Source: a virus. From it: a stretch of DNA of 64,000 nucleotides. Where the stretch lies: positions 32,001 through 96,000 of the IMG/VR virus record IMGVR_UViG_3300037247_001890. One strand, given 5' to 3'. Under the pieces are notes generated by a model. That model saw nothing but the letters and a program-made list of their open reading frames with translations, did not search any database and was not told the DNA's origin. Shown one piece after another: positions 1-64,000 of this stretch; the stretch's first letter is position 1, and every line of letters starts with the position of its first letter. Both the position numbers and the translations under genes were made by a program.

Positions 1-942
1 TATTGCGAATTTACCCGTTGAGGTAGTAATTGTAGTTATCCCGCCTGCCGCCTCTTTTATATTGTAATTATCTTTGTCATCGGAGAACAAAGAGAGACCA
101 GTCTCTCCACCATCAAAATTAACGATAGGCGCTTCAGAAGTGACCTCGCTTGGTAATGTAAATTCTTTGTATTCTTTCACTGCGGCACTTTTTTCTAATG
201 TTGTATAAGCTTCCTTTACATTTCCTTCTTCTAATACAACAGAAACTTTATTATCTACATCTGAATTCCCGAGAAATGCAGTATACTCAAATTTACCAGT
301 CTTTTCTATGGTAAAAATATTTCTTGGCAACATTTTTTCTGCTAACTTTTTATCTGCAACAGCATCATCGCATTTTAATTCAGCGATTTTTTCTATAACG
401 GAATAAGTTCCATTATTTATGAAACCTTCTTTCAATTCAGGAGTGGATTCTACCTCATCAAGAAAATCCTGTTGGGCTTTTTTGGTTATTCCTCCTGCTA
501 TAGTTTCTAACACGCTGGAATATTTATCTATACTCCAAGGCACGTGTAAATCTCTGCTGAATAAACGAACAGTTGGATCAACATCATCAAGGGGTACAGC
601 CCTGGAAAAGGCCGATTCCCGTGTAAAAAGTGCTCCGACAGATTGATCTGTTAATGGTACCAGATTTCCACCTGCAACTGCAACATCCATATTTTTCAGA
701 TAAAAATCTTGCACGACAACTGGAACAGAAATACCGTTATTTCCAACAGCTATTCCACCTATCGCGTAGCCTTTAGTATCATCTTTCTGCGTAAATGTTA
801 ACCGTGTTGGTAAATGTGAGAGTTGAGGAAATTCTTCGTGGAAGTAGGAAATAATTTCCTTCGTCCATTGCGTTGTATCTTTACTTAGCGTTTGTGAAGA
901 AATTTTTTCAAACTCTGGTTGTTTAACAAACAAATTTTCCAT
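1..942 (-). CDS. putative virion/head protein (partial, runs off window)
   Basis: Open frame from ATG at 942 (MENLFVKQPEFEKISSQ...) to the window edge; SD-like AGGA upstream; several EKx[AS] motifs. Confidence 0.7.
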   Translation of the reverse strand, partial: MENLFVKQPEFEKISSQTLSKDTTQWTKEIISYFHEEFPQLSHLPTRLTFTQKDDTKGYAIGGIAVGNNGISVPVVVQDFYLKNMDVAVAGGNLVPLTDQSVGALFTRESAFSRAVPLDDVDPTVRLFSRDLHVPWSIDKYSSVLETIAGGITKKAQQDFLDEVESTPELKEGFINNGTYSVIEKIAELKCDDAVADKKLAEKMLPRNIFTIEKTGKFEYTAFLGNSDVDNKVSVVLEEGNVKEAYTTLEKSAAVKEYKEFTLPSEVTSEAPIVNFDGGETGLSLFSDDKDNYNIKEAAGGITTITTSTGKFAI

Positions 943-961
943 TTTTAATTTATCCTATTTT

Positions 962-1165
962 TTATTTTTTTGGGAATCTTTTTTGTAAATTTTTTATGAG
1001 GATTTTACCTTCAGGATTAAATCTCAATTGCTTGTCCATATTTTTTAAAATACTATTAGTGGTATCTTCAAAAATCCATGAAGGATCAGATGTATTTCTT
1101 AATCTATTTTTAATGGCGGAAAAAACTTTTTTTTGACTAATTGCCAACTTCTCAAAGTATTTCAT
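962..1165 (-). CDS. small MKYFEK-family protein
   Basis: N-terminus MKYFEK shared with three other ORFs; tightly packed operon. Confidence 0.7.
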   Translation of the reverse strand: MKYFEKLAISQKKVFSAIKNRLRNTSDPSWIFEDTTNSILKNMDKQLRFNPEGKILIKNLQKRFPKK

Positions 1166-1171
1166 TTTGCC

Positions 1172-1714
1172 TTATGTTATTGCCGCCGTTATTGGTGGCG
1201 CCGGCACTGGACCGCTCGGCCCAGGCATCATTCCTGTTATTGTTACCTGTACTGTTTTTGTAAATTTATCCATAGCGTTTGCCCACACGCCTGCGGCCAC
1301 ACTCAAATTTCTTGTTGGTATCAGTGATGCTATTGCTGCGGCTGTTGGTATTCCTGGCGTACTGACAGTTGCTAAAATCTCAGAAATCATTGGAGCTGCT
1401 GGAACAGATGTTTTGAATGTTACCCCAGTCCAAAATACTACTAATGCACTGCCCAATGCATTTCCTAGTTGTATTGCCGCGGTTGCCTCTGTGATTCCTT
1501 TTGTATTTACGCCATCCATGGCGGCTGATAATATTGGCACTGCTGCATTCTTTGCAGGAAATCCTGAAGCTGTATCTGTGCTTATATCTTGTCCTGCACT
1601 GGCATATGTTTCATATACATCAAACAAGTCAGTCGCAAAAGTATTTGCAGAATCTGCGTCATTGCCCAAAAAACTTACTATGTCCGATTTTAAACCTGAT
1701 TTGATCAAAGGCAT
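1172..1714 (-). CDS. putative structural protein downstream of the spike
   Basis: 180 aa, Ala/Thr-rich, Pro-rich C-terminus; operon context. Confidence 0.55.
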   Translation of the reverse strand: MPLIKSGLKSDIVSFLGNDADSANTFATDLFDVYETYASAGQDISTDTASGFPAKNAAVPILSAAMDGVNTKGITEATAAIQLGNALGSALVVFWTGVTFKTSVPAAPMISEILATVSTPGIPTAAAIASLIPTRNLSVAAGVWANAMDKFTKTVQVTITGMMPGPSGPVPAPPITAAIT

Positions 1715-1717
1715 TAT

Positions 1718-1936
1718 TTAAAATAGCCCCTTGGATTTGGCTTTACCAAACATCCTTCGAGAGCTGGCAGTGGCAACATAATGTTTTTCATGGATTACTG
1801 CCGCTTTGTCTTCAGGAACTACTTTGACAGGAGCATTAATCACTTTTTTAATTTTTTTATTTTTTTTAGCAATAGCGGCAGCAACTCTTTTTAGTTCTAT
1901 TAATTCTGCTGCAGCTGTTTTCTCAAAGTATTTCAT
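1718..1936 (-). CDS. small MKYFEK-family protein
   Basis: Starts MKYFEKTAAA. Confidence 0.7.
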   Translation of the reverse strand: MKYFEKTAAAELIELKRVAAAIAKKNKKIKKVINAPVKVVPEDKAAVIHEKHYVATASSRRMFGKAKSKGLF

Positions 1937-1939
1937 TTA

Positions 1940-2209
1940 TTATTTTAACACAAGAGCGCCGCCACCAATAGCTGCAGTAGCGCCAGCTCCCAGCAGTGAA
2001 GCTCGAGCTGCATACTGTGCCTTTTCAGCTTTACCTTCTATCTCCCACGCTTTCATATATCTTTTAGGATTTTTAACTATATCTATTTTACTCCTAGCAC
2101 CTTTTACCTTTTCTAGAGTTTTACCTGTAGCAGCCCCGCCAAATCTGGATACACCTTTAATTGCTTTTTGAAAAATGTTCACATTAGATTGTTTCTCAAA
2201 ATATTTCAT
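1940..2209 (-). CDS. small MKYFEK-family protein with Gly-rich hydrophobic C-terminus
   Basis: Starts MKYFEKQS; ends LLGAGATAAIGGGALV; SD GAGGG. Confidence 0.7.
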   Translation of the reverse strand: MKYFEKQSNVNIFQKAIKGVSRFGGAATGKTLEKVKGARSKIDIVKNPKRYMKAWEIEGKAEKAQYAARASLLGAGATAAIGGGALVLK

Positions 2210-2222
2210 AATTGTCCCTCTG

Positions 2223-3386
2223 TTAAAATTCTTTTATTGTAAAACTTACTTCCGAAAGAAAATCGGTTTTTACGTAACTTGTGAATGGCGCTGTTGGTGC
2301 ACTACTTGGTCCAGCCGGAGTTGGGTGAAAATGCTGATTGAATGCATCAATCAATTCATTTAATTTAGTTCTCAAGCTTTCACCAAGTGCTAAAGGCTCG
2401 GTATTATCTTCTTTGCCTATATAAATTTTAGGACTTTCGAAAAGCATTTGCTTTTCAGAAAAGATCTTAAAAATACCATCATCTTTTGCAGTTACAGTAA
2501 CAGACCCATTCAGATCTAATTTTAAATTTGTTGAGCCATCATCATGCATTATATCCATGATAACATTTCTAGTGCCATCGGATATTGTCCAGTTATGATA
2601 ATAGCCTTTGTTTATAATATAAGATGATGATCCCGCATTGTCAACATCATTTATTTCCAGCTTAAGTAAATTGTCATCATCATCTCTGGAAAGAGATAAA
2701 TATGTTGTTGCAGACTCAACATCACTGCCTTCTGTATATTGTACTGTATTTATATCGAATACGCACGTATCTGTTTCTGCTTTTTCATTTTCTTTTATTG
2801 TACCAGATCTAATTAGGGTATAATCACTTGGAGTCAAATCTTTGAATTGCTCAAAATTCTTTTGTATTTTCCACTCGAATGAAGAAGGTGTGTCAATATC
2901 CGGAGCATCACCTACCGTTTTCCAAGAGAAGTTACCAGCGGAGTTATTCATGTTTATATGCAAAGCATATAAGTTAAATGTATTTTCAGTCTTACCAATC
3001 AAGGACATTCGCGCTGATATTCCTGCCCAAATTCGCAACTCACCGTCTGTTTGCAGAAGAAAATTTCCGGACGTATGTCTTAATATTGCATCATTGTCTC
3101 CCATCTTAGGTCGTGGATATTTATCATCCAGTATCCACCCATTCACTGAACCTGGATGGGTTACATTGTAGTAACCTAATATCCAGAAATCATTAGAGAC
3201 ATCTTCCATGACCAGGCAAGGTGTGCCAACTGGAGCCAGTGAATGTAATCCACCACCTAGTGGATCACATGCTACTGCACTAAGAAATTTAGCTGTCTCG
3301 TCACTTCTTCCAGAATTGTCGAAGTTTACTAAAACTTCGTATGTTTTTTCATTTCTATCAGCTACTGTACACTTGTGAAATTTCAT
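2223..3386 (-). CDS. baseplate central spike (gpV/gp5/VgrG-like)
   Basis: OB-fold-like N-terminus (APVGTPCLV...WILG), beta-rich body, C-terminal HxH apex motif (FNQHFHPTPAGPS); start reassigned to ATG 3386, downstream of the promoter. Confidence 0.7.
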   Translation of the reverse strand: MKFHKCTVADRNEKTYEVLVNFDNSGRSDETAKFLSAVACDPLGGGLHSLAPVGTPCLVMEDVSNDFWILGYYNVTHPGSVNGWILDDKYPRPKMGDNDAILRHTSGNFLLQTDGELRIWAGISARMSLIGKTENTFNLYALHINMNNSAGNFSWKTVGDAPDIDTPSSFEWKIQKNFEQFKDLTPSDYTLIRSGTIKENEKAETDTCVFDINTVQYTEGSDVESATTYLSLSRDDDDNLLKLEINDVDNAGSSSYIINKGYYHNWTISDGTRNVIMDIMHDDGSTNLKLDLNGSVTVTAKDDGIFKIFSEKQMLFESPKIYIGKEDNTEPLALGESLRTKLNELIDAFNQHFHPTPAGPSSAPTAPFTSYVKTDFLSEVSFTIKEF

Positions 3387-3396
3387 AAGTACTTTA

Positions 3397-3425
3397 AATA
3401 TACAAAAAACTATTATGCAAGTCAA
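3397..3425 (-). promoter_or_regulatory. sigma70-like promoter TTGACT-17-TATATT
   Basis: Exact 17-nt spacer, just upstream of the spike gene. Confidence 0.7.
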
Positions 3426-3504
3426 CGAAATTTCGGGAATAAGAAAATTGTATATGTCAAGAGATTTATCTTGATTAATAACCAAATATTTCATAAATTA
3501 CAGT

Positions 3505-4089
3505 ATGAATAAAGTTTGTACTAAATGTGGAAAGAGTAACCCTTTAGAAGATTATTATAAGCATTCATTAGCAAAAGATGGTAGAGCATCAAAATGTAAA
3601 AGTTGCCATAAATTAGCACAAGCTAAATATGCTAAATCTGATAAAGGTAGATTAGTAAATGTCAAAGCACATGTTAAATATGATAAAACTGAAAAAGGTA
3701 AAGCAACAACAGCTAAATATTTTAAAACTGATAAAGGTAAATTAGCAATAGCTAAATATAATAAAACCAGTAGAGGTAAACTAACAAAAGCTAGGACAAA
3801 TCACAATAGAAGAATTAATATAGCAAACACAAAAAATAATTTTACAATCAAAGAAAGCAAATTAATCCTATTCCTGCAAAACTATCAATGTGCAAATCCG
3901 AATTGCGAGTGTGGTAGATTCTTTGATATGGTAGAACCCACACTTGACCATATTGTTCCTGTAGAATTAAGCGGGGATTTAATTAAAGAAAACGTACAAT
4001 ATCTATGTCAGTCGTGCAACAGTTCAAAAGGCATAAAATACATAGATTATAGATCAGAAACTCACAAACAAATGATAGAAAGGATATAA
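3505..4089 (+). CDS. HNH homing endonuclease with N-terminal Zn ribbon and KYxKSDKG repeats
   Basis: CxxC pairs; DHIVP...ENVQYLCQSCNSSK HNH core; paralogue of 53294-53914. Confidence 0.85.
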   Translation: MNKVCTKCGKSNPLEDYYKHSLAKDGRASKCKSCHKLAQAKYAKSDKGRLVNVKAHVKYDKTEKGKATTAKYFKTDKGKLAIAKYNKTSRGKLTKARTNHNRRINIANTKNNFTIKESKLILFLQNYQCANPNCECGRFFDMVEPTLDHIVPVELSGDLIKENVQYLCQSCNSSKGIKYIDYRSETHKQMIERI

Positions 4090-4245
4090 ATGTTACATCC
4101 ACGTTTTGCATTAATTGGTGTGATAGCGTTACCAGCTATTGTTGCCTTTTCAACGCAAGAACCAATAGCACCTGTGATTACGCTATTAGTTTCAGTAGCA
4201 ATTTTTATTTTCTACGGAAAATATTACGATAAGAATAAAAATTAA
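4090..4245 (+). CDS. small membrane protein
   Basis: 51 aa with two hydrophobic segments; SD AAGGA. Confidence 0.55.
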   Translation: MLHPRFALIGVIALPAIVAFSTQEPIAPVITLLVSVAIFIFYGKYYDKNKN

Positions 4246-4250
4246 TTTAT

Positions 4251-4593
4251 GGGGCTGAATGATTCGACGGATATTCAAAGTTAATATACTTCACTCCGGC
4301 ACTATAGTAGTATGGCCGTAAAGCAAACTGCAAGCTAATTAATAATTGGCAATAGTTATAGACTAGCTGCATAAGCAGCTCGACTCGCATATCAGCCACG
4401 ATATGCAAGAGTCGTTAATGCAGGCTCGGCAATCTGATTTGGCCAATCAGTGCGCCTAAAACTAGGCCAGGCGAGCATGCAGGCCTTATTCGTTTGCAAA
4501 GCATGCCAACGCTAGTGATACCTAAACGAATAAGAGTGTAAAAAAGAATATTAATTAGATTGTTCGGACCCGGTTTCGATACCGGCAGCTCCA
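4251..4593 (+). ncRNA. ssrA: tmRNA, tag peptide (A)GNSYRLAA*
   Basis: GGGGCTG...TTCGAC 5' end; T-arm CCGGTTTCGATACCGG; 3' CAGCTCCA; tag ORF 4348-4374 ending LAA-stop. Confidence 0.95.
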
Positions 4594-4597
4594 CTAG

Positions 4598-4626
4598 AGG
4601 CAGGGTGAAGAACTCACCCTGCTTTT
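4598..4626 (+). terminator. intrinsic terminator
   Basis: GGCAGGGTGA/TCACCCTGCT hairpin followed by T-run. Confidence 0.7.
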
Positions 4627-4653
4627 GTTGTATTTTTATCGAAGGAGAAAATT

Positions 4654-5265
4654 ATGAATATTAAACTATTGTTTTTTATCGTGGCAAGCCTAGTCTTATC
4701 TTCGTGTCACGTTCGTTATGTTTACGTCTATACTGACGAACCCGTCGATGAAGTTTACGTTTATGATGTTAGCTATGTTTACGCTAGTCTCTGGTATGAC
4801 GATTTTTACTGGAGATATAATACTAATTACTATTATACATTTGGTTTATTTTATCACACGCCAAGGTACTCAGGGTATTCTTACTACCATAATTATAAAC
4901 CATACTACAGACATCACCGCAAACCAAAATTTAAAAGACACTGGTTTGATAGACGCCAACATAATATTGTCAAAAAACATCGTAGTAGACGTTCAACAAT
5001 GGATAGGCCCAACATTGAGTATAGAAAAAAATCTAAACTAGGACTAAAATACGAACAGCGTGTCCCAACAAAATTTAAAAATCGACGCAAGCTCAATAGG
5101 GGGACCAAAAGCAGAGACCAAAAGGTGACTAAGCAGAAAAGGAATACCTCAAAAAAAAGAACTATTACTCGTCAAAAACAACGAAACAATAGTTCAAAAA
5201 AGTCAACTCGAAGTTCAAAACATTCCAAAAAAGTAAAACGTTCCACGAAAAAACCAAAAAAATAA
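4654..5265 (+). CDS. lipoprotein, Tyr-rich with very basic tail
   Basis: Lipobox LSSC; SD AAGGAG. Confidence 0.7.
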   Translation: MNIKLLFFIVASLVLSSCHVRYVYVYTDEPVDEVYVYDVSYVYASLWYDDFYWRYNTNYYYTFGLFYHTPRYSGYSYYHNYKPYYRHHRKPKFKRHWFDRRQHNIVKKHRSRRSTMDRPNIEYRKKSKLGLKYEQRVPTKFKNRRKLNRGTKSRDQKVTKQKRNTSKKRTITRQKQRNNSSKKSTRSSKHSKKVKRSTKKPKK

Positions 5266-5270
5266 AAATA

Positions 5271-5299
5271 TTGCAATTTTAATAAAAAAGTGTTATATT
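5271..5299 (+). promoter_or_regulatory. sigma70-like promoter TTGCAA-17-TATATT with extended -10
   Basis: TGn-TATATT; lies at the head of the tRNA cluster. Confidence 0.75.
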
Positions 5300-5305
5300 A
5301 GAGCT

Positions 5306-5474
5306 ATGAAACGTACTACTATAAATATGTGGTCCTCATTATGTGATGGACAAGTACATCCAAGATTTAATGGTGGGAGTCCCATTATGTAATAAGCGGT
5401 TTCATTTCTCGCTTTCATTTTCTCTTTTTCTCTATAGAGGGAACCGCCATTAAAAAGCAGTTTCCTCTTTTTTT
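5306..5474 (+). promoter_or_regulatory. leader-peptide attenuator (28-aa uORF 5306-5392, antiterminator and terminator)
   Basis: uORF; terminator stem 5436-5468 plus T-run; alternative pairings 5366-5376/5444-5454 and 5396-5403/5440-5447. Confidence 0.65.
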
Positions 5475-5580
5475 ATTTAGTATGTAAATCACAGATTTGC
5501 ATACTGATCTTTGACAGTTAGGAGTTTGTGGGGCATCGCGATAGTGACGAGCTAGCGTTTACGCCTTATACATTCAGATT

Positions 5581-5716
5581 TGGAAGGATAGTTGTGACGT
5601 GGTAGTCAGATATAGGCAAGATACTCTCTGCTGGATACGCGTTCTGGTGGAAGGGAACAAAAGCTGAATCCCGATGCAGGGGCGTTGCATGATACTAAAT
5701 GCCGACTATCTTTCCA
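5581..5716 (+). ncRNA. orphan structured RNA
   Basis: GC-rich, non-coding, closed by TGGAAGGATAGTTG/CGACTATCTTTCCA. Confidence 0.45.
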
Positions 5717-5722
5717 TAATAC

Positions 5723-5797
5723 TCACGAGTAACTCAGCCTGGCCAGAGTTTCCGGCCGTTAACCGGACAGTCGAAGGTTCGAATCCTTCCTCGTGAG
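5723..5797 (+). tRNA. tRNA-Asn(GTT), C33
   Basis: Cloverleaf; loop CC-GTT-AA. Confidence 0.92.
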
Positions 5798-5818
5798 CAA
5801 TAAATAGGAGAAATAAAT

Positions 5819-6355
5819 ATGAAATTATTTTATATATTTATTTTATCATTATTTATTGGATGCGTCTTAGAACCAGATGTAAAAACTGTATATAAAGACA
5901 GAATAGTAAATGTTGGCATCATTATAGGAGATGTGCCATTAGAATATTCTTATACTAATATGTGGGAAGCTCAATCTTATTGGAAGGATGACTATGGTAT
6001 GTTACTTTGGGTAGTGGCACAAAATTTATCAGATACGAATTGGTATGGTCATCCTGAACTGCGAATTTATACTACTGATGAACCGATGGACGAAGATAGT
6101 TATTTAACTGAATATGATTTAATATCAACAGGGATTGGTGTACTTACTACCGAAATTGGCTACAATTATGTGCCAGTAGATACTGCTGATTTTATTCCGA
6201 GTCCAGGATTCAGGCATTCCCTGACTTTTGCAAGAATCGATTATAGTGCTTTAAAACAATATTATTATGGTTTATGGAGATTTGTACCTGCCAATACCCC
6301 TACTCTATCAAAGATTGCCCCATTAAGTTATGATCAAATAAAATGGCAAGAATAA
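5819..6355 (+). CDS. lipoprotein
   Basis: Signal peptide ending FIGC; SD AGGAG. Confidence 0.7.
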   Translation: MKLFYIFILSLFIGCVLEPDVKTVYKDRIVNVGIIIGDVPLEYSYTNMWEAQSYWKDDYGMLLWVVAQNLSDTNWYGHPELRIYTTDEPMDEDSYLTEYDLISTGIGVLTTEIGYNYVPVDTADFIPSPGFRHSLTFARIDYSALKQYYYGLWRFVPANTPTLSKIAPLSYDQIKWQE

Positions 6356-6363
6356 TAACCCTA

Positions 6364-6847
6364 TAAATAAGAAAGCACGCTGCAGTCGGCTAGACTGCGT
6401 AACCCGTTGTAACTTATTTATTATGGGTAGAAAAGCACGTTGTGACCGTACTCTAGGAAATGTAATCCGTTGTAATCTATCCATCCTACAGACAGAAAGC
6501 ACGCTGTGATCCAATAACAATCCATTGGATTGTTAATAACCGGGTTCACCCGGGTGATTGCGTAACCCGTTGTAACTGTTTGTAGAAAATAGTAGAGAAG
6601 CACGCTGTAACTCGAGGTCTGTTAGGGCCGCGAGGTCCATAAGGGCCGCGAGGTCCATAGGGGCCGAGTTGGGTTATGTAACCCGTTGTAATCTACCAGG
6701 GTGGAAAGCACGTTGTAATGCCCTTTAGAAGACATACGCGTAATCCGTGTACTCCACCCATTTAAGTTGTGCGGGAAAGCTCGTTATGATCTACGCGAAT
6801 GATTGTACATTCTAGAACATGTAATCCGAGTGACTACCGCAATTAAA
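6364..6847 (+). repeat. six-unit structured RNA array
   Basis: Six copies of RAAGCWCGYT...GTAAYCCG(T)WGT, each with its own closing stem and a variable insert. Confidence 0.85.
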
Positions 6848-7078
6848 GTAAGGAGATTTAATATAGCATCAATAATGTGGGAAGCTGGTGGATTTGGAAA
6901 ACCAAAAATTCGCAGATTTCTGCAAGAGTGCAAATATGAAAATTTTATAACAGAATGGTCAGAGACAAAAATTAGCATTTTCACAAGCACTTTTGAGATT
7001 AATGGAGAAGAAGAAAAATTAGAATTTATGAGTGAATATTTGAGGAAGCAATGCAATCCAGAAAACCAGGCAAAATAG
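6803..7078 (+). CDS. hypothetical protein (start uncertain, probably after 6850)
   Basis: ORF track; SD AAGGAG near 6850. Confidence 0.45.
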   Translation: MYILEHVIRVTTAIKVRRFNIASIMWEAGGFGKPKIRRFLQECKYENFITEWSETKISIFTSTFEINGEEEKLEFMSEYLRKQCNPENQAK

Positions 7079-7500
7079 TAAGGAATAATCTCTATATACA
7101 CAGGGATTATCTTGACACAACAGAAATTCCGGAATATCTTTACACTACTCGATATGATCGAATGATAGGAAAAAATATGCCAGGAGTAGATATTTTAAAA
7201 CATGATCGAACTCACGGTACAGTATCTTTAATTAAATGCTTTGACTTCGATGGAGAAGATGAACCAATCATACAAATGGTATCGACAAGACTAAAAGAAA
7301 TAAATTACACTCGGCCAACAGGTCCAATATATCATCATAAATGGATGATGGTAGGAGATGACTATATGGGATTCAACATTGACGCCAGTAAGCAGCGTAG
7401 TGAACGAATTAAGCAAATAATGCGGGAAAATCCCGGCATTGCACCATATCTAATAGGTAATCAAGTCTATTGGAAAGCTAGAGTTTTACCCTTACTGTAA
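7051..7500 (+). CDS. hypothetical phage protein
   Basis: 149 aa containing IYHHKWMMVGDDY. Confidence 0.7.
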   Translation: MQSRKPGKIVRNNLYIHRDYLDTTEIPEYLYTTRYDRMIGKNMPGVDILKHDRTHGTVSLIKCFDFDGEDEPIIQMVSTRLKEINYTRPTGPIYHHKWMMVGDDYMGFNIDASKQRSERIKQIMRENPGIAPYLIGNQVYWKARVLPLL

Positions 7501-7504
7501 TAAC

Positions 7505-7580
7505 TGGCCGGTGGTGAAGCTTGGTCAAACACAGCGGGCCTTGGACCCGTTATTCGTAGGTTCAAATCCTACCCGGCTAA
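7505..7580 (+). tRNA. tRNA-Gln(TTG), C33
   Basis: Cloverleaf; loop CC-TTG-GA. Confidence 0.92.
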
Positions 7581-7623
7581 CGCAAGACCTAATAAAATTA
7601 ACCAAGAAACAGAGGAAAGAAAG

Positions 7624-8013
7624 ATGAAAAGGATTTATTATTTATACGATGAGGGCAATCAGCCTATCGTCACTGTGGGTATTTTTAAAGATGAAAAAGG
7701 ATTTTCTTTTGCACGCACACTGTCTATTTATGGAGAAGGCGAAACCCTCCCACTGAATAAAGGACAAGCACGTAATATCGTAGATTCTCGTTTTGAGAAT
7801 GCTGCAAGTATTCTGGATAGATCAACATATACCAATGAAATCTATCCTCGACGTGTAAAAAATTTATTTTGTCGTTTAATATCTATAAAAAACAACAATA
7901 GATGCGTCAATGATCTCTTTGGGAATGCTGAAAAATCACTCCTTAAGATTGATTTAAACGCCGAACCAACTGATTTCGAAAAATATCTGCTTAGGATTGA
8001 TGCAAAAAAGTAA
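7624..8013 (+). CDS. hypothetical protein
   Basis: ORF with SD GAGG. Confidence 0.65.
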   Translation: MKRIYYLYDEGNQPIVTVGIFKDEKGFSFARTLSIYGEGETLPLNKGQARNIVDSRFENAASILDRSTYTNEIYPRRVKNLFCRLISIKNNNRCVNDLFGNAEKSLLKIDLNAEPTDFEKYLLRIDAKK

Positions 8014-8057
8014 TCAAGTAGCCTTGTGGTGAAAATTACAGGGCTACTTATATTCTT

Positions 8058-8134
8058 CCGCCCGTATCTCCTCCGTCTGATAAGCGGTAGAAAGAGTAGT
8101 CGGTTACAGATTGGTTCAATTCCAATAGGGCGGA
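8058..8134 (+). tRNA. atypical tRNA-Ile(GAT)-like RNA with displaced D-arm
   Basis: Acceptor CCGCCC/GGGCGG; anticodon arm CCGT-CTGATAA-GCGG; T-arm ATTGG-TTCAATT-CCAAT; no D-arm before the anticodon arm. Confidence 0.7.
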
Positions 8135-8135
8135 C

Positions 8136-8357
8136 ATGAAAGCAAAATTTATACAAGAAAACGTAATATTGAGTGAACATGAGGGCCCTTATGGATTGGA
8201 TCCTCACGATGACTGGACGGACACAGTAATAGAAGAATATCGTAAAAAATATTCAAATGGAAGAATATTTACTTCTACCAAAGAAAGCAGAATTCGCAAG
8301 GTGGGTGATTGGGCTCAATATTATTATATAATAGGCAAGGCAAAAGATGCGAGTTAA
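8136..8357 (+). CDS. small hypothetical protein abutting tRNA 3' end
   Basis: Starts MKAKFI. Confidence 0.6.
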   Translation: MKAKFIQENVILSEHEGPYGLDPHDDWTDTVIEEYRKKYSNGRIFTSTKESRIRKVGDWAQYYYIIGKAKDAS

Positions 8358-8574
8358 AATTACTAATTTTACGACATTGATGCAAAATGACAAGACATAT
8401 AATATTCAACAAAGATATTTCTTTAAGGCAACTTTAAGGTATGATGGCGGTTATGTTTATCGTTGTAAAGACGGCCACAGGTTTTATTTGTTTGCCTTAG
8501 ATCAAGCAGATTTAATTCATATAGGAATTTTAGGAAAGTTATATGGTACGGAAGAAAACAAGGTGGCATTATGA
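8347..8574 (+). CDS. small hypothetical protein
   Basis: Overlapping ORF chain. Confidence 0.55.
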   Translation: MRVKITNFTTLMQNDKTYNIQQRYFFKATLRYDGGYVYRCKDGHRFYLFALDQADLIHIGILGKLYGTEENKVAL

Positions 8575-8807
8575 TAAAAATTTATAAAATATGGATGGAA
8601 GGATATGCAGCTACCGGTGAAAAGAGTACCGCACAGTATGTTGGATCTGTAAAAGCTAAATCCTTCAAAGAAGCTTGCATAAAATTTTCCAAAACAAAAG
8701 AGGGAATAGAGAAACAATGGGATGAATTTTTTGAACCACAAAATCTTTCGTTCTGGGGATGCAAACTATTTGATAACGAAATAGATGCTCGTAGAGCATT
8801 TGGATAA
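8571..8807 (+). CDS. small hypothetical phage protein
   Basis: ATGA overlap; WMEGYAATG...WGCKLFDNE. Confidence 0.65.
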   Translation: MIKIYKIWMEGYAATGEKSTAQYVGSVKAKSFKEACIKFSKTKEGIEKQWDEFFEPQNLSFWGCKLFDNEIDARRAFG

Positions 8808-8814
8808 TGTTTAA

Positions 8815-8888
8815 TGGCCCGTAGTTCAGCCTGGTAGAACGGCACACTCATAATGTGAGAATCGATGGTTCAAATCCATTCGGGCCAA
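8815..8888 (+). tRNA. tRNA with CAT anticodon (elongator Met or Ile2)
   Basis: Cloverleaf; loop CT-CAT-AA. Confidence 0.9.
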
Positions 8889-8890
8889 CT

Positions 8891-9118
8891 ATGAAAGTTA
8901 GAATATTACCATCGGTGTTAGGCACTACTTGGAGGGGCGATTTTGATTCGTTTGGACTTCCAAAACGAATACTCAACACATCAAACAAATACTGGAAACA
9001 TATAGGATTGTATGATTTAACCATAGAAAAACTTGCCGAATTGGCGAACAGCAGTGACAAGAAAAAAGGTTTCAAGACCTACAGAGATTTTAAACAATCT
9101 GGGTTTACTAAAAAATAA
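8891..9118 (+). CDS. small hypothetical protein abutting tRNA
   Basis: ATG 3 nt after the discriminator. Confidence 0.55.
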   Translation: MKVRILPSVLGTTWRGDFDSFGLPKRILNTSNKYWKHIGLYDLTIEKLAELANSSDKKKGFKTYRDFKQSGFTKK

Positions 9119-9458
9119 ATCAATATTGGATTATGGCTGTGGAAAATCCATAGACTATATTCACATAGCAGATATGGATCGATTTGATCCTTATTTCTAT
9201 CCGGAAATAAAAAATAAAAAATATGAAGTTATTCTTTGTCATTATGTTATAAATGTAGTTAGCAAAGAAGAACAAAAACAAATAATAGAACATATTAAGA
9301 GCCTTCTGGCACCAGGAGGAAAAGCTTACTTCACAGTAAGGAGAGACATAAAAGAAGACATCCATTATAAAGACTATTCTCAAAGAGTTGTATATCTACC
9401 TTTTAAAACAATAAAAAAACACGCGGACTTTGAAATTTATGAATGGAGTGAGAGATGA
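9033..9458 (+). CDS. class I SAM-dependent methyltransferase
   Basis: ILDYGCG motif I; LCHYVINVV; LAPGG; start uncertain. Confidence 0.8.
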   Translation: MPNWRTAVTRKKVSRPTEILNNLGLLKNKSILDYGCGKSIDYIHIADMDRFDPYFYPEIKNKKYEVILCHYVINVVSKEEQKQIIEHIKSLLAPGGKAYFTVRRDIKEDIHYKDYSQRVVYLPFKTIKKHADFEIYEWSER

Positions 9459-9643
9459 ACAAAATTAAAGAACTTTGTATGAAGTTTAATAGGTTTTGGG
9501 ATGCTATTCCGGAACCTAAGCGTTTTATATATTTTGTAATAGCCGCTGCTTTTTGGTCCTGGGCACTATTATTAGAACCATTTGTGGCCATATTTATCGC
9601 AGCAATAGCATTATACATACGTTTCCAACGTTACGATACATAA
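9455..9643 (+). CDS. small membrane protein
   Basis: Two hydrophobic segments. Confidence 0.6.
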   Translation: MNKIKELCMKFNRFWDAIPEPKRFIYFVIAAAFWSWALLLEPFVAIFIAAIALYIRFQRYDT

Positions 9644-9652
9644 TGAATCAAC

Positions 9653-9728
9653 GGGGTATTAGAATAGTCCGGTTCAATTCGCCACCCTGTCAAGGTGGAA
9701 AACATGGGTTCAAATCCCGTATGCCCCG
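9653..9728 (+). tRNA. tRNA-Asp(GTC)
   Basis: Cloverleaf. Confidence 0.93.
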
Positions 9729-9730
9729 CT

Positions 9731-9946
9731 ATGAAAACAACATTTATAAAAGAAAACATTTTATGTACTCTAACAAGAGCAGAGATAGGATATCTAAATT
9801 ATCTTCTAAAAACCTATGACGAAACAGATCTTGAAAAAGGTGAGTATATTTTACAAGTAATGAAAGAAAATAATTATTTTTATAAAATTGATGGTATACA
9901 TTATCAAGTATTAAAAATCAAAGGAGACTTAGAAGAAAAATTATGA
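9731..9946 (+). CDS. small hypothetical protein abutting tRNA
   Basis: Starts MKTTFIKEN. Confidence 0.55.
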   Translation: MKTTFIKENILCTLTRAEIGYLNYLLKTYDETDLEKGEYILQVMKENNYFYKIDGIHYQVLKIKGDLEEKL

Positions 9947-10103
9947 AAGTAGTATGTATTGATGTTAGCATCGATTCAACAAATGATAGAAAAGAAACCT
10001 TGGACGAAATAAAACGCCGGCTCCAGGAATGCTTGAAAGACATGAAGGGGGCTAAATTAATTAAGAGATATAAAAATGTTTACATTAGTATGTGGGAATT
10101 AAT

Positions 10104-10304
10104 ATGAAACAAAAAAAAGCAAAAATAGTTTGTGGGAATGTATTAGCAGACATTTCAAAAGAAAAATTAGGAAAAATAATCGAGGAAGTAGTGCAAGAAG
10201 GTATGGATTCTTTAGACAAAACTTTAGAAAAATTTAATACCTTGGTATTTTTAGATTATGCCGGTAAACATGAATCTCGATATGTAGAAATTAGGAGGGT
10301 CTGA
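10104..10304 (+). CDS. small hypothetical protein (stop lies inside tRNA-Ser)
   Basis: ORF track; start reassigned. Confidence 0.5.
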   Translation: MKQKKAKIVCGNVLADISKEKLGKIIEEVVQEGMDSLDKTLEKFNTLVFLDYAGKHESRYVEIRRV

Positions 10305-10384
10305 CCTCATCGGCTGCGGGGCCTGGTCCTGAAAACCAGTGGCCGTCGCAAGGCGGTTTCAGAGTTCGAATCTCTGACCCTCTT
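10294..10384 (+). tRNA. tRNA-Ser(TGA), C33, atypical D-arm
   Basis: Long variable arm; loop CC-TGA-AA; T-arm CAGAG-TTCGAAT-CTCTG. Confidence 0.8.
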
Positions 10385-10386
10385 CA

Positions 10387-10566
10387 ATGAAAGTACAAAT
10401 AAAAACAACAATGTGGATTATCGAAAGAAATCCAAATATATCAAATGCAAGTTATGAGCTTCCAATAACATTAATTTTTAGAAGACATGAAAATCATTTA
10501 GGGTGGATCGACATAACCAATTTGATGGATGCAAAAGAAATATTTTTAACAGAAGGGCATAAATGA
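10387..10566 (+). CDS. small hypothetical protein abutting tRNA
   Basis: MKVQIKTT..., 59 aa, ATGA-coupled to the next gene. Confidence 0.5.
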   Translation: MKVQIKTTMWIIERNPNISNASYELPITLIFRRHENHLGWIDITNLMDAKEIFLTEGHK

Positions 10567-11087
10567 AAGCAACTGGATACCAGTTAAGAGAAGCACTACG
10601 CCACTGGCGTAGTGTATTAGAAGGTCTTGCTATTGACCTAAAAGGATCTTTATATTACTTTGATCAGAAAGAAAAAATTAATCCTTTAACAGTAGCAGAA
10701 GACTACAGGGCAGCAGAAGATGCTGTATCAAGGATTGAAGAAGCACAACAAAAATATAATCTGCGTATAAATTTAACAATCGCAGATGAACCACAAACTC
10801 TGACTTATGCAATCAAAGCATTAGGAATGGCCGGTCGCTATGCTGCGATTTGGAAAGCAGTGGCAAGTGATAAACAAAGTGCTCGCGGATGGGGCGGCGA
10901 TAGATTAGAACGTGTAAGAAATAAAGATGATGTTCATGCGAAAAGATCTATCAGTAAAGAAGCGGCATCAAAGATGCGTACTGCTGCAAACAAGCATGCA
11001 TCTGATTTGAGACAAGCAATTGCATTAGCCAATGCAAGTAAACTAGAAATAGACATTCCTGAAAACCTGATTAATTTCGGGCGATAG
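10563..11087 (+). CDS. helical coiled-coil protein (DIP1984-like resemblance)
   Basis: LREALRHW N-terminus; helical pattern ending IALANASKLEI; family assignment from memory only. Confidence 0.55.
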   Translation: MKATGYQLREALRHWRSVLEGLAIDLKGSLYYFDQKEKINPLTVAEDYRAAEDAVSRIEEAQQKYNLRINLTIADEPQTLTYAIKALGMAGRYAAIWKAVASDKQSARGWGGDRLERVRNKDDVHAKRSISKEAASKMRTAANKHASDLRQAIALANASKLEIDIPENLINFGR

Positions 11088-11096
11088 GGAATGCCG

Positions 11097-11259
11097 AAGA
11101 GGCGGTGACCGTATCTGTTTGGTATTACAACCTGGCAGGGGAACTATGAAGGCTGGAAATTGCTAGAAGCTTAAAGCCTATACCAATACTTACCATAGGC
11201 AAGTACTCAAATCCACTTCAAGTATAACCATAGCTATTAGCTGTATACTGCCTCTTTTT
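11097..11259 (+). ncRNA. orphan structured RNA downstream of the coiled-coil gene
   Basis: Closed by AAGAGGCGGT/ACTGCCTCTT plus T-run. Confidence 0.5.
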
Positions 11260-11264
11260 AACTT

Positions 11265-11472
11265 AATTAACGCCGGCATAAACGTAACTCCGTGGTGAAG
11301 CTTCCTGAGGCGGGGTGTAGTGAGCTCCTCCAAGATACCGTCGAGGGTCAAATCTGGGATCTACACAGTCCCCAGCTAAGTCCCCTAAAGAGGTTTGTAT
11401 TCTAGAGGTGAGAGCTGTCTGTGATGAATACAAGCGTGAAATATCGGAAAAAGGAATACTCCGGCGTTAATT
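11265..11472 (+). ncRNA. orphan structured RNA, about 200 nt
   Basis: Perfect 12-bp closing stem AATTAACGCCGG/CCGGCGTTAATT; GC-rich; non-coding. Confidence 0.6.
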
Positions 11473-11476
11473 TTAT

Positions 11477-11562
11477 GGGGATATGGTGAAATGGCAGACA
11501 CATGGGACTTAAGATCCCATGGGGGAGACCCCGTGAAGGTTCAAGTCCTTCTATCCCCACCA
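11477..11562 (+). tRNA. tRNA-Leu(TAA)
   Basis: Class II cloverleaf with encoded CCA. Confidence 0.95.
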
Positions 11563-11786
11563 TGAAAAGCGTAAAATTTGTAAAACAATCAGTTCTCGTA
11601 AAAAAGAACAAAATAGAAGATGCTATGAATACTATAGCCCATGCACTGAAAACCGATCCTAGCTATAGAATAGGATGGTATGCGAATTTAACATTTAATA
11701 TATATGATAACAGCAAAGGTAGAATAAGCCAAGATACAGCGGGTAACATAGCAGACGTAATATTAAGAAACTTTTTTAAAGCTTAG
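11562..11786 (+). CDS. small hypothetical protein
   Basis: ATG shares the A of the tRNA CCA; stop overlaps G1 of the next tRNA. Confidence 0.6.
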   Translation: MKSVKFVKQSVLVKKNKIEDAMNTIAHALKTDPSYRIGWYANLTFNIYDNSKGRISQDTAGNIADVILRNFFKA

Positions 11787-11870
11787 GGCAAGTGGCGAAA
11801 GTGGCAAACGCGTTGTCTTCAAAAGGCAATCCTACAAAATAGGGTGTAGGTTCAAGTCCTACCTTGCCTA
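11786..11870 (+). tRNA. tRNA-Leu(CAA)
   Basis: Class II cloverleaf. Confidence 0.92.
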
Positions 11871-11872
11871 CT

Positions 11873-12085
11873 ATGAAAAAAAGAACTGTCAACATGTCAG
11901 AAGAAGTTGTGTTTGACGACATAACAGAAAAAGTCGAGACAGAAAAAATAATTGGAGATCTCACAAAAAAGTGGAAAAATAAAGACTTTTCGATAAAAGT
12001 TTATTTTAATAAAAGAATTACTAAAATACAGAACGCGGCTAGTCAAGGTACAATAGACTTTATCAGAGCTTACAAACCAAAATAA
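11873..12085 (+). CDS. small hypothetical protein abutting tRNA
   Basis: Starts MKKRTVN. Confidence 0.55.
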   Translation: MKKRTVNMSEEVVFDDITEKVETEKIIGDLTKKWKNKDFSIKVYFNKRITKIQNAASQGTIDFIRAYKPK

Positions 12086-12086
12086 A

Positions 12087-12155
12087 CGGGCTGCTCAGGA
12101 CAAGCAAGGTTCGATTCCTTCTCCAAGACGTTGGAGCCTCGGTGGGGGCAGCCGG
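12087..12155 (+). ncRNA. minimal circularly permuted tRNA-like (YrlA-like) RNA
   Basis: Order: stem GGCTGCTC, T-arm AAGG-TTCGATT-CCTT, capped acceptor-like hairpin CTCCAA-GACG-TTGGAG, D-like loop, stem GGGCAGCC. Confidence 0.6.
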
Positions 12156-12158
12156 TAT

Positions 12159-12242
12159 GCGAGTGTGGCGAAGTTGGTAGACGCGCTAGATTTAGGATCT
12201 AGTGGGGGAAACCCCGGGAAGGTTCAAATCCTTTCACTCGTA
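12159..12242 (+). tRNA. tRNA-Leu(TAG)
   Basis: Class II cloverleaf. Confidence 0.95.
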
Positions 12243-12256
12243 CTATTAGGAGGATT

Positions 12257-12466
12257 ATGAAAGTAAAATTTACAAGCAACCCATACATTAAAGCATCTTG
12301 GCACGAAGCAACTGCCAAGTTAACAAAATTAACTAATGAATATTTGGATGAGGCAGGGAGTAGTGGTGATTTATTAAAAAAAGCAGAAGACGTTCTATAT
12401 AGACTAGGATGGACTTTAGAAGAATATCAAGAATTAAATAGACCGCCAACAAAGCGACATAAATAA
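12257..12466 (+). CDS. small hypothetical protein
   Basis: SD AGGAGG. Confidence 0.65.
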   Translation: MKVKFTSNPYIKASWHEATAKLTKLTNEYLDEAGSSGDLLKKAEDVLYRLGWTLEEYQELNRPPTKRHK

Positions 12467-12467
12467 T

Positions 12468-12540
12468 GGGCCTGTAGCTCAGACGGTAGAGCGATGGACT
12501 GAAAATCCATGCGCCGGTGATTCAACTTCACCTGGGCCCA
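12468..12540 (+). tRNA. tRNA-Phe(GAA)
   Basis: Cloverleaf. Confidence 0.92.
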
Positions 12541-12558
12541 CAAATCATAGGAGATATT

Positions 12559-12792
12559 ATGACAGTAAATTTTATTGAACATAACACATTAAATTGGATA
12601 TTAATCAGAGAAGAAAGAATAGCTAAAAAAAGTGGTAGTTTTAGTGGTACTACTTACACAGATCCGCACGTTATTCTTAAAAGATCAATAACTCTTGATG
12701 AGTCCACAACTGCTATGGATGGAGCCGAAACAAAGAGATATTCACCTGGAATATATCGAGCAACAAAAAAGGAAGGATGGCAGAGAGGCTAA
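12559..12792 (+). CDS. small hypothetical protein (stop inside tRNA-Ser)
   Basis: SD AGGAG; ATG 12559. Confidence 0.55.
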   Translation: MTVNFIEHNTLNWILIREERIAKKSGSFSGTTYTDPHVILKRSITLDESTTAMDGAETKRYSPGIYRATKKEGWQRG

Positions 12793-12854
12793 TTGCAACG
12801 GTTTGCTAAATCGTCGTCCTCCGGGACACGTGGGTTCGAATCCCACTCCTTCCT
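12771..12854 (+). tRNA. tRNA-Ser(GCT)
   Basis: Class II cloverleaf. Confidence 0.93.
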
Positions 12855-12878
12855 CACTAAAAATGGCATAAGATAAAT

Positions 12879-13073
12879 ATGATAACGTTAAAGGAATACT
12901 TTAAAGAATTAAAGATCATAGAAAAAAGTCTCAATAAATCAAAAGATCCGGCTAATACATATGCCTGGGTCTGTGCTTTGGAGTCAAAACTTCATTCACT
13001 TGACAGTTTTTTAGATAACCAAAAAAATATTTACTACAAAGCAATGGTAAGAAACAAATTAGATAAAACATAA
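12879..13073 (+). CDS. small hypothetical protein
   Basis: ORF track. Confidence 0.55.
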   Translation: MITLKEYFKELKIIEKSLNKSKDPANTYAWVCALESKLHSLDSFLDNQKNIYYKAMVRNKLDKT

Positions 13074-13418
13074 TCTTCGATTCGTGGCTCATAGTTTCTG
13101 TGGTAGTAATTAGATACGATCCATAAATTAACTACACTCGGGAGCGTCCAGTTCTATGGTGAAAACCCCATAACCAATGAATAGCTGTGGGTCATTGAAA
13201 CGAGAATGCGGGTGGAGAATCGGGAGTCCCGCCAGAACATGAGAGGAAACTCAGGACATCACTGCTAACGGTGGGAGAATTAAGTGTTGCAGCACTTAAA
13301 TCCAATACCACTTAGGATGCGACTCAAAATAGCTTAGAGGGAAAGCAGCTCTATAATAGCAAGGTAGAGGCCAATAGACAGATCACGAAATAATACAGAA
13401 TCCTGGTTATAAGAAGAT
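13073..13418 (+). ncRNA. rnpB: RNase P RNA, reduced S-domain and enlarged P3
   Basis: CR-I GAGGAAACTCAGGAC (13243-13257); CR-V ACAGAATCCTGGTTAT; P1 ATCTTC/GAAGAT; P2 TTCGTGG/TCACGAA; GGATGCGACTCAAAATA. Confidence 0.85.
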
Positions 13419-13427
13419 AAACGCGCG

Positions 13428-13531
13428 ACACGTCGTTCAGGGGACTAGGCATGTGTTGTTGGGCAGGCCATATGTTTGAATTTTCCGGATAGACCAACAG
13501 CCGGAAAAAGAGAGACTGTCCCCCGACGTGT
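13428..13531 (+). ncRNA. orphan multibranch RNA
   Basis: ACACGTCG/CGACGTGT and GGGGGAC/GTCCCCC stems enclosing two hairpins. Confidence 0.55.
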
Positions 13532-13542
13532 ACTTAAAAATA

Positions 13543-13571
13543 TTGACAAACAGCAGTAGATGTTGTAAATT
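13543..13571 (+). promoter_or_regulatory. sigma70-like promoter TTGACA-17-TAAATT
   Basis: Consensus -35. Confidence 0.7.
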
Positions 13572-13596
13572 ACATAATATTTTAGGAGGTATTGAA

Positions 13597-14214
13597 ATGA
13601 AGAACGTAATTATATATTGTTTAGTAATGGCATGGCTTATTACCGCTGGTTGGTACACGGGGTATGTGATAAAAATAGAAGGCCAGTTGAAGTTTGCCGA
13701 ACGAAAATCCTTGTACCATGAAAAAATGCATGAAACCTATGAAAATGAATCAAAGGAACTTTATACTAAAGTAACCAAAATCAAATCATACATTGATGAT
13801 CTTTACCATGGGCAATCGTATTTGGTGACTTTGACAGGATATCATCCGGTAGTGGAACAATGTGACAGTACTCCCGACATTACAGCAGATGGGACTAAAA
13901 TTATCGTTGATCGAGCACGTAATTATCGTATAGCAGCATTAAGCAGAGATATGCTAAAACGATGGGGAGGCCCATTTAAATATGGGGATCTGATCCTAGT
14001 AAAAGGCACAAGAGACGGAGTGTACGATGGCATTTATCAAATTAGAGATACAATGCATCAAAGACATGAAAATTGGATAGATGTATTACTAACGCCTGGA
14101 GACAAGTCAACAAAACAGGATAACATTTTAATCTACAAACTCGAAGATGATTATCAGGGTATTTTCACCTTTTATAAAAATTATTCGGATGAATTTTATA
14201 GTTTATTAAATTAA
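13597..14214 (+). CDS. membrane-anchored 3D-domain (MltA-like) cell-wall protein
   Basis: N-terminal TM; VTLTGY...CDSTPDITADG...ALSRD...DTM...WIDVL; SD AGGAGG. Confidence 0.8.
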   Translation: MKNVIIYCLVMAWLITAGWYTGYVIKIEGQLKFAERKSLYHEKMHETYENESKELYTKVTKIKSYIDDLYHGQSYLVTLTGYHPVVEQCDSTPDITADGTKIIVDRARNYRIAALSRDMLKRWGGPFKYGDLILVKGTRDGVYDGIYQIRDTMHQRHENWIDVLLTPGDKSTKQDNILIYKLEDDYQGIFTFYKNYSDEFYSLLN

Positions 14215-14222
14215 ACTCATAA

Positions 14223-14295
14223 CGCGGGGTGGTAGCAGTGGTAGCTCGCCTGGCTCATAACCAGGAGGTCGCCGGTTCAAATCCGGCCCCCGCTA
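14223..14295 (+). tRNA. initiator-type tRNA-Met(CAT)
   Basis: C1:T72 mismatch; CGCGGGG 5' end. Confidence 0.92.
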
Positions 14296-14304
14296 CAATT
14301 ATAT

Positions 14305-14376
14305 CGCGCGGTAGGGCAGTGGTAGCCCGGGAGACTCATAACCTCCAGGTCGCCGGTTCAAATCCGGCCCGCGCTA
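14305..14376 (+). tRNA. second initiator-type tRNA-Met(CAT)
   Basis: C1:T72 mismatch; paralogue of the preceding gene. Confidence 0.9.
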
Positions 14377-14472
14377 CTACATAGAAAGGAGGAGACAGGA
14401 CGCCTAGCGACCTGTGTAGTGCACCTCTTCCTTTCTTAGATTTCACATTTCACATTTAACCAATAAAAAATT

Positions 14473-14712
14473 ATGGGCTTTGCAACATGTGAATACACTG
14501 GAGACACCGCTACAAGTGGATCCGTAAGAATTCATATTCCAGAAACAATTAATGCAACTACAGAGTCAGACGATAGTACATGGCTTAAACCAAAAGGGGT
14601 ATTCGAAAGGGTCTGTAAAAAATGCGGATCACCTTTTGATTCACTAAAAAGAAAAGCACAGGTATGTCTAGAGTGCAAACAAGAGAAAAAGCAAGTAGCA
14701 ACGGGTCGGTAG
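14473..14712 (+). CDS. small Zn-finger protein (stop inside tRNA-His)
   Basis: CKKC...CLEC. Confidence 0.6.
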   Translation: MGFATCEYTGDTATSGSVRIHIPETINATTESDDSTWLKPKGVFERVCKKCGSPFDSLKRKAQVCLECKQEKKQVATGR

Positions 14713-14775
14713 TGTTAGTGGTAGCACGCGAGATTGTGGCTCTCGTAGGGCGGGATTCGAATTCCTCACGACCCT
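14703..14775 (+). tRNA. tRNA-His(GTG)
   Basis: Anticodon arm CGAGA-TTGTGGC-TCTCG; imperfect T and acceptor stems. Confidence 0.85.
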
Positions 14776-14792
14776 CAACGGAGGTTTAAGAG

Positions 14793-15041
14793 ATGAAGAT
14801 CCATATTTCAAAAGGCACCGGCATTAATAGATTAAGTAGAAGAATTAAACTAAAACCGGATACAAAAGAAGTGATCAGAGGACAATTAAGAGAAAATAAG
14901 ATCTTAAGAATGGATATTCAAGAAAATGGTAAATATGCTGCCGATGCTAATGACTTCTACGCAGATGTATTTTTTATATTTAATTTTCCACAAAGAAAAA
15001 TTCATAAAGCGTTAAAAGATTTTATAGGTCCCTTCGTCTAG
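14793..15041 (+). CDS. small hypothetical protein (stop inside tRNA-Glu)
   Basis: SD GGAGGT. Confidence 0.6.
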   Translation: MKIHISKGTGINRLSRRIKLKPDTKEVIRGQLRENKILRMDIQENGKYAADANDFYADVFFIFNFPQRKIHKALKDFIGPFV

Positions 15042-15101
15042 CTTGGTTAGGACCCCGGCCCTTCAAGCCGATAACGGTGGGTTCGAATCCCCCAGGGATC
15101 A
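15027..15101 (+). tRNA. tRNA-Glu(TTC), C33
   Basis: Cloverleaf; loop CC-TTC-AA. Confidence 0.9.
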
Positions 15102-15103
15102 CT

Positions 15104-15289
15104 ATGAAAACACGTATAGTAAACAAGAATGCTTTAAGAGAAGAAGGCGATGATCACGCCTGGACAGATGATCATCCTATAGTCATAGGAAAAATAGGAA
15201 CGGGCGCTTATTTTCCAATTACTTCTGGATCAGCTTTTATTACGCTTGAAGTATATTTATTCTATAAGGATTTTAAAAATGCAAGCTAA
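15104..15289 (+). CDS. small hypothetical protein (HAWTDD motif)
   Basis: ATG 3 nt after the tRNA. Confidence 0.55.
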   Translation: MKTRIVNKNALREEGDDHAWTDDHPIVIGKIGTGAYFPITSGSAFITLEVYLFYKDFKNAS

Positions 15290-15497
15290 TATTTTTCCAG
15301 GCTCAATAATATCAACAACAATAATGTGGGTGAGTATTACTCAAGCTGAAACAAGATTTTGGCCAGAGCACAGAAAACGCATAGGAGATATTATAGTAAC
15401 ATTTTCTAAGGATCATGCCACGACTACTTATAATGCAGAGGTAATAATAACAGATGAAACATGTGAATATTATTCGGGCAGCCAGATTAGTCCTTAA
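15279..15497 (+). CDS. small hypothetical protein
   Basis: SD AAGGA; ATG 15279. Confidence 0.5.
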   Translation: MQANIFPGSIISTTIMWVSITQAETRFWPEHRKRIGDIIVTFSKDHATTTYNAEVIITDETCEYYSGSQISP

Positions 15498-15672
15498 AGG
15501 CGGCCTTGATGTAACGCCAGAAGAAGAATTATATGGCATAATGATAGGCAAAGGGCTATACTATGAAGAAACTTTTGATGAAGATGGTATAGGCCATGCC
15601 TGGACAGATGACATCTACTTAGTTGATGATGAATATGAACCAGACTTTAACGCGCCCATAGCCAAGTGGTAA
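15454..15672 (+). CDS. small acidic protein (HAWTDD motif; stop inside tRNA-Trp)
   Basis: ORF track. Confidence 0.55.
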   Translation: MKHVNIIRAARLVLKGGLDVTPEEELYGIMIGKGLYYEETFDEDGIGHAWTDDIYLVDDEYEPDFNAPIAKW

Positions 15673-15723
15673 GGCACTGGCCTCCAAAACCAGCATTCCA
15701 AAGTTCGAATCTTTGTGGGCGTG
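15652..15723 (+). tRNA. tRNA-Trp(CCA)
   Basis: Cloverleaf. Confidence 0.92.
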
Positions 15724-15741
15724 CAAAAAGGAGAGGATATT

Positions 15742-16017
15742 ATGAAAGTCAAGTTTAGAGATAACCACTTAATATTCAGAACCTCAGTAGAAAAATTGAT
15801 ATACATCATCATGTCAGTAGCAACAAGAGATGGCGATGAGGAAGAAGCCATAGAAATACTACAAACTATGGGATGGACCGGCGAAGAACTTACAAGATTT
15901 GATAATGAATGGGCTGAATATTCGGAAAATTTAGAAATAGAAATAGGAAATGAGGCTGAATTATATAAAGAAGTAAAAAAGCGTATAAATCTTGAACAAT
16001 ATTGGTGTATGAAATAA
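15742..16017 (+). CDS. small hypothetical protein
   Basis: SD GAGG; ATG 15742. Confidence 0.6.
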   Translation: MKVKFRDNHLIFRTSVEKLIYIIMSVATRDGDEEEAIEILQTMGWTGEELTRFDNEWAEYSENLEIEIGNEAELYKEVKKRINLEQYWCMK

Positions 16018-16019
16018 AA

Positions 16020-16093
16020 GCCCCGGTAGCTCAACTGGATAGAGCAACGCCCTTCTAAGGCGTAGGTTTGGGATTCAAATTCCTGGCGGGGTA
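16020..16093 (+). tRNA. tRNA-Arg(TCT)
   Basis: Cloverleaf. Confidence 0.92.
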
Positions 16094-16111
16094 CTAGAAA
16101 GGAGAAAAAAA

Positions 16112-16399
16112 ATGGAAGACGAATATTTATCAATAGAACAATGTGAGCATAATAGTTTATATAAAATAGATGGCCGCAATTTTTCCCTTGGGGTATACAA
16201 TAAAAGAGAACAAGGTTTTGTAGGAATTCGCTTAAAATTCACAACGGAATTTCTTGATCTTGAGTATCATTGGGATACAGGACCTCCTAATGGAACAGTG
16301 AAACCTATTGAACTTCTTGAAAAATGTCCTATGGATGCGAACGATGAGAGCAAGGAATTATTTAAGTGGTTAAAAGAAAGACGCGAATATTATTTATGA
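16112..16399 (+). CDS. hypothetical phage protein
   Basis: SD AAGGAG. Confidence 0.7.
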   Translation: MEDEYLSIEQCEHNSLYKIDGRNFSLGVYNKREQGFVGIRLKFTTEFLDLEYHWDTGPPNGTVKPIELLEKCPMDANDESKELFKWLKERREYYL

Positions 16400-16581
16400 A
16401 AGTTAAAATCGTAACAGGCACAAAAATAGACGAGATCAAACATGAGATTGGCGCAATCAAAAGGATGGATCAAGAAGGAATTATTTGGACACCCGCAGCA
16501 AGGATTCTGAGAAATTGGAAGCTTGCACAAGATATAAAATTCTCTTACTATAGGATATCAAAATGGAACAAGCCCCGTTAG
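16396..16581 (+). CDS. small hypothetical protein (stop inside tRNA-Arg)
   Basis: ATGA overlap; starts MKVKIV. Confidence 0.55.
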   Translation: MKVKIVTGTKIDEIKHEIGAIKRMDQEGIIWTPAARILRNWKLAQDIKFSYYRISKWNKPR

Positions 16582-16645
16582 CTCAGTGGATTAGAGCATC
16601 ACGCTACGGACGTGAGGGTCAAAGGTTCAAATCCTTTACGGGGTT
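16572..16645 (+). tRNA. tRNA-Arg(ACG)
   Basis: Cloverleaf. Confidence 0.93.
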
Positions 16646-16670
16646 CTATAAAAAATAGATAGAAGAAATT

Positions 16671-17123
16671 ATGAAAAAATTAACATACATATTGGCATTC
16701 TTTATTACAAGTTGTATTTTTTGGCCGCCACCAACACAAAAATATTACACTAAAGATGTATGGAAATTTTTTAAGGATGATGCTGTAAATAATGTTGTTG
16801 TACATAAGATGCTCAAATATGATGAGGAAAAAGATGTATCTACTATTAAGTTAAAGTTTATAAACAACAATGATTCATTATATGTATTTATAAAATATCG
16901 ATTGTATATTATTTTTTATGAAGATAAGGAAAGTGAGTTTTATCGTAGAAAAAAAGGGGCTGTCTTGGGAAGTACGGAGAGAGAAGACAAAAATTTTCAC
17001 ATTAAACTTCGGCCTTACGGTTTTGCTATATCAACTGCTACTATGGATAGTATGCGAATAAGAAAAATATCTTTTTATTCGTATGAAGCAAAAAAATGGT
17101 TCAACACATTGCTTATTGAGTGA
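16671..17123 (+). CDS. lipoprotein
   Basis: Lipobox ITSC. Confidence 0.65.
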   Translation: MKKLTYILAFFITSCIFWPPPTQKYYTKDVWKFFKDDAVNNVVVHKMLKYDEEKDVSTIKLKFINNNDSLYVFIKYRLYIIFYEDKESEFYRRKKGAVLGSTEREDKNFHIKLRPYGFAISTATMDSMRIRKISFYSYEAKKWFNTLLIE

Positions 17124-17133
17124 AATCATTAAA

Positions 17134-17205
17134 ACCCCTATAGTCTAGCGATAAGGCGTCCGGCTTACATCCGGAAGATCGGTGGTTCGAATCCATCTGG
17201 GGGTA
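17134..17205 (+). tRNA. tRNA-Val(TAC)
   Basis: Cloverleaf. Confidence 0.88.
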
Positions 17206-17207
17206 CT

Positions 17208-17387
17208 ATGAAGACAAAGATAGTAGAAGCAGAAACTGTAGTTGTAGTAGAGTATCCATATGGTTTAAGAGAAAGAATCGCTATAGAAGATGTTATTTAC
17301 AAAAGATATTTTCAGGATTTTAGAAATAATCAAGAAATGACGCTGCTATATAAATTAGTAGGTTTTGAACAAAGAGAAGATTGGTAA
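17208..17387 (+). CDS. small hypothetical protein abutting tRNA
   Basis: MKTKIVE..., 59 aa. Confidence 0.5.
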   Translation: MKTKIVEAETVVVVEYPYGLRERIAIEDVIYKRYFQDFRNNQEMTLLYKLVGFEQREDW

Positions 17388-17392
17388 TAAAT

Positions 17393-17464
17393 GCCCCCTT
17401 GGTCTAGCGACATGGCGCCCGGGTTACATCCGGGAGAGCGGTGGTTTGAATCCATCAGGGGGCA
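17393..17464 (+). tRNA. tRNA-Val(TAC) variant (G32, TTTGAAT T-loop)
   Basis: Paralogue of 17134-17205. Confidence 0.85.
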
Positions 17465-17469
17465 CACAT

Positions 17470-17549
17470 GGGCTGTGGGACTGCTTTGGGGTGGTCACCT
17501 CGCTTGCACCGAGGACATCAGCAGGGTTCGAATCCCTGACGGTCCACCA
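17470..17549 (+). tRNA. tRNA-Ala(TGC)
   Basis: G3:U70; encoded CCA. Confidence 0.93.
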
Positions 17550-17644
17550 CACGTGGTAGATTAACGAGAACTGGATGATGCCAGTAATGAGATCGCTGTA
17601 ACCTTCAGGGGTGCAGAAATGAGGTTCGAGTCCTCTCCGCGTGG
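17550..17644 (+). tRNA. atypical tRNA-like RNA, apparent TCA anticodon, D-loop insertion
   Basis: Acceptor CACGTGG/CCGCGTG; T-arm GAGG-TTCGAGT-CCTC; extended anticodon arm with loop CT-TCA-GG. Confidence 0.55.
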
Positions 17645-17661
17645 CCTTATAAAACAAAATA

Positions 17662-17781
17662 TGGACTCTTGTGATCAGTGTTGGTTCGACCCCAACCTCT
17701 CGGCTTATAAACCAGTGTAAAAGGATGGCATGAAGCGTAAGAGTGATCTTATAGTGACGGATGTTCTGTAACAAGAGTCCA
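17662..17781 (+). ncRNA. T-arm-containing orphan RNA
   Basis: Closing stem TGGACTCTTGT/ACAAGAGTCCA; GTTGG-TTCGACC-CCAAC T-arm. Confidence 0.6.
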
Positions 17782-17805
17782 CTTTTCATAGAAAAAGGAA
17801 AATTT

Positions 17806-18081
17806 ATGCTAGATGGTAATTATTATTTTGAATGTATTTGTGGCTGTGATGAGCACACTATAAGATTTACACTAGATAAAGAAGAAAAAGAAATTTACAC
17901 TTCGATATTCTTGGCTAGCCATCGGAACTTTTTCATACGAATTTGGCTGGGAATCAAGTATATTTTCGGTGGAAAAAGTCGGTATGGGCAATTTGGTAAT
18001 TGGTCATTAAATGTGCATGATGCCAATAGATTGGAAGACATGTTAAATATGCTAAAGGAGTTTAAAGATGGGACCTCATAA
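17806..18081 (+). CDS. hypothetical phage protein
   Basis: FECICGCDEH; SD AAGGA. Confidence 0.65.
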   Translation: MLDGNYYFECICGCDEHTIRFTLDKEEKEIYTSIFLASHRNFFIRIWLGIKYIFGGKSRYGQFGNWSLNVHDANRLEDMLNMLKEFKDGTS

Positions 18082-19174
18082 AATATATGCAGAATATGCA
18101 GAAGGCGCTGCTTTAGATCAATTTTATGAAGCAATGAAACATGATACCGTTGTGCAAGGTGCTTTAATGCCTGACGCGCACAAAGGTTATTCATTGCCAA
18201 TAGGGGCTGTGATAGCAATGAAGGATGTTATATGGCCTGCCGCAGTAGGATACGATATTGGATGCGGTATGTGTGCTATGCCTACTTCATTTGAGAAAGC
18301 CCATGTGGAAGCACAAAAAGATCTTATTTTTGATAGGATATATGAACAAATTCCTGTTGGATTTAACTGGAACAAAAAGCGTGTTAATTTTCATGTGACA
18401 GGTGAACTAGAAAAAGAACCAATTACTCCCCATTTTAAAAAAATCTATAATGAAAGAGGAGTATTACAAATCGGTTCTCTTGGTGGAGGTAATCACTTCA
18501 TCGAAATAGGTTATGATGAAACAGATAAGGTCTGGATTATAATTCATTCCGGATCCAGAAATCTTGGACATAATATTGCCACTTATTACATGAAACTTGC
18601 ATCTGGTGATGGCAAAGCACGAGAAGGTTATTATGTATTGGATTTTCAAGGTATAGATGGCGCGAATTATGTGACAGATCTTAATTTTGCATTAGAATTT
18701 GCCTTGTTAAATCGTGGTGAAATAATAAAAAGAGTAGAAAAAATATTAAGTAAAGTTGCTAAAGGCCATGGTAACTGGGATGGGTTAATCAATCGCAATC
18801 ATAATCATGCTGAATTGAAAGATGGGCTATGGATACATCGCAAAGGTGCAACACATGCCGAAAAAGGTATGGAGGGAGTTATTCCTGGAAATATGCGTGA
18901 TGGTTCTTTTATTGTGAAAGGTAAAGGAGATCCTGAATCATTAAATTCCTCGGCACATGGTGCTGGTCGAGTATTAGGACGTCGTGCCGCTAAAGAAACC
19001 TTAAAGATGGAAGATTTTAAAAAATCCATGAAGGGAATTAAGGCAAAAGTAGGCACAGATACTATAGATGAATCTCCAGGTGCATATAAAAATATTTTTG
19101 ATGTGATGGAACAACAGAAAGATTTAGTCGAAGTCATGCATCATGTTAAACCTATTATTAATATAAAAGGATAA
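18068..19174 (+). CDS. rtcB: RtcB 3'-5' RNA ligase
   Basis: MPDAHKG, GYDIGCG, GSLGGGNHFIE, HSGSR, HN, HRKGAT, PGNM, SAHGAGR, DESP. Confidence 0.97.
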   Translation: MGPHKIYAEYAEGAALDQFYEAMKHDTVVQGALMPDAHKGYSLPIGAVIAMKDVIWPAAVGYDIGCGMCAMPTSFEKAHVEAQKDLIFDRIYEQIPVGFNWNKKRVNFHVTGELEKEPITPHFKKIYNERGVLQIGSLGGGNHFIEIGYDETDKVWIIIHSGSRNLGHNIATYYMKLASGDGKAREGYYVLDFQGIDGANYVTDLNFALEFALLNRGEIIKRVEKILSKVAKGHGNWDGLINRNHNHAELKDGLWIHRKGATHAEKGMEGVIPGNMRDGSFIVKGKGDPESLNSSAHGAGRVLGRRAAKETLKMEDFKKSMKGIKAKVGTDTIDESPGAYKNIFDVMEQQKDLVEVMHHVKPIINIKG

Positions 19175-19176
19175 TA

Positions 19177-19479
19177 ATGAGTAACTTTAAAAAACCGGAT
19201 TTTGATCCATTCGGTAAAAAGAAAGAAGACTATATTCGTGATTATGGTCGTTTTTCAATAGCAAAAATCCATAGCGTTCATGAAGATTTAGGTTTAGTTA
19301 TTGGTGAATTAGATGAAAATGTTATGGGTGCCATTCCCATTAATTGGTTTACGAAAGTTAAAAAAAATACTTGGAGACCAAACGGACTAGCATGTCCTTA
19401 TATCTATATGGATGATTTTCGTCAGCTAGCAATTGATACGTATAATACAATTAAAGATCAAATAAAGGATCGCGTATGA
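19177..19479 (+). CDS. hypothetical protein
   Basis: Operon context. Confidence 0.65.
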   Translation: MSNFKKPDFDPFGKKKEDYIRDYGRFSIAKIHSVHEDLGLVIGELDENVMGAIPINWFTKVKKNTWRPNGLACPYIYMDDFRQLAIDTYNTIKDQIKDRV

Positions 19480-20390
19480 TAGACAAAGAATTTAAAGTCT
19501 TAGACAAAGGATTTATACGTCTTGTGGACTATATGGGTTCTGACCAGGCTATAGTTCAAGCGGCCCGTGTTTCATATGGCAAGGGTACAAAAACGAAACG
19601 TGAAGACGAAGGACTTATTCGGTATCTCATGAGACATAGACACACGACACCCTTTGAGCAATGTGAACTAAAATTCCATGTTAAAGTACCCATGGATTGC
19701 TGGCGACAATGGATACGGCATCGCACAGCCAGTGTAAATGAATATTCTACTAGGTATTCAGAAGCTATTGACGACAAACAAGAAACCAGTGAATTTGACT
19801 GGCGCAAACAAGATACAACAAAAAATACACAGGGCAGTAGTGGCCTTTATCTTCCTGCTGAAGAAATAGGCGATGATGGACATCCCAGTGCAATTGGTAA
19901 GTGGCACACTATTCAGGAAAGAGCATTGCATAAAACAGCAGAAACAGTCTATAAAAATAGATTAAAAGCTGGTATCGCTCGCGAACAAGCACGTAAAGAT
20001 TTACCTTTGTCGACGTATACTATGGCCTACTGGAAAATTGATTTGCACAATCTGTTTCATTTCTTAGGATTGAGAATGGACAGTCATGCTCAATTAGAAA
20101 TTAGAAAATACGCCAATATCATTGGTTACGAGATTGTGGCAAAGATATTTCCTTTGGCATGGGGCGCATTTCTAGATTATCGATTGAATGCGATGACGTT
20201 GTCAGCAAGAGATATCCATATTATACAGCAAAAAATTATATATGGAGATAAATATCTAGAAAATTCAGATGATTATAATCCTTTTAATTGGTTGGAAAAG
20301 CGTGACGACGGAACATTAAAAGACAATCTCGAGCGGAAGGAATTCGAAGAAAAAGCAAAAGTGTTAGGAATAAAAGTTCCTTGGATATAA
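19476..20390 (+). CDS. thyX: FAD-dependent thymidylate synthase
   Basis: AARVSY; RHRTASVNEYSTRY; REQARKDLP; HAQLEIR. Confidence 0.97.
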   Translation: MIDKEFKVLDKGFIRLVDYMGSDQAIVQAARVSYGKGTKTKREDEGLIRYLMRHRHTTPFEQCELKFHVKVPMDCWRQWIRHRTASVNEYSTRYSEAIDDKQETSEFDWRKQDTTKNTQGSSGLYLPAEEIGDDGHPSAIGKWHTIQERALHKTAETVYKNRLKAGIAREQARKDLPLSTYTMAYWKIDLHNLFHFLGLRMDSHAQLEIRKYANIIGYEIVAKIFPLAWGAFLDYRLNAMTLSARDIHIIQQKIIYGDKYLENSDDYNPFNWLEKRDDGTLKDNLERKEFEEKAKVLGIKVPWI

Positions 20391-20394
20391 CTTC

Positions 20395-20468
20395 GGGTCC
20401 GTAGCTTAGCTGGTGAAGCATCCGCCTTTTAAGCGGAAGAGTGGCAGGTTCAAGTCCTCCCGGGCCTA
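20395..20468 (+). tRNA. tRNA-Lys(TTT)
   Basis: Cloverleaf. Confidence 0.92.
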
Positions 20469-20474
20469 CAAACA

Positions 20475-20580
20475 ATAGTGTGGTTGGTTGAGCATAAAAC
20501 TTGAGCCTGTAATCCCGAACGAAAATAGACGAGAATGATCAATCTAAAAGATGACATGCCTCTATTTTTGGCCACACTAT
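20475..20580 (+). ncRNA. orphan structured RNA
   Basis: Closing stem ATAGTGTGGTT/GGCCACACTAT. Confidence 0.5.
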
Positions 20581-20606
20581 AAATAATTAAATACAGGAGG
20601 TTTATA

Positions 20607-20849
20607 ATGGCAGCAGCAAAGAAATGCATTATAACTGGCAGAAACCGACTTACCGGTATTTTTTATATGTTGAATAAAAATACCAACACCATGAAAACAA
20701 TTTGGTGGACTTCTGGCAAGGAACCAAAAGTACGCAAAGAAACTGAACGTAAGATCTTTGGGTCTGGTTCGGAAGCAAAAACATTCCTAAGGTATTTAAG
20801 ACGCGAGCCAAGTGTTTTTGATATCAGATGGTTTTTGGAATACATTTAA
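20607..20849 (+). CDS. small hypothetical protein
   Basis: SD AGGAGGT. Confidence 0.65.
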   Translation: MAAAKKCIITGRNRLTGIFYMLNKNTNTMKTIWWTSGKEPKVRKETERKIFGSGSEAKTFLRYLRREPSVFDIRWFLEYI

Positions 20850-20865
20850 TAACCAATAGAAATAA

Positions 20866-21123
20866 ATGGCAGATAAACAAAAGATCTTTGACGATGTCAA
20901 AGAAGAAAGAAAATATCAAGACAAAAAATGGGGATTAGAATTCGACAAGAATAATACAGCGAATGATTGGTCCTCATATATCATGACATATTTGGCAAAT
21001 GCTATAGCAATGCCAACTGGTTCTGACGAATACAGGCGATTGATGATCAAAGTAGCAGCCTTATCGTTTGCAGCAATAGAACTGCATGATGATAAATTAA
21101 TGCCAAACCGACATTACGAATAA
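20866..21123 (+). CDS. MazG-like all-alpha small protein
   Basis: EERKYQDKKWG...LMIKVAAL...AAIE pattern. Confidence 0.55.
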   Translation: MADKQKIFDDVKEERKYQDKKWGLEFDKNNTANDWSSYIMTYLANAIAMPTGSDEYRRLMIKVAALSFAAIELHDDKLMPNRHYE

Positions 21124-21147
21124 AAAAAGGGACAGCGATGTCCCTAA

Positions 21148-21235
21148 GCTGGGTTCGCATAGTGGCCGATTGCACGGGGTTTGTAACCCTGAGAGTAGCA
21201 ATACTCCGCGTGAGTTCGAATCTCACACCCCAGCT
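21148..21235 (+). tRNA. tRNA-Thr(TGT) with long variable arm
   Basis: CGGGG-TTTGTAA-CCCTG; variable hairpin GAGTA-GCAA-TACTC; G1-C72 and C2-G71. Confidence 0.82.
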
Positions 21236-21237
21236 CT

Positions 21238-21519
21238 ATGAATATAAAAACAATAATAGGAAAGAAAGTTGTAGCAATAAAAGGTTACAACTCGAGATGG
21301 AACGATAAGAGAGTAAAGCACCATAATACAGAACCAGAATATATATTATTTGATGATGGAAAAACTTTTATAGAATTGGAAGAACAAGATCACTATTCAT
21401 ATCATGATTGTAGTCTTACCGCCAGAGAAATATTAATCCAAAAAGACAAAGACAAATGGGATTCTATAATGACGAGCAAAATGTATAGTGATGCAACACA
21501 TAATTTATCAATGTACTAA
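21238..21519 (+). CDS. hypothetical protein abutting tRNA
   Basis: ORF track. Confidence 0.6.
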   Translation: MNIKTIIGKKVVAIKGYNSRWNDKRVKHHNTEPEYILFDDGKTFIELEEQDHYSYHDCSLTAREILIQKDKDKWDSIMTSKMYSDATHNLSMY

Positions 21520-21527
21520 GGTAAAAA

Positions 21528-22229
21528 ATGTTTAATAAATATGAAAAAACATATAGAATACAGACTCCTAATTTGAAAATATCCGGAAAGATGAACATGT
21601 CTAAAAAAGATGTTCAACGGTTATTGACAGGGAAAGTTACTATTGAAGAAAAGATTGACGGAGCTAATGTAGCTATTATAGGCATGGCATCAAACGTATC
21701 TTATTTTCGTCCGCCACGGCCATTTAGATTACAAAAGCGTGGATCATTGATTGATTTTTCTGAACATGAACAATATAATCGATTTAAGGCATGGTCAATG
21801 AAACAATGGAATAATTTGTCTAAGATAGAATACGGAATTTATGTATATGGTGAATTTATGTGGGCTACCCATCATATCTTTTATGATAATTTAACTGATT
21901 GGTTTGTATGTTTTGATATATGGGATGGTCGGAAATTTTACGACAGGCGAGAAAAAGAAAAATATTGTAATGATTTAAACTTCCAAATAATTCCATTGGT
22001 ATATGAAGGTTATATTGACGATATTATACACTTAGAAAGTTTTGTGCATGGCAAATCAGAATATAGTACAGATCATGATCGGGAAGGTATTGTAGTAAAA
22101 AATTACAGAAAACAAATGCGAGGAAAAATAGTAGTACCAGAATTTGTTAAAGAATTAAATGAAGATGGCACTCATTGGATGACTCGCTGGGATCCACGAA
22201 AAGTAAATAAATTAAAAAAGGAAATCTGA
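21528..22229 (+). CDS. ATP-dependent RNA ligase family protein
   Basis: Motif I EEKIDGAN; YGEF; FDIW; EGIVVK; K-motif RGKIV. Confidence 0.85.
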   Translation: MFNKYEKTYRIQTPNLKISGKMNMSKKDVQRLLTGKVTIEEKIDGANVAIIGMASNVSYFRPPRPFRLQKRGSLIDFSEHEQYNRFKAWSMKQWNNLSKIEYGIYVYGEFMWATHHIFYDNLTDWFVCFDIWDGRKFYDRREKEKYCNDLNFQIIPLVYEGYIDDIIHLESFVHGKSEYSTDHDREGIVVKNYRKQMRGKIVVPEFVKELNEDGTHWMTRWDPRKVNKLKKEI

Positions 22230-22468
22230 TGGTACAACAAAAGGTCTATCGGAATATAAAAATGAGAGAAAAAAATTTCTTTATTAAAGCATTGGATTGC
22301 CTATTTTATTCTTGGGGAGGAGACACTCCTTCAGAGGTATTTTGGGGATGCAATGATTTACTTGAGTGGTTCGAACAGGAATATAAAGTCAAATTAAATA
22401 TAAGATTTGATGAAGGAAATCCTAATAGTAATTATGATGATGTTATAAAAGCAATAAGGAATGCCTAA
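22229..22468 (+). CDS. hypothetical protein
   Basis: Coupled ORF. Confidence 0.55.
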   Translation: MVQQKVYRNIKMREKNFFIKALDCLFYSWGGDTPSEVFWGCNDLLEWFEQEYKVKLNIRFDEGNPNSNYDDVIKAIRNA

Positions 22469-22568
22469 TTATGAGAATGCTGTGGGTATGGATAAAAGTA
22501 TATTGTATACTTTTAATATTATTTCCCTATTTTTGGTTTAGAGGAATGATAGAAGTAAGGAAAAAGAA

Positions 22569-22642
22569 GCATCATTAGCTCATCGTGGTAGAGCGTCAGA
22601 CTTCCAATCTGAAGGTGGTCAGTTCAAGCCTGACATGGTGCT
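22569..22642 (+). tRNA. tRNA-Gly(TCC)
   Basis: Cloverleaf. Confidence 0.92.
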
Positions 22643-22656
22643 CATGAAAACATAAA

Positions 22657-22728
22657 GCGGGCATAATTCAGTGGTAGAATTTTTCGTTGCCAACGAAATC
22701 GCCGTGAGTTCGAATCTCACTGTCCGCT
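22657..22728 (+). tRNA. tRNA-Gly(GCC)
   Basis: Cloverleaf. Confidence 0.93.
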
Positions 22729-22751
22729 CTCATTAAAACAAAAGGAAAATA

Positions 22752-22955
22752 ATGAAAATAGAAGTTGATGAAAATAGGGACATTATATTGAAAGATGTTT
22801 TTAATGGTGTCGGATTTATATCTCCCGACGGCGAAAAATTTAATATATGCATGCGTGATGGCGGCTATGAATTTAGTTATCAAGGAACATGGTTTCGTGC
22901 AGTTGGTGGAATAATGGAAATAATAAATTTAAATCCTATAAAGGACAAAAAATGA
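22752..22955 (+). CDS. small hypothetical protein
   Basis: SD AAGGA. Confidence 0.6.
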   Translation: MKIEVDENRDIILKDVFNGVGFISPDGEKFNICMRDGGYEFSYQGTWFRAVGGIMEIINLNPIKDKK

Positions 22956-23392
22956 TATTTTGGATAGCACTAATTTTATTACTTTGGATTATCTCCATAG
23001 TATTTAATGACATAGAAGACTCGCTGGCGCATCATTATAAAAGCACAGTCTTTGACTGGCTGCCGAAGCATACATGGCTATCCTGGTATATGAAGGATCC
23101 GGATACGACTTGGAAAAGAAAGTATATTTGGTTGCCGGCCGGCCGTGATGGTGAAACAAAAGCAGGCAGGAAAAAATTTCTTGGCATAATAATACCAGCA
23201 TTTTTCTTTGATGGTTGGCATGGAGCAAAAATTATAAGACAATTTTTCCAGTATTTAACAATTTACGTGGGCATAAATAGCGGAATAGCAATTCCATTTA
23301 TATTAGGCTTGTTACTATTTATGATCAGTAACCAAATCACTCATTCCCACTTGTTTTATGGTGGAATGTTTCTAAAAAAATGGTGGGAATAA
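22952..23392 (+). CDS. membrane protein
   Basis: TM segments; FFDGWHGAK. Confidence 0.65.
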   Translation: MIFWIALILLLWIISIVFNDIEDSLAHHYKSTVFDWLPKHTWLSWYMKDPDTTWKRKYIWLPAGRDGETKAGRKKFLGIIIPAFFFDGWHGAKIIRQFFQYLTIYVGINSGIAIPFILGLLLFMISNQITHSHLFYGGMFLKKWWE

Positions 23393-23420
23393 TTCCCACT
23401 TTACAGAGAACGGAGGAATA

Positions 23421-23645
23421 ATGGGCAACAGATATTTTTTAACGATCAAATGTCCTAGTTGTGGTTATTTCGACGAGGATGTTTATTATGCTCCCACTTG
23501 TGGTTTTGTAGATTGGAGATGTCCTAAATGCGGTAAGGTTGTAGATTTAGAGGAAGAGACTGGTATTAGTTATGAGGACGCATCTAATCTTGGAGCCATT
23601 AAGAAGCTGTGTTCTAAGTTTGAAAAGAAAGGGGATAAGTCTTAA
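23421..23645 (+). CDS. Zn-ribbon protein (stop inside tRNA-Pro)
   Basis: CPSC...CPKC; SD GGAGG. Confidence 0.7.
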   Translation: MGNRYFLTIKCPSCGYFDEDVYYAPTCGFVDWRCPKCGKVVDLEEETGISYEDASNLGAIKKLCSKFEKKGDKS

Positions 23646-23702
23646 CGGTGAGACGGGTGCTTTGGGAGCATCAGGCGGTCGGTTCGATCCCGGCATCCCC
23701 TA
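23630..23702 (+). tRNA. tRNA-Pro(TGG)
   Basis: Cloverleaf. Confidence 0.9.
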
Positions 23703-23703
23703 C

Positions 23704-24008
23704 AAAAATCGATGGGCTTTCCTCGGAAACACAATGCGTAGTATTGTGGTCAAAACCTGGAATATTATGTAGTGCGATTTGAAGCAGTCCGGAGCGCGTA
23801 TCAAACAGTAAATAGTCGGACCTTGGGACAGCAGTCCGGTAAGGATGTCTTGAATCTCGAACCCCTGCTGTGGTAGCTTTTGTAAATCTTAATGGAGCCT
23901 ACGTGAACGTTTGTAACGTAACCCGTCGTCGACAGTCCCATACGTGGGGCGACTGGCACGCCGTAAGTTCATTTATCCAGTAACGTGAATAATCCCCCAT
24001 CGATTTTT
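23704..24008 (+). ncRNA. orphan structured RNA, about 300 nt, between tRNA-Pro and tRNA-Cys
   Basis: Perfect 13-bp closing stem AAAAATCGATGGG/CCCATCGATTTTT; GC-rich; internal hairpins. Confidence 0.7.
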
Positions 24009-24012
24009 TAAT

Positions 24013-24083
24013 GATTCCGTGGCCGAGTGGCTAGGCGAGAGACTGCAAATCTTTTTACGTCAGTTCAAATCTGACCGGAATCT
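24013..24083 (+). tRNA. tRNA-Cys(GCA)
   Basis: Cloverleaf; U73. Confidence 0.92.
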
Positions 24084-24099
24084 CTATGAGAAGGAAAAA

Positions 24100-24489
24100 A
24101 TGAAAGAAAAAAGATTTCACATTTTACAAGCAAATAGCCTCAATAAAGAAGATATTATTGTGGGAGGTCTTTACAGATATGATCAAATTGCAACTGTAAG
24201 AAAAAATAAAACCTATGAAGGACAAAAAACATTAAGAGTACAAACTTTAGCGGGTGCACGTTATATGAGACTTACCTATTTTCAAGATAGAAACTTCTAT
24301 ATAAGAATAGAAAGAGAATTGCATCTTTTAGATGGACTACCTATTTCGGGACAAGTAGATTCAAAGTTATATAGAAAAACAGTTGATATAGAAGCATCTC
24401 AAAAGTTTTTAGGATATCTAGATTCTTTGCCAGAAGAAGTGGTAAAACCAAAAACACCTATAGAGCAACTACAAGAGCAAATGTATTGA
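24100..24489 (+). CDS. hypothetical protein
   Basis: Start reassigned to the ATG after the tRNA; SD AAGGA. Confidence 0.6.
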   Translation: MKEKRFHILQANSLNKEDIIVGGLYRYDQIATVRKNKTYEGQKTLRVQTLAGARYMRLTYFQDRNFYIRIERELHLLDGLPISGQVDSKLYRKTVDIEASQKFLGYLDSLPEEVVKPKTPIEQLQEQMY

Positions 24490-24713
24490 AAGGACTACAC
24501 ATAATCGAATCAGAAACCCCAGGAATTACAAAAATAAAATTAAAAACTAGCGATAGAAAACCGATGTTTGCCAAAGGTTCTAATTCTGAAAGATCCGATT
24601 GGTCGTCTTATAAAATGTTTAAAAAATATAAAAAATACAAAAACAAAAAAATATTAAAAATGTATCGAAGTTCGTGGAATAGCGATGAATTTTTTATCAA
24701 ACATTTTATGTGA
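24486..24713 (+). CDS. small protein, tandem paralogue 1
   Basis: LHIIESETPG...YRSSW...HFM. Confidence 0.65.
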   Translation: MKGLHIIESETPGITKIKLKTSDRKPMFAKGSNSERSDWSSYKMFKKYKKYKNKKILKMYRSSWNSDEFFIKHFM

Positions 24714-24952
24714 AAGCAAATGCAATGAAAGAATTACACATAATTGAATCAGAAACTCCGGGAGTAACACGAAGTAAAGTAAAGGTGGAAAAAATAATCA
24801 AACATTTTGCAATAGACCTTGATATAGAGCTTGGAGATTTTTCATCATTGGAAATAGAAAAACAGAAAGGTTGGTACAGAGGACACAAAATATTAAGGAT
24901 ATATCGCAGTTCATGGAAAGAAGATGAATATTTCGTTAGGCATTTCATGTGA
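24710..24952 (+). CDS. small protein, tandem paralogue 2
   Basis: Same motifs as the preceding gene. Confidence 0.65.
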   Translation: MKANAMKELHIIESETPGVTRSKVKVEKIIKHFAIDLDIELGDFSSLEIEKQKGWYRGHKILRIYRSSWKEDEYFVRHFM

Positions 24953-24953
24953 T

Positions 24954-25037
24954 GGAGCGGTGGCAGAGTTGGTTGATCGCGCGAGGTTGTAGCCCTCGAC
25001 TGTAAAAAGCACGGTGGTTCGAATCCATCCCGCTTCA
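24954..25037 (+). tRNA. tRNA-Tyr(GTA)
   Basis: Class II cloverleaf. Confidence 0.92.
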
Positions 25038-25299
25038 CAAGAACTTCTTCGGAGGAAGTTAAGGCAAGGTTATAATCCGACTGCAACAACATAAGATTAG
25101 ATTAATAGAGGATAGAAAGATGCTAACCGGTTTAGATGATAATGGTAAATTTCGCTGCATCTTTCAGAAATGAAAAGTAGTCGAGAGTCTACTCCTTTGA
25201 GTCCTTGTGATGCATTCCATCGCTTAGGATTACTTTTCATTTTTCATTTTATTATGGCATAATAGAAGTACAATCAATCTTTATTCTAAGGAGATATTT

Positions 25300-26682
25300 A
25301 TGACTTACGCAAAAACTGATAAAGACGCTTTACAATATGAAAGTTCTGGCAGTCGTTTGGTAGATTTTTTCTCTAAAGCAGCTGTACAAAGAATGCAGGT
25401 ATTGGCAGGTGAAGATGATTTAATACCTCTTTATAAAAGAGCTAAACAAGAGGATCACATATTAGCGACGAAGACAGTATTTTGGTTGCGTGATCCTAGA
25501 GCAGGAGCTGGAGAAAGAGCAGCAGGAATAAAACTACTTAAGCATTTGGCTGATACACAACCAGGCTTTGTATCCGAAAATATGCTACAAATAGCTGAAT
25601 ATGGCAGATGGAAAGATCTGATTGAATTATCGTCAACTCATAAAAACGATGTAATTATTACCTGGGCAAAGGCAATAAAAGAAGGTGATCGCCTGGCATC
25701 TAAATGGGCACCACGCAAGGGAGATTTGGCTCGATCAATTCGAGACGAGTTAGGGATAACCAATGCAGAGTATCGTCATACATTAAAGAAAAATTCTGAA
25801 ACTGTGGAACAAGCAATGTGTTCTAAAGACTGGGGTTCTATTGATTATACGAAAGTGCCATCCGTGGCAATGCGTAAATATAGTCGCGCATTTCGTAAAA
25901 ATGATACCCAGCGTTTTGATGATTTTCTTGGCGATTCGACAAAAAAAATAAATACTGCAGTAAATTATCCTCATGAGGTTGTAAGACACATACGAACAGA
26001 CGTTGATGTTAGTGATAAAATGTGGACAAACTTACCGGAGTTCACACAACCTGGTCAGTATTTTTTGACTGTGGTTGACGTATCAGGATCAATGACTTGT
26101 ACAGCTATCGATAAGGCAGGAAGCCAGCCAATACATGTAGCCCTAGCTTTAGGGTTATACCTTGCAGAAAGAAACGTGGGACCTTTTGCTAATAAAGTGA
26201 TCACCTTTTCTGATATGCCACAGTGGGTTGAAATAGACCCAAAGGAAAAGTTACATCAGAAATTCGTAGATTTGTGCAATATAGACTGGGGTGGCACAAC
26301 CAATATCGAACGAACTTATGAGCTAATTCTGAAATTAGCAAACGCAGCCTCAGTACCACAAGATAAAATGCCATCAACACTGATTATCTTATCGGACATG
26401 CAATTTGATTCATGTACGAGCGGTATGACGCATTTGGATAACATACAAAATAAATATAAAGAATATGGGTATGAAATTCCAAAGCTAGTATTTTGGAACC
26501 TGTCAGGCAGCTACACGGGTAGTCCAATAGATAACAGGGATAATGTAGCCCTGATATCTGGTTTTAGTCCTACTATTTTGAAGGCCGTTCTTCAAAATAA
26601 GGTCATAGACCCTGTCGGCGTTCTAAAAGATGCAGTAGATGGTTATAACATTAATTTTGACCACTTCGATCCCGAAGCATAG
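25300..26682 (+). CDS. DUF2828-family Ro60/TROVE-like protein with C-terminal vWA domain
   Basis: LRDPRAGAGER; YGRWKDL; KWAPR; MIDAS DVSGSM; WGGTTN; ILSDMQFD; VFWNL; ISGFSP. Confidence 0.88.
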   Translation: MTYAKTDKDALQYESSGSRLVDFFSKAAVQRMQVLAGEDDLIPLYKRAKQEDHILATKTVFWLRDPRAGAGERAAGIKLLKHLADTQPGFVSENMLQIAEYGRWKDLIELSSTHKNDVIITWAKAIKEGDRLASKWAPRKGDLARSIRDELGITNAEYRHTLKKNSETVEQAMCSKDWGSIDYTKVPSVAMRKYSRAFRKNDTQRFDDFLGDSTKKINTAVNYPHEVVRHIRTDVDVSDKMWTNLPEFTQPGQYFLTVVDVSGSMTCTAIDKAGSQPIHVALALGLYLAERNVGPFANKVITFSDMPQWVEIDPKEKLHQKFVDLCNIDWGGTTNIERTYELILKLANAASVPQDKMPSTLIILSDMQFDSCTSGMTHLDNIQNKYKEYGYEIPKLVFWNLSGSYTGSPIDNRDNVALISGFSPTILKAVLQNKVIDPVGVLKDAVDGYNINFDHFDPEA

Positions 26683-26724
26683 GGCAAGAAGATATTACGC
26701 GACATACGTCACGTTGAATAAAAC

Positions 26725-26753
26725 TTGCATCCTGGTTTAAAATTCGGTATATT
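26725..26753 (+). promoter_or_regulatory. sigma70-like promoter TTGCAT-17-TATATT
   Basis: Directly upstream of a non-coding structured region. Confidence 0.75.
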
Positions 26754-26759
26754 GTGGTA

Positions 26760-27306
26760 CGAGTTTAAACAACTAACAGCACTAACAAAAAAACAGGAAC
26801 AATTGGTCACAGGTTCGAATCCTGTCATCCGCCCATGGTATGAACATGTCACACGGTGGATGTAGCTCAGTGGATAGAGCAATTGTATTTGATCCAAGCA
26901 CAGTTGTCCGCAAGGTTTTAGCTTGGATTTTATAAAAATAAGTTTGAATAGGAACGAAAGAACTCACAGCACCCCAAAATTTGACCTTGAAAATCAAAAA
27001 AAACCAACGTTCTCCGAAAGGTGTTCCTGTTCTAAAAAAAATACACCATACAGCAAACAAATACTGGTTGCTTCTACGCTAAAAGGTGGCGGTGTCCGGA
27101 AGGTTTAAAACTCGGCAGCGTTAGAGGCAGGGTTTCGATACCCAAACAATCAACCCATCAGCACACCATACAAATCAAAGATCAGGGGAGTCGACATGAT
27201 TGGGGTTACCGAAAGGTTTGACGACATGTAGGCTGGACCTGAAGCATAATATCTCCTAAACCGAAGGGCGTTGGCACATTAAGATGTATGTCGGCGTCCT
27301 TTTTTT
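26760..27306 (+). ncRNA. composite Y-RNA-like transcript (4 modules, includes a permuted tRNA)
   Basis: Four stem-CAGCA...stem-CCGNAAGG modules; permuted tRNA 26799-26886; own promoter and terminator. Confidence 0.75.
27265..27306 (+). terminator. intrinsic terminator
   Basis: AAGGGCGTTGGCA/TGTCGGCGTCCTT plus T-run. Confidence 0.75.
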
Positions 27307-27328
27307 ATTAATTTTAGTCGGAGGATGA

Positions 27329-27553
27329 ATGCCAACAATCCAACATGAATTGGCTAAAGTTGGACTTATACGAAAACGCAAGGCAGAATTCTGGGAAAAC
27401 ATAAATACACTTAAACCAGAATATCGTCGAGTATTGAAAGAAAAGGCAGAAGCATTCAATGCTGATCCTGTTACAATAGCTAGAATTGAATTTAGACTTC
27501 AATCAGTTTTAAAACAGATCAAAAGACTTACAAAAGCAGCAAAAGCTGCATAA
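27329..27553 (+). CDS. small basic protein
   Basis: SD GGAGG; followed by a terminator. Confidence 0.65.
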   Translation: MPTIQHELAKVGLIRKRKAEFWENINTLKPEYRRVLKEKAEAFNADPVTIARIEFRLQSVLKQIKRLTKAAKAA

Positions 27554-27613
27554 TAATCAAAATAGGGTGGAATTTTAACCCTATTTTTTTTATATTTATC
27601 TGAGGAATATAAT

Positions 27614-27961
27614 ATGGCAAAAAATGCAGGAGGAGAAAATACAGCTCTATTTATTTTGATGGGATTCAAAGTATTAGGAAAAGTAGAAAATCTTGATGTG
27701 ACGAAACCACCAGATGATATTAGAAAGATTGTTGATCAATCCATACAAAAAAGATTTGTAAAAAAACCAGGGCAAAGAATATTTATAGATTATAAATTAG
27801 ATGTTTCATCTGACTCAATAGAGATTTTTCCTAAAAATTTGTTTACTGCTTTATCGTTTTTTGGGTATGATATTCCTTTTGCACTAAACACTCCTTTCAA
27901 AGTTTGGAAAGGTTTTATAATTAGTTATGGTCCTTCTTGCACAGGATTTTTCCTGGCATAA
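27614..27961 (+). CDS. hypothetical protein
   Basis: SD GAGG. Confidence 0.6.
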   Translation: MAKNAGGENTALFILMGFKVLGKVENLDVTKPPDDIRKIVDQSIQKRFVKKPGQRIFIDYKLDVSSDSIEIFPKNLFTALSFFGYDIPFALNTPFKVWKGFIISYGPSCTGFFLA

Positions 27962-27997
27962 GAAACTTGATATATTAACTTTATTTAGGTAAATTAT

Positions 27998-28354
27998 ATG
28001 AAAATAGAATATATACATTACGTAAAAGATCAATCCGATTTTGAAGGTGATATTCAAAGGATAAGCGTTGAAAGCGTCATACACCTGGCTAAAACATTGA
28101 CAAAGTTCAAAGCAGAGCATGTCAACTGGGTAGGGGCCATAGACAATATTTTTACTCAACACGCTACAATGTATGCTTTGGTATTTTACCAAGGCGAGTG
28201 GAATTCTACAGAAATTGTAGATAGGCTAATCGAAGATGCGAATACACCGTATTCGGGAGATTATTGGCCGACGCCTTTTTTCCCATTATTGTCAGCAGTC
28301 AATTCTGACAGAACTAAATTTGTCGAGAAATTAAAAGGAGACAACATTATTTAA
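27998..28354 (+). CDS. hypothetical protein
   Basis: Operon start. Confidence 0.65.
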   Translation: MKIEYIHYVKDQSDFEGDIQRISVESVIHLAKTLTKFKAEHVNWVGAIDNIFTQHATMYALVFYQGEWNSTEIVDRLIEDANTPYSGDYWPTPFFPLLSAVNSDRTKFVEKLKGDNII

Positions 28355-28954
28355 ATGAGTAGAAGTACAAAAGTTAAAATTTCCATACCGGATGATTTTA
28401 GTAGGACTTCAATCGAAGACCAGGAAGAATATCTTTTTAAATATTTAAAAGATATCGGATTTTCGAAGCAGAATTTCAGGCATCCTATAGAGATAGGCGA
28501 GCATGATGAAGCTTTATGGGAATTCTATATAGACAAATTGCCCGAGATCCAGGAAGATATGGAATTAGACAAATTACTAGGTGCTTATTATTTAATACAT
28601 CGAATTAAATCAGGTGTCCTCAGTTATGAGAAATTGGCAGAAATAATATTGGAGGCCAGAGGTGGACTGAGTATTTATTACCATAAACCACAAATGCCAC
28701 GATCTGAAGCATTAGATTTTAAAGACAACCTAAGAGATTGGATAGATATGATTCTAGAAGAATCTGTGGAAGATCTAGATATAGAGGTAAGACGTTCTGA
28801 ATATAGACAATATGTCGTAGCACTCGACAAATTATCTAAAAAAGTAAATAAAAACAGTACAATTTATGTAAGTTTAACGCGCCCTGGCAGTCATGTAAGA
28901 AATGATTTGTCATTGGTTGAGAAAAAATTAACAAAAATACAAAATGAAAGCTAA
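28355..28954 (+). CDS. hypothetical protein
   Basis: Packed operon. Confidence 0.7.
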   Translation: MSRSTKVKISIPDDFSRTSIEDQEEYLFKYLKDIGFSKQNFRHPIEIGEHDEALWEFYIDKLPEIQEDMELDKLLGAYYLIHRIKSGVLSYEKLAEIILEARGGLSIYYHKPQMPRSEALDFKDNLRDWIDMILEESVEDLDIEVRRSEYRQYVVALDKLSKKVNKNSTIYVSLTRPGSHVRNDLSLVEKKLTKIQNES

Positions 28955-28957
28955 AAA

Positions 28958-29335
28958 ATGAATAGAATACAGCCGGAAGAATTGATAAAATTACAAGGAA
29001 TACTTCGTAGAGGAACAATTGTCAAAGTTCATAATCAGAAAGACGATATTTTTCTAGAAGCAACTTTTGATGGATTCGCAGACGCCGAATGTCCATACAG
29101 ATATTGTTTACTCCATCCTAAAAATCCTGGAAAACAAAAAGATGTAAAACCCTGTGATGGTTTTATGAGGTGGATTATAAATGATGAGGAGCAAGAATCT
29201 TGTCCTTATTTAGGTGGATTGGAATTTACAGCAGGTGACATGCAAGTTATTACAGAAATTAAAACAAAAAAGAAAAATCCAGAGACAGGCGGTTATGATG
29301 AAACGTGGCTTATCCCAAGTGATTACCTGAAATGA
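28958..29335 (+). CDS. hypothetical protein
   Basis: Packed operon. Confidence 0.65.
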   Translation: MNRIQPEELIKLQGILRRGTIVKVHNQKDDIFLEATFDGFADAECPYRYCLLHPKNPGKQKDVKPCDGFMRWIINDEEQESCPYLGGLEFTAGDMQVITEIKTKKKNPETGGYDETWLIPSDYLK

Positions 29336-29895
29336 AAATATTAAGAAAAATAAATGTAATAGATATAGAAGCGACATGTTGGGATAATCCTGAAGAGAGG
29401 AAAGACCAACCTAATGAAGCCATAGAAATAGGAATAACTGAGGTTGATCTTTCTAATCTTGAAATAAATAACAGCAAGAGTGTGTACGTAATTCCACGAA
29501 ATAGTTCTATATCAGAATTTTGTACAAAATTAACAGGCATTCCACCAGCATTAATAGCGGGAAGAGGAGTTAGCTTCACTAAAGCTATACGTGTTTTAAA
29601 ACAAACTTTTAGAATACATAACAGGCATTGGATTAGTTGGGGCGACTATGATAAGGACCAATTACAACGTGATTGCGACAGGAATAATTTGGTATATAAT
29701 AAAGTATTCTTCAAAAGACATACCAATTTTAAAACTGTTTTTGCTATGCTATATGGGCTCCCAAAAGAACTGGGCGTAGAAGCGGCATTGACCCATATAG
29801 GTCTGCACTTTGCAGGACAGCTCCATAGCGGAAAAGATGATTCTTTTAATATTGCCCGACTTTATGTCCATACGTTGAAAAAATTTAGGAAATAA
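29332..29895 (+). CDS. DEDDh 3'-5' exonuclease (ERI-1/KapD-like)
   Basis: IDIEATCW; IEIG; FCTKLTGI; SWGDYD; HSGKDD. Confidence 0.9.
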   Translation: MKILRKINVIDIEATCWDNPEERKDQPNEAIEIGITEVDLSNLEINNSKSVYVIPRNSSISEFCTKLTGIPPALIAGRGVSFTKAIRVLKQTFRIHNRHWISWGDYDKDQLQRDCDRNNLVYNKVFFKRHTNFKTVFAMLYGLPKELGVEAALTHIGLHFAGQLHSGKDDSFNIARLYVHTLKKFRK

Positions 29896-29896
29896 T

Positions 29897-30361
29897 ATGG
29901 GAAGCGTATATTACCACGGAACAAATGAGCAAAAAGCCAACAAAATACTTTCTGATGGATTTCAATCTGGAACGTACTTTACATGGGATTTACACAGTGC
30001 CTTAGTTATGGGAGGAATGTGGGTTTTTGGAATATACATTAAGGATAAAGGGATTGAAGATTATTGGGAATGGAGAAATTCAGAAGTTATTTTAGCTGAT
30101 AGAATCTTATACCTACGTAAATTCTCGGTTGAATGTATCCACGATAGCGAAAATGAATTAGAAAAAATCAACATCATAAATCATAAAGAAGAATATGGAG
30201 ATCAAATAATTCATTGTAACCATTGTAAGGGTAGGGGTCAAACGAGTCCAGCCAACTTATATGGTGGGTGGCAAACATCGAAACTTATTGTATGTGAAAA
30301 ATGCGGAGGTTTTGGATGCACTCAACTAAATGGAAAATATATTAATGACACAAATGAATAA
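29897..30361 (+). CDS. hypothetical protein, ART-like YYHGT N-terminus and DnaJ-type Zn finger
   Basis: YYHGT...GTYFT; CNHCKGRG...CEKCGGFG. Confidence 0.55.
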   Translation: MGSVYYHGTNEQKANKILSDGFQSGTYFTWDLHSALVMGGMWVFGIYIKDKGIEDYWEWRNSEVILADRILYLRKFSVECIHDSENELEKINIINHKEEYGDQIIHCNHCKGRGQTSPANLYGGWQTSKLIVCEKCGGFGCTQLNGKYINDTNE

Positions 30362-30665
30362 ACTTAGTTGGAATTTTACAAAGGAAATTCCCAAAGATGA
30401 GAGAATCGCAGCATTAAGAATACGTTTCATGAACATTATAGATCTTGACGCAAGTAATGAAATGTATATCAGAATTCCCAACGGAGGTCGATGTGAATAT
30501 TCTCCTTTAGAAAGAATGTTTCATTTATATGACTCCGATGGTGATATGATTAGAAATGTGCAGGCCCCAGAAAACACCGCAGTAGATATTTCTTACATTG
30601 ATATAGAATATTTAGAATTATTAGATTCAACAAACCCCGAATTCCATCGAGATTTACTAAATTAA
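30330..30665 (+). CDS. hypothetical protein
   Basis: Packed operon. Confidence 0.6.
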   Translation: MENILMTQMNKLSWNFTKEIPKDERIAALRIRFMNIIDLDASNEMYIRIPNGGRCEYSPLERMFHLYDSDGDMIRNVQAPENTAVDISYIDIEYLELLDSTNPEFHRDLLN

Positions 30666-30994
30666 TGACAAAAAAATTATATTTGGATGACATACGCAAT
30701 GCCCCAAAAGGGTGGGATCGTGTGCATACGGCAAAAGAATGTGTTGAAGCTTTAGCAACACAACAATATGATACAATATCACTAGATCACGATCTGGGTG
30801 AAGACCAGGCTACTGGTTATGATGTTCTAGCTTGGCTAGAAGAAACAGTACAACAACATAAAGATTTCAGAATACCGACGATTTTTATCCACACGGATAA
30901 TCCTGTTGGAAGAATACGTATGGTGCAAGCATTACAAAGTATATGGAGGATACGGGATGATAAAAATGCAAATAATGTCGGACCTGCACAATGA
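30665..30994 (+). CDS. cyclic-phosphate-processing receiver-domain protein
   Basis: LYLDDIR; ISLDHDLG; TGYDV; IHTDNPVG. Confidence 0.85.
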   Translation: MTKKLYLDDIRNAPKGWDRVHTAKECVEALATQQYDTISLDHDLGEDQATGYDVLAWLEETVQQHKDFRIPTIFIHTDNPVGRIRMVQALQSIWRIRDDKNANNVGPAQ

Positions 30995-31712
30995 GTTTGG
31001 CCTTAAATCAATAGTACGAACTGACGCTGATGTTATTATATTAGCAGGAGATATAGATACCAAAGCATCCGCAGTACCATGGATAATAGATGTCTATAAA
31101 GATACACCTGTTGTTTATATTGCAGGAAATCATGAATATTATTATTCTGACATTTGGGAGATAGATGACCATCTAGAAAAATCATGTAGTAAAACAAATA
31201 TACGATTTTTACAAAATAAAATGAAAGTAATTAACGGTACAAGATTTCTGGGAACAACCTTATGGACAGATTTTCATTATAATGGGCCTGAAATGAGGGA
31301 TTATTATATGAAATACGCGAAAAGAAATATGACTGATTTCTCAGTTATCAAAAATGGTAATAAAAGATTTACTCCTGAGGATAGTTTTGAATTGCATGTA
31401 GATGCCAGAAATTTTTTGAGAGAGCATCTTGCAAAAATGTTTGATGGAAAAACGGTAGTCGTTACACACCATGGTCCATTCCCCCAGGCAATAAGCAGAG
31501 ATTTTGCAAACAGCCCTCTCAACCCTGCTTTTGTTGTGGACATGCAGGATTTGATGTACGACTATGAGCCTGATTTATGGATCTATGGACATACACATGG
31601 GCAATCTATGGACACATTTATAGGAAAAACAAGAGTAGTTTCCAACCCAAGAGGCTATCCACAAGAAAGCGATAGCAGCCCCTTTTTACCAGATTTTACC
31701 GTATCTATATAA
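30957..31712 (+). CDS. calcineurin-like metallophosphoesterase
   Basis: SDLH; AGD; GNHE; THH; GHTH; NPRGY; SD GGAGG. Confidence 0.92.
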   Translation: MIKMQIMSDLHNEFGLKSIVRTDADVIILAGDIDTKASAVPWIIDVYKDTPVVYIAGNHEYYYSDIWEIDDHLEKSCSKTNIRFLQNKMKVINGTRFLGTTLWTDFHYNGPEMRDYYMKYAKRNMTDFSVIKNGNKRFTPEDSFELHVDARNFLREHLAKMFDGKTVVVTHHGPFPQAISRDFANSPLNPAFVVDMQDLMYDYEPDLWIYGHTHGQSMDTFIGKTRVVSNPRGYPQESDSSPFLPDFTVSI

Positions 31713-31723
31713 TAAGGAATATA

Positions 31724-31993
31724 ATGGAACCACTAATGAATGCTCCCCAATGGTTTTTGGAGAGGGAAGATTCAGTAGAATTGATAGGCTTATTAAAAGA
31801 TAATTATAATGACCCTATTGTAATATTAAACAAATATACCTATAGAAATGGAAGAAGATATCTGGTTATACTTGAAGGTTCTATAGGTGCTTGTATTCGT
31901 ACTTATGATTATCCACAAAAAATAAATAAAGGTAAATTTGTACGAATAAGGTGTATATACGATACACAAAATGATCAATACATATCAATTTAG
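31724..31993 (+). CDS. hypothetical protein
   Basis: SD AAGGA. Confidence 0.6.
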   Translation: MEPLMNAPQWFLEREDSVELIGLLKDNYNDPIVILNKYTYRNGRRYLVILEGSIGACIRTYDYPQKINKGKFVRIRCIYDTQNDQYISI

Positions 31994-32005
31994 ATAGGAG
32001 AAAAA

Positions 32006-32287
32006 ATGGACCATGACGATAGACAACTTATAGTAGAATGCTTGTTATTCTCAGCATCAGTTCAAGTATGTGCGAATTGGGATGCTGAAAAGCAAGAAAG
32101 GATGGTAGAATTAGCCAAAACACTAGGCATCAATCCGTCAGAAGATATTGAATTTTGGAAAGATGATATGGAATACGAAGAACCTTGGGCAGCACAAATA
32201 CCAGAAAAATTTGAAATAAAACAAACTGGTGTAGATTCGAAACAAGATGAACCGACAAAAGAACAACCAGAAGAAGAAGGGGATTAA
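32006..32287 (+). CDS. small acidic protein
   Basis: SD AGGAG; terminator follows. Confidence 0.65.
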   Translation: MDHDDRQLIVECLLFSASVQVCANWDAEKQERMVELAKTLGINPSEDIEFWKDDMEYEEPWAAQIPEKFEIKQTGVDSKQDEPTKEQPEEEGD

Positions 32288-32300
32288 TCTCCTTCTTTTT

Positions 32301-33074
32301 TTATTTCTTAAACACTTCTTTAAAGCCTTCGAGCAATTCTAGAAGTTTATTTCTCTCCAAATATTTATAAATAAAATTTACGCCTGATGTTTTTGGCACG
32401 CCCCACCTATACCTGTATTGAAGTTTTCTAGCCTTATCAACATCTTTGTAAGTACGAACTAGTTCGTATATATCTCGTTCTATTTCTTTTAGCTTAGAAA
32501 GTAATTGTTTCCCTTCTAAGTAAGTAATATCATGCAAATCAGACGTAAGCTCCGTCAATTTACTTCGAACTACTTGGGCATACAGACGGGCATATGGCTT
32601 ATTTATCTCATAACGTTCTTCTGGATCTCGTATGTCCTCATAAGGAACAAAAGGTTTTTCCCAGATATCTTCTTCTCCGGTATCATAATTCTTTATTAGA
32701 TAAACTGATGTTGTTTCATCTCCCCAATTAGGCTCCATTTCATGCTGAATAAAGTAAGTTATAGGATGAGTTGTCCCAGTGAGAAAATTCAACTGTTTAT
32801 TATAAAATTTGAAATGTTGATGCCATTCTTCGAATTCGTCATCGTATTCTCTTCCCCAAGGAATACGAGACACCACGTTAATATCAATATCTGAAAATTT
32901 ATTATATTGTAAACCAGCACTGCTACCAATAAACCACACAGATTTTATCAGGTTTCTTGGAATAAGAATATTAAGTTTATTAAGAATCTCGTCTTTCACA
33001 GGAGGGATAAGAGTATTATCTTCATTCCAAAGCAATGGATTTAAGCTTAGTTTTGGTTTATCTAATAGGCCCAT
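32301..33074 (-). CDS. Pol-beta superfamily nucleotidyltransferase
   Basis: IGSSAG...SDIDI motif; start reassigned to the ATG just downstream of the promoter. Confidence 0.75.
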   Translation of the reverse strand: MGLLDKPKLSLNPLLWNEDNTLIPPVKDEILNKLNILIPRNLIKSVWFIGSSAGLQYNKFSDIDINVVSRIPWGREYDDEFEEWHQHFKFYNKQLNFLTGTTHPITYFIQHEMEPNWGDETTSVYLIKNYDTGEEDIWEKPFVPYEDIRDPEERYEINKPYARLYAQVVRSKLTELTSDLHDITYLEGKQLLSKLKEIERDIYELVRTYKDVDKARKLQYRYRWGVPKTSGVNFIYKYLERNKLLELLEGFKEVFKK

Positions 33075-33079
33075 GAAGA

Positions 33080-33108
33080 AATATAAAATATACAAGAACT
33101 AAAGTCAA
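33080..33108 (-). promoter_or_regulatory. sigma70-like promoter TTGACT-17-TATATT (probably leaderless transcript)
   Basis: -10 ends 6 nt before ATG 33074. Confidence 0.65.
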
Positions 33109-33121
33109 GGAAAAAAAATAG

Positions 33122-33661
33122 ATGGAATTAAGCCGGTTTTTCGAGAAGTTTCGACCACAAAAGGATTGGAAGCTTATACCTTCCGAAATGATACCATTGG
33201 AAATAGAACGATGGGAAACTTATAAAAAATTGATCACTAAAAGATCACGAAAGTATCTTAAAAAAGATAAAGCAAACCTACAAAAATATTTGGTAGGCAA
33301 TACTTTCCCATTAGGAGAGGTTTATGAAAATAACCCAAATAGGCTGGCAGAGTTGAATCCTTTATTTGATAAAGACACGAGAAGCTTTCCATTATGGGAA
33401 AAAATAAAAATTGCAGTAGATTGTATCGGTATAGATAATGAAAAGGGAAAAGAAATCCCAACTGTAAAAACTGTAATAAATGAAGCATTAAGAAATATGA
33501 TTGAAAAATTAAAGTCGCTCGATGTAGATGTATTAGATGCAGAAATAACTACGTTTGACTATCGTTTGGAAAAAGCAAGAAAAGACGCTGTAAGATCTGT
33601 AATTTCCAAAAAAATATTATTACCTTTTTACCCCCAACCGAAAGATATATATGTGGATTGA
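33122..33661 (+). CDS. hypothetical protein
   Basis: 179-aa ORF. Confidence 0.65.
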   Translation: MELSRFFEKFRPQKDWKLIPSEMIPLEIERWETYKKLITKRSRKYLKKDKANLQKYLVGNTFPLGEVYENNPNRLAELNPLFDKDTRSFPLWEKIKIAVDCIGIDNEKGKEIPTVKTVINEALRNMIEKLKSLDVDVLDAEITTFDYRLEKARKDAVRSVISKKILLPFYPQPKDIYVD

Positions 33662-34250
33662 TATTTGGGAAAAAATGAAAAAATTAAATTCACGGATTCT
33701 TCGTGAAAGGCGTTACCTTAGTTATGACCAAATATGCGATGATACAAAACAAACGCCAACCAAAATTGATTGGACTTTGAATTATACTCGAGCACTTATT
33801 CATGAGGTAGCTGAGTATTTTGATGAAACAGATTCTCATAAAGAAAAAATTGAATTAATTGATATTTTATTTTTTCTGGTGAGTGTATTACAAGTCGCTG
33901 GCTGGGATGTGTTTACCTTCGAACAATTAATGCAAGAAGAACATACCCCTTATAAAAATTATGAATTCTACCCGGAAAACATGATATTTACTGCGATCGA
34001 AATTGAAAATTCAATTGCCTGGAAACATTGGAAATCTTACACATTTGGTATTCATCCGAATAAATTTCATGATGCAATATTAGATTTTGTGGAAGATTGG
34101 AAAGAGCATACATTTATAGTACACAAAATGACTCCAACACAAATACACCAGGCATTTTTAGATAAATTAGATGTGAACCACAAACGGCAAGATGGTGGTT
34201 ACACAAAGAAGAAAAAAGATGACGATATACATGTAAGGACATCGCAATGA
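33651..34250 (+). CDS. dimeric dUTPase / all-alpha NTP pyrophosphatase
   Basis: ALIHEVAE; ELIDILFF; AWKHWK; KLDVNHKRQDGGY. Confidence 0.8.
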   Translation: MWIDIWEKMKKLNSRILRERRYLSYDQICDDTKQTPTKIDWTLNYTRALIHEVAEYFDETDSHKEKIELIDILFFLVSVLQVAGWDVFTFEQLMQEEHTPYKNYEFYPENMIFTAIEIENSIAWKHWKSYTFGIHPNKFHDAILDFVEDWKEHTFIVHKMTPTQIHQAFLDKLDVNHKRQDGGYTKKKKDDDIHVRTSQ

Positions 34251-34633
34251 AACTTACAAAGAATTATAGTGATGCATGCAATACCTTGATCGGAAAAATA
34301 TATTATTTATATAATCCGTTCGAATCTACAATATATGAGGTTTATATTCAGAGTATAATAGAGAATATGTTCGGAGAGCCAGATGAAATATATGTCAAAC
34401 TTCGACTATACGCTGATGAACAAGGCATAAAAGATATAAGTCGATCCTGGGATGACGTGAAATCAGTGGCATCATTTCCATATCTAGCAAATGAATTAAT
34501 AGAAAAGAAATTAGCAATAATTGCTTTTCATGCTGATTTAGTAATGAAACAGAGCAAGTTAGAGGAGGAATCGAAATCAATCGGAAACGCCCTGCAACAA
34601 CTACGCTCAGAGCTAACAGCGATATCTTCTTAA
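34247..34633 (+). CDS. hypothetical protein
   Basis: ATGA-coupled. Confidence 0.6.
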   Translation: MKLTKNYSDACNTLIGKIYYLYNPFESTIYEVYIQSIIENMFGEPDEIYVKLRLYADEQGIKDISRSWDDVKSVASFPYLANELIEKKLAIIAFHADLVMKQSKLEEESKSIGNALQQLRSELTAISS

Positions 34634-35295
34634 AAGATATAAATAAAAAATATAAAGTTAGAGTTAATAGATTAGTACGTATCAAAACACTGAGGAAATA
34701 TTCAGATAATTGGGGAAATGATCATATTCGTAAATTGATAATATACAATTTAACAGATTTGAGCTTTATAGTAAGAGATGCCATAGAGCATAATATTACT
34801 CATTTATACATACCCGATATTTTTCCTTTATGTAACCATAAAAAATATGGTTATTTTTTAAAACAATACGAAGGGCTTGTATTGGGAATATTAGCACAAT
34901 TAAAAGGAACAAAATTAGAGATAATTTGGCATCCTAATAATGCGGATCGAATAGCAAAAATGGCATAAGAAAAATGTAATAACTCCACTTACCCGGAGAG
35001 AAGAAAAAAGTCGCGTGGAGAAATCCCGTGGCTTTTTTTACATTTAAAACAGGCATAAGAGAAATGATAATAAACAATAATCTTTAAATTTTGAGAGGAT
35101 GGCATCTAATGGCTAGAGTTAAAGTCTATCCTCTGGGTAAGAAAGGACCGAGAGAAATCAGTCCAGGAGAAATAAACGCTGAGCTTGCTAAGCGTTCCGA
35201 AATCACACTAAAATTTTTGCAAAGAAAAGGCAGGATAAAGAAAAGAGAATCAAATTTGGATGATTAAAGGAGCAGACAAAGATGACATAATTATA

Positions 35296-35325
35296 AAAGA
35301 GGCCAGGAATCCAGCCTCTTTTTTT
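35296..35325. terminator. bidirectional intrinsic terminator
   Basis: AAAAGAGGC...GCCTCTTTT between convergent genes. Confidence 0.7.
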
Positions 35326-35328
35326 AGC

Positions 35329-38300
35329 TTAATAAGTATATCTGGGATCCTTAGCAAATTCCAAACCATACATATATGCTGGGAGTGGATTGTGACCATG
35401 TATATTTGATGCCATTCTAGTAGATGCCATATCTTTGATAGTGTTTTTTAAATGAACATTAGACAATCTATCTAACCAATCTTGCCCGTCGTCGGTAAGC
35501 ATCTCTATTGATTTGAAATATTCGTTGAATTGTGCAGGTGTTTTATTATCTCTGATCAATGCTTTATTTTTTTTCTTGATGTAGCTCGCTGATATTTTGT
35601 CTCCTATAAGCAAATCTGTATCCCCAGGATCTAAAATTTCAGCATTGTCTGTCACACCACGAATTGCTGTTTCAAAAGTTTTTTGGAAAAATTTATTTTC
35701 ATAAATATTATCCAGTTCTTTAACCATTTCTCGTTGGGCATATTTAAAACTCTTTAATTCAGCTAACTCTTGTGGCTTAATAACTCCTGTTGATATTTTG
35801 TCACCTTTAATTACTGATTGATACCTTTTTACTGTGGGTTCTAAATTTAATGGAACATAATGTGTTATTCCATTTATGAGTATATCTTTTCCACCAATAG
35901 GACTTTCTTTTATACTTTCAATTTGACCGTCAGTTTGTGCCAAGGTTGCTTTATTTGGCACAGTTTCAGGAACTTTGAATATTTGTTCTAATCTTTTAAA
36001 ACCGGCTAAAGCACTTCCACCTGAATCGACTGCCCCGCCTGTATGAAAAGTACGCATTGTAAGTTGAGTACTTCTTTCTGATATTGCTTGCCCATCTAAA
36101 ACCCCAACATTGGTACCAATAGGTGCAAAATCGCCACCTGGCATCAAACCATAGCATTTTTGACAAACACCCTGTGGAGTTTCACATGTCAAAGGACTTC
36201 TGACCACCACAATATTCATTTTAGCTTTTTTTAGCTTCTGTTGAATGTCTAGAGTTATAAGTTGTGCTGCTTCTACAATACCTTCTATATCGAGAGCAGA
36301 TGTGCGATCAAGAATATTTTTATCTGTAATATCAAATTCTATACCATCATTAGTGCCGCAATCTTCTTCTATTACTAATAATTTCCTTGTATTTGCAAGA
36401 AGTCTTTTATTCAATTCACCCGATTCTTGTGTGTTAACTGCACGATCAATAGTACCTTTTCGTACCCCATAAATACTGTTCCAATAATCAAAACTGTCCA
36501 AACCCTCACCATAACTTTTTGTTATAGGAATTGGTATTTCGTTTCCTTTAGTATCTTGAAGAATTCCAGGCATTCCTATCATTTGAATGACGCCTTCTTC
36601 ACTTTTAAGTGCACCTGATTTTAGCCATTCATAAAATTTGTTGGAATCTGAATATTTTTTATAAAGTTCTTTTTTTAATTCCACCTTAGCATTTTTATAA
36701 GCTTCGATTTTTTTCTCGTCAGACGAGTTTGGACCTAGTGTTGATTTCCATTTTTCTAGTATGTTTTCTCTTATAGAATGATCTACCTGCAAATCATTGA
36801 TGGAGACAGTACTCCCGCGAAGATGACCATAACGATTGCCAAGATCTTTTAATCCTGAAATAACCTGGTCAAAGTTTTCTGGAGTTTCATATGCTATTTT
36901 TTCTAATATAGAATTCACTTTTCTACTATCAAATAAGTTATCATAATCTCGAAATTGTTTTGGCAATATAGAATTCACTAGTTGAATACCTATAGTTGTT
37001 TTTTTACCATTTAAACTGAAAACATCTGTCATGCCAATACCAGCATTTTCTGCATCTACTACAGTCTTAAATCTTTTTTTGGTATCTTTACCAGGAACAG
37101 TTAAATAATATAAGCCTAGTTGATAATCTTTACTTATTGCGTGTACTACGGAGTTATCACCAGCTTTAAATACATTTTTAGATGGTAGCATACCCCATGC
37201 CTCATCTACAGCTTCATTTGTTACGGGAACATGGACGGCCATAGCATCGCCATCATAATCCAAATTAAAACCCGCATTGATTAATGGATTTGTTTTAATA
37301 TCTTTACCATCTACTAATATGGGCTTGAAGGCTTGTATTCCGTGTTTATGTAGAGTTGGTGCCCTGTTTAGCAATACGGGACGATTTTCCATTACTTTTA
37401 AGAGTGCTTTTCTTGAACCTATACCATTATCTTTTATATTTTCTAGAGCTTCCAAAGGTTTAAATCCCATTTGAAGCATTTCTTTGATAATAAAAGGTCT
37501 GTAAATAACTTTTGCCATTTCTACGGGAATTCCGGCTTGGTCCAGACCCAATGATGGGTCTACAGTAACAGTAGATCTTCCAGACACATCTTGCCTCTTA
37601 GTCCATACACTTCTTTGTGCAAAACCTTCTTTTGGAACAGATCCTGCAATTGTTTTTACTATACCTGCACTTCTTTTCATTTGTTGATGAAGTGGTTCTT
37701 GTAATCCAACAGCTTCTTTCAAAATACGGTACATATCTTTTCTAGCGGTTCTAGAGAGTTCTTCATCGAATCCCAAATCTTTATTTGTTTTTATGGCGTA
37801 TGCTGTTTGTGCAATTCTAGTGTAATGATGATTAATAGGACTTACTTGTAAATCTCCTGACGGTAATGGGTAAATGGGTCTAAATTTTGCTGGCATTACA
37901 GGAAATTTACTTATCATCAAATCAGTAGGTTTAAAACCAAAAGTTTTTAATGCTTCAAGATGCTTATACTTTTTGTTCAATAGATTACGTTTTGATTTTG
38001 GAGCTTCTTTTAATTCTGCTTTTGTTTTTTTAATTTCGCTTTTCAGATTTATTTCGTTTAATTTTTTTTGTATTAACTTATTACCAGTGACGCCATCCTC
38101 TGAATACGTTTCATTCATTATTTCATCAAATTTTGGACGGGTTAATCCTGTTATTTTTATTATAGCATCCTCAAATATTGGATGTGGCATTTTGGTGTTT
38201 AAATTAATATGTGACCACTTGCTGCCTTGCATACCTCCTACGACATCGGGATCGAACAAACCACCTTTGATTGGTGCTAGATTTTTACCACGTAATACAT

Positions 38301-41300
38301 CCCTGGCGTCTTTTATTTCCCCACCAGACAGTTTAGCAAGCTGCTTATCAGTAAATGGTGATGTAAGTAGATAATTACCGTTTTTAGTTACGTTTACACC
38401 AGCATTTTGTAAATGAGCTACAAGCTTATCAAATACAAAATTTGTTTTAGGAGTTGGCAATGGAAGTCCAACTTGTAATGCTTGCCATATTTCGTCATTC
38501 TTTTGACCTTTTATCAATGTTGCATCACGTAGATTTTTTGTAGCTCCATGTGCTATCATAGCATACATTGTCATTGGATCAATACTTTGACCACCAGTTT
38601 TTCCGGCTGCAGGCTGTAAATTCAAATCATACGAACTACGTTCTCGGGCTTTGTGTTTTTTTTCAACATCATGCATTAAACGTAAGATATATTGATTACC
38701 CGTGAAGATTTTATTTTCGAATGGTTTCCCATCTTTTCCGTCAAAAAGCTGTTCTTCTACCTCAATTTTCTCTTGTTTTAATTTAGCAGTTATATCGGCT
38801 AAAGAATTCTCTCCACTAAAATTTTTTACTATATATTTTTTACCAACTTTTTTGGCCCATTTACCAGCAGCAGTTTCAAGCAACTGACTGGGATTAATAC
38901 GGCCGGGCACACCGGCTGGGCTCATAATAAGATCTATACGTTTTCCGTCTTTATTATGTGGAGCATCACTATTAGGAATTATTTTTGTGATAATACCTTT
39001 ATTACCATATCTTCCAGATATTTTATCACCGACTACCATTGGATTTTCAACGACAATCCAGATATTTATACTTTTTCCTACACTTCTGACATATTTTACT
39101 ACACCTGTTTTATCTTGTGGCCACTCTAAACTTTTGTCGATGTGAGCAAGAAATGATGCTTTACCCATCTTTTTTACCATCATTTCAGTTAAAGTCATAT
39201 CACGTGGTTCCATATAAGAAATGAGGATATCACCTGATTCAACTTTTTCGCCTTCCTTTATAATTCCGTTTTCATCTAATTTAGAGAAATTTTTAGGGGT
39301 CAATTTATCAGGAAATATAATTCTAAATTTAGTTTTATCAGTCATACCATTTTTTGCTTGATACAAACTTTTTTTGACCATACTTGAAGAAGTGAATTTC
39401 TTAGCAAATGATTCAGTAACTACCACGCCATCTTCGAAATTAAAACCTTTCCATGGCATGTATGCCACATTGACATTTGATCCAACAGCCAGAATTGAGT
39501 TTCTTGAAAAATTATGATCAGCTAGGACTTGCCCCTTTGTAACTTTGTCCCCAACTTTTACCGAAGGTGTGGAGTGTAAGTAGGAATTTTGATTCAAAGG
39601 AAAATAATCATATAAACCAATTTTGACACTTTTTCCATTATTATTTTTTAATACTATATAATCTTTATCTATATATGTTATTTCGCCTGCTTGTTCTGCG
39701 TATGGTTGTAAATAAGAACCTGTGATGCCTTCCCACGTATTTTTATCATTAAAATGTGATTGAACAAGGGGTTCTTCACGATTAACAAGACTAACGGCTT
39801 GTGTCAACATTCGGGATCCCATACTAGCTCTGTTACCTTGGGTATTGGCTAAAAATGGAACTAGGTTGGATGTATAAGAGTATATACTGGCAGGATCGAT
39901 TAAAAAATATTCTACTTCACTTGGTTTGAATAGGGTTTGTTTTCCCTGATAATAACCTTTTACTACTCTGCCTTTTGGTTTTATGATTCCATTTACTATT
40001 TTATACTGATCAGGAAAACCTAATTTTATATTCCACACTTCCGCAGCCATCTTATCTTCATAGGACTTTGCTAAATGTTTTTCATCAACACTGGCACCAC
40101 TTTTCAATAAAGGTGTTAAAATATTTTTTTTCTTTTTTATAACTTCTGTAGCCAGTGGAAGTGTGATACCTACTTTGAAACTATCTGGTGTTGCAATCGG
40201 ATCTAAAAAACCTATGTGTGATGGATGAAGGTCACGTGCTTCGTTGGTGATTGCGTGTCTACTTTGAATACCTCCTGTACCCATGATAGTAGTCTTACGC
40301 CATTCATTTAACATTTCTAGGGGATTAGTTTGCGGCGTAGTCGAAGATAAATCAGCCTGTGGTCCAACAAAGAAATTTCTTATAGCATCACCATAATCGC
40401 TTGAACTAATTATTTCTCTTAATTTGTCTTTATTTTCTGAACTTCTGGCAATTCTGGCCACTATTTTTGGTGTATTTTTTTCAAAATATGCATTAAGTAG
40501 ATCATCGACTCCATACAGATCTTTAAAAGTTAAAGAATCTCTTTGATCTGGCTCCTCTTGACCTCTTCTTACTTTCAGAATTTTCTCTGAGGTTGCTAAT
40601 AAGGCTTCAGGTGTTACGCTTTCAAAACTTTTACCAAGGGTTAATTTGGTTGTGAATGGGCTAACTTTAGTATTATCAAAATATTCTTTTAAACCTTCTG
40701 CGGCTTTGTCGTAAGAAACTTCTTGATGTGTCAATTGCTTATAAAGATCAATTACTATTCTTTCTTGTTTTCCTATGGAGGTTCCTACATTTAATCTATA
40801 AACCTCTTCTCCCCAAGCCTTTTTCATTTCATTATCAGAAATGCCAAGAGCTTTCAAAATACCATATAGCTCATAATGTTTATTTTTTCTAGTAAGGAAA
40901 AAAATTCTTTTTTCTGGATCTAAATCCATTTCAAAGTTATAACCCTTTTCCAAATTAAATTGAGATACTATTTGTCCATTGTTTTTTACTCTTGTATAAA
41001 TTCCAGGTTTTAAGCGAAATTGATTCATTGTATGATATTCATTGCCATCTATGATAGTAGAAAATCTATTAGTCATCATTGGTATCGAACCAATTTTTAA
41101 TCTCGCAGAATCCAGAGTTTTGCCAGTCTCATTATCTATTAAACGCATAGTTGCATGTACAGGATAATCCCATGACTTGCCTGCTAGTTTTGCTTTTTTT
41201 TGATCTGGAAAATCGTCGGGAGTTATAGACTTATCAGCTACTTCTAGACTTTCTAATTCTATGGTTTTTTTGGAACCTTTAATTGGAAACTGAGATTTGA

Positions 41301-41376
41301 TCGAATTAGTAATAGAATTTCTAATTTCTTCATTTCTAATTTTAATGCTAAAAGCGTCTCTTACGCTATTTGCCAT
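35329..41376 (-). CDS. single-chain beta/beta' fusion DNA-directed RNA polymerase
   Basis: Beta motifs (RDLHPSH, GNRASMG, GFNFEDG, GDKISGRYGNKG, PGRINPSQ), then beta' motifs (KRQDVSGRS, LLNRAPTLH, catalytic NLDYDGD, TQLTMRTFHTGG). Confidence 0.95.
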   Translation of the reverse strand: MANSVRDAFSIKIRNEEIRNSITNSIKSQFPIKGSKKTIELESLEVADKSITPDDFPDQKKAKLAGKSWDYPVHATMRLIDNETGKTLDSARLKIGSIPMMTNRFSTIIDGNEYHTMNQFRLKPGIYTRVKNNGQIVSQFNLEKGYNFEMDLDPEKRIFFLTRKNKHYELYGILKALGISDNEMKKAWGEEVYRLNVGTSIGKQERIVIDLYKQLTHQEVSYDKAAEGLKEYFDNTKVSPFTTKLTLGKSFESVTPEALLATSEKILKVRRGQEEPDQRDSLTFKDLYGVDDLLNAYFEKNTPKIVARIARSSENKDKLREIISSSDYGDAIRNFFVGPQADLSSTTPQTNPLEMLNEWRKTTIMGTGGIQSRHAITNEARDLHPSHIGFLDPIATPDSFKVGITLPLATEVIKKKKNILTPLLKSGASVDEKHLAKSYEDKMAAEVWNIKLGFPDQYKIVNGIIKPKGRVVKGYYQGKQTLFKPSEVEYFLIDPASIYSYTSNLVPFLANTQGNRASMGSRMLTQAVSLVNREEPLVQSHFNDKNTWEGITGSYLQPYAEQAGEITYIDKDYIVLKNNNGKSVKIGLYDYFPLNQNSYLHSTPSVKVGDKVTKGQVLADHNFSRNSILAVGSNVNVAYMPWKGFNFEDGVVVTESFAKKFTSSSMVKKSLYQAKNGMTDKTKFRIIFPDKLTPKNFSKLDENGIIKEGEKVESGDILISYMEPRDMTLTEMMVKKMGKASFLAHIDKSLEWPQDKTGVVKYVRSVGKSINIWIVVENPMVVGDKISGRYGNKGIITKIIPNSDAPHNKDGKRIDLIMSPAGVPGRINPSQLLETAAGKWAKKVGKKYIVKNFSGENSLADITAKLKQEKIEVEEQLFDGKDGKPFENKIFTGNQYILRLMHDVEKKHKARERSSYDLNLQPAAGKTGGQSIDPMTMYAMIAHGATKNLRDATLIKGQKNDEIWQALQVGLPLPTPKTNFVFDKLVAHLQNAGVNVTKNGNYLLTSPFTDKQLAKLSGGEIKDARDVLRGKNLAPIKGGLFDPDVVGGMQGSKWSHINLNTKMPHPIFEDAIIKITGLTRPKFDEIMNETYSEDGVTGNKLIQKKLNEINLKSEIKKTKAELKEAPKSKRNLLNKKYKHLEALKTFGFKPTDLMISKFPVMPAKFRPIYPLPSGDLQVSPINHHYTRIAQTAYAIKTNKDLGFDEELSRTARKDMYRILKEAVGLQEPLHQQMKRSAGIVKTIAGSVPKEGFAQRSVWTKRQDVSGRSTVTVDPSLGLDQAGIPVEMAKVIYRPFIIKEMLQMGFKPLEALENIKDNGIGSRKALLKVMENRPVLLNRAPTLHKHGIQAFKPILVDGKDIKTNPLINAGFNLDYDGDAMAVHVPVTNEAVDEAWGMLPSKNVFKAGDNSVVHAISKDYQLGLYYLTVPGKDTKKRFKTVVDAENAGIGMTDVFSLNGKKTTIGIQLVNSILPKQFRDYDNLFDSRKVNSILEKIAYETPENFDQVISGLKDLGNRYGHLRGSTVSINDLQVDHSIRENILEKWKSTLGPNSSDEKKIEAYKNAKVELKKELYKKYSDSNKFYEWLKSGALKSEEGVIQMIGMPGILQDTKGNEIPIPITKSYGEGLDSFDYWNSIYGVRKGTIDRAVNTQESGELNKRLLANTRKLLVIEEDCGTNDGIEFDITDKNILDRTSALDIEGIVEAAQLITLDIQQKLKKAKMNIVVVRSPLTCETPQGVCQKCYGLMPGGDFAPIGTNVGVLDGQAISERSTQLTMRTFHTGGAVDSGGSALAGFKRLEQIFKVPETVPNKATLAQTDGQIESIKESPIGGKDILINGITHYVPLNLEPTVKRYQSVIKGDKISTGVIKPQELAELKSFKYAQREMVKELDNIYENKFFQKTFETAIRGVTDNAEILDPGDTDLLIGDKISASYIKKKNKALIRDNKTPAQFNEYFKSIEMLTDDGQDWLDRLSNVHLKNTIKDMASTRMASNIHGHNPLPAYMYGLEFAKDPRYTY

Positions 41377-41424
41377 CTACATTTATCCTTATTTTTTGGA
41401 ATAAGATGATTGTGTACTATTCTA

Positions 41425-41453
41425 AATATACTGAAGAAGGTACATGAAATCAA
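41425..41453 (-). promoter_or_regulatory. sigma70-like promoter TTGATT-17-TATATT of the RNAP gene
   Basis: Exact spacing. Confidence 0.7.
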
Positions 41454-41715
41454 GTATTATCTACTTTTACCCTCCTAACAATGGAATATATTGCCTAACA
41501 AAATATTCGCCCCAAGGAAACAAACAGATAATGCTATAACGGGGAGTGAAAACCGTAGAAGGTCTTCAAAGAAGACCGTACCAAAAAATATAAACTGCCA
41601 AAGTTCCGTTAATCACAAGGTGCTGACCAAAAGATAAAAACAGTTTAATGGGGTCTTTTGATAATCAAAAGACCCTTTTATTTTTTTATTAAAAGTAGGA
41701 GTTGATAATCTAAAA

Positions 41716-42312
41716 ATGTTATGTAGCTATTGTCAGCAAGTAGAGCTGACTCTCGAAGAAGCCAAGTCCGCAAAAAAAGGATGCATGTTTTGTGCAATAG
41801 ACACATCAATAACAATGGCGCGGGCAACTGGACTTAAGGTAGCAATGCCAAAACCGATCGAATATGGACGTACACAACAAGAATATGACGACTATATGCG
41901 AAGAATAAGTAAAAAGGCATCTCATACCGATTTGAAACAAAAGATGCAAGATGCAGCTGATACTCTTGAGCCACCCGGCCAAGATACAGACACAGATACA
42001 AAACAAAAACAATACGTACAAAGACCCGGACAACCATATGACTTTTCGAATGATCACATAGGGCAATTATTAAAAGATTTTGATCCAAATGATCCTCCTC
42101 ACGAATATGAAGAAATGCTAAGTGATGATTTTTTTATTAAAGCATCAGTGCCAGGTCCATTAAATGATAAAATGGATGCAATGATCGCTAAAGAGATCAA
42201 AAGATTATTTACAACAATTGTTTATTTAAAAACTCAAGGATCAGCGTGGGAAAGATATTTCCGTGATCCTGAGGAACCAACTGGACCACAAGGCGTGTTT
42301 CCACCGACGTAA
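41716..42312 (+). CDS. hypothetical protein with N-terminal Zn finger
   Basis: CSYC...CMFC; SD AGGAG. Confidence 0.65.
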   Translation: MLCSYCQQVELTLEEAKSAKKGCMFCAIDTSITMARATGLKVAMPKPIEYGRTQQEYDDYMRRISKKASHTDLKQKMQDAADTLEPPGQDTDTDTKQKQYVQRPGQPYDFSNDHIGQLLKDFDPNDPPHEYEEMLSDDFFIKASVPGPLNDKMDAMIAKEIKRLFTTIVYLKTQGSAWERYFRDPEEPTGPQGVFPPT

Positions 42313-42323
42313 AGGAGAATTAA

Positions 42324-43481
42324 TTGAACGAATTACGCGACAGAATTCTGTCTGTTCGCCAAGAACTCAACGGAATCACCGTTGAAAGAACCGAAGAAAC
42401 ACACGGGCTTATTACTGCTGTATTAACTAACCTTAATATTTTATTTTTAGGTCCTCCTGGGGTAGCAAAATCATTGCTTGCTTCCAGATTTATCAAACAC
42501 ATACAGGGTGGAAAATATTTCCATCGACTTTTGACAGCTTATTCTACTCCAGAAGAGTTGTTTGGACCGTTCTCTATGAGAGAGCTTAAGAATGATAAAT
42601 ACTTAAGGGTAATTGAAGGAATGCTTCCTGAAGCTCACATTGCTGTAATCGACGAGGTTTTTAAAGCAAACGCAGGTATTTTAAACAGTTTGCTTGAATT
42701 ATTGAATGAGCGAGAATTTTCGAATGGCAGGGAAAGAATCAAAGTTCCTTTGCTTACAGTGATTGGCGCGTCGAATGAAATACCAGAAAATGATGAGGGT
42801 TTAGGAGCAGTATACGACAGATTTCATTTGAAGTATCTTACCGAACCTATTCGTGAGCCAGGAAATTTCATGAAGATGCTCGAAATGCCTAATCCTGAAG
42901 ATTTACCTGATCCTGAAGTTACCATAACATTAGATGAACTAGCAGAAACACGAAAATTGGTAAAACAGGTGGCAATTCCAGATGGTGTAATACAAAAATT
43001 GACAAAACTTCGCCATGAACTTACGATTGGCGGCTATATAGTCACTGACAGAACATATAAAGCTTCCATGAAGGTATTAAAAGCAGAAGCATGGCTAAAA
43101 GGTAGAGATATCATTGAAGAAGATGACATGGACGTTTTACGTCATATGTTCTGGGCTGATCCTACGAAAGCACGCGGCGTATATCTGAAAATTTTGGAAA
43201 TGGTTAATCCTGAGAAAAACCTTATCTTGGAAAAATACGAAGAATGTATGCGTATTACGAAAGATGTTTTTGCAGAAAAAGATCCAAAAGTTCAGATGGA
43301 AAATGGTATCGAAGCTGCATCAAAACTAAAGCAGGCTAAATCCGATATCAATAAGCTGATGAAAGAAATGATGAAGAAACAAAAAAACGTCGATGAAATA
43401 AAAACTATGCTTGTCGATATAGATGAGCAAGTTAAAAAGATTTTCGTTGACGCATGCAATATTAAATTGGATGAGGTTTAA
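42324..43481 (+). CDS. MoxR-family AAA+ ATPase (RavA-like)
   Basis: Walker A GPPGVAKS; STPEELFGP; Walker B IAVIDEVFKA; GASNE; YDRF. Confidence 0.92.
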   Translation: MNELRDRILSVRQELNGITVERTEETHGLITAVLTNLNILFLGPPGVAKSLLASRFIKHIQGGKYFHRLLTAYSTPEELFGPFSMRELKNDKYLRVIEGMLPEAHIAVIDEVFKANAGILNSLLELLNEREFSNGRERIKVPLLTVIGASNEIPENDEGLGAVYDRFHLKYLTEPIREPGNFMKMLEMPNPEDLPDPEVTITLDELAETRKLVKQVAIPDGVIQKLTKLRHELTIGGYIVTDRTYKASMKVLKAEAWLKGRDIIEEDDMDVLRHMFWADPTKARGVYLKILEMVNPEKNLILEKYEECMRITKDVFAEKDPKVQMENGIEAASKLKQAKSDINKLMKEMMKKQKNVDEIKTMLVDIDEQVKKIFVDACNIKLDEV

Positions 43482-45049
43482 TGTCTTACAGACAAATAGG
43501 GAAGACTCCCCTTAGTAATAGAAAGAAAGTCACAGACGACATTCATAATTCTAAGCATTCGATAAAGCATGATAAGTTTGATTTGGAAGCTTTTGAGAGA
43601 ACATTAACACAAAGCAAAGTACTTACAGAAAACCGGCGTGCTGGTAAAAAAGAATACAAAGAATTCGCAGAACTCTTACAAGACACATTCTCAGCCTTAT
43701 TCAAATATAATCCGGAACTTTTAAAAGATTACATGATGAATCCGGAATTTTTGCTAAATCGAGAAATAATGAAACAAGTGTTTGAAGCTCCAAAATACAA
43801 GGAGCTTCGAGCACTGACAAGACTTGATGAAGTAAATGCAACTATAGGTACTGAGATTCTTTCTGATGAATTAAAAGAATTTGTAAAGCAGATAAAAGAA
43901 CAACAAGCAGCTTTACAAAAACTTATGGAAGCGATGGAGAAAGAAGCACAAGCACAAGCTGCTGAAAAGAAAGACGAAGAAGGAGAAGGGGAAGAGGTTG
44001 GATCAGCTAAGATATCTGAGCGTTTGTCTCTTAAAGAAGCAAAAAAGAGATTGGAAGAAGCGCGAAAAGATTTCCAAGATTCAGTAGAGAAAAAAGAATT
44101 TCAGCAAAATGTGCATGGTCTGGTAAGTCAAGCACAAAATGTTACTCAAGAAACGAATGACTTTATTGAGGCGTGGGGTTTGGGCAGTGATAATAACTAT
44201 AATAAAAGATCTTATAAAGAAAAGATGGATCTTTTGCACAGATTGCGTAATTCTCCCAAACTTCGTATGATAGCCAAGTTGGCAGGCCGCTATAAAAAGA
44301 TAGCGATGCAACGGCAACACCAAAAAATAAAGAAGGGAACAAACGAGATTTATTCCATTAAACAAGGGAAAGATCTTGGCAAAGTACTACCTTCTGAGTT
44401 AATGAAGCTCAGTGATCCTGTGACTGAAACATTATTTTTTAAAGATTACGTTGAAGGAAAAATTCTTCAATATGAAACAAGAAGTAAAGCTAAGCAAGTC
44501 AAAGGCCCCATTGTAGTAGCAATGGATGAATCATATTCAATGGATGGTCAACCAGAAATATGGGCTAAGGCCGTAGCATTGGGTATACTTGAAATAGCGA
44601 TTGCACAAAAGCGAGATTTCGCAGCAATTCACTTTTCAGGTGATGACAACCCAAAGAGACTGAAAGTAGATTACTTCTACAAAGAACAACCATACAACAT
44701 CGAAAAGATTCTCGAGTTCGCCGAATATTTTGACGGCGGGGGAACTTTTTTCGAAGCACCTCTTGCGAGAGCAAGGACGATAATCAGCGAACACGCGAAA
44801 TTTACGACCGCTGACTTGATATTTATTACGGATGGTGAAGCCCCTATTGGGGATAAATTCCGTGATAAATTCAATGAATGGGTGAAAGAGAGTAAAGTTT
44901 CCATATATTCGATCTTGATCAACCAGGGAGGATATTCTTCGACAGCATCACTTAAAGAATTCACAAAGAAAGAGAATATCTTCAAATTAACAGAGTTATC
45001 GCAAGACGATCAAGATACTCTCGCGATCACCATATTCGATTCGATATAA
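43481..45049 (+). CDS. vWA-domain partner (ViaA-like)
   Basis: VLPSEL; KGPIVVAMDESYSM; GGT; FITDG; coupled to the MoxR gene. Confidence 0.9.
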   Translation: MSYRQIGKTPLSNRKKVTDDIHNSKHSIKHDKFDLEAFERTLTQSKVLTENRRAGKKEYKEFAELLQDTFSALFKYNPELLKDYMMNPEFLLNREIMKQVFEAPKYKELRALTRLDEVNATIGTEILSDELKEFVKQIKEQQAALQKLMEAMEKEAQAQAAEKKDEEGEGEEVGSAKISERLSLKEAKKRLEEARKDFQDSVEKKEFQQNVHGLVSQAQNVTQETNDFIEAWGLGSDNNYNKRSYKEKMDLLHRLRNSPKLRMIAKLAGRYKKIAMQRQHQKIKKGTNEIYSIKQGKDLGKVLPSELMKLSDPVTETLFFKDYVEGKILQYETRSKAKQVKGPIVVAMDESYSMDGQPEIWAKAVALGILEIAIAQKRDFAAIHFSGDDNPKRLKVDYFYKEQPYNIEKILEFAEYFDGGGTFFEAPLARARTIISEHAKFTTADLIFITDGEAPIGDKFRDKFNEWVKESKVSIYSILINQGGYSSTASLKEFTKKENIFKLTELSQDDQDTLAITIFDSI

Positions 45050-45066
45050 CAACTGTTATTCGATAA

Positions 45067-45416
45067 ATGATGATAGCAGAAAATTCAGAATTAGGGAGGG
45101 CGTTTGAGTCCTCCTTATTTCTGTAAGTTTGTTGCAACGACAAATAATCTGACGTATGTAAGTGGCACAATGATACTGACTGATCTCTACCTTGAGACAA
45201 GTGCTATTATAAAAAAAATTAACTATAGATTCCTGCCTCCACGCGTTTGATGCAACGTCAAACACTTATGATGAAATTAGGACGCATAACGAGCAGAAGG
45301 CGTCATTGTATAGGAAATTTTAGCCTTTCCAGTAGGTCCCTTCGGGGACTGAATGATGAAGCGTCATTCGCTTTACAATAAAAAATAAGAGGGCAGCAAG
45401 TTTTCCCTCTTATAGT
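45067..45416 (+). ncRNA. RT-associated structured non-coding RNA (msr/msd-like or two-unit array)
   Basis: Hairpin-dense, without a plus-strand ORF; duplicated 19-nt hairpin at 45127 and 45245. Confidence 0.6.
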
Positions 45417-45424
45417 GGAAAGCA

Positions 45425-45455
45425 CCCCGTGTCCTTTTATAAGGCGCGGGGTTTT
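45425..45455 (+). terminator. terminator-like hairpin before the RT
   Basis: CCCCGTGTCTT-type stem pairing with AAGGCGCGGGG, then TTTT. Confidence 0.6.
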
Positions 45456-45485
45456 ATTTATTCAATTAGTATATAAAAGAAAAAA

Positions 45486-46415
45486 ATGACTATTTACGAA
45501 TTATTAAACGAAGATCCGGATACGGTAAAGCATATTATAGAAAATATTGATAGATATTATCTGTCTTACGGAATCAAAAAAAGACGCGGACGATCTCGAA
45601 GAATAGATGCGCCCCAAGACAAACTAATCGAAATACAAAGAAAAATATTATATAAAATTTTATATAGGTATAAACCCCATCCAATTGCACATGGCTTTGT
45701 GAAAAAAAGGGGACCAAAAACAAATGCAGAAGAACATGTAGGCGCTGATCTTCTTATTACAATAGATATAAAGAATTTTTTCAATTCAATTACTGAGAAA
45801 CAAGTTTATTCTACTTTTGAGTATCTTTTTGATAGAAGATTGCCGTACGAAAAAGCAACTTCTAACGATATTAATATCATAGTCAAACTATTGACATATA
45901 GAGGCCGAGTACCACAGGGAGCAATTACAAGTCCAGCAGTCTCTAACTTATTCATGCTTCCATATGATAAAAAATTAAAAAAACTCCAACCAAAATATAA
46001 AATTAAAATAACACGATATTGTGATGATATTGCAATAAGCTCAAAAAAGAGTAAGGGATTAAAAGTACATGATATTCTAGATGATGTCAGAGAGATTTTA
46101 AGACCTGCAGGATTAAGAATGAATAAAACAAAAACAAAAGTAAGAAAACGATATCACAGAATGAAAGTTACAGGTATAATAGTAAACGAAAAGACTAATA
46201 TACCAAGAGAGAATTGGAGAAATTTCAGAGCATGCCTACACAATATCAAAGTAAAACAACCTATGGAAGAAGTTTCAGAGCTAGATCTGCAAAAGATGAG
46301 AGGGTACATAGAGTGGGTCAAGGTAATAAACCCTATACGTGGGAAACAGTTCTTGACAGAATTCGAGGAAATCTTAAATATGCAAAAGAAATTTTTCACA
46401 ATCATATTGACGTAA
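45486..46415 (+). CDS. retron-type reverse transcriptase
   Basis: RRIDAP; AHGF; NAEEH (region X); DIKNFF; PQGAITSP; YCDD; VTG (region Y). Confidence 0.92.
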   Translation: MTIYELLNEDPDTVKHIIENIDRYYLSYGIKKRRGRSRRIDAPQDKLIEIQRKILYKILYRYKPHPIAHGFVKKRGPKTNAEEHVGADLLITIDIKNFFNSITEKQVYSTFEYLFDRRLPYEKATSNDINIIVKLLTYRGRVPQGAITSPAVSNLFMLPYDKKLKKLQPKYKIKITRYCDDIAISSKKSKGLKVHDILDDVREILRPAGLRMNKTKTKVRKRYHRMKVTGIIVNEKTNIPRENWRNFRACLHNIKVKQPMEEVSELDLQKMRGYIEWVKVINPIRGKQFLTEFEEILNMQKKFFTIILT

Positions 46416-46762
46416 AAAACATAGAAATAAACGTGCCTATAGGGATTGTTCGAGGAAATCGGATAAATAAAGTAGGCTGGGTCAATGAAGGAACAGAAGG
46501 AATATACATTTATCCTTTGGCAAGGATAATAATTAGGAATAAAATGCAAGGAAGGCAACCCAGAACTACCCAAACACTTGAACTTCGAGTTGGAACTCTT
46601 ATAGAAGATCGATTCCGACGTAAAAAGAAATTCAAGTACTACATTGATAACAAAAAACGAGTTGTGGTTTGTTATCAGATAATCTCCGATAACCACCTAG
46701 AACGGCAAATAAAAGATTACATAAAGGAATGCAATAACATTAAATTCCTCTACTGTGATTAA
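46214..46762 (+). CDS. putative RT partner protein (overlaps the RT 3' end; start uncertain)
   Basis: 182-codon open frame, basic. Confidence 0.5.
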   Translation: MEKFQSMPTQYQSKTTYGRSFRARSAKDERVHRVGQGNKPYTWETVLDRIRGNLKYAKEIFHNHIDVKNIEINVPIGIVRGNRINKVGWVNEGTEGIYIYPLARIIIRNKMQGRQPRTTQTLELRVGTLIEDRFRRKKKFKYYIDNKKRVVVCYQIISDNHLERQIKDYIKECNNIKFLYCD

Positions 46763-47159
46763 GTCTAGACCATCTATTTTCAATGACGAAAATAAAAGAA
46801 TCTGCTAAGAAAGTATACAACCGTATACCGCAGAAATACAAAGATGACGTGAAGGAAGTCTGTAGATCAACTTTTAAATATGCTAGAACAGCAGCTATTG
46901 TTAAAGTTGTAGAAAGACTTGCCGAATTGAAAAAATAGAAACTGGCAGACAAAAAGTAAAGAATTGAAAATTAATTGAAAAACTATAAAGCAAACGTAAT
47001 AATAAAGAAAGGGAAAAAAGAAGAGGAAAGGATCCTATGGATACGACGTGATCATATCGTAGATGCCCTTAATGTTACACATAAAGTTAAAGCGATAAAG
47101 ATAAATTATATACAACAAATTTCTGAAGAAGAATACATGAAAGGGGTTGCTCATGCTTA

Positions 47160-47753
47160 GTGGATATCATAAGCATCAGCAAGGGAAACAAAAAACTTAA
47201 AGATATAGCAAGTTTTAGTTTACCACCAATTTTTTCTTGTCCATTTCATAAATATTGTTCAGATAAATGTTACGCTAGAAAATCATATAGAGCATATCCG
47301 AATACAAAAAATGCATATGACAGAAATTTTAGAATAGCAAAAGAAAATCCTGAAAACTTGAAAGAACAATTGATGGAAAATTTACGCTCTTATGAGAGTG
47401 AATATTTTCGTATCCATGTTTCGGGCGATTTCTATTCACAAGAATATTTAAATATGTGGATAGAAACTTGCAAACAATTCCCCGATAAACATTTCATGGC
47501 ATTCACGAAGTGTTACAGTTCCGATTACGAAGAAAAACCTGATAACATGGAAGTTATATTTAGTACTTTCGACAACATGCCAGCGGGAACATCAGACAAA
47601 ATACGAAATAAATACAATCGACCGATAGCACATGCAGGAGAATCCAATCCTGATAAATCCTATTATAACGATTGTCCTGATGATTGCTCGCAATGCAAAG
47701 TTTGTTGGCATTTGAGCGATGAAAGTAAGGGCGTATTTTTCCACTATCACTAG
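47160..47753 (+). CDS. phage Gp88-like protein
   Basis: SKGNKKL; FSLPP..SCP..CYA; FRIHVSGDFYS; C-terminal Cys cluster. Confidence 0.75.
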   Translation: MDIISISKGNKKLKDIASFSLPPIFSCPFHKYCSDKCYARKSYRAYPNTKNAYDRNFRIAKENPENLKEQLMENLRSYESEYFRIHVSGDFYSQEYLNMWIETCKQFPDKHFMAFTKCYSSDYEEKPDNMEVIFSTFDNMPAGTSDKIRNKYNRPIAHAGESNPDKSYYNDCPDDCSQCKVCWHLSDESKGVFFHYH

Positions 47754-47819
47754 CCTCTTTCTATAGGGGGCATTAAAGGGGCAATATATTTGCCCCTTTA
47801 TTTTTATATAGGAGGTACA

Positions 47820-49130
47820 ATGCATTTAGAACGACAATTATATCGTGAGTCTCGAACAGGAGCTATACTCTCGTGGAGAATAACAGTAGAAGACAGCGAT
47901 AACAAAATCAAAAGAACATTTGGACACAAAGAAGGCAAACAGCAGCACACAGAAGAAATTGTTGAGGGAAAAAACATTGGAAAATCCAACGAAACCACTC
48001 CTCATGAGCAAGCTGTAAAAGAAGCACAATCTATCATAGTTAAAAAACTAAAAGAAGGTTTCAGAGACAAGCTTACGACGCAAATTTTTACATTTGACCC
48101 CCTCCCAGAAGGATTTACTCCTAGTAAACCAATTTCGGCACCGCCAGAGGGAACATCAATGAGTGTGGGGTTGGAAAAGTTTTACGCTGAAAGGAAATAC
48201 AATGGAGTCAACCTACTTTTGGTTGTGGATCTTAAGAATGCGAAGCACCTATACACCAGAGGCATCGAAGAAATAACGCACTTAATTGCAGACATACCAG
48301 AGATAAAAAAACTGTGTGAATACGAAGTTCCGGCCGGCAGTATCACCAGTTTTGAATTTATTTACTTTAACTCTGATGGTGTGGAAATGCCCAAGGATTT
48401 GAGAGCATTTACTGAAGTTAGATCCACCAAGGAAAAAACAGAAGCAAGATATCTTCACCTAAAAGAAGTCGGCGGACACCTGGAAATTAAAATTTTTGAT
48501 ATGCTTTTCTATGACAAAACGGATATTACAAAAACAGATTTTTCTGATAGAAGAGCGATTATTAAGAAGACATATTACGATAAAGATGCCACATATGAAC
48601 CATGGTCTATACAGTTGCTGACAAAAGAACACGTTGACATGGCACTTGAACAAGGATGGGAAGGTTTTGTCTTAAGACATTTGACAGGTGAGTCCAGTTA
48701 TATTGAGTATACGATGAACGGAAAAGCATATCGAAAGGGCTCCTGGAAATTAAAATTCCAATGGACGGAAGATTTCTATATTTTTGAGTTCATGACTAGC
48801 AATGCTGGAAAATTAAAAGGACTTCCTGCAAGATTCCATCTTGGAAAACTAGATGCTTTTGGAGAAAGGGTTGAGTGCGGGTGGTGTGGTCCGGGAACGC
48901 TAGGAATGGATGGTGTGAAAGTAATGGCAAAGAAATTGGGTTGGAGCAGTGTGGAAAAACTTCCATACAAAACTGCTTTTCCAGTTTCGAATCCACTCAC
49001 AGTAGAGATAAAATACCGTTCCAGGCAGCCAGATAGTAATGCACTGGAGCATCCAGTAATATTGGAAACACGTGAGGATAAGCCATGGAAAGAATGCCTG
49101 ATAAGCGATGAGCCTGTGCTATTCGAATGA
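47820..49130 (+). CDS. ATP-dependent DNA ligase with WGR-like N-terminus
   Basis: GKNIGKSNETTP; ERKYNG; FDML; WEGFVLR; WKLK; OB domain ending LEHP..R.DK; SD AGGAGGT. Confidence 0.85.
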   Translation: MHLERQLYRESRTGAILSWRITVEDSDNKIKRTFGHKEGKQQHTEEIVEGKNIGKSNETTPHEQAVKEAQSIIVKKLKEGFRDKLTTQIFTFDPLPEGFTPSKPISAPPEGTSMSVGLEKFYAERKYNGVNLLLVVDLKNAKHLYTRGIEEITHLIADIPEIKKLCEYEVPAGSITSFEFIYFNSDGVEMPKDLRAFTEVRSTKEKTEARYLHLKEVGGHLEIKIFDMLFYDKTDITKTDFSDRRAIIKKTYYDKDATYEPWSIQLLTKEHVDMALEQGWEGFVLRHLTGESSYIEYTMNGKAYRKGSWKLKFQWTEDFYIFEFMTSNAGKLKGLPARFHLGKLDAFGERVECGWCGPGTLGMDGVKVMAKKLGWSSVEKLPYKTAFPVSNPLTVEIKYRSRQPDSNALEHPVILETREDKPWKECLISDEPVLFE

Positions 49131-49385
49131 AAGTAAATATCATTAATGGTTCTTTTGTTGAATTCAGAATGGTAGTAAAACTAATGCATACACATGGAGA
49201 ATCCAAGATAGTTAGGATAGAAACCATGAAGGAACTTACTGCAGAAGTAAGAAAGTTTAAAGCAGTAAAAGTAGAAACACAAGAGTATGCTTGTGTATTC
49301 AAAGAGGGTATATAATATACCCTCTTTTTATTTGCATTAGACGCTAAAATTTTTTAAATTAAGGTATACTTAACCAAAAAAATAA

Positions 49386-50696
49386 ATGGACAAACCAAAA
49401 TTACTCATCTGGTGTGACGCGCCAGTTGTTCCGACCGGATTTGGAAACGTTGCCAAGAACCTATTTTGTGAGCTTTACAAAGATTTCGATGTAGATATTG
49501 TCGGAATAAATTACACGGGCCTAACGAAATACGATCGCAATCTTTGGTACATTTATCCTGTTCAACAGACAGCACCGCTGGGGGATAACGTTTTGCGTAC
49601 TGTGCTAATGCAGGAGAAATTTGATATCATGTTTATGTTTCAAGATGTGTTTCATATAAGCCAAATGCTTGCTCCGATCAAACAAAAATTTCCTGATATG
49701 AAATACATTTGCTATTTCCCTATTGATGGGGGTCCCTTATATGGTGACTGGCGTAATGTCTTTGAGTTATCTGATAAAGCGATTACTTACACAAAATTTG
49801 CAAAGAACATGATTGCCGAAGCTTATCCAAGTGTAGATATTAATAAAGTAGACTACTTGTATCATGGAGTTGAACCAGTTTTTGCACTATTAAGCAGGCA
49901 AGAAAGAAAAAGAATTAAGGCAGAACTAAAGTGGGTTGACAAGTTCGTCGCGGTAAACATTAACAGATATCAGCCTAGAAAAAACATATCCGCCACAATT
50001 AGATCCTGGTCATTGTTCTCTATTGGATATAAATTGTGTGAATGTGGAAATGCATATCCCAAATATTTAAATTTCTGTGACGCAAATCGATGCCCGGCAT
50101 CTAAAGTAGTTAAAGAAACAGAAGGGCACGATGATGTGACATTATATTTGCACATGAGGCCTTACGAAAAAGTTAATGGTCCGGGAGCAGGAAATGCTTT
50201 GCAAGCCTTAATAAAACAAGCAGGATTTGATGACGGAGATATCAGATCTGGAAAAATAATGCTTCAAGAGAGAGACCTCTATGCACAACCTTATACCGTG
50301 GAGCAAATGAATCAAGTGTATAACGGAGCTGATATTAATATTTCCACAGCGGTCGGAGAAGGTGTTGGACTATCTCTTATAGAAGCATGTGGAAGTGGAA
50401 CAACATCTATAGCTCCAAGAAACTCGGCTATTTTAGAAATGCTGGAAGGACACGGAATTATTGTTGACAATGTTCCGAACGGAATGTATACACAACCTTT
50501 GGATAATAGTTTTAAAAGACCTAACGTTGACACATTAAAATTTGCTGAGGCAATAGAGGAACAATATCAACTGTGGGTTGAAAATGGACGTAGAAAAATA
50601 ATAAATCAAGCTGCCATGGATGCTGTTAAAACAAAGTTCGACTGGGACGAAAAAAGAAGTTATATAAGAGACCAGTTGTTAAAATTGCTTGCATGA
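49386..50696 (+). CDS. GT-B (GT4-like) glycosyltransferase
   Basis: PTGFGNV; YHGV; NRYQPRKN; YNGAD; GEGVGLSLIEA. Confidence 0.9.
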   Translation: MDKPKLLIWCDAPVVPTGFGNVAKNLFCELYKDFDVDIVGINYTGLTKYDRNLWYIYPVQQTAPLGDNVLRTVLMQEKFDIMFMFQDVFHISQMLAPIKQKFPDMKYICYFPIDGGPLYGDWRNVFELSDKAITYTKFAKNMIAEAYPSVDINKVDYLYHGVEPVFALLSRQERKRIKAELKWVDKFVAVNINRYQPRKNISATIRSWSLFSIGYKLCECGNAYPKYLNFCDANRCPASKVVKETEGHDDVTLYLHMRPYEKVNGPGAGNALQALIKQAGFDDGDIRSGKIMLQERDLYAQPYTVEQMNQVYNGADINISTAVGEGVGLSLIEACGSGTTSIAPRNSAILEMLEGHGIIVDNVPNGMYTQPLDNSFKRPNVDTLKFAEAIEEQYQLWVENGRRKIINQAAMDAVKTKFDWDEKRSYIRDQLLKLLA

Positions 50697-51034
50697 GAAT
50701 AAGACTAACTAATGGTATTTGGATAGGATCAGCAGTGAGCATACTAAAAGGAAGCATCATTTTTGGTATGCTTATTGCGGCCACTATCGAAGTAATAACA
50801 GTATTTTTAATAAATATTCTTTGGTTTGCAAAAGGATATAAACCGTTGGTTCCTGGAAGTTTTATGGCATCAATAATTTTACCAAACACTTCTCCAAAAA
50901 AAGATAGTTTTTCATATCAAGAAGTTTTATTTAGAATATATCTAAGAGCAATTGCTCTTATTTTTATGGCCTTATGGCCAAGTGCTTGGCCAATCTTTTT
51001 AATTATTTTTACCTTAACCTTATTATATAAATGA
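50693..51034 (+). CDS. membrane protein
   Basis: Hydrophobic segments; ATGA-coupled. Confidence 0.55.
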   Translation: MRIRLTNGIWIGSAVSILKGSIIFGMLIAATIEVITVFLINILWFAKGYKPLVPGSFMASIILPNTSPKKDSFSYQEVLFRIYLRAIALIFMALWPSAWPIFLIIFTLTLLYK

Positions 51035-51391
51035 TGGATATAGACGGAACAAAAAAAGTAGATGTATTTGATTTAAAATTAGATAAAGAGAAAAAACAAT
51101 ACGAGGACCTGTTAAATAACCCGAGTGTTAATATTGTACGAGAAGAGTTTAGTTATGTTAGAACGGGCAATCCAGCCATAACAGTTTGGTATATTTTGGA
51201 CGAAATATAAGATTACATGGTTGGCACGACCTCTGCCAGGGGATCTTTTACAATTCCTTCTTCTTTCTCCATAGATATTCTTCGTATCCAGGTATGACCT
51301 TCCGGTAGGATGTCTCTATTGTGAAGTGGTAATCTATAGATAGCCTCGCATTTCTCACATTTATAAATCTCATAGGTGTTATATTTTTTCA

Positions 51392-53290
51392 TTACTTCGG
51401 ACCTGCTTTTGGATGTCCGGCTTTTTTCTTTGCACCCTCGTCTTTTGTTCCATCCGCTTTCGTGCCAGCCTTTTTACTCGTTTGTGATTTTTTTGCAGGT
51501 GTAGTAGGTTCTTCTGGTTCTTCTGGCATTGCCATCTCTTGCAGCATAATTTTCTCTTCTATTCTTTTAGCTACAAGTGCTGCATGATAAGGCATCTTAC
51601 TTTCTAATTTAGTTAAGGCTGCTACTTGTCCCGCAGGATCCATGAGCATTATTTCTTCTGCATATTTATCTATCGCGGCGGATAAGTCCATTTCACTAGG
51701 ATCGCCTTGAGTTTCTTCTGTAAGCTCTTCTTTAAATTTAGCTTCTCTAATTCTTGCTTGCTCATCTATAGCTGCTTGTTGGGCACGAACTTGATATTTA
51801 GCAGATATTTCGAGAGCTTGTCCTTGAGCTTCCGCTTCCTTCATAGCAGTATCTAAAGCCAAGCTAACCTCAAATTCTTTAGACATCTTAATGTTCTCTT
51901 TTTCTTCTTCGAAGGAAATACCAAACTCTTCAAGAACTTTGGATAGACTTATTTTGTTTGTAGCCGCTAATTCAAGTATCAGTCGTTTAGTTTCTGAATC
52001 GTCGGCCATTCTCAGACGTTTGAAGTGAACTGTTACAGAAGGAAATTTTATTAATTCAGTTGCCTTCCTAATAATAAAATGATTAACAAAATCTTCTAGT
52101 TGTCCTCTGTATGTCAAGAAATGATTCTCTACTATACGCAAAGAAATAGATGAACCTGTCCATGTTGCCCCACCTTTTATAAATTCTATAGGAACTCCCA
52201 AAGAATTTATAATAGTTTCCTCTAAAAATTTTAGCTCGGCAGTAACAAGCAACATCTTAGCATCCCCACCAATATTTTCTGACCCTATGGCTATAGGGAA
52301 GATACCAATGTGATTAGGATCTATTTTCCACGCTCTTACATCTTCTTCTAATTTGCTTCGCCATGTACGAAGGTTCATTTGAGAAAACGGATCTATTGCG
52401 TTGGTAGGAGCAGGAAACAAAGTTCTGAATGGAATAATGTGCTCTGCGGCGATTGCCTCATTACCACGTCTAAGAGTCTGCATGTACCAGATGTCTGCCA
52501 GAGCACTTAAAATAATAGGTTTTCCCCAACCCATGTCTTCTTCTGCTAAAGTATTTCTTTTGAAATGGTACAGATTACCAGAATCTAATTCTATTTTTTT
52601 CTTTTCTCTTAGAGCAGTAATAAATAATTCGGGCGTAGTTTTTAATGTCTTTTTATTGCCTTTAATTATTTTGGCTTTTATTGAGGCTGGCATGGAGTAA
52701 TAATAAATGGTATCGCCAGTTAAAGGATCGTATTCAAGGTCTATATTTTCAGGACTCCATCTAACGAACCTCAAATAGTGAGGATTTCCCAGATATCTGT
52801 CATCTATGTCATAAATCCCGTGTGCATTGCATTTGGGACATTGACCATGGTATTGGAAATTTCGCCATTGGTATTTTACCTCGTCTATTGGAATCGATTG
52901 CTTACAGGATTTGCATTTTAAATATCTGTCGAACTTCATGTTCGCTGAAATGAAACTATTACCGTAAGTAAAATAATCCAGACCCACCTGAATTAGCATG
53001 GCCTTTATTTTTATATCAAAATTAAAAAATCTCTTATAAAGCTTTCTAACTTTGAGGTCTGTATCTCTGTCAAATAAAATATCTGTAATCGGGTATTCAG
53101 TTAGTTTAGTTATAACAGAATTAATAAAACCGTTTCTGTAAAAAAAGGTCCGGCAATGCTTAAACAGCATCTTGATTGATCTAGGCATGTAGGACCTAGA
53201 AATGTCGAACCAGGGAGATGGATAGTCAAGCCTAGTCAGGTTCTTACTTTTAACATAATATTTATCGCTGTACGGAGGAATATTGACCAT
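51392..53290 (-). CDS. putative portal protein with Zn-ribbon insertion
   Basis: 632 aa; DYFTYGNSF; YHFK...WGKPII; SLGVPIEF pattern typical of portals. Confidence 0.6.
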   Translation of the reverse strand: MVNIPPYSDKYYVKSKNLTRLDYPSPWFDISRSYMPRSIKMLFKHCRTFFYRNGFINSVITKLTEYPITDILFDRDTDLKVRKLYKRFFNFDIKIKAMLIQVGLDYFTYGNSFISANMKFDRYLKCKSCKQSIPIDEVKYQWRNFQYHGQCPKCNAHGIYDIDDRYLGNPHYLRFVRWSPENIDLEYDPLTGDTIYYYSMPASIKAKIIKGNKKTLKTTPELFITALREKKKIELDSGNLYHFKRNTLAEEDMGWGKPIILSALADIWYMQTLRRGNEAIAAEHIIPFRTLFPAPTNAIDPFSQMNLRTWRSKLEEDVRAWKIDPNHIGIFPIAIGSENIGGDAKMLLVTAELKFLEETIINSLGVPIEFIKGGATWTGSSISLRIVENHFLTYRGQLEDFVNHFIIRKATELIKFPSVTVHFKRLRMADDSETKRLILELAATNKISLSKVLEEFGISFEEEKENIKMSKEFEVSLALDTAMKEAEAQGQALEISAKYQVRAQQAAIDEQARIREAKFKEELTEETQGDPSEMDLSAAIDKYAEEIMLMDPAGQVAALTKLESKMPYHAALVAKRIEEKIMLQEMAMPEEPEEPTTPAKKSQTSKKAGTKADGTKDEGAKKKAGHPKAGPK

Positions 53291-53293
53291 AAT

Positions 53294-53914
53294 TTATATT
53301 GTTGTTATTATTTCTTTGTGGTTTTGAGTTCTATAATCGATCTGGTTAGTATGCTTAGAACTATTACAAGATCTACATAATGCTTGTATGTTTTCTTTGA
53401 TAAAATCTCCGCCTTTGCTTGCAGGGTAGATATGATCACGTGCAGGCTTTAATTCATCAGTAAAAGTTTCACCACAGCATGCACATTTGTTATTTTGCAA
53501 AAGTATAATATAGTTAAATTCTTTTTCATCTAAAGTATTTAGAGTCTTAGATTTCCAATATCTGCTGTTGTGATGTCCTCGAGCTATTGCCGCTCTACCT
53601 TTTTCAGATTTTCTATATTGGGCTTGTGCTGCTTTACCTTTATCAGTTTTTCTATATTCAACATCTGCTAATTTACCTTTATCAGACTTATTATATCTAG
53701 CTATTGTTGCTTTACCTTTATCGGATTTAATGTATTCAGCTCGTATTAATTTACCTTTTTCAGACTTATTATATTCTTTTTGTCTAGCATTACGACAACT
53801 TTTGCACTCCGATCGTTTTCCATCTTTGTGTCTATTATTGTTATAATATTCTTCTAAAGCTTTATTCATTCCGCATTTAGTGCATATCTTATTCATAATC
53901 AACAATTTACACAA
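53294..53914 (-). CDS. HNH homing endonuclease (paralogue of 3505-4089)
   Basis: Zn ribbon; YxKSDKGK repeats; DHIYP...NIQALCRSCNSSK. Confidence 0.85.
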   Translation of the reverse strand: MCKLLIMNKICTKCGMNKALEEYYNNNRHKDGKRSECKSCRNARQKEYNKSEKGKLIRAEYIKSDKGKATIARYNKSDKGKLADVEYRKTDKGKAAQAQYRKSEKGRAAIARGHHNSRYWKSKTLNTLDEKEFNYIILLQNNKCACCGETFTDELKPARDHIYPASKGGDFIKENIQALCRSCNSSKHTNQIDYRTQNHKEIITTI

Positions 53915-54452
53915 TTTCTAACTGTTTAGCAAGAAAATCAACATTTTTTCCGGATTCGATATCATGATATAATTCTATTGCCATCAAATGAGATGCTTGT
54001 ATATCAAGGATGCTGTCATCTCTCAAAGGAAAAGGTCCGGATTCCATTTTGTCTCTAACCTCTTTTAACATGGCTTTGTTATCTTCTGTGTTATCAATTA
54101 CTTCAGGATAAATATATACACCGCCATCATTAAACACTCTCTTTGCATAAATTCTAACCTCAAAACTAAACGGGAGCCTCGGCATTATCTTAGCCATCAA
54201 TAAAATTCCGTGCCATAACTGCTCTGCATTTGGTGGTTCCAGCACGGTGAAATCAGGGACTTCATAATTTAAAGCGGTAATTATATTCTCAAAAATATAA
54301 AAATCCTCATAAGGCCGAGGATCCTTTTTTAAAGTTAAGATTGATTGTATAAAACTCCAACGGCCCTCATCTATATCTGCAAAGTCTTCTCGGAGTATTT
54401 CCGTATCCGGATATTCTATTCGATCCAAAGTGATTATATCTTTAATCTGCAT
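53907..54452 (-). CDS. hypothetical protein (head module)
   Basis: Overlap-coupled. Confidence 0.65.
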   Translation of the reverse strand: MQIKDIITLDRIEYPDTEILREDFADIDEGRWSFIQSILTLKKDPRPYEDFYIFENIITALNYEVPDFTVLEPPNAEQLWHGILLMAKIMPRLPFSFEVRIYAKRVFNDGGVYIYPEVIDNTEDNKAMLKEVRDKMESGPFPLRDDSILDIQASHLMAIELYHDIESGKNVDFLAKQLEIV

Positions 54453-54747
54453 CTAGCATCTTTTTGATTTGCCCATAAGTAGCAAAGCTAATACCAGCAG
54501 CAAGACTGCCTTTTAGAGCTCTCCAACCGCTGCCTTTCCATTTATGTAGGAATCTTTTTAGAGTCGTTGAATTGGCAGGTAATGGTTCTATTATTTTTTT
54601 AGTGGCTATCTGCTCTAATGGGTGGGTTCCAAAAACCGCAGTAGCGCCGGCAACACCACCGGCTAACAAGTCATCGAAACCTTTTTCTCTAGAGACCTTT
54701 TCAAAATATTTCATTTGACTCTCCACAGTCCTATCAAAATATTTCAT
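54442..54747 (-). CDS. MKYFEK-family protein with a doubled leader
   Basis: MKYFDRTVESQ-MKYFEKVS; Gly-rich hydrophobic segments. Confidence 0.7.
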   Translation of the reverse strand: MKYFDRTVESQMKYFEKVSREKGFDDLLAGGVAGATAVFGTHPLEQIATKKIIEPLPANSTTLKRFLHKWKGSGWRALKGSLAAGISFATYGQIKKMLDAD

Positions 54748-55829
54748 TACTGCTCGAGTTCGCTAAGAATGCCTTCTCTAATTGGGGATGGTAAACTTCT
54801 GAATATGTCTGGGCCATCATCGGTCTTTAGTGCTTCCTGAGTTTCCTTGTCAATCCAATCTGATAAATCTCCGCCAACTAATGTATTGTATTCTGTCTCA
54901 GAGAGAATTCTATCATCTATTTCATACAGAGCTTCTTTTTTCATACCAAGTGTAGCACTTACTGGTTCTTCGATTTTTCTGTCATAATGATAGTGTAAAT
55001 TGGCATTTTTATCTATTTTATTTAACGCACTGGCCACTTCTATCGGTGTCCACTCTGCAGTCTTTTCTAATAAAGCTTTATAAGCAGAGCGTGTTGGCTC
55101 ATCGTGAGTCATTGTAGCGCGACTTCTTATGTGATGTACGAAGTCAGGATTGAACGACTTAGCATCAATATGTGCCAATTTATCAATTAGTGCTGTTGGT
55201 TCTATCTTGAACTGGCCCAATTTAGGAAACAGATTTTTAGCATATTCTATTCTGTCCTGAACCTCTAATTCTCGTGCATAATTTTTGAAATATGCGAAAG
55301 CTTTTTTAGTCAGTTCTTCTGTGTGAATAGGATACTTTTCCTCTTTCGGAAGTGCGTATTCTATTTCAGTTGGTTTCTCTTTGTTCTTTTCCAATTTCTG
55401 ATAAAATGCTTTTTTATCAACTCCATTGTTGACATCTATAATATTTGAATCGACAAAGTCATTAACAAAAGGTTCCAGGTCTTCTGGGAAGTCTACTTTA
55501 AAATGTACTGCAGCTTTTTTCAAATGTGTAGCTGCAATCTTAATCAATTCATCAGGAATTTCTTTAATTTTTTGTGAGAGCAATTGTGTATTTAAAGCCG
55601 TCAATTCCTTATTGTAGTATGCATATTTATGTCTAAACCCATTTCTTTTATCAAAAAGAACAAGGGCGAAGTCATCTTCATTCCTTTCGGCTGCCTCTTC
55701 AATCGAAGGTACGAAAGCTTGTTTGATTGAGTCATCCATGGAAGAAACTAATTCGGCAACCTTCTCCACATTTCCAGAAGTCACTTCATCAGTTATATCG
55801 TAGTTTTTGGTTAATAATTTAAAGCTCAT
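54747..55829 (-). CDS. putative head-assembly/internal protein
   Basis: 360 aa; several [ED]KxA motifs. Confidence 0.6.
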   Translation of the reverse strand: MSFKLLTKNYDITDEVTSGNVEKVAELVSSMDDSIKQAFVPSIEEAAERNEDDFALVLFDKRNGFRHKYAYYNKELTALNTQLLSQKIKEIPDELIKIAATHLKKAAVHFKVDFPEDLEPFVNDFVDSNIIDVNNGVDKKAFYQKLEKNKEKPTEIEYALPKEEKYPIHTEELTKKAFAYFKNYARELEVQDRIEYAKNLFPKLGQFKIEPTALIDKLAHIDAKSFNPDFVHHIRSRATMTHDEPTRSAYKALLEKTAEWTPIEVASALNKIDKNANLHYHYDRKIEEPVSATLGMKKEALYEIDDRILSETEYNTLVGGDLSDWIDKETQEALKTDDGPDIFRSLPSPIREGILSELEQ

Positions 55830-55853
55830 TGCTTGTCCTTTAATATTTAAATA

Positions 55854-55882
55854 AATATAAGAAAATTTTCGTACAGGATCAA
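55854..55882 (-). promoter_or_regulatory. sigma70-like promoter TTGATC-17-TATATT
   Basis: Exact spacing upstream of the head operon. Confidence 0.65.
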
Positions 55883-56451
55883 GCCCTATACGCGTTTTTG
55901 ATTGTGTTCATTATGTCTGTTCCGGGACATGATTTTTTACGACCTGATTTCACTTCGCAGTGTCCTATAACATTTTTTTCTTGGATGTCCCATATATTAG
56001 AAACCATTAAATGGTCTGTTAATTCTATTAAAGCTTTTAGTTGTGCTTTGGTTGGTTTCTCTTTACCTTCATGATCAGGTCCGGAGAAATCGCCCAAAAT
56101 ACAAATACCTAAGCTTTTTTTATTCATACGATTTGAACCAGCATGCCAAACGATATCCCAGTGATAATTGCACTTGTATATAGTCCCGCTACGCTCGATG
56201 GTGTAATGGTATGCTATCGCGGGTGCTCCTTTAGCTGATAAATGATTCCTCTCCCAGTCCTCAACTATACCATCCATATTTCTGTCACCAGTAGGAGTAA
56301 CATGATACTTGGCAATACCACGTGTGGTACAACCTTTGCAAGCAGCTTGATGGACAACTATAGTAGTTATCTTATGACTCTTACGAAATTTCCAGATTCG
56401 ATTGACATCCGGATTCCTAGGCAGTTCTTCTGCAACATCAACTATTTTCAT
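55879..56451 (-). CDS. N-acetylmuramoyl-L-alanine amidase (endolysin)
   Basis: IVVHQ; IAYHY; VWHAG; SLGICILG; GH...KSCPG. Confidence 0.9.
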   Translation of the reverse strand: MKIVDVAEELPRNPDVNRIWKFRKSHKITTIVVHQAACKGCTTRGIAKYHVTPTGDRNMDGIVEDWERNHLSAKGAPAIAYHYTIERSGTIYKCNYHWDIVWHAGSNRMNKKSLGICILGDFSGPDHEGKEKPTKAQLKALIELTDHLMVSNIWDIQEKNVIGHCEVKSGRKKSCPGTDIMNTIKNAYRA

Positions 56452-56689
56452 TGTTTTCGTTATCTCTTCTTGCTGTTACGACCTTTATATCTGCTTTTTT
56501 AAATAATTCTTTTCCGAAGTACGCAGCGAAAACACCACCGATAATCATGTATTGAGTTGGATCCAGAGCACCACTAGTTGTAATCATAGTGTAAATACAA
56601 CTAGCAAAAAATACAACTCCGGAACCATATGCTAAAAATCTTCTTACAGATTTCGTTGTCTCTCCACCTAAAAATTTTAAAAACTCCAT
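56438..56689 (-). CDS. putative holin
   Basis: Two TM segments, charged C-terminus, adjacent to the endolysin; start reassigned. Confidence 0.65.
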   Translation of the reverse strand: MEFLKFLGGETTKSVRRFLAYGSGVVFFASCIYTMITTSGALDPTQYMIIGGVFAAYFGKELFKKADIKVVTARRDNENNENS

Positions 56690-56699
56690 AATAAATCCT

Positions 56700-57176
56700 T
56701 TATTTTCCCAGCAGTTGTCCAGCTGCATACACAAGGGCTAAAGTTCCAACAGTGCCTATTATGATACCCGTTGTCCTAGTCTCATACCAGGCAGGTTTAA
56801 TTACTACAGTCTTAATTTTCTCTATAGTGATAATCTCTTTTTCAATAATTACTTTCATTGGTTTTATATTCAATAACTCAACTTCAAATAATTCAACAGC
56901 ACATTCTGCCCAAGCTTCCACACGTACATCGAAGTTTTCCATCTCAAATGTCTTTGTGGATTTTATTAAACCAGAATCAACTGTCTCAACAACATCTGGT
57001 GCCGATTCCATTACCACCGGTTTTATTGGATCAATCCATATTGTATCTGGTACGAAGACAGTATCTATACCTACTGTGGTTGTTTCCTCAATTATATCTG
57101 GCGAAGGTGATAGTAAGTATCCTAAGATAGCTCCTACTACTAATGCTACTATTAATAGCGTTGCGTTAATCTTCAT
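56700..57176 (-). CDS. putative spanin-like membrane protein
   Basis: N- and C-terminal hydrophobic segments, in the lysis cassette. Confidence 0.5.
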   Translation of the reverse strand: MKINATLLIVALVVGAILGYLLSPSPDIIEETTTVGIDTVFVPDTIWIDPIKPVVMESAPDVVETVDSGLIKSTKTFEMENFDVRVEAWAECAVELFEVELLNIKPMKVIIEKEIITIEKIKTVVIKPAWYETRTTGIIIGTVGTLALVYAAGQLLGK

Positions 57177-57199
57177 AATATTTTTTTCCTTAATACCAA

Positions 57200-57228
57200 A
57201 ATATAAGAATAAAAAAACCAAAAGTCCA
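57200..57228 (-). promoter_or_regulatory. sigma70-like promoter TGGACT-17-TATATT
   Basis: Upstream of the lysis cassette. Confidence 0.55.
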
Positions 57229-57248
57229 GTCATAAGTCACTCAATAAA

Positions 57249-60200
57249 TTATACATCTATACGATAAATAGTTCCTGTTGAAGAATAAGCTATTCCTGCG
57301 CCGATTCTAACGTGAAAATACATAGCGGTTTCACCGTCATTATTATCAGTACTAGAAGTTACAACTACTCTACCATTAACATCTGTTGTAGCAACATTTC
57401 GTGCTGTTTCATCTACAACACCATGTCCAGTTCCAGTTGATACTGAAAAAGTTATTGTTCGTTCACCAGTTATATCTGTTGGTGCACCAAATTGGGTTTC
57501 ACTTACCCACCATTCTACAACACCACGAGTATTAGCACCGTCAATACCATCACCATTACCAATCCTATCAGTAACTACTCCATTCATATCACAAACATCA
57601 ACTGTAAAAGTTCTTGCTGAATCACTACCACCGACAGTTATTTCGGGATATAAAATATCTTTATGTATTAGATTTCCATCATGCGTAAGTTCCATTTTAA
57701 CGCTTCTAGTATCGTCTTCTGTATAAAAACCTATGCCTTGTTGGTTGCTTGCTGCCCCATTAATACCAAATATACCAGCGTATGCAGACGGAGAACTAAA
57801 ATGTATTCCACATTGAGTACCAGTAGTCGTAGAAGCGTTATGAATTCTCATCCCAGGTAAATTAGATAAAGTTGTGCCAGCATATACTGTGTCATCATCA
57901 AATTGAATGAGAAACATACTTGAGCCTAGTGCTCCACGCATTGATATACTACCACCATCAGCAGAATTCGGAGTTATAGTTAGATAACTATCATCCCCTA
58001 TAGTATTTACTTTAAAGTCTGCATAATGAGTTGCATCATATTCCAGTCTAACTGCAATATCTGTTGATTCAAATCTACCACCAATTGCTATACCATTTCC
58101 TTCATTAGTTCCCCAACCATGAATACCTATTGCATCCAATCTAGTATTTGAAATATTTACATCAGACCACGCTCTAAGGGCAACTCGTTCACCAGTATAG
58201 TCATAATTCGGATCATCTTTTATATATACATCCAATGCTAGACCATCTATAGTATCTGCAAATATTGGAAAGTCATGTTGTACATTAAGTAATTGAATTA
58301 TACTTGGAGTGGTAGTGGTGTAATTATTAACAGATAATCTATTATGTTTTAATGATGATGAATCAAAACCATCAGGATTACTTGCGAAAAAAATACCATT
58401 AAAGACTTTTATACCAGCAAGTTCCCCTGAAATACTATCATCTATAAAAACCCTGAGATCATTTGATGAGTCATAAAAACTTATAGTGTTTTCAATACCA
58501 TCAATTTCTAATCTTTGTCCAGATTCAGACGATTTTATACTAACTGAACCAGTGAGTGAATCTATTAAAAATGTATTAACGTTATTACCAAATGCACGAA
58601 GCCCATATGCATCCATTTGAACATAGTTACCACCAGCGTAATTACCACCACGAATAGTAGGGGAACTTAGAAGATATCTACTAATACTAGTAGTATGTTC
58701 TACATTCCAGGCCATGTTTAGGGAATTTCCAAGTACAGCAGACAGTGAAGGCTCACTGCCGTCTACAACATGCACGGCAGGAGAATATAAAAGTAGTTTA
58801 TTTTCCTCCTCATCATTGGAATTCTTTTGAAAACATCTAAAACCTTGGACTGTAGTAGCATCTAAACTTTTATAATCTATGCCGGAATAAGTAGGAGGAG
58901 AGTACCCCGATTTGTAGTGATATAAACCGCCCCAGCTATCTGTCCCCACATAATCATCTGGGTGAACAAAACCAGTTAATAAATACCAAGGAGTTTCTTG
59001 AAATTCTACGTCGTCAATATATATAGCTGCACTTCCACTAACACTGATATTAGTAACTGATAAATATCCTTCTTCGGTATTATTTTCTGCTTCGAAATCT
59101 AGCATGTAATTGGTCCAAATGCCACTTGGAACTAATACAGGTGTATTGTCTGTTTCTAAAAAGTCATAATCTGAAATACCGTCACTTACTTTAGCTTCCC
59201 ATTCTGTTACAGCATCACCATATAGCCATATTGATGCTCTATATTGGTATCCTGCCATTATTTTTAGATAACTTTTGTTGCTATTTATTAAATAACCATT
59301 AAAATCTTCAAATATATCATCATAAACAGAAAGTTCTGTTTCGGTATTAACTGCTGTTACATAAGTTCCTTCTCCTTTTGACATATTGTATACTAAATCA
59401 TTTATGGCAACTCCGGCACTAATAAAATTAGCACCAGAATCTACTAATTTTCCAGCTAAAGTTTCTGTACAACCACCTCTAGCAGTAGTATATTTATCTG
59501 TTTTTAGACCGTCACCGGAAGCCTCTGCTACAACTTTTCTTGAATACGTACCACTATGTGCTTGTTCACTAGAAGTATCATGAGAAGAAGGATTACCAAC
59601 ATAAGTCCATCCGGTAAGACGTGTGCCAGTAAAGGCTCCGTCATCCATACTACCATTAACAATTAATTGAGTACTAACTTCTACAGCATCTATATACACT
59701 CCAGCTGATGTATCCACTTCAGAGGCAATTACATAAATTCTATTAGTTGTAGATCTTTCAGCGGTTTGAAAAGTTACAACATGGTTAGTCCAGTCATCAT
59801 ATGTTATATAAGAATTTTCATAACCAAGTTCTTTAATCCAATATCTTTGTTCGCCATTATCTATATAAATTTGCCATTTTGTTGTTTTACTAACTGAATC
59901 TAGCCAAATAGAAAATCTATATGTTTGATAACCTTCCAACGTGAATTCATCACTCTTAACACCCGACCCAACATCCGCTTCCCATAAATCACAATACCAC
60001 GAATAAGTACCATCAAGTTTAGAGGCCGCAGATCTTTGAGAAGAGATAGGGTTACCATAAGCATTCCAGTTTGCGTCTAACTCCATGCTAGGATTTGCTA
60101 CAGGATTATCATTAAAATGAATTGCATTAGGTAGTTCTAATCCAGATGCAAAATACGGATTATTATTAACAGAATCAGAATCATCAAAGGTTAAATCAGA

Positions 60201-60893
60201 GGTATGTCCTGTATTTCCACAACCAAAGAACATATCTCGCCCAATACCTCCTATAAACTTCGCCCAAATAGTGTGTCTATATCTTAAAGTCTTGTCTATA
60301 TCATAGGTATTATATGCCCAGCCTCCTGCTTCTTCACCACCTGATACTACATTGCATTCCCATACCAAATCTTGGTAACCGAAAGGATTTAGAGTACTAA
60401 TAATAGAATTATTCTCTTCACCAGACCCATATGGATCATACCCATATGGATTAGAACCCTCAGTCCAGTATCCTATGCCGCTAGGGACTGTTGTTTCATG
60501 CCACAATCTCACATCGGGAGATAGAATATTTGCTCCAGGAATTATTCGTGTACCGAATATTAATTGTGAATCGCCTCCTATAAGAAGTGTAGAACCATTC
60601 CATTGGATTGCCCCGTCTACACCGCCCAGATAAAAATGTCCGTCGATACTCATGTAAGACATCCACTCAGCACCATTGTAATATCCTAAATAAGTCTGCG
60701 TTAAGTTAAGGCCTGATTGAACAGATGGATCTGCTCCAGGCAAAACAGATGTTATAATAGTACTGTTGGCATCAAAACCAGTATAAGCTCTCGCAGCACC
60801 GGTTTTTTCGTCCTGTGTGGTTTTATAAAATGTATCACCGTCTTGTACAATATCCAAGGTTCTTACTTGGACGCCCGAATGGGTTATACTCAT
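57249..60893 (-). CDS. tail fibre / receptor-binding protein with CBM-like jelly-roll domains
   Basis: 1214 aa; repeated NPSME/NGSMD...YIDAVEV/YIDDVEF modules. Confidence 0.7.
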   Translation of the reverse strand: MSITHSGVQVRTLDIVQDGDTFYKTTQDEKTGAARAYTGFDANSTIITSVLPGADPSVQSGLNLTQTYLGYYNGAEWMSYMSIDGHFYLGGVDGAIQWNGSTLLIGGDSQLIFGTRIIPGANILSPDVRLWHETTVPSGIGYWTEGSNPYGYDPYGSGEENNSIISTLNPFGYQDLVWECNVVSGGEEAGGWAYNTYDIDKTLRYRHTIWAKFIGGIGRDMFFGCGNTGHTSDLTFDDSDSVNNNPYFASGLELPNAIHFNDNPVANPSMELDANWNAYGNPISSQRSAASKLDGTYSWYCDLWEADVGSGVKSDEFTLEGYQTYRFSIWLDSVSKTTKWQIYIDNGEQRYWIKELGYENSYITYDDWTNHVVTFQTAERSTTNRIYVIASEVDTSAGVYIDAVEVSTQLIVNGSMDDGAFTGTRLTGWTYVGNPSSHDTSSEQAHSGTYSRKVVAEASGDGLKTDKYTTARGGCTETLAGKLVDSGANFISAGVAINDLVYNMSKGEGTYVTAVNTETELSVYDDIFEDFNGYLINSNKSYLKIMAGYQYRASIWLYGDAVTEWEAKVSDGISDYDFLETDNTPVLVPSGIWTNYMLDFEAENNTEEGYLSVTNISVSGSAAIYIDDVEFQETPWYLLTGFVHPDDYVGTDSWGGLYHYKSGYSPPTYSGIDYKSLDATTVQGFRCFQKNSNDEEENKLLLYSPAVHVVDGSEPSLSAVLGNSLNMAWNVEHTTSISRYLLSSPTIRGGNYAGGNYVQMDAYGLRAFGNNVNTFLIDSLTGSVSIKSSESGQRLEIDGIENTISFYDSSNDLRVFIDDSISGELAGIKVFNGIFFASNPDGFDSSSLKHNRLSVNNYTTTTPSIIQLLNVQHDFPIFADTIDGLALDVYIKDDPNYDYTGERVALRAWSDVNISNTRLDAIGIHGWGTNEGNGIAIGGRFESTDIAVRLEYDATHYADFKVNTIGDDSYLTITPNSADGGSISMRGALGSSMFLIQFDDDTVYAGTTLSNLPGMRIHNASTTTGTQCGIHFSSPSAYAGIFGINGAASNQQGIGFYTEDDTRSVKMELTHDGNLIHKDILYPEITVGGSDSARTFTVDVCDMNGVVTDRIGNGDGIDGANTRGVVEWWVSETQFGAPTDITGERTITFSVSTGTGHGVVDETARNVATTDVNGRVVVTSSTDNNDGETAMYFHVRIGAGIAYSSTGTIYRIDV

Positions 60894-60926
60894 GGTATTA
60901 TCTTTATCCTTTTAATTTTGCCATAG

Positions 60927-62405
60927 TTATATTATCCTAGTCACACTTGATATCCAGAATTGGTGCCATTTAACTATCTCGTCTTCCGGTACCTCATAAG
61001 TGAATGCTCCAGCAGTCCCACTAAATAATTCGATGCCGCTACCTTCCATCAAGTCCCCAAGATTATTGGCAGCATGATGAACTATGCTGACCCCAGCCAA
61101 TATTCGACTAATATCATTAGTCCAAGATAATGATATTTGATTTAATGCAACAGATGTGTCCAAATTAGTAGGATCGGGAACGGAATATGTTAAAGCAATT
61201 CCACTTTCTATAGGATCACTATAATGGCCCACTGATTTGTGATAAATCTTATAATATATAGTACCTATTGCATCATAACTTTTGTCAACAATAGTAACAC
61301 TCTCTGAGCCGCTAGGAATTTCTACATTGCTAATAGTTGCTATAAGATTATAATTATTCTGATCTCCTATTGAGGACCATATTTCATACTCAGATGATTG
61401 TCCAGATGAAACCACATTCCATGTAATTTCAACGGTGTCTCCCACTTCTATAAAATCTGCTCCGGTAATAGGGTCTGGATACAAAGGCTGCCAGAACAAT
61501 CCTATAAAGCCTGGAGTTCCTGGGAATCTCTCAAAAACATTAGGATCAAACCCACTGGCTACTACCGTAATAGGAGAAGGAGTGGCAGTAGTCGATCCAA
61601 AGAAGAGAGTAGGATCTACTCCATCGGATACTACCGTAATAGGAGGAGGAGTAAAGTTAATATCCCCAAAGGGTATTACAAAAGGATCTACTCCACTTGC
61701 CACTACCGTAATAGGAGAAGGAGTAAGACTAAGTGCTCCCTCAATTACAATAGGATCCACTCCGCTAGCAACCACAGTGATAGCAGAAGGCGTGTATATA
61801 ATATCCTGACCTACTACAAAAGGATCTACTCCGCTAGCTACTACAGTAATAGGGGAAGGAGTAAATTCTATTCCAGAAAGAATTACAGTAGGATCTATTC
61901 CTTCAGCTACTACTGTAATAGGGGAAGGGGTGAAAGTAAGTGCCCCTTCTACTACTATAGGATCTATTCCACTAGATACTACCGTTATCTCAACGGGCGT
62001 AAAACTAATCGACGCAAGGACTACACCAGGATCTACTCCACTTGCCACTACCGTAATAGGAGAAGGAGTAAATTCTATTCCAGAAAGAATTACAGTAGGA
62101 TCTATTCCTTCAGATACTACAGTAATAGGGGAAGGAGTAAAACTAATTCCCCCCTCAATTACAAAAGGATCTACTCCACTAGCTACTACAGTAATAGGGG
62201 AAGGAGTAAATTCTATTCCAGAAAGAATTACAGTAGGATCTATTCCTTCAGATACTACAGTAATAGGGGAAGGCGTGAATTCTATTCCAGATTGGATTAC
62301 AAAAGGATCTATTCCACTAGATACTACAGTAATAGGGGAAGGAGTAAATTCTATTCCAGAAAATGCCTCTTCAAAATATTCATGGGCACCTACATCCCAA
62401 GCCAT
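60927..62405 (-). CDS. virion fibre protein with about 12 tandem 23-25 aa repeats and FN3-like C-terminus
   Basis: FTPSPITVVxxGxDPxV repeats; PDPTNL...ISLSW. Confidence 0.75.
   Translation of the reverse strand: MAWDVGAHEYFEEAFSGIEFTPSPITVVSSGIDPFVIQSGIEFTPSPITVVSEGIDPTVILSGIEFTPSPITVVASGVDPFVIEGGISFTPSPITVVSEGIDPTVILSGIEFTPSPITVVASGVDPGVVLASISFTPVEITVVSSGIDPIVVEGALTFTPSPITVVAEGIDPTVILSGIEFTPSPITVVASGVDPFVVGQDIIYTPSAITVVASGVDPIVIEGALSLTPSPITVVASGVDPFVIPFGDINFTPPPITVVSDGVDPTLFFGSTTATPSPITVVASGFDPNVFERFPGTPGFIGLFWQPLYPDPITGADFIEVGDTVEITWNVVSSGQSSEYEIWSSIGDQNNYNLIATISNVEIPSGSESVTIVDKSYDAIGTIYYKIYHKSVGHYSDPIESGIALTYSVPDPTNLDTSVALNQISLSWTNDISRILAGVSIVHHAANNLGDLMEGSGIELFSGTAGAFTYEVPEDEIVKWHQFWISSVTRII
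61535..62360 (-). repeat. coding tandem repeat (69-75 bp units)
   Basis: Recurring ACTACAGTAATAGGGGAAGGAGT on the plus strand. Confidence 0.9.
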
Positions 62406-64000
62406 TACGACCTCGTTGTTCCAATTATATCATCATCATATAACCCAGAGCCTGGATTTGTCAAACCACTTTCTCTTAAATCAGAATCTGTGGATTTTAA
62501 TCTATAATCATTACTCGTCCAATCTTCAAAGACATCAGCCCAGTTGGCTGGGGTGATTGGATTATCGCCATCGCCATCATCAGTTGCACAAGTATCAATC
62601 GTTGAGCTAGAAGCAGCACCAACATCAATATCATCATTATTGTTCCATATTGCACAATTCTTAATAATAATATCACCGGAATTAGCAAAGACTCCATCTA
62701 CAGTATTTGATCCTTCGATAGTACAATTATATAAATCTAAAATTGACCCATTAAACTCAATCCCTCGCCGTGGACAACCATATATAATTGTATTCCAAAC
62801 TGTTAAATTTGTATCATCATCACCAATATCAATACCCATATATCTTACAGTTGCTCCGGGGACACACCTAATAATACTATTTGATATTCTAATGTCATTA
62901 CTACTAGTAGTTTGGCCATTAATACCCAAACAAGCAGAAAATGTATCTAATGAGGAATAAATTTTGCTGAATTGAACAGCATCTAACCGGACATAATCTT
63001 CACTAATATCAAATGGATCATCATCAGTTATTTCTATTCTCCATTTGGATGAATCCCAAGATGCACCAGTAGGTCTTTCTCCCTGAACTTTGACATAATT
63101 AACAGACTCTGTTGTCCATCCATTAATATTAACCTTACTACTATCATTGCCACCGCTACTAGATCTGCAAACAGCAACACATGCTTTTCCAATTGTCGCA
63201 GTTGTTAAATCGCCCTGCTCAGTTGATTCCCACGTATTAAGAGAAGTATAATCAAACCCTGCACCACTATCAGGATCGACTACCTTACCGTATTCTAAGC
63301 TGTGATGTGCTCCTACATCATAAGAGTCAGTCGCTGCAGAACCCCTTGAATTTCCTAATACGTCGTCAGTAACAGGAAGATCAGAGTCTGCATAAAGATT
63401 TGTTCCTTTAAATATTGCTACTTCATCAAAATAATTAAGAGTAAAATCATCGCTTCCCTCATCTTGAAAAGTTACTGATCCGAACATATTTGTCTTAACT
63501 GTATAAGTTTCATTGCCAGTATCAAATATATCATCGTTCAAAGTCAATTGCGTATCGCTGTCAACCACCGTAACATAAGAATATGTACTGTCAGTATCAT
63601 TCTCAACTATAGAGCCTACCTGTGCCGCAGATAGTCCACCACCCGAGTCATTAAGCTTATTAGCCCCATAGGATGTCGCAGTACCAGTTGCGTGATTTGC
63701 ACCAAATATAATGAAAGAAGCAGGTGTTGTATCTGTTATATTGTGAGTCGAAGCCGAATCAAACGTTCCATCATAATCTGTAATACAATCATTCACTATA
63801 TTATTTTTAGCAACCATAGTACCTGAACCCCGCCTTATTCCAATATCACAATTATGAACAGTATTATTATATAAATAAGTAGATTCATTTGACTCAATTC
63901 CTCTAGAAGTAGTTCCAGTGAAATCATAAACTATATTATTCCATATATAAGCGGTAGGATTCGCATTAGGGCCGACAAAAATTCCAGTATTATTATCAGC
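62405..64000 (-). CDS. pectin-lyase-like beta-helix virion protein (partial; frame stays open to the window end)
   Basis: IWNNIVY / YNNTV / YNCTI repeats; upstream 61 codons are in frame with no stop. Confidence 0.75.
   Translation of the reverse strand, partial: ADNNTGIFVGPNANPTAYIWNNIVYDFTGTTSRGIESNESTYLYNNTVHNCDIGIRRGSGTMVAKNNIVNDCITDYDGTFDSASTHNITDTTPASFIIFGANHATGTATSYGANKLNDSGGGLSAAQVGSIVENDTDSTYSYVTVVDSDTQLTLNDDIFDTGNETYTVKTNMFGSVTFQDEGSDDFTLNYFDEVAIFKGTNLYADSDLPVTDDVLGNSRGSAATDSYDVGAHHSLEYGKVVDPDSGAGFDYTSLNTWESTEQGDLTTATIGKACVAVCRSSSGGNDSSKVNINGWTTESVNYVKVQGERPTGASWDSSKWRIEITDDDPFDISEDYVRLDAVQFSKIYSSLDTFSACLGINGQTTSSNDIRISNSIIRCVPGATVRYMGIDIGDDDTNLTVWNTIIYGCPRRGIEFNGSILDLYNCTIEGSNTVDGVFANSGDIIIKNCAIWNNNDDIDVGAASSSTIDTCATDDGDGDNPITPANWADVFEDWTSNDYRLKSTDSDLRESGLTNPGSGLYDDDIIGTTRS

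Follow-up and report, generated by a model that had tools for sequence, protein, structure and literature searches.

Y RNAs (YrlA/YrlB), which are bound by Ro60/Rsr, join a closing stem and a conserved element to a variable apical module, and are found in phages and beside RtcB-type repair genes. The CsrB/RsmZ sponges consist of serial hairpins sharing one short element, a GGA word displayed in the apical loops for a CsrA-like partner, in a copy number that varies among relatives. ToxI arrays are tandem RNA repeats that are cleaved into single units binding one protein molecule apiece; their near-identical direct repeats of 34–45 nt fold as pseudoknots, with a terminator and a ToxN-family gene downstream, and phages carry and expand arrays of this type as decoys (pseudo-ToxI mimics). 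In the tRNA cluster of T4, species 1 and 2 (rnaC/rnaD) are stable non-tRNA RNAs derived from the same precursor, while ROOL and GOLLD are phage-borne, tRNA-linked RNAs with a similar tRNA neighbourhood to that of the locus described below. Archaeal box C/D sRNAs combine a terminal stem, an internal-loop protein site and variable inner segments, and attC sites consist of two stems separated by an unpaired spacer, the second stem bearing an extrahelical base, and end in a variable structure. The stretch of DNA analysed here (the window, 64 kb, bases 32001–96000 of a 169-kb IMG/VR phage record that is about 85% complete) contains six tandem RNA hairpin modules belonging to a new RNA family, one without a match in databases or literature.

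Each unit is a rod in which, from the outside inwards, a closing stem (P1), a purine loop, a short helix (P2), an asymmetric loop, a third helix (P3) and a variable apex follow one another. P1 comprises 5–10 bp of unconstrained sequence and is the most variable part. The purine loop reads RAA on its 5' side and AA on its 3' side (4x5 in the last unit of an array), P2 is a 5-bp helix in which a nearly fixed GCACG faces CG(U)UGU and from which one pyrimidine (U or C) bulges in most units, and the asymmetric loop is made up of Y-U on its 5' strand and of the six nucleotides G-U-A-A-Y-C on its 3' strand. P3 opens mostly with a G-C pair followed by U-A, and the apex may be as small as the 5 nt of unit 1 or as elaborate as the three-way junction of unit 3 and the triplicated mini-hairpin of unit 4. 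A core is of C/C or U/U type according to its two loop pyrimidines. Two covariance models were used, R1, built from the six units of the window, and a second model, R2. The features of the array are as follows.

6364..6841, + strand, complete array, six RNA hairpin modules in tandem (covariance-model matches and fold of 6355–6860)
6364..6420, + strand, unit 1, with an 8-bp P1, a short 6-bp P3 and a 5-nt loop; C/C core type; 68.6 bits
6423..6484, + strand, unit 2, with a 9-bp P1 and a weak P3; U/U core type; 69.3 bits
6486..6585, + strand, unit 3, with a 10-bp P1 and a three-way junction carrying two hairpins as its apex, the second of them conserved and G+C-rich with a UUCA loop; 69.0 bits, fold z −4.6
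6592..6697, + strand, unit 4, with a 5-bp P1 and a repeat-bearing apex; 55.6 bits
6699..6759, + strand, unit 5, with a 7-bp P1 and a P2 lacking the bulged U; U/U core type; 34.7 bits with R1 (filters off) and 31.8 bits with R2, fold z −3.5
6768..6841, + strand, unit 6, of the ‘last unit’ type, with P1 formed by 6770–6774 and 6837–6841, a larger 4x5 purine-rich loop and a bulge-free P2 whose middle pair is U-A; 67.5 bits

R1 matches the window at 6364–6420, 6424–6483, 6488–6583, 6589–6699, 6700–6758 and 6768–6841 with 34.7–69.3 bits, and its next best match in the 64 kb scores 13.5 bits (E 0.32); R2, run over the whole 169-kb record, returned the same six units and nothing else. A two-box pattern gave four matches where 0.00 were expected (100 shuffles), and its wider-gap version gave six forward, no reverse and no control matches in the 169-kb genome. 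A chance origin of the array is excluded. The fold of 6355–6860 consists of six separate hairpins, each unit closed by its own stem; minimum-energy folds of units 1 and 6 match the full model structure and that of unit 5 its three helices, and the + strand (−156.1 kcal/mol, z −4.1) folds 14.6 kcal/mol better than the − strand (−141.5 kcal/mol, z −2.5). Neighbouring units stand head to tail with linkers of 0–8 nt that are not conserved, in a 520-nt stretch (6356–6874) without a credible gene. Unit lengths are 52–111 nt at 30–55% G+C, and array totals 200–480 nt. The initial annotation had already placed six units here, and the R1 matches and the six-hairpin fold bear it out; its unit 6 is genuine but extends from about 6768 to 6841 and not from 6761 to 6847. 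The sequence itself shows the closing stems and core halves it quoted, as well as the swap to GCUCG/CGAGU in unit 6, and the three short repeats it saw in unit 4 correspond to an 18-nt unit present in 3.0 copies at 6613–6666 (Tandem Repeats Finder).

Much of what follows draws on an alignment of 30 units from seven contigs, the window's six and 24 from six related contigs. Conservation is concentrated in about 20 nucleotides located in the junctions and one helix. The core, unlike a generic hairpin, is sequence-specific: all 30 units share the pairs C15-G127 and G16-C126 as well as the UAA-Y-C loop, whereas P1 and P3 show no such constraint. Between these extremes, the middle pair of P2 is A-U in 16 units, U-A in six, G.U in two and G-C in one, and its outermost pair G.U in 22, G-C in five and A-U in one. 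In two units (unit 1 of contig L123 and unit 4 of contig L230) P2 is reduced to its two invariant pairs, indicating that the innermost core, the C-G and G-C pairs together with the loop, is the essential part. The minimum-energy folds suggest a wobble between the loop U and the loop G, which would reduce the loop to 1x5, and the sole G120-to-A change in the alignment (first loop position, unit 5 of contig L155) is accompanied by U18-to-C, a classic isosteric wobble swap.

Covariation had been proposed for unit 6 from the window alone, and support became strong once the 24 related units were added. Standard pairs fill 91.4% of the cells of the alignment, which was fitted to the model, compared with 71.7% in shuffles, although the independent evolutionary events are far fewer than such cell counts since many units are orthologues or paralogues, and all seven contigs come from one narrow phage clade. 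Both sides change in 15 of the 19 pairs, and the covariation score of 0.561 (0.243 in shuffles) was reached by none of 500 shuffles; sliding the partner strand lowers pairing to 21–49% and the score to at most 0.121. The signal comes mostly from P1 and P3, two pairs of P2 being invariant. G.U or U.G occurs in 12 of the 19 pairs, and this frequency, together with the lower folding energy of the + strand, identifies the + strand as the folded one. As the array also has the orientation of all flanking tRNAs and genes, RNA is its natural reading, and the units are supported as independently folding RNAs with a conserved core and a variable apex.

A second kind of covariation links alignment columns 17 (the first pyrimidine of the 5' loop) and 124 (the pyrimidine of UAA-Y-C), where 16 units have C/C, the other 14 have U/U and none has one of each, amounting to 1.0 bit of mutual information (n = 30). 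The rule also holds in the five units of L230, which were examined only after it had been noticed. Bulge-less units differ in type, U/U in unit 5 of the window and C/C in the third unit of contig L164, and units with a three-way junction are C/C everywhere except in L123, so that, otherwise related units being of different type, more than one switch between C/C and U/U must have occurred. Such a pattern may reflect a symmetric pyrimidine–pyrimidine contact, or a joint read-out of both positions by a partner, and part of the identity could come from co-transfer of both positions with the tip.

Relatives of the array were found via the gene that follows it, by a two-unit pattern and by model searches. 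All belong to one phage clade, and in each of the seven contigs the array lies between tRNA-Asn and tRNA-Gln, in sizes of two, four, five or more, and six units at this single syntenic site:

window, 6 units; three-way junction in the third unit
L155, 6 units; three-way junction in the third unit
L165, 6 units; three-way junction in the first unit
L230, at least 5 units, the contig beginning within unit 1; three-way junction in two neighbouring units
L164, 4 units; three-way junction in the second unit
L166, at least 3 units, the contig beginning within a unit
L123 (the 156-kb phage G001), 2 units; three-way junction in the first unit

The comparison with L155 exposes how unevenly the array evolves. 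Flanks and units 1–3 are 84–94% identical, with unit 2 nearly unchanged, whereas 6611–6820, which takes in unit 5 and the tips of units 4 and 6, has no blastn match in L155 even though the cores are kept. The L155 orthologue of unit 1 retains P1 and core and has a different P3 that is still paired, and the orthologues of unit 4 in L155 and L165 carry unrelated short tips. The three-way-junction tip has as its second arm a G+C-rich hairpin, capped in most copies by a UUCA loop. Every related array contains one or two such tips, but the units bearing them differ in P1, from which it follows that tips move between units, presumably exchanged by recombination through the identical cores. In L230 this tip has been copied into two neighbouring units that have different P1, and even close relatives do not share one order of tips. 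The last-unit type ends the array in seven of seven contigs, with a tip that differs in each and a P2 of GCUCG/CGAGY in six and GCGCG/CGCGC in L123, whose array, the smallest, consists of a three-way-junction unit and a last unit. We propose the apex as a tolerated, fast-changing position, with signs of individual selection confined to the three-way-junction tip and the last unit; ‘cargo’, the word originally used for the inserts, overstates the nature of most tips, among which the three-way junction is the one type conserved across all these phages. A word UAG(A/G)A recurs in several tips at differing structural positions and is treated as unproven.

The array forms part of an island of tRNA and RNA-repair genes, whose relevant members are listed here.

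5723..5798, + strand, tRNA-Asn (ARAGORN, Rfam), the upstream boundary of the locus
5819..6355, + strand, ORF178, which separates tRNA-Asn from the array and has an N-terminus like that of a lipoprotein
6875..7078, + strand, ORF67, a small gene downstream of the array
7051..7500, + strand, ORF149, of an unnamed domain family
7505..7581, + strand, tRNA-Gln, the downstream boundary of the locus
9033–9455, small methyltransferase
18068–19171, RtcB
21528–22226, RNA ligase
25300–26679, Ro60-like vWA protein

All 27 tRNA genes of the window, a near-complete set, are on the + strand, as is a tmRNA, and the island also encodes an RNase T-like exonuclease. ORF178 occupies the locus only in the window, L155 and L165 and is absent from L123 and L164, where the first unit stands 0–1 nt behind tRNA-Asn. 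ORF67, preceded by a Shine-Dalgarno-like AAGGAG at 6850–6855, has homologues after the array in L155, L165 and L230; neither it nor ORF178 matches a Pfam, PHROG or PADLOC family. ORF149 is found behind the array in six of seven contigs, with ORF67 intervening in the window, L165 and L230, so that the gene directly downstream is ORF67 in four contigs and ORF149 in three; in all seven the last unit ends 7–35 nt ahead of the next start codon. Nearest to the array among intergenic terminator-like hairpins of the + strand are those at 4595–4627 and 8016–8049, with a weaker one inside ORF178 (6174–6188), and a scan for promoters and terminators yielded nothing specific to the array, site counts being near the shuffle expectation. 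Since no promoter or terminator of its own stands out, co-transcription with tRNA-Asn and tRNA-Gln is the simplest assumption.

ORF149 was considered as a partner or toxin and rejected. Its family of 773 clusters, sometimes fused to methyltransferases, includes relatives occupying tRNA islands of other phages where no array is present, and the gene is deleted in L155, which keeps six units. It matches no Pfam or PADLOC family and no PDB sequence. A predicted structure (pLDDT 94.8 from a 66-sequence alignment, against 43 from a shallow one) found no PDB fold relative, with no Foldseek hit at E ≤ 1 and a best VIA-align Z of 2.9. There is no evidence for ORF149 and the array as a functional pair.

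Searches for the motif elsewhere, in agreement with the original statement that no known family could be recognised, returned little. Among the 4227 models of Rfam 15 none matched 6364–6841 at gathering thresholds, and with permissive filters over 6200–7000 none matched the array at E ≤ 10, including the ribozyme, riboswitch, Y RNA, ROOL and GOLLD models; ARAGORN and RF00005 call the window's 27 tRNAs, none within the array. A blastn search of 5000–8000 against 50,697 phage records, which hold no exact relative either, matched only tRNA-Asn, and the models matched neither five more distant phage records (four found via RtcB at 34–35% identity and one via a weak ORF149 match) nor three contigs of another phage with an ORF149 homologue. 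Pattern searches were rich in chance hits. A single-unit pattern occurred at more than 116 IMG/VR loci, all single matches, and R1 gave a best E of 0.08 on the first 100, as chance would; a two-unit pattern retrieved 35 loci from metagenomes, of which only L155 and a duplicate of G001 (L134) were real, and 55 from bacterial genomes, of which none was real or matched by the model, those with multiple hits being Xanthomonadales CRISPR arrays whose repeat ends resemble the two core halves. A pattern for the last unit found G001 alone in IMG/VR. No description of the motif was met in the literature, a comparison made outside the 10,006-candidate catalogue of viral RNAs (PMC10690425).

How such an array might function is suggested by its surroundings and by its repetition. 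It would be transcribed on the + strand within the tRNA-Asn…tRNA-Gln operon and released when the tRNAs are excised from the precursor; every unit would then present one rigid core as the docking site for one protein, and the whole array could serve as a multivalent scaffold or decoy. Given an island of replacement tRNAs and RNA-repair genes, the likeliest target would be a host or phage protein that handles damaged RNA or tRNA, such as a defence nuclease directed at tRNA. We tentatively favour this picture of a multivalent protein-binding or decoy RNA issuing from the tRNA operon of an RNA-repair island, while holding it at somewhat less than an even chance. Repeated docking for one protein appears, with similar reserve, to be the best fit to a core present two to six times, a variable copy number and a free apex. 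The sponge or decoy suggested by the initial annotation is the most economical reading and is kept as our best guess, even though a core so highly conserved would suit a ribozyme or an RNA–RNA tertiary contact as well as a protein site.

In a rival reading the units process themselves or are processed by a nuclease. The core would then be either a small ribozyme that cleaves itself or the recognition site of an endonuclease independent of metal, cutting the precursor to unit length, with P1 holding the unit ends together so that RtcB or the RNA ligase could seal nuclease-resistant circular or dumbbell RNAs. A set of about 20 conserved nucleotides in junctions and one helix is a pattern typical of small ribozymes, the units are arranged head to tail with closing stems of their own and minimal linkers, and RtcB, which joins 2',3'-cyclic phosphate and 5'-OH ends, is encoded with the RNA ligase 11–15 kb downstream in the same island. 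However, no Rfam self-cleaving ribozyme model matches at E ≤ 10, the core has neither pseudoknot nor multi-helix junction, the linkers, where cutting would have to take place, are not conserved, the two units with a 2-bp P2 have still been retained, and the connection to RtcB is one of neighbourhood only, so that we regard self-processing as unlikely. Slightly less probable still is a new catalytic or self-organising class of RNA, either hairpins that leave the tRNA-operon transcript by their own action or another's and are circularised by RtcB or the ligase, or an RNA-only particle; the C/C–U/U positions would then stand for a symmetric non-Watson-Crick pairing of pyrimidines at an active or docking site. 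In a related proposal the units pack together into one composite RNA, a single ornate particle like ROOL or GOLLD, the GUAA-like loop of one unit docking, for instance, on the P2 of another. Loop and helix are indeed both conserved, as expected of a loop–receptor pair, a three-way-junction unit and a last unit are universal, and the total of 200–480 nt is compatible; still, an array of two to six units with variable tip order fits a fixed architecture poorly and the ROOL and GOLLD models find no match, leaving this too a rather doubtful option. The array might also act only in cis, as processing punctuation, an exonuclease barrier or a translational operator of the tRNA operon and not in trans, consistent with its constant position inside that transcription unit and with the conserved last unit lying so close to the next start codon. 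Yet a barrier or punctuation mark needs no invariant loop, no 17/124 rule and no two to six copies, and the gene that an operator would control is not the same in all contigs; a role in cis is likewise unlikely. Antitermination, also raised by the initial annotation, and a riboswitch are similarly disfavoured by the multiple copies, by the position between genes of a tRNA operon and by the lack of an expression platform or terminator.

Two further readings are far less probable. As an array of guide RNAs or a CRISPR mimic, the core halves would be handles for an effector or for the host Cas proteins (an RNA anti-CRISPR) and the variable part a guide or stuffer. Conserved and variable segments do alternate, and a Xanthomonadales CRISPR repeat shares end words of 8 nt and 5 nt with the core halves. 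CRISPR arrays, however, have near-identical direct repeats, whereas the segment between two variable parts here contains the non-conserved and unrelated P1 strands of two units and is no repeat, as the initial annotation rightly argued. The guide scaffold that it offered as an option is disfavoured, since the tips are mostly paired and blastn-short with all six of them against the remainder of the phage genome gave chance-level hits alone (best E 0.12). The model gives the CRISPR loci fewer than 17 bits, these come from G+C-rich hosts whereas the units have 30–55% G+C, and some 30–55 chance pattern hits are, by our own estimate, to be expected in collections of this size; on these grounds the likeness is rated a coincidence, and the whole proposition very improbable. 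At the bottom of the scale stands a DNA-level element, single-stranded hairpins serving as attC-like recombination sites or as origin or packaging repeats. The size of 52–111 nt, the layout and the mobility of tips all recall attC, but the outermost box of attC (R''/R') is conserved while the outermost stem of the array is variable, no gene cassettes lie between the units, and no integrase accompanies them: PF00589, the tyrosine recombinase family, has no match in the 169-kb record (about 85% complete), in a search that was positive in 14 of 14 control genomes. The array is moreover embedded in, and co-oriented with, an operon of tRNAs and genes, an RNA-like context.

Clusters of tRNAs and RNA-repair genes in large phages are increasingly seen as a counter to host defences that cleave tRNA, and to these the locus contributes an RNA family that has good support and no entry in Rfam 15. 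Its tandem modules, invariant asymmetric loop, exchanged tips and rare C/C-versus-U/U identity covariation are unusual features. If the core is a protein site, this would be a compact RNA decoy or scaffold of tunable valency that points to its own target, possibly a defence nuclease or repair factor, and if it is catalytic, a new ribozyme class. The narrow distribution over seven contigs of one clade limits generality, and the 30-unit alignment with its model offers a concrete and cheap base for experiments.

Returning to the systems considered at the outset, the single T4 genes rnaC/rnaD have no sequence similarity to the array (blastn, 5000–8000), and box C/D sRNAs differ from it in that the array has no C/D words and no kink-turn tandem G.A and its variable segments are paired. 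ToxI shares with it the tandem repetition of RNA units, but units of 52–111 nt in which two of three helices differ are unlike the uniform ToxI repeats; no ToxN-like gene was found among the flanking ORFs (PADLOC, Pfam), and a PF13958 search of the genome was empty, as it was in all control genomes, a search thus run with no positive control. CsrB/RsmZ resemble it in serial presentation and variable copy number, yet their word sits in the apical loops whereas the array offers an internal-loop and helix core beneath a variable apex, and their CsrA-like partner has no known counterpart here. Y RNAs correspond in their three-part design and in their surroundings, a Ro60-like protein and RtcB being encoded in the island. 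Their Rsr-binding word, GNCGAAN0-1G near the 5' end (PMC4201824), occurs in none of the 30 aligned cores, and they lie within about 4 kb of the Ro60 gene, whereas the array is about 18.5 kb from the Ro60-like ORF on the same strand. A different RNA-like region sits directly behind that ORF, and in 26700–27300 neither core half was seen on reading and the model found no match. The array is therefore no Y RNA, judged by the Rsr word and the distance, and no ToxI-like array, judged by its units, and the kind of system to which it comes nearest is the protein-binding array of RNA modules represented by Y RNAs, sponge RNAs and ToxI-like decoys.

Copying of tips between units of the array has left a direct trace in L230, a related phage contig carrying an array at the same position between tRNA-Asn and tRNA-Gln. 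Two adjacent units there (L230:2-192, + strand) contain the same three-way-junction tip of about 60 nt, differing at one loop position, and are nonetheless enclosed by different closing stems, a combination of common tip and distinct stems that constitutes direct evidence of such copying.

The array is bordered by the following protein-coding features:

5819-6355, + strand, ORF178, with a lipoprotein-like N-terminus
6850-6877, + strand, start region of the small gene after the array (ORF67), compared with L155, L165 and L230
7051-7500, + strand, ORF149, member of a large unnamed domain family

ORF178 matched no known family in Pfam, PHROG or PADLOC. In the window and in the related contigs L155 and L165 it separates tRNA-Asn from the array; L123 and L164 lack it, and there the array directly adjoins the tRNA. 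In L155, L165 and L230 the small gene opens with an ATG located 7-9 nt past a Shine-Dalgarno-like sequence; the corresponding codon in the window is ATA (6863-6865, + strand), and the first ATG follows four codons downstream, at 6875. The window gene either starts at ATA or is truncated and poorly initiated.

The ORF149 domain family comprises 773 clusters (E<=1e-3), in which the domain stands alone or is fused with Methyltransf_23 or DUF5824 domains. Among the positions conserved in the family are invariant K8, E71-P72 and H95, with H95 set in the word Y-H-H-K-W. AlphaFold gives a confident model of ORF149 (pLDDT 94.8), no PDB relative of it was found by Foldseek (E>1) or VIA-align (best Z 2.9), and the modelled structure may represent a new fold. 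The protein is perhaps an enzyme of nucleic-acid modification. An ORF149 homologue also occurs in another phage lineage, whose tRNA-Asn has the unusual anticodon ATT according to ARAGORN (L227:1911-1986, L228:764-839, L229:666-741). On contigs carrying P0007, the ORF149 homologue is preceded, at a distance of about 1 kb, by an HNH gene on the opposite strand.

Further genes accompany the array in the window, those from 9033 onwards in the tRNA island:

3505-4089, + strand, HNH/endonuclease VII-like gene, immediately 5' of the tmRNA
4251-4596, tmRNA
9033-9455, small SAM methyltransferase
18068-19171, RtcB
21528-22226, RNA ligase
25300-26679, Ro60-like vWA protein (DUF7788/DUF2828)
29332-29892, RNase T-like exonuclease

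The last five together make up an RNA-repair toolkit.

Six bacterial loci picked by the array pattern (L171, L178, L188, L198, L200, L214) turned out to be CRISPR arrays from Xanthomonadales-like gammaproteobacteria, built on a 36-nt repeat that opens with the 8-nt word found in the 3' core half of the phage array and closes with the 5-nt word from the 5' half. These loci were rejected by the covariance model, and their likeness to the phage array is judged a chance resemblance.

Follow-up and report, generated by a model that had tools for sequence, protein, structure and literature searches.

Within the 64,000-nt stretch of phage DNA analysed here (the window), eleven ATG codons lie directly behind the discriminator region of a tRNA or tRNA-like element, an excess far above chance (p about 1e-5 to 1e-8). 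This confirms the observation on which the first-pass annotation was built, since all eleven ATGs (11/11) were found at the sites it had listed. The explanation slightly favoured here is that the host would cut these CCA-less tRNAs on their 3' side, after N73 or C74, and thereby generate 5'-monophosphate mRNAs with a leader of 0-2 nt.

tRNA island and junction geometry

The source phage is uncultured, stems from marine sediment and is represented by a record of ~170 kb that is 85% complete. ARAGORN predicted 27 tRNAs, on the + strand throughout, between 5723 and 25038 of the window, and these are the complete tRNA set of the 169,274-bp record. The discriminator N73 was set by Rfam and lies one base before the ARAGORN end for each tRNA. 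C74 is present in 28 of 28 tRNA ends and A76 in 22, and CCA is encoded in only two. The flush ATG begins at tRNA position 76 (N73-C-N-ATG) in nine of the eleven junctions, namely at 8891 (Met), 9731 (Asp), 10387 (Ser-TGA), 11562 (Leu-TAA), 11873 (Leu-CAA), 15104 (Glu), 17208 (Val), 21238 (Thr), and 24086 (Cys), and at position 75 (N73-C-ATG) in two, at 8136 (tRNA-like element) and 22644 (Gly-TCC). The spacer between N73 and ATG is CT in seven junctions, which bears out the description of N73-CT-ATG as the usual form; it is CA in one, CC in one, and C alone in two. ORFs of 59-93 aa are opened by nine of these ATGs and mini-ORFs of 3 and 5 codons by the other two. In this phage and in related genomes, roughly one tRNA gene in three leads directly into the ATG of a small gene.

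All features that follow are on the + strand. The element at 8058..8134, which had been taken for a tRNA, was called by neither ARAGORN nor Rfam, and folding showed that a 7-bp acceptor stem and the T arm hairpin are all that it keeps, the middle being rearranged; it occupies the tRNA-Ile(GAT) slot, as judged by alignment with the canonical tRNA-Ile(GAT) of the relatives L009 and L008. A 73-aa ORF (8136..8357) starts at its position 75 (A-C-ATG) and is the first of three overlapping ORFs reaching tRNA-Met; the L009 ortholog starts with CATG behind the canonical tRNA-Ile (dN/dS 0.17).

The following tRNAs were called by both ARAGORN and Rfam, and each is followed by an ORF whose ATG stands at position 76. 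Behind tRNA-Met(CAT) (8815..8888; N73 = A at 8888, then C-T) lies a 75-aa ORF (8891..9118) with orthologs that start with CTATG after tRNA-Met in L008 and L009, and its dN/dS of 0.84 indicates weak constraint. The 71-aa ORF (9731..9946) behind tRNA-Asp(GTC) (9653..9728; G, then C-T) has an L009 ortholog flush behind tRNA-Asp (dN/dS 0.75). At tRNA-Ser(TGA) (10294..10384; T, then C-A), the 59-aa ORF (10387..10566) has a stop that overlaps the ATG of the next ORF (10563), and the ORFs flush behind tRNA-Ser(TGA) in L003, L009, and L012 have only short parts in common with it. At tRNA-Leu(TAA) (11477..11559; A, then encoded CCA), the 74-aa ORF (11562..11786) opens as CCATG, so that, as had been noted, the A of CCA is the A of ATG, and the G that ends its TAG stop doubles as base 1 of tRNA-Leu(CAA); it has eight homologs in the protein collection (dN/dS 0.29), and the corresponding junction is CTATG in L003 and L013, and CATG in L009. 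The 70-aa ORF (11873..12085) behind tRNA-Leu(CAA) (11786..11870; A, then C-T) has orthologs that are flush in L003 (CAATG), L009, and L012 (dN/dS 0.23). The 61-aa ORF (15104..15289) behind tRNA-Glu(TTC) (15027..15101; A, then C-T) has a flush ortholog in L009 (dN/dS 0.27). Behind tRNA-Val(TAC) (17134..17205; A, then C-T), a 59-aa ORF (17208..17387) shares its first 9 codons identically with an L009 ORF that is flush on tRNA-Arg(ACG), not tRNA-Val. For the 93-aa ORF (21238..21519) behind tRNA-Thr(TGT) (21148..21235; T, then C-T), no ortholog was found in L003.

The ATGs at 22644 and 24086 had rightly been described as opening mini-ORFs. That at 22644..22655 (ATG-AAA-ACA-TAA, MKT*) lies in a 13-nt spacer between two tRNA-Gly genes that are 1 nt apart in L003; its sequence ATGAAAACA also begins the Asp and Glu ORFs, and it is probably the leftover of a lost flush ORF. 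The mini-ORF at position 76 of tRNA-Cys (24086..24103, MRRKK*) overlaps the Shine-Dalgarno (SD) sequence (GAGAAGGA) and the ATG of a real 129-aa ORF (24100-24489), whose L003 ortholog starts 4 nt past N73 of tRNA-Cys in a single frame; it, too, looks like a remnant.

A tandem pair of tRNA-Met(CAT) genes (14223..14377), retained in L003 and L009, had been proposed as two initiator-type tRNAs. Both carry a C1:U72 mismatch, but the run of three G-C pairs that marks the lower anticodon stem of bacterial initiators is absent from each, and the idea that they assist flush starts is speculation.

Junction statistics, conservation and spacing

A76 is followed by TG in nine of 22 tRNAs, against P(TG|A) = 0.069 (binomial p = 7.6e-6), and ATG occurs at position 75 or 76 in 11 of 28 tRNA ends (p = 4e-8). 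An ORF of at least 59 aa is opened by nine of the 11 flush ATGs vs 17.5% of the + strand ATGs of the region (p = 6e-6).

Judged by their conservation, the flush ORFs are real genes and the junction ATG is their true, conserved start. Two relatives with conserved synteny, together with several metagenome fragments, retain starts at the same ATG; tblastn alignments of orthologs begin at residue 1, and synonymous third-position changes set in at codons 2-6. The dN/dS values of 0.17-0.29 in four flush ORFs (8136, 11562, 11873, 15104) indicate purifying selection; the Met and Asp ORFs gave 0.75-0.84. No Pfam or PHROG family was found for the flush ORFs, and they are not paralogues of each other. 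The similarity of their N-termini (MK[VTA]x[IF]), pointed out previously, is true and also generic, because SD-led ORFs start alike and about half of the called genes of L009 begin with ATGAAA. The junctions also turn over. The ORFs that follow tRNA-Leu(TAG) and tRNA-His have SD leaders in the window and in L009 and are flush (CTATG) in L003; the ORF flush with tRNA-Glu in the window differs from the one in that place in L003, which is homologous to window 15246-15497. Because of the relatedness of the three genomes, their junctions do not count as independent events.

In these three genomes the distance from N73 to ATG is bimodal, being either 1-2 nt (once 4) or 13-47 nt, and no spacing of 5-12 nt was seen. 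The 13-47 nt class mostly has an AGGAG-type SD. At flush junctions, an SD-like motif was found within 21 bases before the ATG in only one of 25 across the three genomes, in agreement with the earlier statement that these junctions leave no room for an SD. The start codon is ATG in 25 of 25 flush junctions, and leaderless initiation favours ATG. Spacers of 24-47 nt without an SD persist, and compaction alone is therefore not closing gaps. Over their first 36 nt, the flush ORFs are unstructured (mean -1.1 kcal/mol vs -3.3 for random windows, p = 0.002) and ~50% A, and start regions of SD-led genes are equally unstructured and A-rich, so that this property does not discriminate between models.

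Proposed release of leaderless mRNAs

Under the favoured explanation, the tRNA island (~5.7-25 kb, + strand) would be transcribed as long precursor RNAs, with tRNAs and small ORFs in alternation. An endonucleolytic 3' cut, of RNase Z/BN type after N73 or else between positions 74 and 75, would release a downstream RNA with a 5'-monophosphate beginning with C-U-AUG or C-AUG, or with U-AUG or AUG. On this SD-less mRNA with its 0-2 nt leader, ribosomes would start in leaderless mode, and expression of the nine small genes, and of overlapping genes that are coupled downstream of some of them, would have to await maturation of the upstream tRNA. The tRNA 3' end would be completed by a CCA-adding enzyme after trimming, both steps being needed because the tRNA genes almost never encode CCA; no CCA-adding enzyme of the PF01743 family was found in the 85%-complete phage record. 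T4 tRNAs without CCA depend on RNase BN, and for canonical RNase Z a CCA acts as an anti-determinant. In S. coelicolor, most CCA-encoding tRNAs are cut between the two Cs (PMC4681348). Against a cleavage model, the Leu(TAA) junction, reading CCATG, does contain CCA, and a 5'-monophosphate end doubles as a decay signal.

The conserved SD-less starts, the bimodal spacing, and the CCA-less tRNAs fit the proposal of the first-pass annotation that tRNA 3' processing liberates leaderless mRNAs. A search of RNA runs for this sequence gave no match. A strict order of processing before translation fits less well. In eight + strand ORFs of the island, one of them the flush ORF 11562-11786, the stop falls partly or wholly within the next tRNA, and at least part of translation therefore seems to take place on unprocessed RNA, because RNase P cleavage would remove these stops.

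Alternative explanations

These eight stops speak for the main rival, a possible though doubtful one, which is that ribosomes initiate independently of an SD at the flush ATGs of the unprocessed tRNA-mRNA precursor, by way of an unstructured, A-rich stretch downstream, of protein S1, or of standby binding. On this view the junction would be a product of tight packing, positions 75 and 76 being the first free places for a start codon because C74 is constrained, and each transcript would be contested between tRNA maturation and translation, which would not be coupled. About half of the called genes of L009 have no recognisable SD, so that SD-independent initiation exists without any processing; flush start regions resemble those of SD-led genes; and A76 is common enough in the trailers (22/28) for an ATG at position 76 to reuse an existing base. 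However, a folded, G+C-rich acceptor stem starts 2-3 nt before the ATG, and the 30S subunit needs ~15 nt of single strand at the start site. The gap at 5-12 nt, alongside the SD-less spacers of 24-47 nt, also argues that packing pressure is not general; spacers, where present, usually carry a full SD, and tRNA processing is normally fast.

It is improbable that C-(U/A)-A-U-G is primarily a tRNA 3'-processing signal in which the ATG is incidental, with the proteins starting downstream or mattering little. The motif does occur without an ORF at Gly-TCC and Cys in the window and at Ile in L008, and C74 and A76 are general in these trailers and in phage tRNAs (C74 in 77% of 363); the ORF-less cases nevertheless resemble remnants (spacer ATGAAAACATAA; frameshifted start at Cys). 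Nine of 11 ATGs open long ORFs, orthologs align from the first residue and show synonymous changes as early as codon 2, and four ORFs have a low dN/dS, all of which speaks against this reading.

Translational coupling, whereby ribosomes from the upstream ORF would scan across the tRNA to start again at the flush ATG, is very unlikely, although several upstream ORFs terminate at or inside the 5' part of the tRNA; a stable tRNA structure of 72-90 nt separates stop from start, and for five of the nine flush ORFs (8136, 8891, 9731, 11562, 17208) the upstream stop lies 7-390 nt before the tRNA, whereas coupling normally acts over a few nucleotides. That the ORFs are spurious and their ATGs an effect of chance or composition is scarcely credible, since the shortness of the ORFs, the lack of Pfam or PHROG matches, and the near neutrality of two of them are outweighed by the binomial tests, by conservation in three genomes and several metagenome contigs, and by purifying selection on four, all of which contradict this reading.

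Comparison with known systems

Processing of animal mitochondrial transcripts by tRNA punctuation was reportedly described by Ojala, Montoya and Attardi in 1981 (cited in PMC4633059). As there, same-strand tRNAs stand directly between coding regions, starts lie 0-3 nt past a tRNA 3' end with neither a 5' UTR nor an SD, and one ORF (11562-11786) ends in UA plus base 1 of the next tRNA. Unlike in mitochondria, flush junctions are limited to about a third of the tRNAs, the other ORFs being preceded by ordinary SD leaders; N73 and ATG are always separated by C74; several stops lie well inside the next tRNA; and the proposed processing would take place in a bacterial host, with 70S ribosomes and the host's own RNase P and RNase Z. 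The element at 8058..8134, abutting an ATG and keeping only the acceptor stem and T arm, which are the parts recognised by RNase P and RNase Z, is similar to the t-elements of plant mitochondria, tRNA-like structures said to mark mRNA ends (Forner et al. in 2007, reportedly), but differs in having decayed from a tRNA-Ile that relatives keep intact.

Among bacterial systems, the E. coli thrU-tufB operon yields a tRNA-mRNA co-transcript with an SD-led ORF. The tRNA region of phage T5 (NC_005859) likewise has small ORFs among tRNA genes on one strand of a tRNA island; in contrast, every T5 CDS behind a tRNA starts 13-34 nt on, and no flush CDS was found in that region. The T5 host, E. coli, encodes CCA in its tRNA genes (PMC4681348). 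Bacterial leaderless mRNAs, such as lambda cI, Tn1721 tetR, and many actinobacterial and Deinococcus genes (PMC4633059, PMC4681348, PMC9031893), resemble the flush genes in having a strict AUG at or within a few nucleotides of the predicted 5' end and no SD. Known leaderless mRNAs start at promoters and carry a 5'-triphosphate, whereas those proposed here would be made by cleavage and carry a 5'-monophosphate; the leaderless mRNAs generated by MazF (Vesper et al. 2011, cited in PMC4681348) are the nearest cleavage-made case.

Gene 173 of Streptomyces phage Wofford follows tRNA-Met as N73-C-T-ATG, its CDS being annotated one base past the tRNA, and 1-2 junctions are flush among the 8 tRNAs of the Wofford stretch examined, vs 9/28 here; leaderless mRNAs are common in Streptomyces (PMC4681348). 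Flush junctions are sporadic in other, unrelated IMG/VR phages; there, an ORF of 50 aa or longer begins at 36 of 59 seed junctions. In a further 363 phage tRNAs, the number of ATGs is highest at positions 75 and 76. A literature search found no paper describing this arrangement in phages. If the proposed cleavage does occur, the expression of small genes in a phage would be tied to tRNA maturation, as it is in mitochondria.

tRNA island and its junctions

The window covers bases 32001-96000 of a 169,274-bp IMG/VR phage record (estimated completeness 85%). ARAGORN called 27 tRNA genes in this record, every one of them at window positions 5723 to 25038 and in + orientation. For the counts of 3' ends, the end of the Rfam tRNA model, which lies 1 base before the ARAGORN end, was taken as the discriminator N73, and a tRNA-like element at 8058-8134 was added to the 27 tRNAs. 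All 28 ends encode C74; T or A occupies position 75 at 25 of them and C almost never does, and position 76 is A at 22; the trailers are CTA or CAA, and the full CCA is encoded for Leu(TAA) and Ala only. Position 76 is the first base of an ATG downstream of tRNA-Met, Asp, Ser(TGA), Leu(TAA), Leu(CAA), Glu, Val, Thr, and Cys, as is position 75 downstream of the tRNA-like element and Gly(TCC). The first-pass annotation had placed start codons at eleven such junctions, and all eleven (8136, 8891, 9731, 10387, 11562, 11873, 15104, 17208, 21238, 22644, and 24086) were located 1-2 nt after N73, an arrangement referred to here as flush. The first nine of these ATGs open ORFs of 59-93 aa. The junction figures are far above chance (TG after A76, p = 7.6e-6; ATG at positions 75/76, p = 4e-8; ORF lengths, p = 6e-6).

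The element at 8058-8134 (+ strand) resembles tRNA-Ile, and its fold has an acceptor stem of 7 bp and a T hairpin. Neither ARAGORN nor Rfam called it as a tRNA; it is rearranged, with the acceptor stem and T arm intact and no callable D or anticodon arms. A canonical tRNA-Ile(GAT) occupies its slot in the syntenic relatives L008 (IMG/VR) and L009 (a metagenome contig), and no other tRNA-Ile(GAT) was found in the window. Directly upstream, at 8016-8049, a 15-bp stem-loop is followed by a T-rich run, and this structure may serve, within the island, as a terminator or in stabilisation or processing.

All genes of the tRNA island share one strand. RtcB (18068-19174), an Rnl-type RNA ligase (PF09414; 21528-22229), and a Ro60-like protein (25300-26682) are embedded in it, so that the island doubles as an RNA-repair island, and ThyX is also encoded there. 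Between the ORF that follows RtcB and ThyX, L009 carries a GIY-YIG/NUMOD3 homing-endonuclease gene (18302-18934 of that contig) that is missing from this site in the window. Two further stretches of the island, 11088-11476 (~390 nt) and 13074-13527 (~450 nt), contain no convincing ORF; Rfam gave no match in the latter at E values up to 10, a search that a very divergent RNA could escape. A PHROG search of the structural proteins returned almost no hits, most of them having no family match, which precludes taxonomic placement and indicates a phage distant from cultured phages. Megablast of the island against phage genomes returned, as regards cultured relatives, only short RtcB and tRNA-size matches.

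Flush ORFs as genes

Syntenic relatives were available from IMG/VR (L003 and L008, with RtcB 79% identical) and from ENA and Logan metagenome contigs (L009-L011), together with the related fragments L012 and L013. The relatives share both tRNA order and junctions, with eight flush ORFs and one at 4 nt in L003/L008 and eight flush ORFs in L009. Orthologs in L003 align from residue 1 at 38-55% identity, and in codon alignments third-position changes start at codons 2-6. Against L009, dN/dS is 0.17, 0.29, 0.23, and 0.27 for the ORFs after tRNA-Ile, Leu(TAA), Leu(CAA), and Glu, and constraint is weak on those after Met (0.84) and Asp (0.75). On this comparative evidence, the flush ORFs are real genes that start at the junction ATG. 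The two mini-ORFs at 22644 and 24086 look like remnants. After tRNA-Cys, the L003 ortholog is a single frame from an ATG 4 nt downstream of N73, and the corresponding start in the window is out of frame and overlaps the Shine-Dalgarno (SD) sequence of a new start at 24100.

Pfam gave no match for the flush ORFs, and PHROG gave one marginal hit of unknown function. The similar MK-type N-termini pointed out in the first-pass annotation are present; they are generic, since SD-led ORFs of the island start with MKVKF, MKIHI, and MKIEV, and about half of the genes called in L009 start with ATGAAA. Paralogy among the flush ORFs was rejected, as an all-against-all BLASTP comparison found nothing significant among them. 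The one clear pair, neither member of which is flush, consists of the tandem ORFs 24486-24713 and 24719-24952 just before tRNA-Tyr (~75 aa, 48% identical, E = 8e-23).

Two layouts downstream of tRNAs

Within the 21 bases upstream of the ATG, an SD-like motif was found at 1 of 25 flush junctions in three genomes; these bases form the 3' side of the acceptor stem and are rich in G+C. The start codon is ATG in all 25 cases, so that the combination expected of leaderless mRNAs, AUG without an SD, occurs in 24 of 25, although ATG is weak evidence on its own because it is the usual start anyway. Among the 11 other tRNA-following ORFs of the window, seven have a recognisable SD and lie 14-43 nt downstream, and SDs of the AGGAG type precede most of the other ORFs after tRNAs. 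A T5-type spacer, of at least ~12 nt with an SD, thus precedes most of these ORFs and none of the nine flush ORFs.

Across these genomes, start codons follow N73 either at 1-2 nt (once 4) or at 13-47 nt, with no case of 5-12 nt. The missing distances are not accounted for by general compaction, since SD-less spacers of 24-47 nt exist. The layout also differs between genomes at the same tRNA. The ORF after tRNA-Leu(TAG) is preceded by C-T-A-T-TAGGAGGATTAT-G in the window versus C-T-A-T-G in L003, and a swap of the same kind is seen after tRNA-His. The ORF that is flush with tRNA-Glu in L003 is not the one found there in the window, the ORFs after tRNA-Val in the window and tRNA-Arg(ACG) in L009 have their first nine codons in common, and the sequence at the Leu(TAA) junction is CCATG, CTATG, or CATG depending on the genome. 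These swaps indicate that the junction has been repeatedly kept, lost, and rebuilt.

Processing and initiation

No CCA-adding enzyme (PF01743 family) was found in the 85%-complete record and Rfam detected no RNase P RNA, so that host enzymes must carry out most or all of the tRNA processing, which has to include 3' trimming and CCA addition. The closest matches to the phage ribonucleotide reductase are in Hydrogenedentota MAGs (52-55% identity), which may be regarded as a weak lead to the host. In the one such MAG examined, CCA is encoded by all 33 distinct tRNA genes, and G+C around the tRNA genes is 55%, versus 32-40% in 2-kb windows of the phage sequence.

A cut after N73 by an RNase Z/BN-type enzyme would give pC-U-AUG or pC-AUG, and cleavage one base later, between positions 74 and 75, would give U-AUG or AUG. 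Either cut would produce a downstream mRNA with a leader of 0-2 nt, and with a cut after N73 or C74 the 5' end would fall within the ~5 nt of the start that is taken to define a leaderless mRNA. The cut between positions 74 and 75 has been mapped for most CCA-encoding tRNAs of S. coelicolor (PMC4681348), and it would explain why C74 is invariant and position 75 free. An equally good reason for keeping C74 would be contact of RNase P RNA with the 3'-CCA (PMC1874595).

The first-pass annotation had proposed that tRNA 3' processing liberates leaderless mRNAs in this island. That proposal is partly supported. The junctions, starts, and lack of SD sequences behind it have strong comparative support; for the processing step, we infer from the CCA-less tRNA genes that RNase Z, the tRNA 3' endonuclease, would generate the mRNA 5' ends. 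From the sequence, release of leaderless mRNAs by processing is judged somewhat better than an even prospect. The first 36 nt of the flush ORFs are unstructured and A-rich, properties that do not decide between models, since SD-led starts are likewise unstructured and A-rich and use ATG. The further suggestion that two tandem tRNA-Met genes aid initiation on flush ORFs is speculation; both carry a C1:U72 mismatch, and neither has the three anticodon-stem G-C pairs of bacterial initiators.

The main alternative, SD-independent initiation on the unprocessed precursor, is considered rather unlikely, although two observations speak for it. Eight + strand ORFs (10104-10304, 11562-11786, 12559-12792, 14473-14712, 14793-15041, 15454-15672, 16396-16581, and 23421-23645) overlap the next tRNA by 1-22 nt, and their stop codons lie partly or wholly in its 5' part; that of 11562-11786 consists of TA and G1 of tRNA-Leu(CAA). 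RNase P cleavage would remove these stop codons, which suggests that some translation probably takes place on uncleaved RNA. In addition, about half of the genes called in L009 have no SD. The weights given to processing-released leaderless mRNAs and to initiation on the precursor reflect these in-tRNA stops and SD-less genes. The only sequencing run containing the full sequence is a DNA metagenome of marine sediment, which may be its source, and the sequencing-run search found no RNA run containing window sequence.

A promoter inside the tRNA with transcription starting at the ATG was rejected, with a sigma-70 scan at chance (71 sites found, 72.6 expected) and upstream bases that are G+C-rich acceptor strands. 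Terminator-like sites numbered 28 versus 13.5 expected and were mostly on the - strand.

Occurrence in other phages and comparison with known systems

IMG/VR was scanned with a pattern consisting of the T loop, 11 free bases, and CTATGAAA, which matched at least 119 stretches. Among the matches listed, an ORF of at least 50 aa was present at 36 of 59 ARAGORN-confirmed seed junctions, and the unrelated contigs L042, L083, L034, L076, and L021 contained 2-4 flush junctions each. Of the 363 other tRNAs of the listed loci, which belong to unrelated IMG/VR phages (L014-L093), 77% encode C74, and the trailers seen most often are CAA and CTA; tRNA genes of phages seem in general to conserve C74 and to lack CCA. 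ATG occurs 20 times at position 75 and 23 times at position 76 of these tRNAs, versus ~8 times per position further on, and a flush ORF of at least 50 aa follows only 10 of them (2.8%). In Streptomyces phage Wofford, the annotated gene 173 begins 1 base beyond tRNA-Met. The tRNA-Phe of this phage is followed by another flush ATG, which the annotation bypasses for a downstream start. T5, in contrast, has no flush junction, and its 13 tRNA-to-CDS spacers all measure 13-34 nt. Phages thus show the arrangement sporadically, and its density in this clade, where roughly a third of the tRNAs are involved, is unusually high.

Gene callers and curators tend to shift flush starts downstream or to extend them into the tRNA, as in 94-100-aa versions of the ORFs and in Wofford CDS 181, so that small phage proteins beside tRNAs are systematically mis-annotated. 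A search of full-text literature outside subscription content returned nothing describing phage tRNA punctuation or leaderless mRNAs made by processing. The proposed mechanism combines tRNA punctuation with leaderless initiation, both of known kinds, in phages. If excision of tRNAs does produce translatable leaderless mRNAs in bacteria infected by phages, it would represent a gene-expression route so far known only from organelles, would couple the small-protein output of the phage to the RNase P, RNase Z, and CCA-adding enzyme of the host, and would provide a natural system for leaderless initiation on 5'-monophosphate RNAs.

In mitochondrial tRNA punctuation the start lies 0-3 nt after the tRNA 3' end with no 5' UTR signal, and here likewise the ATG follows N73 by 1-2 nt at 11 ends; a real flush ORF follows 9 of the 28 ends, short of the mitochondrial state in which tRNAs bound most coding regions or all of them. 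That phage tRNA islands hold a counterpart of this system in the bacterial world, with all parts taken jointly, is a tentative reading, possible rather than probable. In this reading, a long precursor would be cut up by RNase P of the host together with a 3' endonuclease acting after C74, and the same cuts would yield mature tRNAs and leaderless mRNAs with an exact or near-exact 5'-AUG. A set of small early proteins would then be made only as the tRNAs mature, degenerate tRNAs would be retained purely as cleavage signals, and cleavage might be followed by completion or other handling of ORFs that end in UA, for example 11562-11786.

Follow-up and report, generated by a model that had tools for sequence, protein, structure and literature searches.

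An RNase P RNA gene of bacterial type A ancestry, cut down to the catalytic domain, in an uncultured phage

RNase P RNA is considered to be a ribozyme universal among cells. The locus described here raises the question of whether a virus can carry such an RNA of its own and, if so, from which class it descends and what it may do with a large part of the molecule missing. The stretch of DNA that was analysed (hereafter the window; 64,000 nucleotides) corresponds to bases 32001–96000 of a 169-kb IMG/VR virus record with a CheckV completeness of 85%, whose source is an uncultured phage from marine sediment. The original prediction had placed a phage-encoded RNase P RNA lacking the specificity domain (S-domain) in a gap of this window. 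Our analysis confirmed that positions 13073–13418 encode an RNase P RNA that descends from bacterial type A and retains only the catalytic domain, and a virus-encoded form gives this universal enzyme a new place.

The RNase P RNA gene and its tRNA island

The window contained 27 tRNA genes, every one on the + strand, extending from 5.7 to 25 kb (5723–25038); one of them, a tRNA-Ser gene, occupies 12771–12855. A tmRNA, an RtcB RNA ligase, and a protein of the phrog_850 family were also located within this tRNA island (Table 1), and together they look like a set of tools for processing and repairing RNA. The window further encodes a DNA ligase and showed a weak match to a portal protein. Regarding the phage type, a search with PF07068 (T4 Gp23) returned no match, and its positive control likewise returned none. 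Among the 25 tRNA genes detected by Rfam in the window, 23 encoded C74 and just one encoded the complete CCA. Many tRNA trailers read CUAUGAAA, which places a start codon directly 3′ of the tRNA, and none of the leaders had G at position −1. Searches of the 85%-complete phage record for RnpA (PF00825) and for a CCA-adding enzyme (PF01743) gave no match.

The RNase P RNA gene occupies the non-coding gap between two ORFs, and A13073 is shared as both its first base and the last base of the upstream stop codon. Immediately 3′ of the RNA, a stable branched element was observed at 13428–13531 (+) (MFE −40.5 kcal/mol, z −3.4); none of 200 shuffles was equally stable, the element was kept in a 90–95% identical relative, and it had no Rfam match. 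A promoter-like TTGACA-17-TAAATT follows this element at 13543–71.

The standard models did not detect the gene. Rfam returned no RNase P match over the window at the gathering threshold, and neither RNase P nor type T at E ≤ 10 on 12850–13620 and on 13236–13420; RF00010 was likewise without a match over the whole 169-kb record. Rfam misses this copy because its P3 insert and missing domains defeat the models. We therefore relied on a covariance model (R1) derived from a MAFFT alignment of 15 compact members of the family described below, with the window left out of the seed, and this model matched the window with 119.2 bits (E 2.5e-30). The model search that had been proposed as a check failed with the Rfam models and succeeded with R1.

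All elements of the predicted catalytic core, namely P1–P5, the P6 pseudoknot, P15–P17, CR-I, and CR-V, were located where they had been predicted (Table 1), and the R1 match and the covarying helices place this agreement far beyond chance. The long-range helix P4, formed by CR-I (GAGGAAAnUCnGG) and CR-V (ACAGAAnCCnGnUUA) with a bulged U, was present, as the window sequences GAGGAAACUCAGG and ACAGAAUCCUGGUUA can pair in this manner; relative to the E. coli sequence, two of their pairs are altered in a compensated way. The MFE fold of 13088–13243 closed the same P3 helix as the direct reading, while the MFE of the whole RNA was unremarkable (z −0.3).

Table 1. Positions of the RNase P RNA, its parts, and neighbouring genes in the window
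Feature	Position	Strand	Description
Whole RNase P RNA gene	13073-13418	+	346 nt; ends set by P1 pairing; R1 match 13217-13411
P1	13073-13078 with 13413-13418	+	AUCUUC with GAAGAU; direct reading; recovered by MFE fold
P2	13081-13087 with 13383-13389	+	UUCGUGG with UCACGAA; 7 bp; recovered by MFE fold
P3 base	13088-13092 with 13239-13243	+	CUCAU with AUGAG; direct reading; family P3 closes alike
P3 extension	13094-13100 with 13233-13238	+	GUUUCUG with CAGAAC; six pairs; U13097 bulged
P3 insert	13101-13232	+	132 nt, at P3 apex
P3 3′ strand	13233-13243	+	G13243 doubles as first G of CR-I
CR-I	13243-13255	+	GAGGAAACUCAGG
P4	13248-50 and 13252-55 with 13402-08	+	U13251 bulged
P5	13257-13260 with 13316-13319	+	CAUC with GAUG; alignment helix 5
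P6 pseudoknot	13262-13266 with 13344-13348	+	CUGCU with AGCAG (P17 loop)
S-domain-replacing stub	13270-13312	+	43 nt
Stub parts	13270-74 with 13308-12; 13277-13302; 13303-07		Stem; then GA; hypervariable hairpin; 3′ bulge CAAUA
P5/P15 linker	13320-13322	+	CGA, 3 nt
P15-P16-P17 arm	13323-13369	+	P15 = 13323-25 with 13367-69
P16	13332-34 with 13358-60	+	
P17	13335-39 with 13349-53	+	Loop 13340-48
GGU motif	13363-65	+	3′ side of L15 loop
J15/2 junction	13370-13382	+	GCCAAUAGACAGA; 13 nt, single-stranded; equivalent of bacterial J18/2
CR-V	13395-13409	+	ACAGAAUCCUGGUUA; P4 3′ strand 13402-08
Upstream ORF	12879-13073		64 aa; stop codon ends at 13073
Downstream gene	13598		ATG after Shine-Dalgarno sequence; ORF listing starts at GTG 13528
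tmRNA	4251-4596		92 bits; within tRNA island
RtcB RNA ligase	18068-19174 (order as listed)		phrog_1075, E 1e-112; within tRNA island
phrog_850 'RNA-binding protein'	25300-26682 (order as listed)		Within tRNA island

The absence of the S-domain was also borne out. The two strands of P5 were separated by 55 nt (13261–13315) in which CR-II/III are absent; P7–P14 have been replaced by a 43-nt stub, and P18 is absent. A P18-like hairpin was present in a few relatives, unlike the window RNA. The predicted spacing of about 55 nt was therefore accurate, but the 'simple stem' assigned to it was not, as the stub is a conserved module built alike throughout the family, in which a 5-bp stem encloses two purines (GA or AA), a variable hairpin, and a 3′ bulge of 5–7 nt ahead of its closing strand. 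The bulge is GUUAUA in many members, GAUUGCA in others, and CAAUA in the window, and the hairpin is hypervariable, with indels even among close relatives of the window. That the stub contains a T-loop-like motif is only a guess.

One core position departs from the family. G13321 occupies a nearly invariant position: 44 of 46 members carry A there, which corresponds to A248 of E. coli, an equivalence obtained by aligning GCAA to the RF00010 consensus; the same G occurs in one further member, L006. The A248 residue has been reported to affect cleavage (PMC10465520).

Covariation across a family of phage RNAs

Scans of IMG/VR with exact motifs and with a two-block pattern (GAGGAAANTCNGG, a gap of 115–176 nt, then ACAGAANCCNGNTTA) retrieved 49 further loci, mostly on contigs of 50–416 kb. 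The short spacing of the two blocks means that full-length bacterial genes were excluded. An exact-match scan for CR-V yielded mostly chance matches inside coding regions. R1 matched all 50 IMG/VR loci, and the members with well-defined ends were 183–280 nt in length, compared with 346 nt in the window, whose RNA is long only because of its P3 insert.

With few exceptions, these RNAs were embedded in phage tRNA arrays. tRNA genes flanked 38 of the 43 distinct family loci, and in most cases the family RNA lay within the tRNA array and shared its strand, often 0–10 nt from a tRNA gene; a tmRNA was present at several loci. The idea that loss of the S-domain serves the processing of atypical tRNA-like RNAs, which accompanied the original prediction, is not supported, as the family sits in ordinary tRNA arrays. 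Two loci contained a tRNA with the anticodon CUA (L054:2041-2114 (−) and L057:3246-3318 (−); amber suppressor, labelled Pyl by ARAGORN), which hints at stop-codon recoding in these phages.

Relatives of the window RNA link the family to bacterial RNase P RNA. The window RNA missed the RF00010 gathering threshold (100 bits), and its relatives scored 45–107 bits. The 183-nt L002 aligned globally to RF00010 (45 bits, E 6e-13) with just P7–P14 and P18 deleted, its P3 being a 3-bp stem with a tetraloop. L062, L073, L081, and L006 scored 107, 106, 72, and 46 bits, respectively, and the first two pass the curated threshold; the family therefore merges by degrees with the RNAs already recognised as class A. 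Judged by eye against the E. coli sequence, L058:10597-10797 (+) and L073:357-586 (−) seem to retain fragments resembling bacterial P8/P9 and CR-II, and the phage RNAs may span a range of S-domain reduction. In L016:1935-2138 (+), A stands in place of the bulged U of P4 (AACACAGG).

The P4 covariation in homologues on which the original prediction had been staked was observed. Across the 50 loci, P4 covaried at the two positions left free by the search patterns (C-G/G-C/U-A at one and A-U/C-G/G-C at the other), with a single A.C mismatch. Ten helices, including the P4 and P6 pseudoknots, were then evaluated in a MAFFT alignment of the 15 compact members that was not fitted to the structure and excluded the window. 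In this alignment, 95.9% of the cells could pair, compared with 34–45% when the partners were slid by 1–3 columns, and both sides changed in 40 of the 49 pairs. The covariation score was 0.73 versus 0.09–0.15, and none of 500 shuffles reached the observed values. Both sides changed in all nine pairs of P1 (helix 1); P2 was paired throughout the alignment (100%) with six of six pairs covarying, P5 (helix 5) was also 100% paired with three of four, and the P6 pseudoknot (helix 6) was 97% paired with five of five. P15, P16, and P17 (helices 8–10) covaried as well, as did the remaining helices, the stub stem (helix 7) among them. The search patterns themselves account for part of the invariance of CR-I and CR-V. 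Outside the patterns, the GCAAC junction, AG..AU in J15/2, and GGU were also conserved, and the A, the G, and the following AU of J15/2 were invariant in 46 of 46 members. These results show homology to RNase P RNA, with every helix and junction of the catalytic core present and P7–P14 and P18 lost, and they show that the secondary structure is under purifying selection across a large phage family.

A blastn search of the window region, L048, L002, L062, and L073 against 50,697 deposited phage genomes returned no related copy, a result that does not show absence from these genomes because blastn is weak on short divergent RNAs. In the literature, of which subscription journals were covered only in part, we found no description of a virus-encoded RNase P RNA or of a bacterial RNase P RNA without the S-domain, including the minimal form of Gemmataceae described below. 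Most such genes are missed by standard pipelines, which constitutes an annotation gap.

The P3 insert

The insertion of roughly 130 nt predicted in P3 measured 132 nt. It is predicted to be multibranched with 4–5 hairpins, and P3 together with the insert folded no better than shuffled sequence (z +0.2). The insert was intact in contigs of 90–99% identity from four independent marine-sediment studies, and none of them skips it; as the contigs of four independent studies run through it, the insert is not an assembly artefact. In one run, C13175>U was accompanied by G13197>A, so that C-G became U-A and a predicted 5-bp hairpin stayed paired. Between these natural relatives, the insert has diverged by approximately 10% and the core by approximately 3% (10–14 differences per 140 nt versus 2 per 69 nt).

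Outside the lineage of the window, P3 was 3–11 bp long and the insert was absent from all members. An extended-P3 pattern (GAACANNAGAGGAAACTCAGGA) found no occurrence across IMG/VR, and blastn-short of the insert against all collected family loci and the window gave chance matches only. P3 of L046 reached approximately 50 nt. In L052:10970-11810 (−), an HNH homing-endonuclease ORF of approximately 190 aa fills the P3 loop and places the 5′ strands of P1, P2, and P3 approximately 650 nt upstream of the remainder, and the stop codon of this ORF falls within the RNA core (GCUUAAGG). P3 is a permissive insertion site in the family, with L052 carrying a whole HNH endonuclease gene there.

The original prediction had also offered the P3 insertion as a substitute for the S-domain. 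This role is not supported: 49 other members, the closest relative L006 included, do without both, and the insert has no homologue elsewhere; being absent from every other member, the insert is no general S-domain substitute. It is a lineage-specific peripheral expansion and not the family's answer to S-domain loss. The insert could disturb RNA folding. What the window adds to the family is an evolvable insertion site at the P3 apex, a conserved 132-nt insert, and a G at the A248-equivalent position.

Cellular copies, proposed function, and related systems

The same pattern was applied to cellular genomes, with one genome per prokaryotic species, and 18 loci were found, 17 of which matched R1. 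The cultured Achromobacter anxifer LMG 26857 (NZ_CAHLAR010000005.1) carried a mini copy at L096:6077-6294 (+) in an array of approximately 40 tRNA genes within 8 kb, alongside a canonical RNase P RNA of 405 nt, and it represents a tractable experimental system. Both forms also occurred in a MAG of Opitutaceae and in one of Gemmataceae. The mini form was the only one in three further genomes of Gemmataceae (G001, G002, and G014; 221–234 nt, including L086:5910-6124 (−) and L095:4562-4779 (+)), while a full-length RNase P RNA of 376–643 nt was present in 36 of the 41 sampled Gemmataceae genomes. The mini RNAs of G001 and G002 scored 149–156 bits with the phage model, that of G001 aligning end to end at 156 bits, and their genes lay amid ordinary chromosomal housekeeping genes. 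rnpA was kept in all three genomes. This pattern suggests that a mini RNA can do without a second RNase P RNA beside it, and may do so in a bacterial clade, although a canonical copy could still be present in the three mini-only genomes, of which at least G001 and G002 are MAGs.

On the sequence evidence, the phage RNA, a descendant of bacterial type A RNase P RNA that consists of the catalytic domain only, is probably functional and processes the tRNA-rich transcripts of the phage together with host RnpA. The RNA would be transcribed along with the tRNA island, fold into the P1–P4 core, and bind the RnpA protein of the host, a partner assumed to come from the host because the phage record encodes none. 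The resulting enzyme would cleave the 5′ leaders of the 27 phage pre-tRNAs and may also cut the tRNA-punctuated mRNAs around them. Substrates would be recognised via the acceptor stem, the −1/+1 positions, and the 3′ end, with the GGU of L15 meeting C74, and not via the T-loop/D-loop elbow; CCA is the known partner of the GGU motif. The phage would thereby gain processing capacity independent of the host RNase P RNA, and the P3 insert would be a tolerated peripheral addition at a permissive site, perhaps mildly constrained and dispensable for the basic mechanism. The silence of Rfam on the window copy, the unremarkable MFE of the whole RNA, G13321, the scarcity of encoded CCA, the lack of an rnpA match, and a possible disturbance of folding by the insert count against this explanation.

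Some of these points would also fit an RNA that does not cleave at all and acts as a decoy or regulator, soaking up host RnpA or pre-tRNAs and redirecting host tRNA maturation. Any protein partner must be the host's, as the phage record is without rnpA; G occupies the position equivalent to A248 in the window copy; and the RNA has lost the S-domain, which accelerates catalysis in type A RNAs. Such a role is nevertheless improbable, since P4 with its bulged U is maintained by covariation and the invariant ACAGAA and GAGGAAA as well as the P6 pseudoknot are all conserved, and conservation of parts needed only for chemistry or active-site geometry speaks against a mere decoy. Moreover, three bacteria apparently manage with no RNase P RNA other than the mini form. 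It is still harder to regard the window copy as a decaying relic, inactivated by the P3 insert and the A-to-G change within a family that may itself be functional. The insert is indeed unique to its lineage and of no special stability, and Rfam misses the copy carrying this G. However, all helices are intact, including the strands of P1, P2, and P3 parted by the insert, and relatives diverged by 1–10% in four studies keep both insert and core, with the core changing least; no contig of the window lineage has the gene deleted or truncated. In addition, L006 shares the G and, this apart, is a flawless compact member scoring 170 bits, and P3 of L052 tolerates even a 650-nt endonuclease gene.

We consider it least probable of all that the insert has taken over from the S-domain as a new module for substrate recognition, enabling the enzyme to handle atypical tRNA-like RNAs. 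Its retention within the lineage and the compensatory C-G to U-A change in one predicted hairpin would agree with such a module, but the 49 other S-domain-less members, the nearest relative L006 included, manage without it, it evolves several times faster than the core, and its predicted fold is no better than that of shuffled sequence. In solved bacterial holoenzymes, the P3 apex is also directed away from the substrate. A catalytic-domain RNase P RNA working with host RnpA on phage transcripts thus remains the preferred reading. A wider proposal, which we advance tentatively and with some doubt, is that the S-domain-less RNAs are fully competent enzymes in vivo, providing phages with private 5′ processing of tRNAs and mRNAs with host RnpA and serving as the sole RNase P RNA of a small Gemmataceae clade. 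If this were true, the specificity domain would be dispensable for bacterial life, and the P3 insert of the window would represent a peripheral domain in the making, newly added to a minimal ribozyme.

Among known systems, the family resembles bacterial type A RNase P RNA (RF00010; E. coli M1 RNA/rnpB) in P1–P5, P4 with a bulged U, CR-I/CR-V, P6 between J5/7 and the P17 loop, P15–P17 with GGU in L15, the J18/2-type AUAGAnnnAU, the 7-bp P2, and the 3-nt P5/P15 linker. It differs in lacking the S-domain (P7–P14, CR-II/III) and P18 and in its location in phage tRNA arrays. Bacterial type A RNAs are approximately 330–400 nt long, compared with approximately 180–260 nt in the phage family and, owing to the P3 insert, 346 nt in the window. 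The window RNA additionally falls below RF00010 detection and carries G at the position equivalent to A248.

Archaeal type T RNAs of Thermoproteaceae, which work without most of the S-domain, are recognised by a 3-bp P2, a shortened P15, a 2-nt P5/P15 linker, and derivation from archaeal type A (PMC3579882). Type T (RF02357) and the phage RNAs alike keep the catalytic domain, have lost most of the S-domain, and are missed by standard covariance models for the same reason. The window and its relatives, however, match bacterial and not archaeal models, with no type T match in Rfam, and the link to type T drawn in the original prediction does not hold, as P2 has 7 bp and the linker 3 nt in the window, whereas type T has 3 bp and 2 nt, respectively. 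The likeness reflects independent, convergent reduction and not kinship.

The C-domain-only RNase P RNA engineered from E. coli, which cleaves pre-tRNA (PMC5839562), has the same domain content, but it is a laboratory construct of reduced efficiency, whereas the phage RNAs are natural, under selection, and equipped with a conserved stub in place of the S-domain. A widespread natural minimal RNA of bacterial type offers a ready system for studying the role of the S-domain, elbow-free recognition, and the minimal size of a trans-acting ribozyme. The theta (HDV-like) ribozymes are likewise encoded by phages, lie within tRNA loci, and are linked to the maturation of tRNAs (PMC10879173), but they have an unrelated fold and cleave themselves in cis, whereas RNase P is a trans-acting, multiple-turnover 5′ endonuclease. 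With such an enzyme, the autonomy that large phages possess through tRNAs, tmRNA, and RtcB would be extended to the 5′ maturation of tRNA.

What the first reader, a model, noticed from the sequence alone, without database searches (positions are those of the whole stretch)
25300..27306. Ro-like protein plus a four-module composite Y-like RNA displaying tRNA parts
Seen: right after the DUF2828/vWA gene, a separately promoted and terminated non-coding unit of about 545 nt with four modules of the form stem-(A/T)CAGCA-cargo-stem'-CCGNAAGG. The stems are ACAACT/AGTTGT (26769-26915), AGAAC/GTTCT (26959-27021), ACACC/GGTGT (27043-27103) and AACCC/GGGTT (27152-27216). Cargo 1 is a complete circularly permuted tRNA: 3' half 26799-26833 precedes 5' half 26855-26886, opened at the anticodon loop. 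Cargo 2 is an isolated anticodon stem-loop (TTTGAC-CTTGAAA-ATCAAA), and an extra T-arm lies at 27130-27143. CGAGTTTAAAC (26760) can pair long-range with GTTTAAAACTCG (27103). Established: bacterial Ro60 binds Y RNAs with permuted tRNA-like domains and is linked to RtcB. Inference: a multivalent RNP scaffold in which the CAGCA modules bind the protein and display tRNA mimics as decoys for, or recruiters of, nucleases and ligases; I know of no description of it.
Basis: partly seen in the sequence, partly recalled or inferred. Interest (0 to 1): 0.88.

Follow-up and report, generated by a model that had tools for sequence, protein, structure and literature searches.

The report
Phage Ro60-like protein, four-module partner RNA
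A large phage encodes a ring-shaped Ro60-like protein and, right behind the gene, a separately promoted 550-base non-coding RNA built of four units that share one conserved "handle"; one unit carries a tRNA look-alike. It is most likely the protein's partner RNA, a little-described phage branch of the Ro60/Y-RNA particle.

Summary
After the DUF2828/vWA gene (25300-26682) lies a unit of about 550 nt with its own promoter and terminator (about 26759-27307). It holds four modules of the form stem-(A/T)CAGCA-cargo-stem'-CCGNAAGG, at the stated coordinates. All are on the gene's strand and conserved in five related phages.

Main results:
- The protein's model has the Ro60 fold.
- Module 1 is a YrlA-type permuted tRNA mimic.
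- CCGNAAGG is a small hairpin capped by a GNRA tetraloop.
- Three modules also have a covarying helix that encloses the 3' handle, giving a pseudoknot topology.

My covariance models find this handle, and a more common relative (AGG-stem-CAGCAA...stem'-CCUGU), almost only on the gene's strand beside DUF2828 genes. These include Felix O1-like phages, cluster L mycobacteriophages, Listeria P100-like phages and a cyanophage. The GNRA-type handle is confined to one clade of the protein tree.

Not supported:
- the proposed long-range pairing 26760/27103;
- cargo 2 as an anticodon-arm mimic.

Binding, expression, processing and function were not tested.

This is a new variant of the known Ro60/Y-RNA kind. 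Phage Ro60 with Y-like RNAs is published, but I found neither this handle nor its GNRA form in Rfam 15 or in papers. This scan has reported the same CAGCA-handle family before on other genomes.

The parts
25300..26682 (+). Ro60-like protein gene (460 aa; DUF2828 + DUF7788/vWA; the DxSxS residues of a MIDAS-type metal site, D260 S262 S264, are invariant)
   Evidence: Pfam and PHROG 850 'RNA-binding protein'. AF2 model with pLDDT 89.5; Foldseek hits to Ro60 2i91, 1yvp, 9l5y and 2nvo at E 2e-8 to 4e-7. Invariant residues.
26697..26714 (+). Hairpin just after the stop codon; it has no U-run
   Evidence: Compensatory changes in L011 and L007. Role unknown: a weak terminator or a processing site.
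26725..26753 (+). Sigma-70-type promoter TTGCAT-17-TATATT; the start of transcription would be near 26759-26761
   Evidence: Conserved in relatives and consensus TTGACA in L001. Read from the sequence; the tool's scan listed an overlapping weaker site instead.
26769..26928 (+). Module 1. Handle stem 26769-74/26902-07, CAGCA 26777-81, YrlA-type tRNA-like cargo 26800-26885, GNRA mini-hairpin 26908-15, enclosing helix 26892-99/26921-28 followed by a U-run
   Evidence: Rfam YrlA 34 bits. R2 scores 28.9 bits, E 1e-6, and this module was not in the seed. Pair counts.
26950..27028 (+). Module 2. Outer stem 26950-55/27023-28, handle stem 26959-63/27009-13, CAGCA 26967-71, small hairpin 26980-98, GNRA mini-hairpin 27014-21
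   Evidence: R2 62 bits. The outer stem has two pairs with compensatory changes.
27043..27128 (+). Module 3. Handle stem 27043-47/27091-95, CAGCA 27051-55, GNRA mini-hairpin 27096-103, enclosing helix 27070-80/27117-28
   Evidence: R2 58.8 bits. The enclosing helix has four pairs with compensatory changes.
27130..27143 (+). T-arm-like hairpin GGGU-UUCGAU-ACCC
   Evidence: Conserved in 4 of 5 relatives and deleted in L009. No Rfam tRNA match here.
27152..27242 (+). Module 4. Handle stem 27152-56/27203-07, CAGCA 27159-63, GNRA mini-hairpin 27209-16, enclosing helix 27182-97/27226-42
   Evidence: R2 59.8 bits. The enclosing helix covaries. The same TAACCC/GGGTTA handle occurs in distant loci L013, L014, L017-L019 and L023.
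27264..27306 (+). Intrinsic terminator (13-bp stem, 12-nt loop, T7)
   Evidence: Read from the sequence. It covaries in L008, L009 and L011. The tool's scan missed it because the loop exceeds 8 nt.
18137..19171 (+). Context: RtcB RNA ligase inside the tRNA array
   Evidence: PF01139, 294 bits.
21528..22229 (+). Context: RNA ligase (PF09414)
29332..29895 (+). Context: RNase T-family 3'-5' exonuclease
   Evidence: also downstream in relative L008.

Best explanation
The locus encodes a phage version of the Ro60/Y-RNA particle.

Shown:
- The 460-aa DUF2828/vWA protein has the Ro60 ring fold.
- The neighbouring unit of about 550 nt carries four Y-RNA-like modules between its own promoter-like and terminator-like signals.
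- Each module has the same handle: a 5-6 bp stem, a single-stranded (A/U)CAGCA at the 5' edge of the loop, and a CC-GNRA-GG mini-hairpin directly 3' of the stem.
- The cargos differ. Module 1 is a YrlA-type tRNA mimic.
- Handle and protein occur together across many phages, and handle type follows the protein clade.

Inferred:
- The handle is the docking site for one Ro60-like ring, as the conserved stem of a Y RNA is for Ro60.
- The cargo parts recruit or imitate other RNA-handling factors: tRNA enzymes, a 3'-5' exonuclease such as host PNPase, and ligases.
- The phage thereby steers RNA decay or repair during infection, or blunts a host defence, as reported for the Ro60-like gp130 of phage Bas63.

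Whether the transcript stays whole, carrying up to four rings, or is cut into four small RNAs is open. I put it at about even.
For: - Fold: Ro60 structures are the top Foldseek hits, E 2e-8 to 4e-7, TM 0.5-0.65, including the Ro60 of Thermus phage phiLo.
- Same-strand neighbourhood and conservation: the whole unit aligns in five relatives. Handle columns are 87% invariant against 44% elsewhere (Fisher 1e-16).
- Structure: 93% of proposed pairs form, and 14 pairs carry compensatory changes. The handle stems differ between modules yet stay complementary. The mini-hairpin covaries: CC/GG becomes GC/GC in L019 and GCCC/GGGC in L073.
- Association: model R2 gives 73 hits, 71 on the gene's strand. 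Model R1, for the common handle, gives 120 hits, 119 on the gene's strand, in 583 kb of DUF2828 loci.
- Control: 725 kb of other viral DNA gives 3 R1 hits. The best of them lies beside the one further DUF2828 gene there.
- Within the 169-kb phage record the modules occur only at this locus.
- All 12 loci with the GNRA handle fall in one protein clade, SH-aLRT 100.
- Module 1 matches YrlA.
- Published parallels: Y RNAs next to Ro60 in 22 phages, with several Y RNAs cut from one precursor (PMC4201824); phiLo Ro60 binds two adjacent Y-like RNAs and host PNPase (PMC12135203); Bas63 gp130 counters the Ppl defence (PMC11482910).
- RNA-repair context: RtcB, an RNA ligase, an exonuclease, 27 tRNAs and a tmRNA.
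Against: - There are no binding or expression data for this RNA.
- The canonical Ro-binding motifs (GNCGAAN0-1G, GGUCCGA) are absent, and Pfam TROVE does not match the protein.
- The seed modules for both covariance models were picked by a descriptor that demanded complementarity, so the covariation figures are partly circular.
- Handle type versus protein clade amounts to one evolutionary event, not a statistical test.
- Folding energy is no better than that of shuffled sequence.
- The loci were chosen through the protein, so a full RNA-first census is still missing.
Confidence: 0.7

Rival explanations
1. The handle is recognised by something other than the Ro60-like protein, for example RtcB, the RNA ligase, RNase P, RNase E, or a host factor. 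It sits near DUF2828 genes only because both live in phage tRNA and RNA-repair islands.
For: DUF2828 genes lie beside tRNA arrays in most loci. RtcB and ligases are nearby. No binding data exist.
Against: Modules are directly adjacent to the gene, often within 100 nt of its start or stop, and on its strand. In KVP40 a handle overlaps the gene's own start codon. Handle type follows the protein clade. Elsewhere in this phage's tRNA island there is no module.
Confidence: 0.12
2. The unit is mainly regulatory for the protein itself. It would be a decoy or titration RNA, or a 3' UTR element, that buffers free Ro60-like protein or controls its mRNA, with no separate effector role for the cargos.
For: The hairpin after the stop codon has no U-run, so read-through from the gene is possible. 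In other phages handles sit on or just before the gene's start codon, and earlier scan notes report the same.
Against: The unit has its own strong promoter and terminator. A tRNA mimic is kept with compensatory changes. This window has no handle at the gene's start.
Confidence: 0.1
3. Decayed tRNA genes or other non-functional leftovers at the end of the tRNA array.
For: The unit lies at the end of a 27-tRNA array. Its overall identity between relatives (64-81%) is close to that of third codon positions (63-78%). Folding energy is unremarkable.
Against: Handles are invariant, helices carry compensatory changes, promoter and terminator are conserved, and the same architecture occurs in phages whose proteins are only 36-45% identical.
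Confidence: 0.03

Closest known systems
Bacterial and mycobacteriophage Ro60 (Rsr) with the Y RNAs YrlA and YrlB (Rfam RF02553; Chen et al. 2014, PMC4201824)
   Same: A ring-shaped Ro60-fold protein with a vWA domain. Y-like RNAs are encoded within 1 kb on the same strand. One RNA has a permuted tRNA-like domain (T arm, closed acceptor stem, D arm). Several RNAs come from one transcription unit.
   Different: The protein belongs to DUF2828/DUF7788, not Pfam TROVE. The YrlA model scores only 34 bits against a gathering score of 69, because the Ro-binding part differs: there is no GNCGAAN0-1G at the 5' end, and CAGCA plus a 3' GNRA mini-hairpin stand in its place. There are four modules rather than two RNAs.
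Thermus phage phiLo Ro60 with Yrl1 and Yrl2 (PMC12135203; PDB 9KOP, 9L5Y)
   Same: A phage Ro60 of about 460 aa. Adjacent Y-like RNAs were shown to bind it. Yrl1 has two motif-bearing hairpins and binds in more than one stoichiometry. The particle forms a complex with host PNPase.
   Different: The phiLo RNAs lie upstream of the gene and were defined by a CGAA motif in an internal bulge. Here only two of the four mini-hairpins contain CGAA (loops GAAA, GAAA, GCAA, GGAA), which points to a tetraloop rather than a sequence motif. No sequence similarity between the proteins was detectable.
The common CAGCA(A)-handle RNAs beside DUF2828 genes
   Same: A stem that joins the two ends of the module, CAGCA at the 5' edge of the loop, variable cargo that includes YrlA-like tRNA mimics, tandem arrays, and a place next to the gene on its strand. 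Model R2 cross-detects R1-type modules at E 1e-4 to 1e-2.
   Different: R1 does not detect this window's modules at E up to 1. The AGG...CCUGU base of the handle is replaced by a shorter stem plus the CC-GNRA-GG mini-hairpin. Three modules add an enclosing, pseudoknot-forming helix. This type is confined to one protein clade.
Dictyostelium Class I RNAs (RF01414; PMC7919456)
   Same: By their description: a short stem joining the ends, a conserved motif next to the 5' half of the stem, a 3' CUGU and a variable body. One R1-type phage module (L048:210-270) gets a weak RF01414 hit of 28 bits, E 0.35.
   Different: There is no RF01414 match in this window at E up to 10. The 3' CUGU is absent here. 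The only direct binder reported for these RNAs is an RRM protein. This is a lead only.

Membership tests
Ro60 / TROVE proteins | Ring of HEAT-like repeats followed by a vWA domain (Ro60 fold) | tested here: met
   AF2 model pLDDT 89.5, pTM 0.86. The top Foldseek hits are all Ro60, E 2e-8 to 4e-7, over about 500-550 aligned columns.
Ro60 / TROVE proteins | Match to the Pfam TROVE sequence family | tested here: not met
   Pfam gives DUF2828 (E 1e-25) and DUF7788 (E 1e-47). vWA_Ro60 appears only at E 0.0025, below its cut-off. There is no TROVE hit at E up to 1, and no Ro60 chain by profile search of PDB sequences.
Ro60 / TROVE proteins | DxSxS motif of the MIDAS metal site in the vWA domain | tested here: met
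   D260, S262 and S264 are invariant in 16 homologues; T334 and D366 are also invariant.
Ro60 / Y RNA particle | The protein physically binds the neighbouring RNA | not testable with these tools
   This needs EMSA, RIP or a structure.
YrlA (RF02553) | Permuted tRNA-like domain: T arm, loop-closed acceptor stem, D arm, leaving through the anticodon-stem position | tested here: met
   The cmscan alignment covers model positions 1-114. The T and acceptor stems carry compensatory changes.
YrlA (RF02553) | Score at or above Rfam's gathering threshold (69 bits) | tested here: not met
   34 bits here. Relatives score 34.1 (L001), 35.5 (L019) and 39.3 (mycobacteriophage Jubie).
YrlA (RF02553) | GNCGAAN0-1G motif near the 5' end (PMC4201824) | tested here: not met
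   The 5' side reads ACAACUAACAGCAC. The closest thing to the motif is CCGNAAGG on the 3' side.
Common CAGCA(A)-handle RNAs (model R1) | 7-bp AGG... stem, CAGCAA, and a 3' CCUGU, detectable by R1 | tested here: not met
   R1 gives no hit in the RNA unit at E up to 1 and none in the whole phage. R2 does cross-hit R1-type modules weakly.
GNRA-handle subtype (model R2) | 5-bp stem, CAGCA(C), stem', CC-GNRA-GG, beside a DUF2828 gene on its strand | tested here: met
   Four hits in the window. Three were seeds; module 1 was not, and scores 28.9 bits, E 1e-6. There are non-seed hits in L008, L017, L019, L020 and L023.
ROOL / GOLLD large phage ncRNAs | Match to RF03087 or RF01998 | tested here: not met
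   No hit at E up to 10 in 26600-27400.
Dictyostelium Class I RNA (RF01414) | Match to the Rfam model | tested here: not met
   No hit in the window's unit at E up to 10.

The most novel reading that the evidence does not exclude
The 550-nt transcript stays whole and acts as a multivalent scaffold. Its four pseudoknotted GNRA-handles would each dock one Ro60-like ring, and the different cargos (a tRNA mimic, small hairpins, a T-arm-like hairpin) would bring host tRNA enzymes, PNPase or defence nucleases to the assembly. That would be a phage-built RNA-surveillance or counter-defence machine with no described equivalent.
Probability: 0.2. Interest if true: 0.85.

Novelty: new variant of a known kind. 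Interest (0 to 1): 0.66.

Why it matters
Ro60 and its Y RNAs are conserved from bacteria to humans, yet what Y RNAs recruit, and why phages carry the system, is poorly understood. This locus gives a sharply defined candidate docking element, different from the canonical Y-RNA stem. It recurs beside Ro60-fold DUF2828 proteins, a protein family that tblastn finds in 703 phage genome records.

The docking element comes with swappable cargos, and the related common handle is present in tractable phages:
- Felix O1-like phages, including relatives of Bas63, whose Ro60-like gp130 counters the Ppl defence;
- Listeria P100-like phages;
- cluster L mycobacteriophages.

This makes two questions directly testable with mutants of a few nucleotides: what a phage Ro60 particle does, and how its RNA is recognised. 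The GNRA-hairpin form, confined to one protein clade, offers a natural pair for testing whether protein and RNA specificity changed together.

Tried and rejected
- RNAalifold instead proposes that the 5' end (GGUACGAG) pairs with 27253-27262. Both sides are invariant, so this cannot be tested, and part of the 5' side may lie upstream of the start of transcription.
- Cargo 2 as an anticodon-arm mimic: the loop length varies from 7 to 9 nt.
- blastn of the RNA against 50,697 phage records found no match.
- An RNA-first pattern scan of viral contigs (ACAGCAC-N35-65-ACCGAAAGG) was too loose. Of the 80 loci listed among 120 matching stretches, only two carry the gene. They served as a negative control instead.
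- The general descriptor with a 6-bp stem was too permissive: 360 hits on the + strand, 249 on the - strand, 137 in shuffled sequence. Covariance models replaced it.
- Minimum free energy against shuffles was not significant.
- DNA for relatives P0008 and P0009 could not be fetched.
- A coding reading of the unit was rejected. It holds only short ORFs, and its indels are not multiples of three.
Full report
**What is there**

The window comes from a 169-kb IMG/VR virus record. It holds 27 tRNA genes and a tmRNA, RtcB at 18137-19171, an RNA ligase at 21528-22229 and an RNase T-family exonuclease at 29332-29895.

At the end of the tRNA array lies a 460-aa ORF, 25300-26682. It matches Pfam DUF2828 and DUF7788 (a vWA domain) and PHROG 850 'RNA-binding protein'. 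tblastn finds relatives in 703 phage records, all below 60% identity. They include Felix O1-like phages, KVP40, cluster L mycobacteriophages (annotated 'Ro-like RNA binding protein'), Listeria P100-like phages and Campylobacter phages.

An AlphaFold model built on 16 homologues (pLDDT 89.5) has Ro60 structures as its best PDB matches, at E 2e-8 to 4e-7. These include the Ro60 of Thermus phage phiLo and Deinococcus Rsr. Pfam TROVE does not match, and a sequence profile finds no Ro60 chain. The protein therefore has the Ro60 fold but belongs to a separate sequence family.

**The RNA unit**

The 646-nt gap after the gene is conserved in five related phages whose proteins are 79-87% identical. It contains:
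- a covarying hairpin just after the stop codon;
- a promoter, TTGCAT-17-TATATT, which is the consensus TTGACA in L001;
- four modules;
- a covarying intrinsic terminator at 27264-27306.

The four CCGNAAGG copies on one strand within 310 nt compare with 2.8 expected for the whole window on both strands. Among the five orthologues, handle columns are 87% invariant against 44% elsewhere (Fisher 1e-16). Overall identity (64-81%) is close to that of third codon positions (63-78%). Selection therefore acts on the handles and helices, not on the linkers.

**Structure**

CCGNAAGG is a two-pair hairpin with a GNRA loop. The loops are GCAA, GAAA, GGAA and GAAA. In distant loci the closing pairs change together, to GC-GAAA-GC in L019 and GCCC-GAAA-GGGC in L073.

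The handle stems do not vary between orthologues. They differ between the four paralogous modules and in distant loci while staying complementary: ACAACU, AGAAC, ACACC, AACCC, UGGUC, UAGUC.

Module 2, and the 'UGGUC' class in distant phages, continue into an outer helix beyond the mini-hairpin, and this helix covaries. In modules 1, 3 and 4 a helix forms between the 3' part of the cargo and the sequence after the mini-hairpin. It encloses the 3' half of the handle and gives a pseudoknot topology. For modules 3 and 4 it has four and three pairs with compensatory changes.

On the full proposed structure, 93% of cells pair and 14 pairs show changes on both sides. With partners slid by one to three columns, 33-44% pair and 0-4 pairs show such changes. 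The minimum free energy is not better than that of shuffles.

**Module 1**

Its cargo is the YrlA type of tRNA mimic: T arm, a 7-bp acceptor stem closed by a variable loop of 11-38 nt, D arm, and an exit through the anticodon-stem position. Rfam YrlA scores 34 bits, E 1.6e-5, below its gathering score because the Ro-binding half differs. The equivalent RNAs in L001, L019 and mycobacteriophage Jubie score 34-39 bits.

**Association with the protein**

Model R2, built from short modules of this type, finds module 1, which was not in the seed, and non-seed modules in L008, L017, L019, L020 and L023. It gives 73 hits, 71 of them on the gene's strand. In the whole phage the modules occur only at this locus.

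Looking at other DUF2828 loci, I found a more common handle: AGG-stem (7 bp), two to three bases, CAGCAA, cargo, stem'-CCU-GU. It occurs in tandem arrays directly before or after the gene:
- Felix O1-like Alf5: two modules among the tRNAs downstream of the gene.
- Mycobacteriophage Jubie: three modules, the middle one YrlA-like.
- A cyanophage: three modules.
- Listeria phage LMSP-25: three modules behind a TTGACA promoter just upstream of the gene.
- KVP40: a minimal copy that overlaps the gene's start codon.

Model R1 for this handle gives 120 hits at E up to 1 in 583 kb of DUF2828 loci, 119 of them on the gene's strand. By my count from the two hit lists, roughly 60 of the 84 sampled loci have a hit at E 0.01 or better with R1 or R2.

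As a control I used 725 kb of viral DNA that was not chosen through the protein. R1 gives three hits there. The best one lies just upstream, on the same strand, of the only extra DUF2828 gene in that set. Strong R2 hits occur only on the contig already known as L014.

R1 does not detect this window's modules, whereas R2 weakly detects R1-type modules. The window therefore carries a divergent subtype. On a tree of 78 proteins, all 12 loci with the GNRA subtype fall in one clade of 14 (SH-aLRT 100). This fits protein and handle having changed together, but it is a single event.

Caveat: the seeds of both models were chosen by a descriptor that required complementarity. The covariation figures are therefore partly circular. 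The strand bias, the position next to the gene, the non-seed hits and the controls are not circular.

**What is known**

- Chen et al. 2014 (PMC4201824) found YrlA-like RNAs next to Ro60 in 254 bacteria and 22 phages. They defined a 5' GNCGAAN0-1G motif and showed that several Y RNAs can come from one precursor.
- The phiLo study (PMC12135203) showed a phage Ro60 binding two adjacent Y-like RNAs, one of them with two motif-bearing hairpins, and host PNPase.
- PhageMaP (PMC11482910) found that the Ro60-like gp130 of the Felix O1-like phage Bas63 counters the Ppl defence, and guessed that Y RNAs hide among its tRNA genes.
- A Listeria phage study (PMC12282133) found the homologous protein in virions and three very highly transcribed non-coding regions within 2 kb upstream of its gene. 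I cannot say whether the CAGCA modules are among those regions. One is probably a ROOL RNA.
- None of these papers describes the CAGCA handle or its GNRA form, and Rfam 15 has no family for it.
- This scan has reported the same CAGCA-handle family beside DUF2828 genes on other genomes. I reached the handle independently, before reading those notes. From them I took only the lead to Dictyostelium Class I RNAs, which does not apply to this window's subtype.

**Mechanism**

The most likely reading, about 0.7, is that the handle is the docking site of the Ro60-like ring and that the cargos give each particle a different partner. Module 1 would mimic tRNA. The phage would use the particles to steer RNA decay or repair, or to counter a host defence.

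Shown: the fold, the anatomy, the conservation, the association, and handle type following the protein clade. Inferred: binding, stoichiometry and function.

Whether the 550-nt RNA stays whole or is cut is open. A single promoter and terminator, the short linkers and a possible end-to-end pairing favour a whole RNA. A/U-rich linkers, a hairpin plus U-run after module 1, and precedent in Mycobacterium and Deinococcus favour processing.

**Verdict**

This is a new variant of the Ro60/Y-RNA kind, with a clear set of experiments.

Noticed in passing
L096:1234-1785 (Listeria phage LMSP-25, NC_024360.1): Matches Rfam ROOL RNA at 88.5 bits (gathering score 99.1, E 9e-17), about 1 kb upstream of the DUF2828 gene and on its strand. 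It may be one of the 'highly transcribed non-coding regions' reported for the related phage CKA15 (PMC12282133).
   Followed up: no
L093:1930-1969 (Vibrio phage KVP40): A minimal handle (GACAUU-UUA-CAGCAA...AAUGUC) whose 3' strand contains the start codon of the DUF2828 gene KVP40.0300. This suggests the protein could repress its own translation. This window has no such element at its own gene's start.
   Followed up: partly
L092:3790-3880 and 3958-4031 (Escherichia phage Alf5): Each of the two CAGCA modules between tRNA-Glu and tRNA-Tyr is followed by an unannotated tRNA-like element. Rfam tRNA scores 48 bits at 3958-4031; the other has an odd D arm.
   Followed up: no
L001, L006, L007, L010 (relatives of the window): Four independent metagenome contigs end inside or just after module 1 of the RNA unit. 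Assemblies seem to break there, perhaps because of tRNA-like repeats or strain variation.
   Followed up: no
L020:4189-4270 and L019:4790-5162: Handle variants occur in the same protein clade. In L020 CAGAAAUG replaces CCGAAAGG. In L019 the mini-hairpin is GC-GAAA-GC, and that phage also has a YrlA-like module at 3945-4094.
   Followed up: partly
L048:210-270: An R1-type handle RNA (48 bits) coincides with a weak Rfam hit to Dictyostelium Class I RNA (RF01414, 28 bits, E 0.35). Published Class I features resemble the common phage handle: a stem joining the ends, a motif next to the 5' half of the stem, and a 3' CUGU.
   Followed up: partly
window 26710-26724: GTTGAATAAAACTTG, just upstream of and overlapping the -35 element, is invariant in all nine aligned relatives, and so more conserved than the -35 hexamer itself. 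It may be an UP element or a regulator site.
   Followed up: no
window 4251-4596 and 5723-25038: The phage carries its own tmRNA (91.8 bits) and 27 tRNA genes, with RtcB (18137-19171) and an RNA ligase (21528-22229) interspersed. Together they form a large translation and RNA-repair island.
   Followed up: partly
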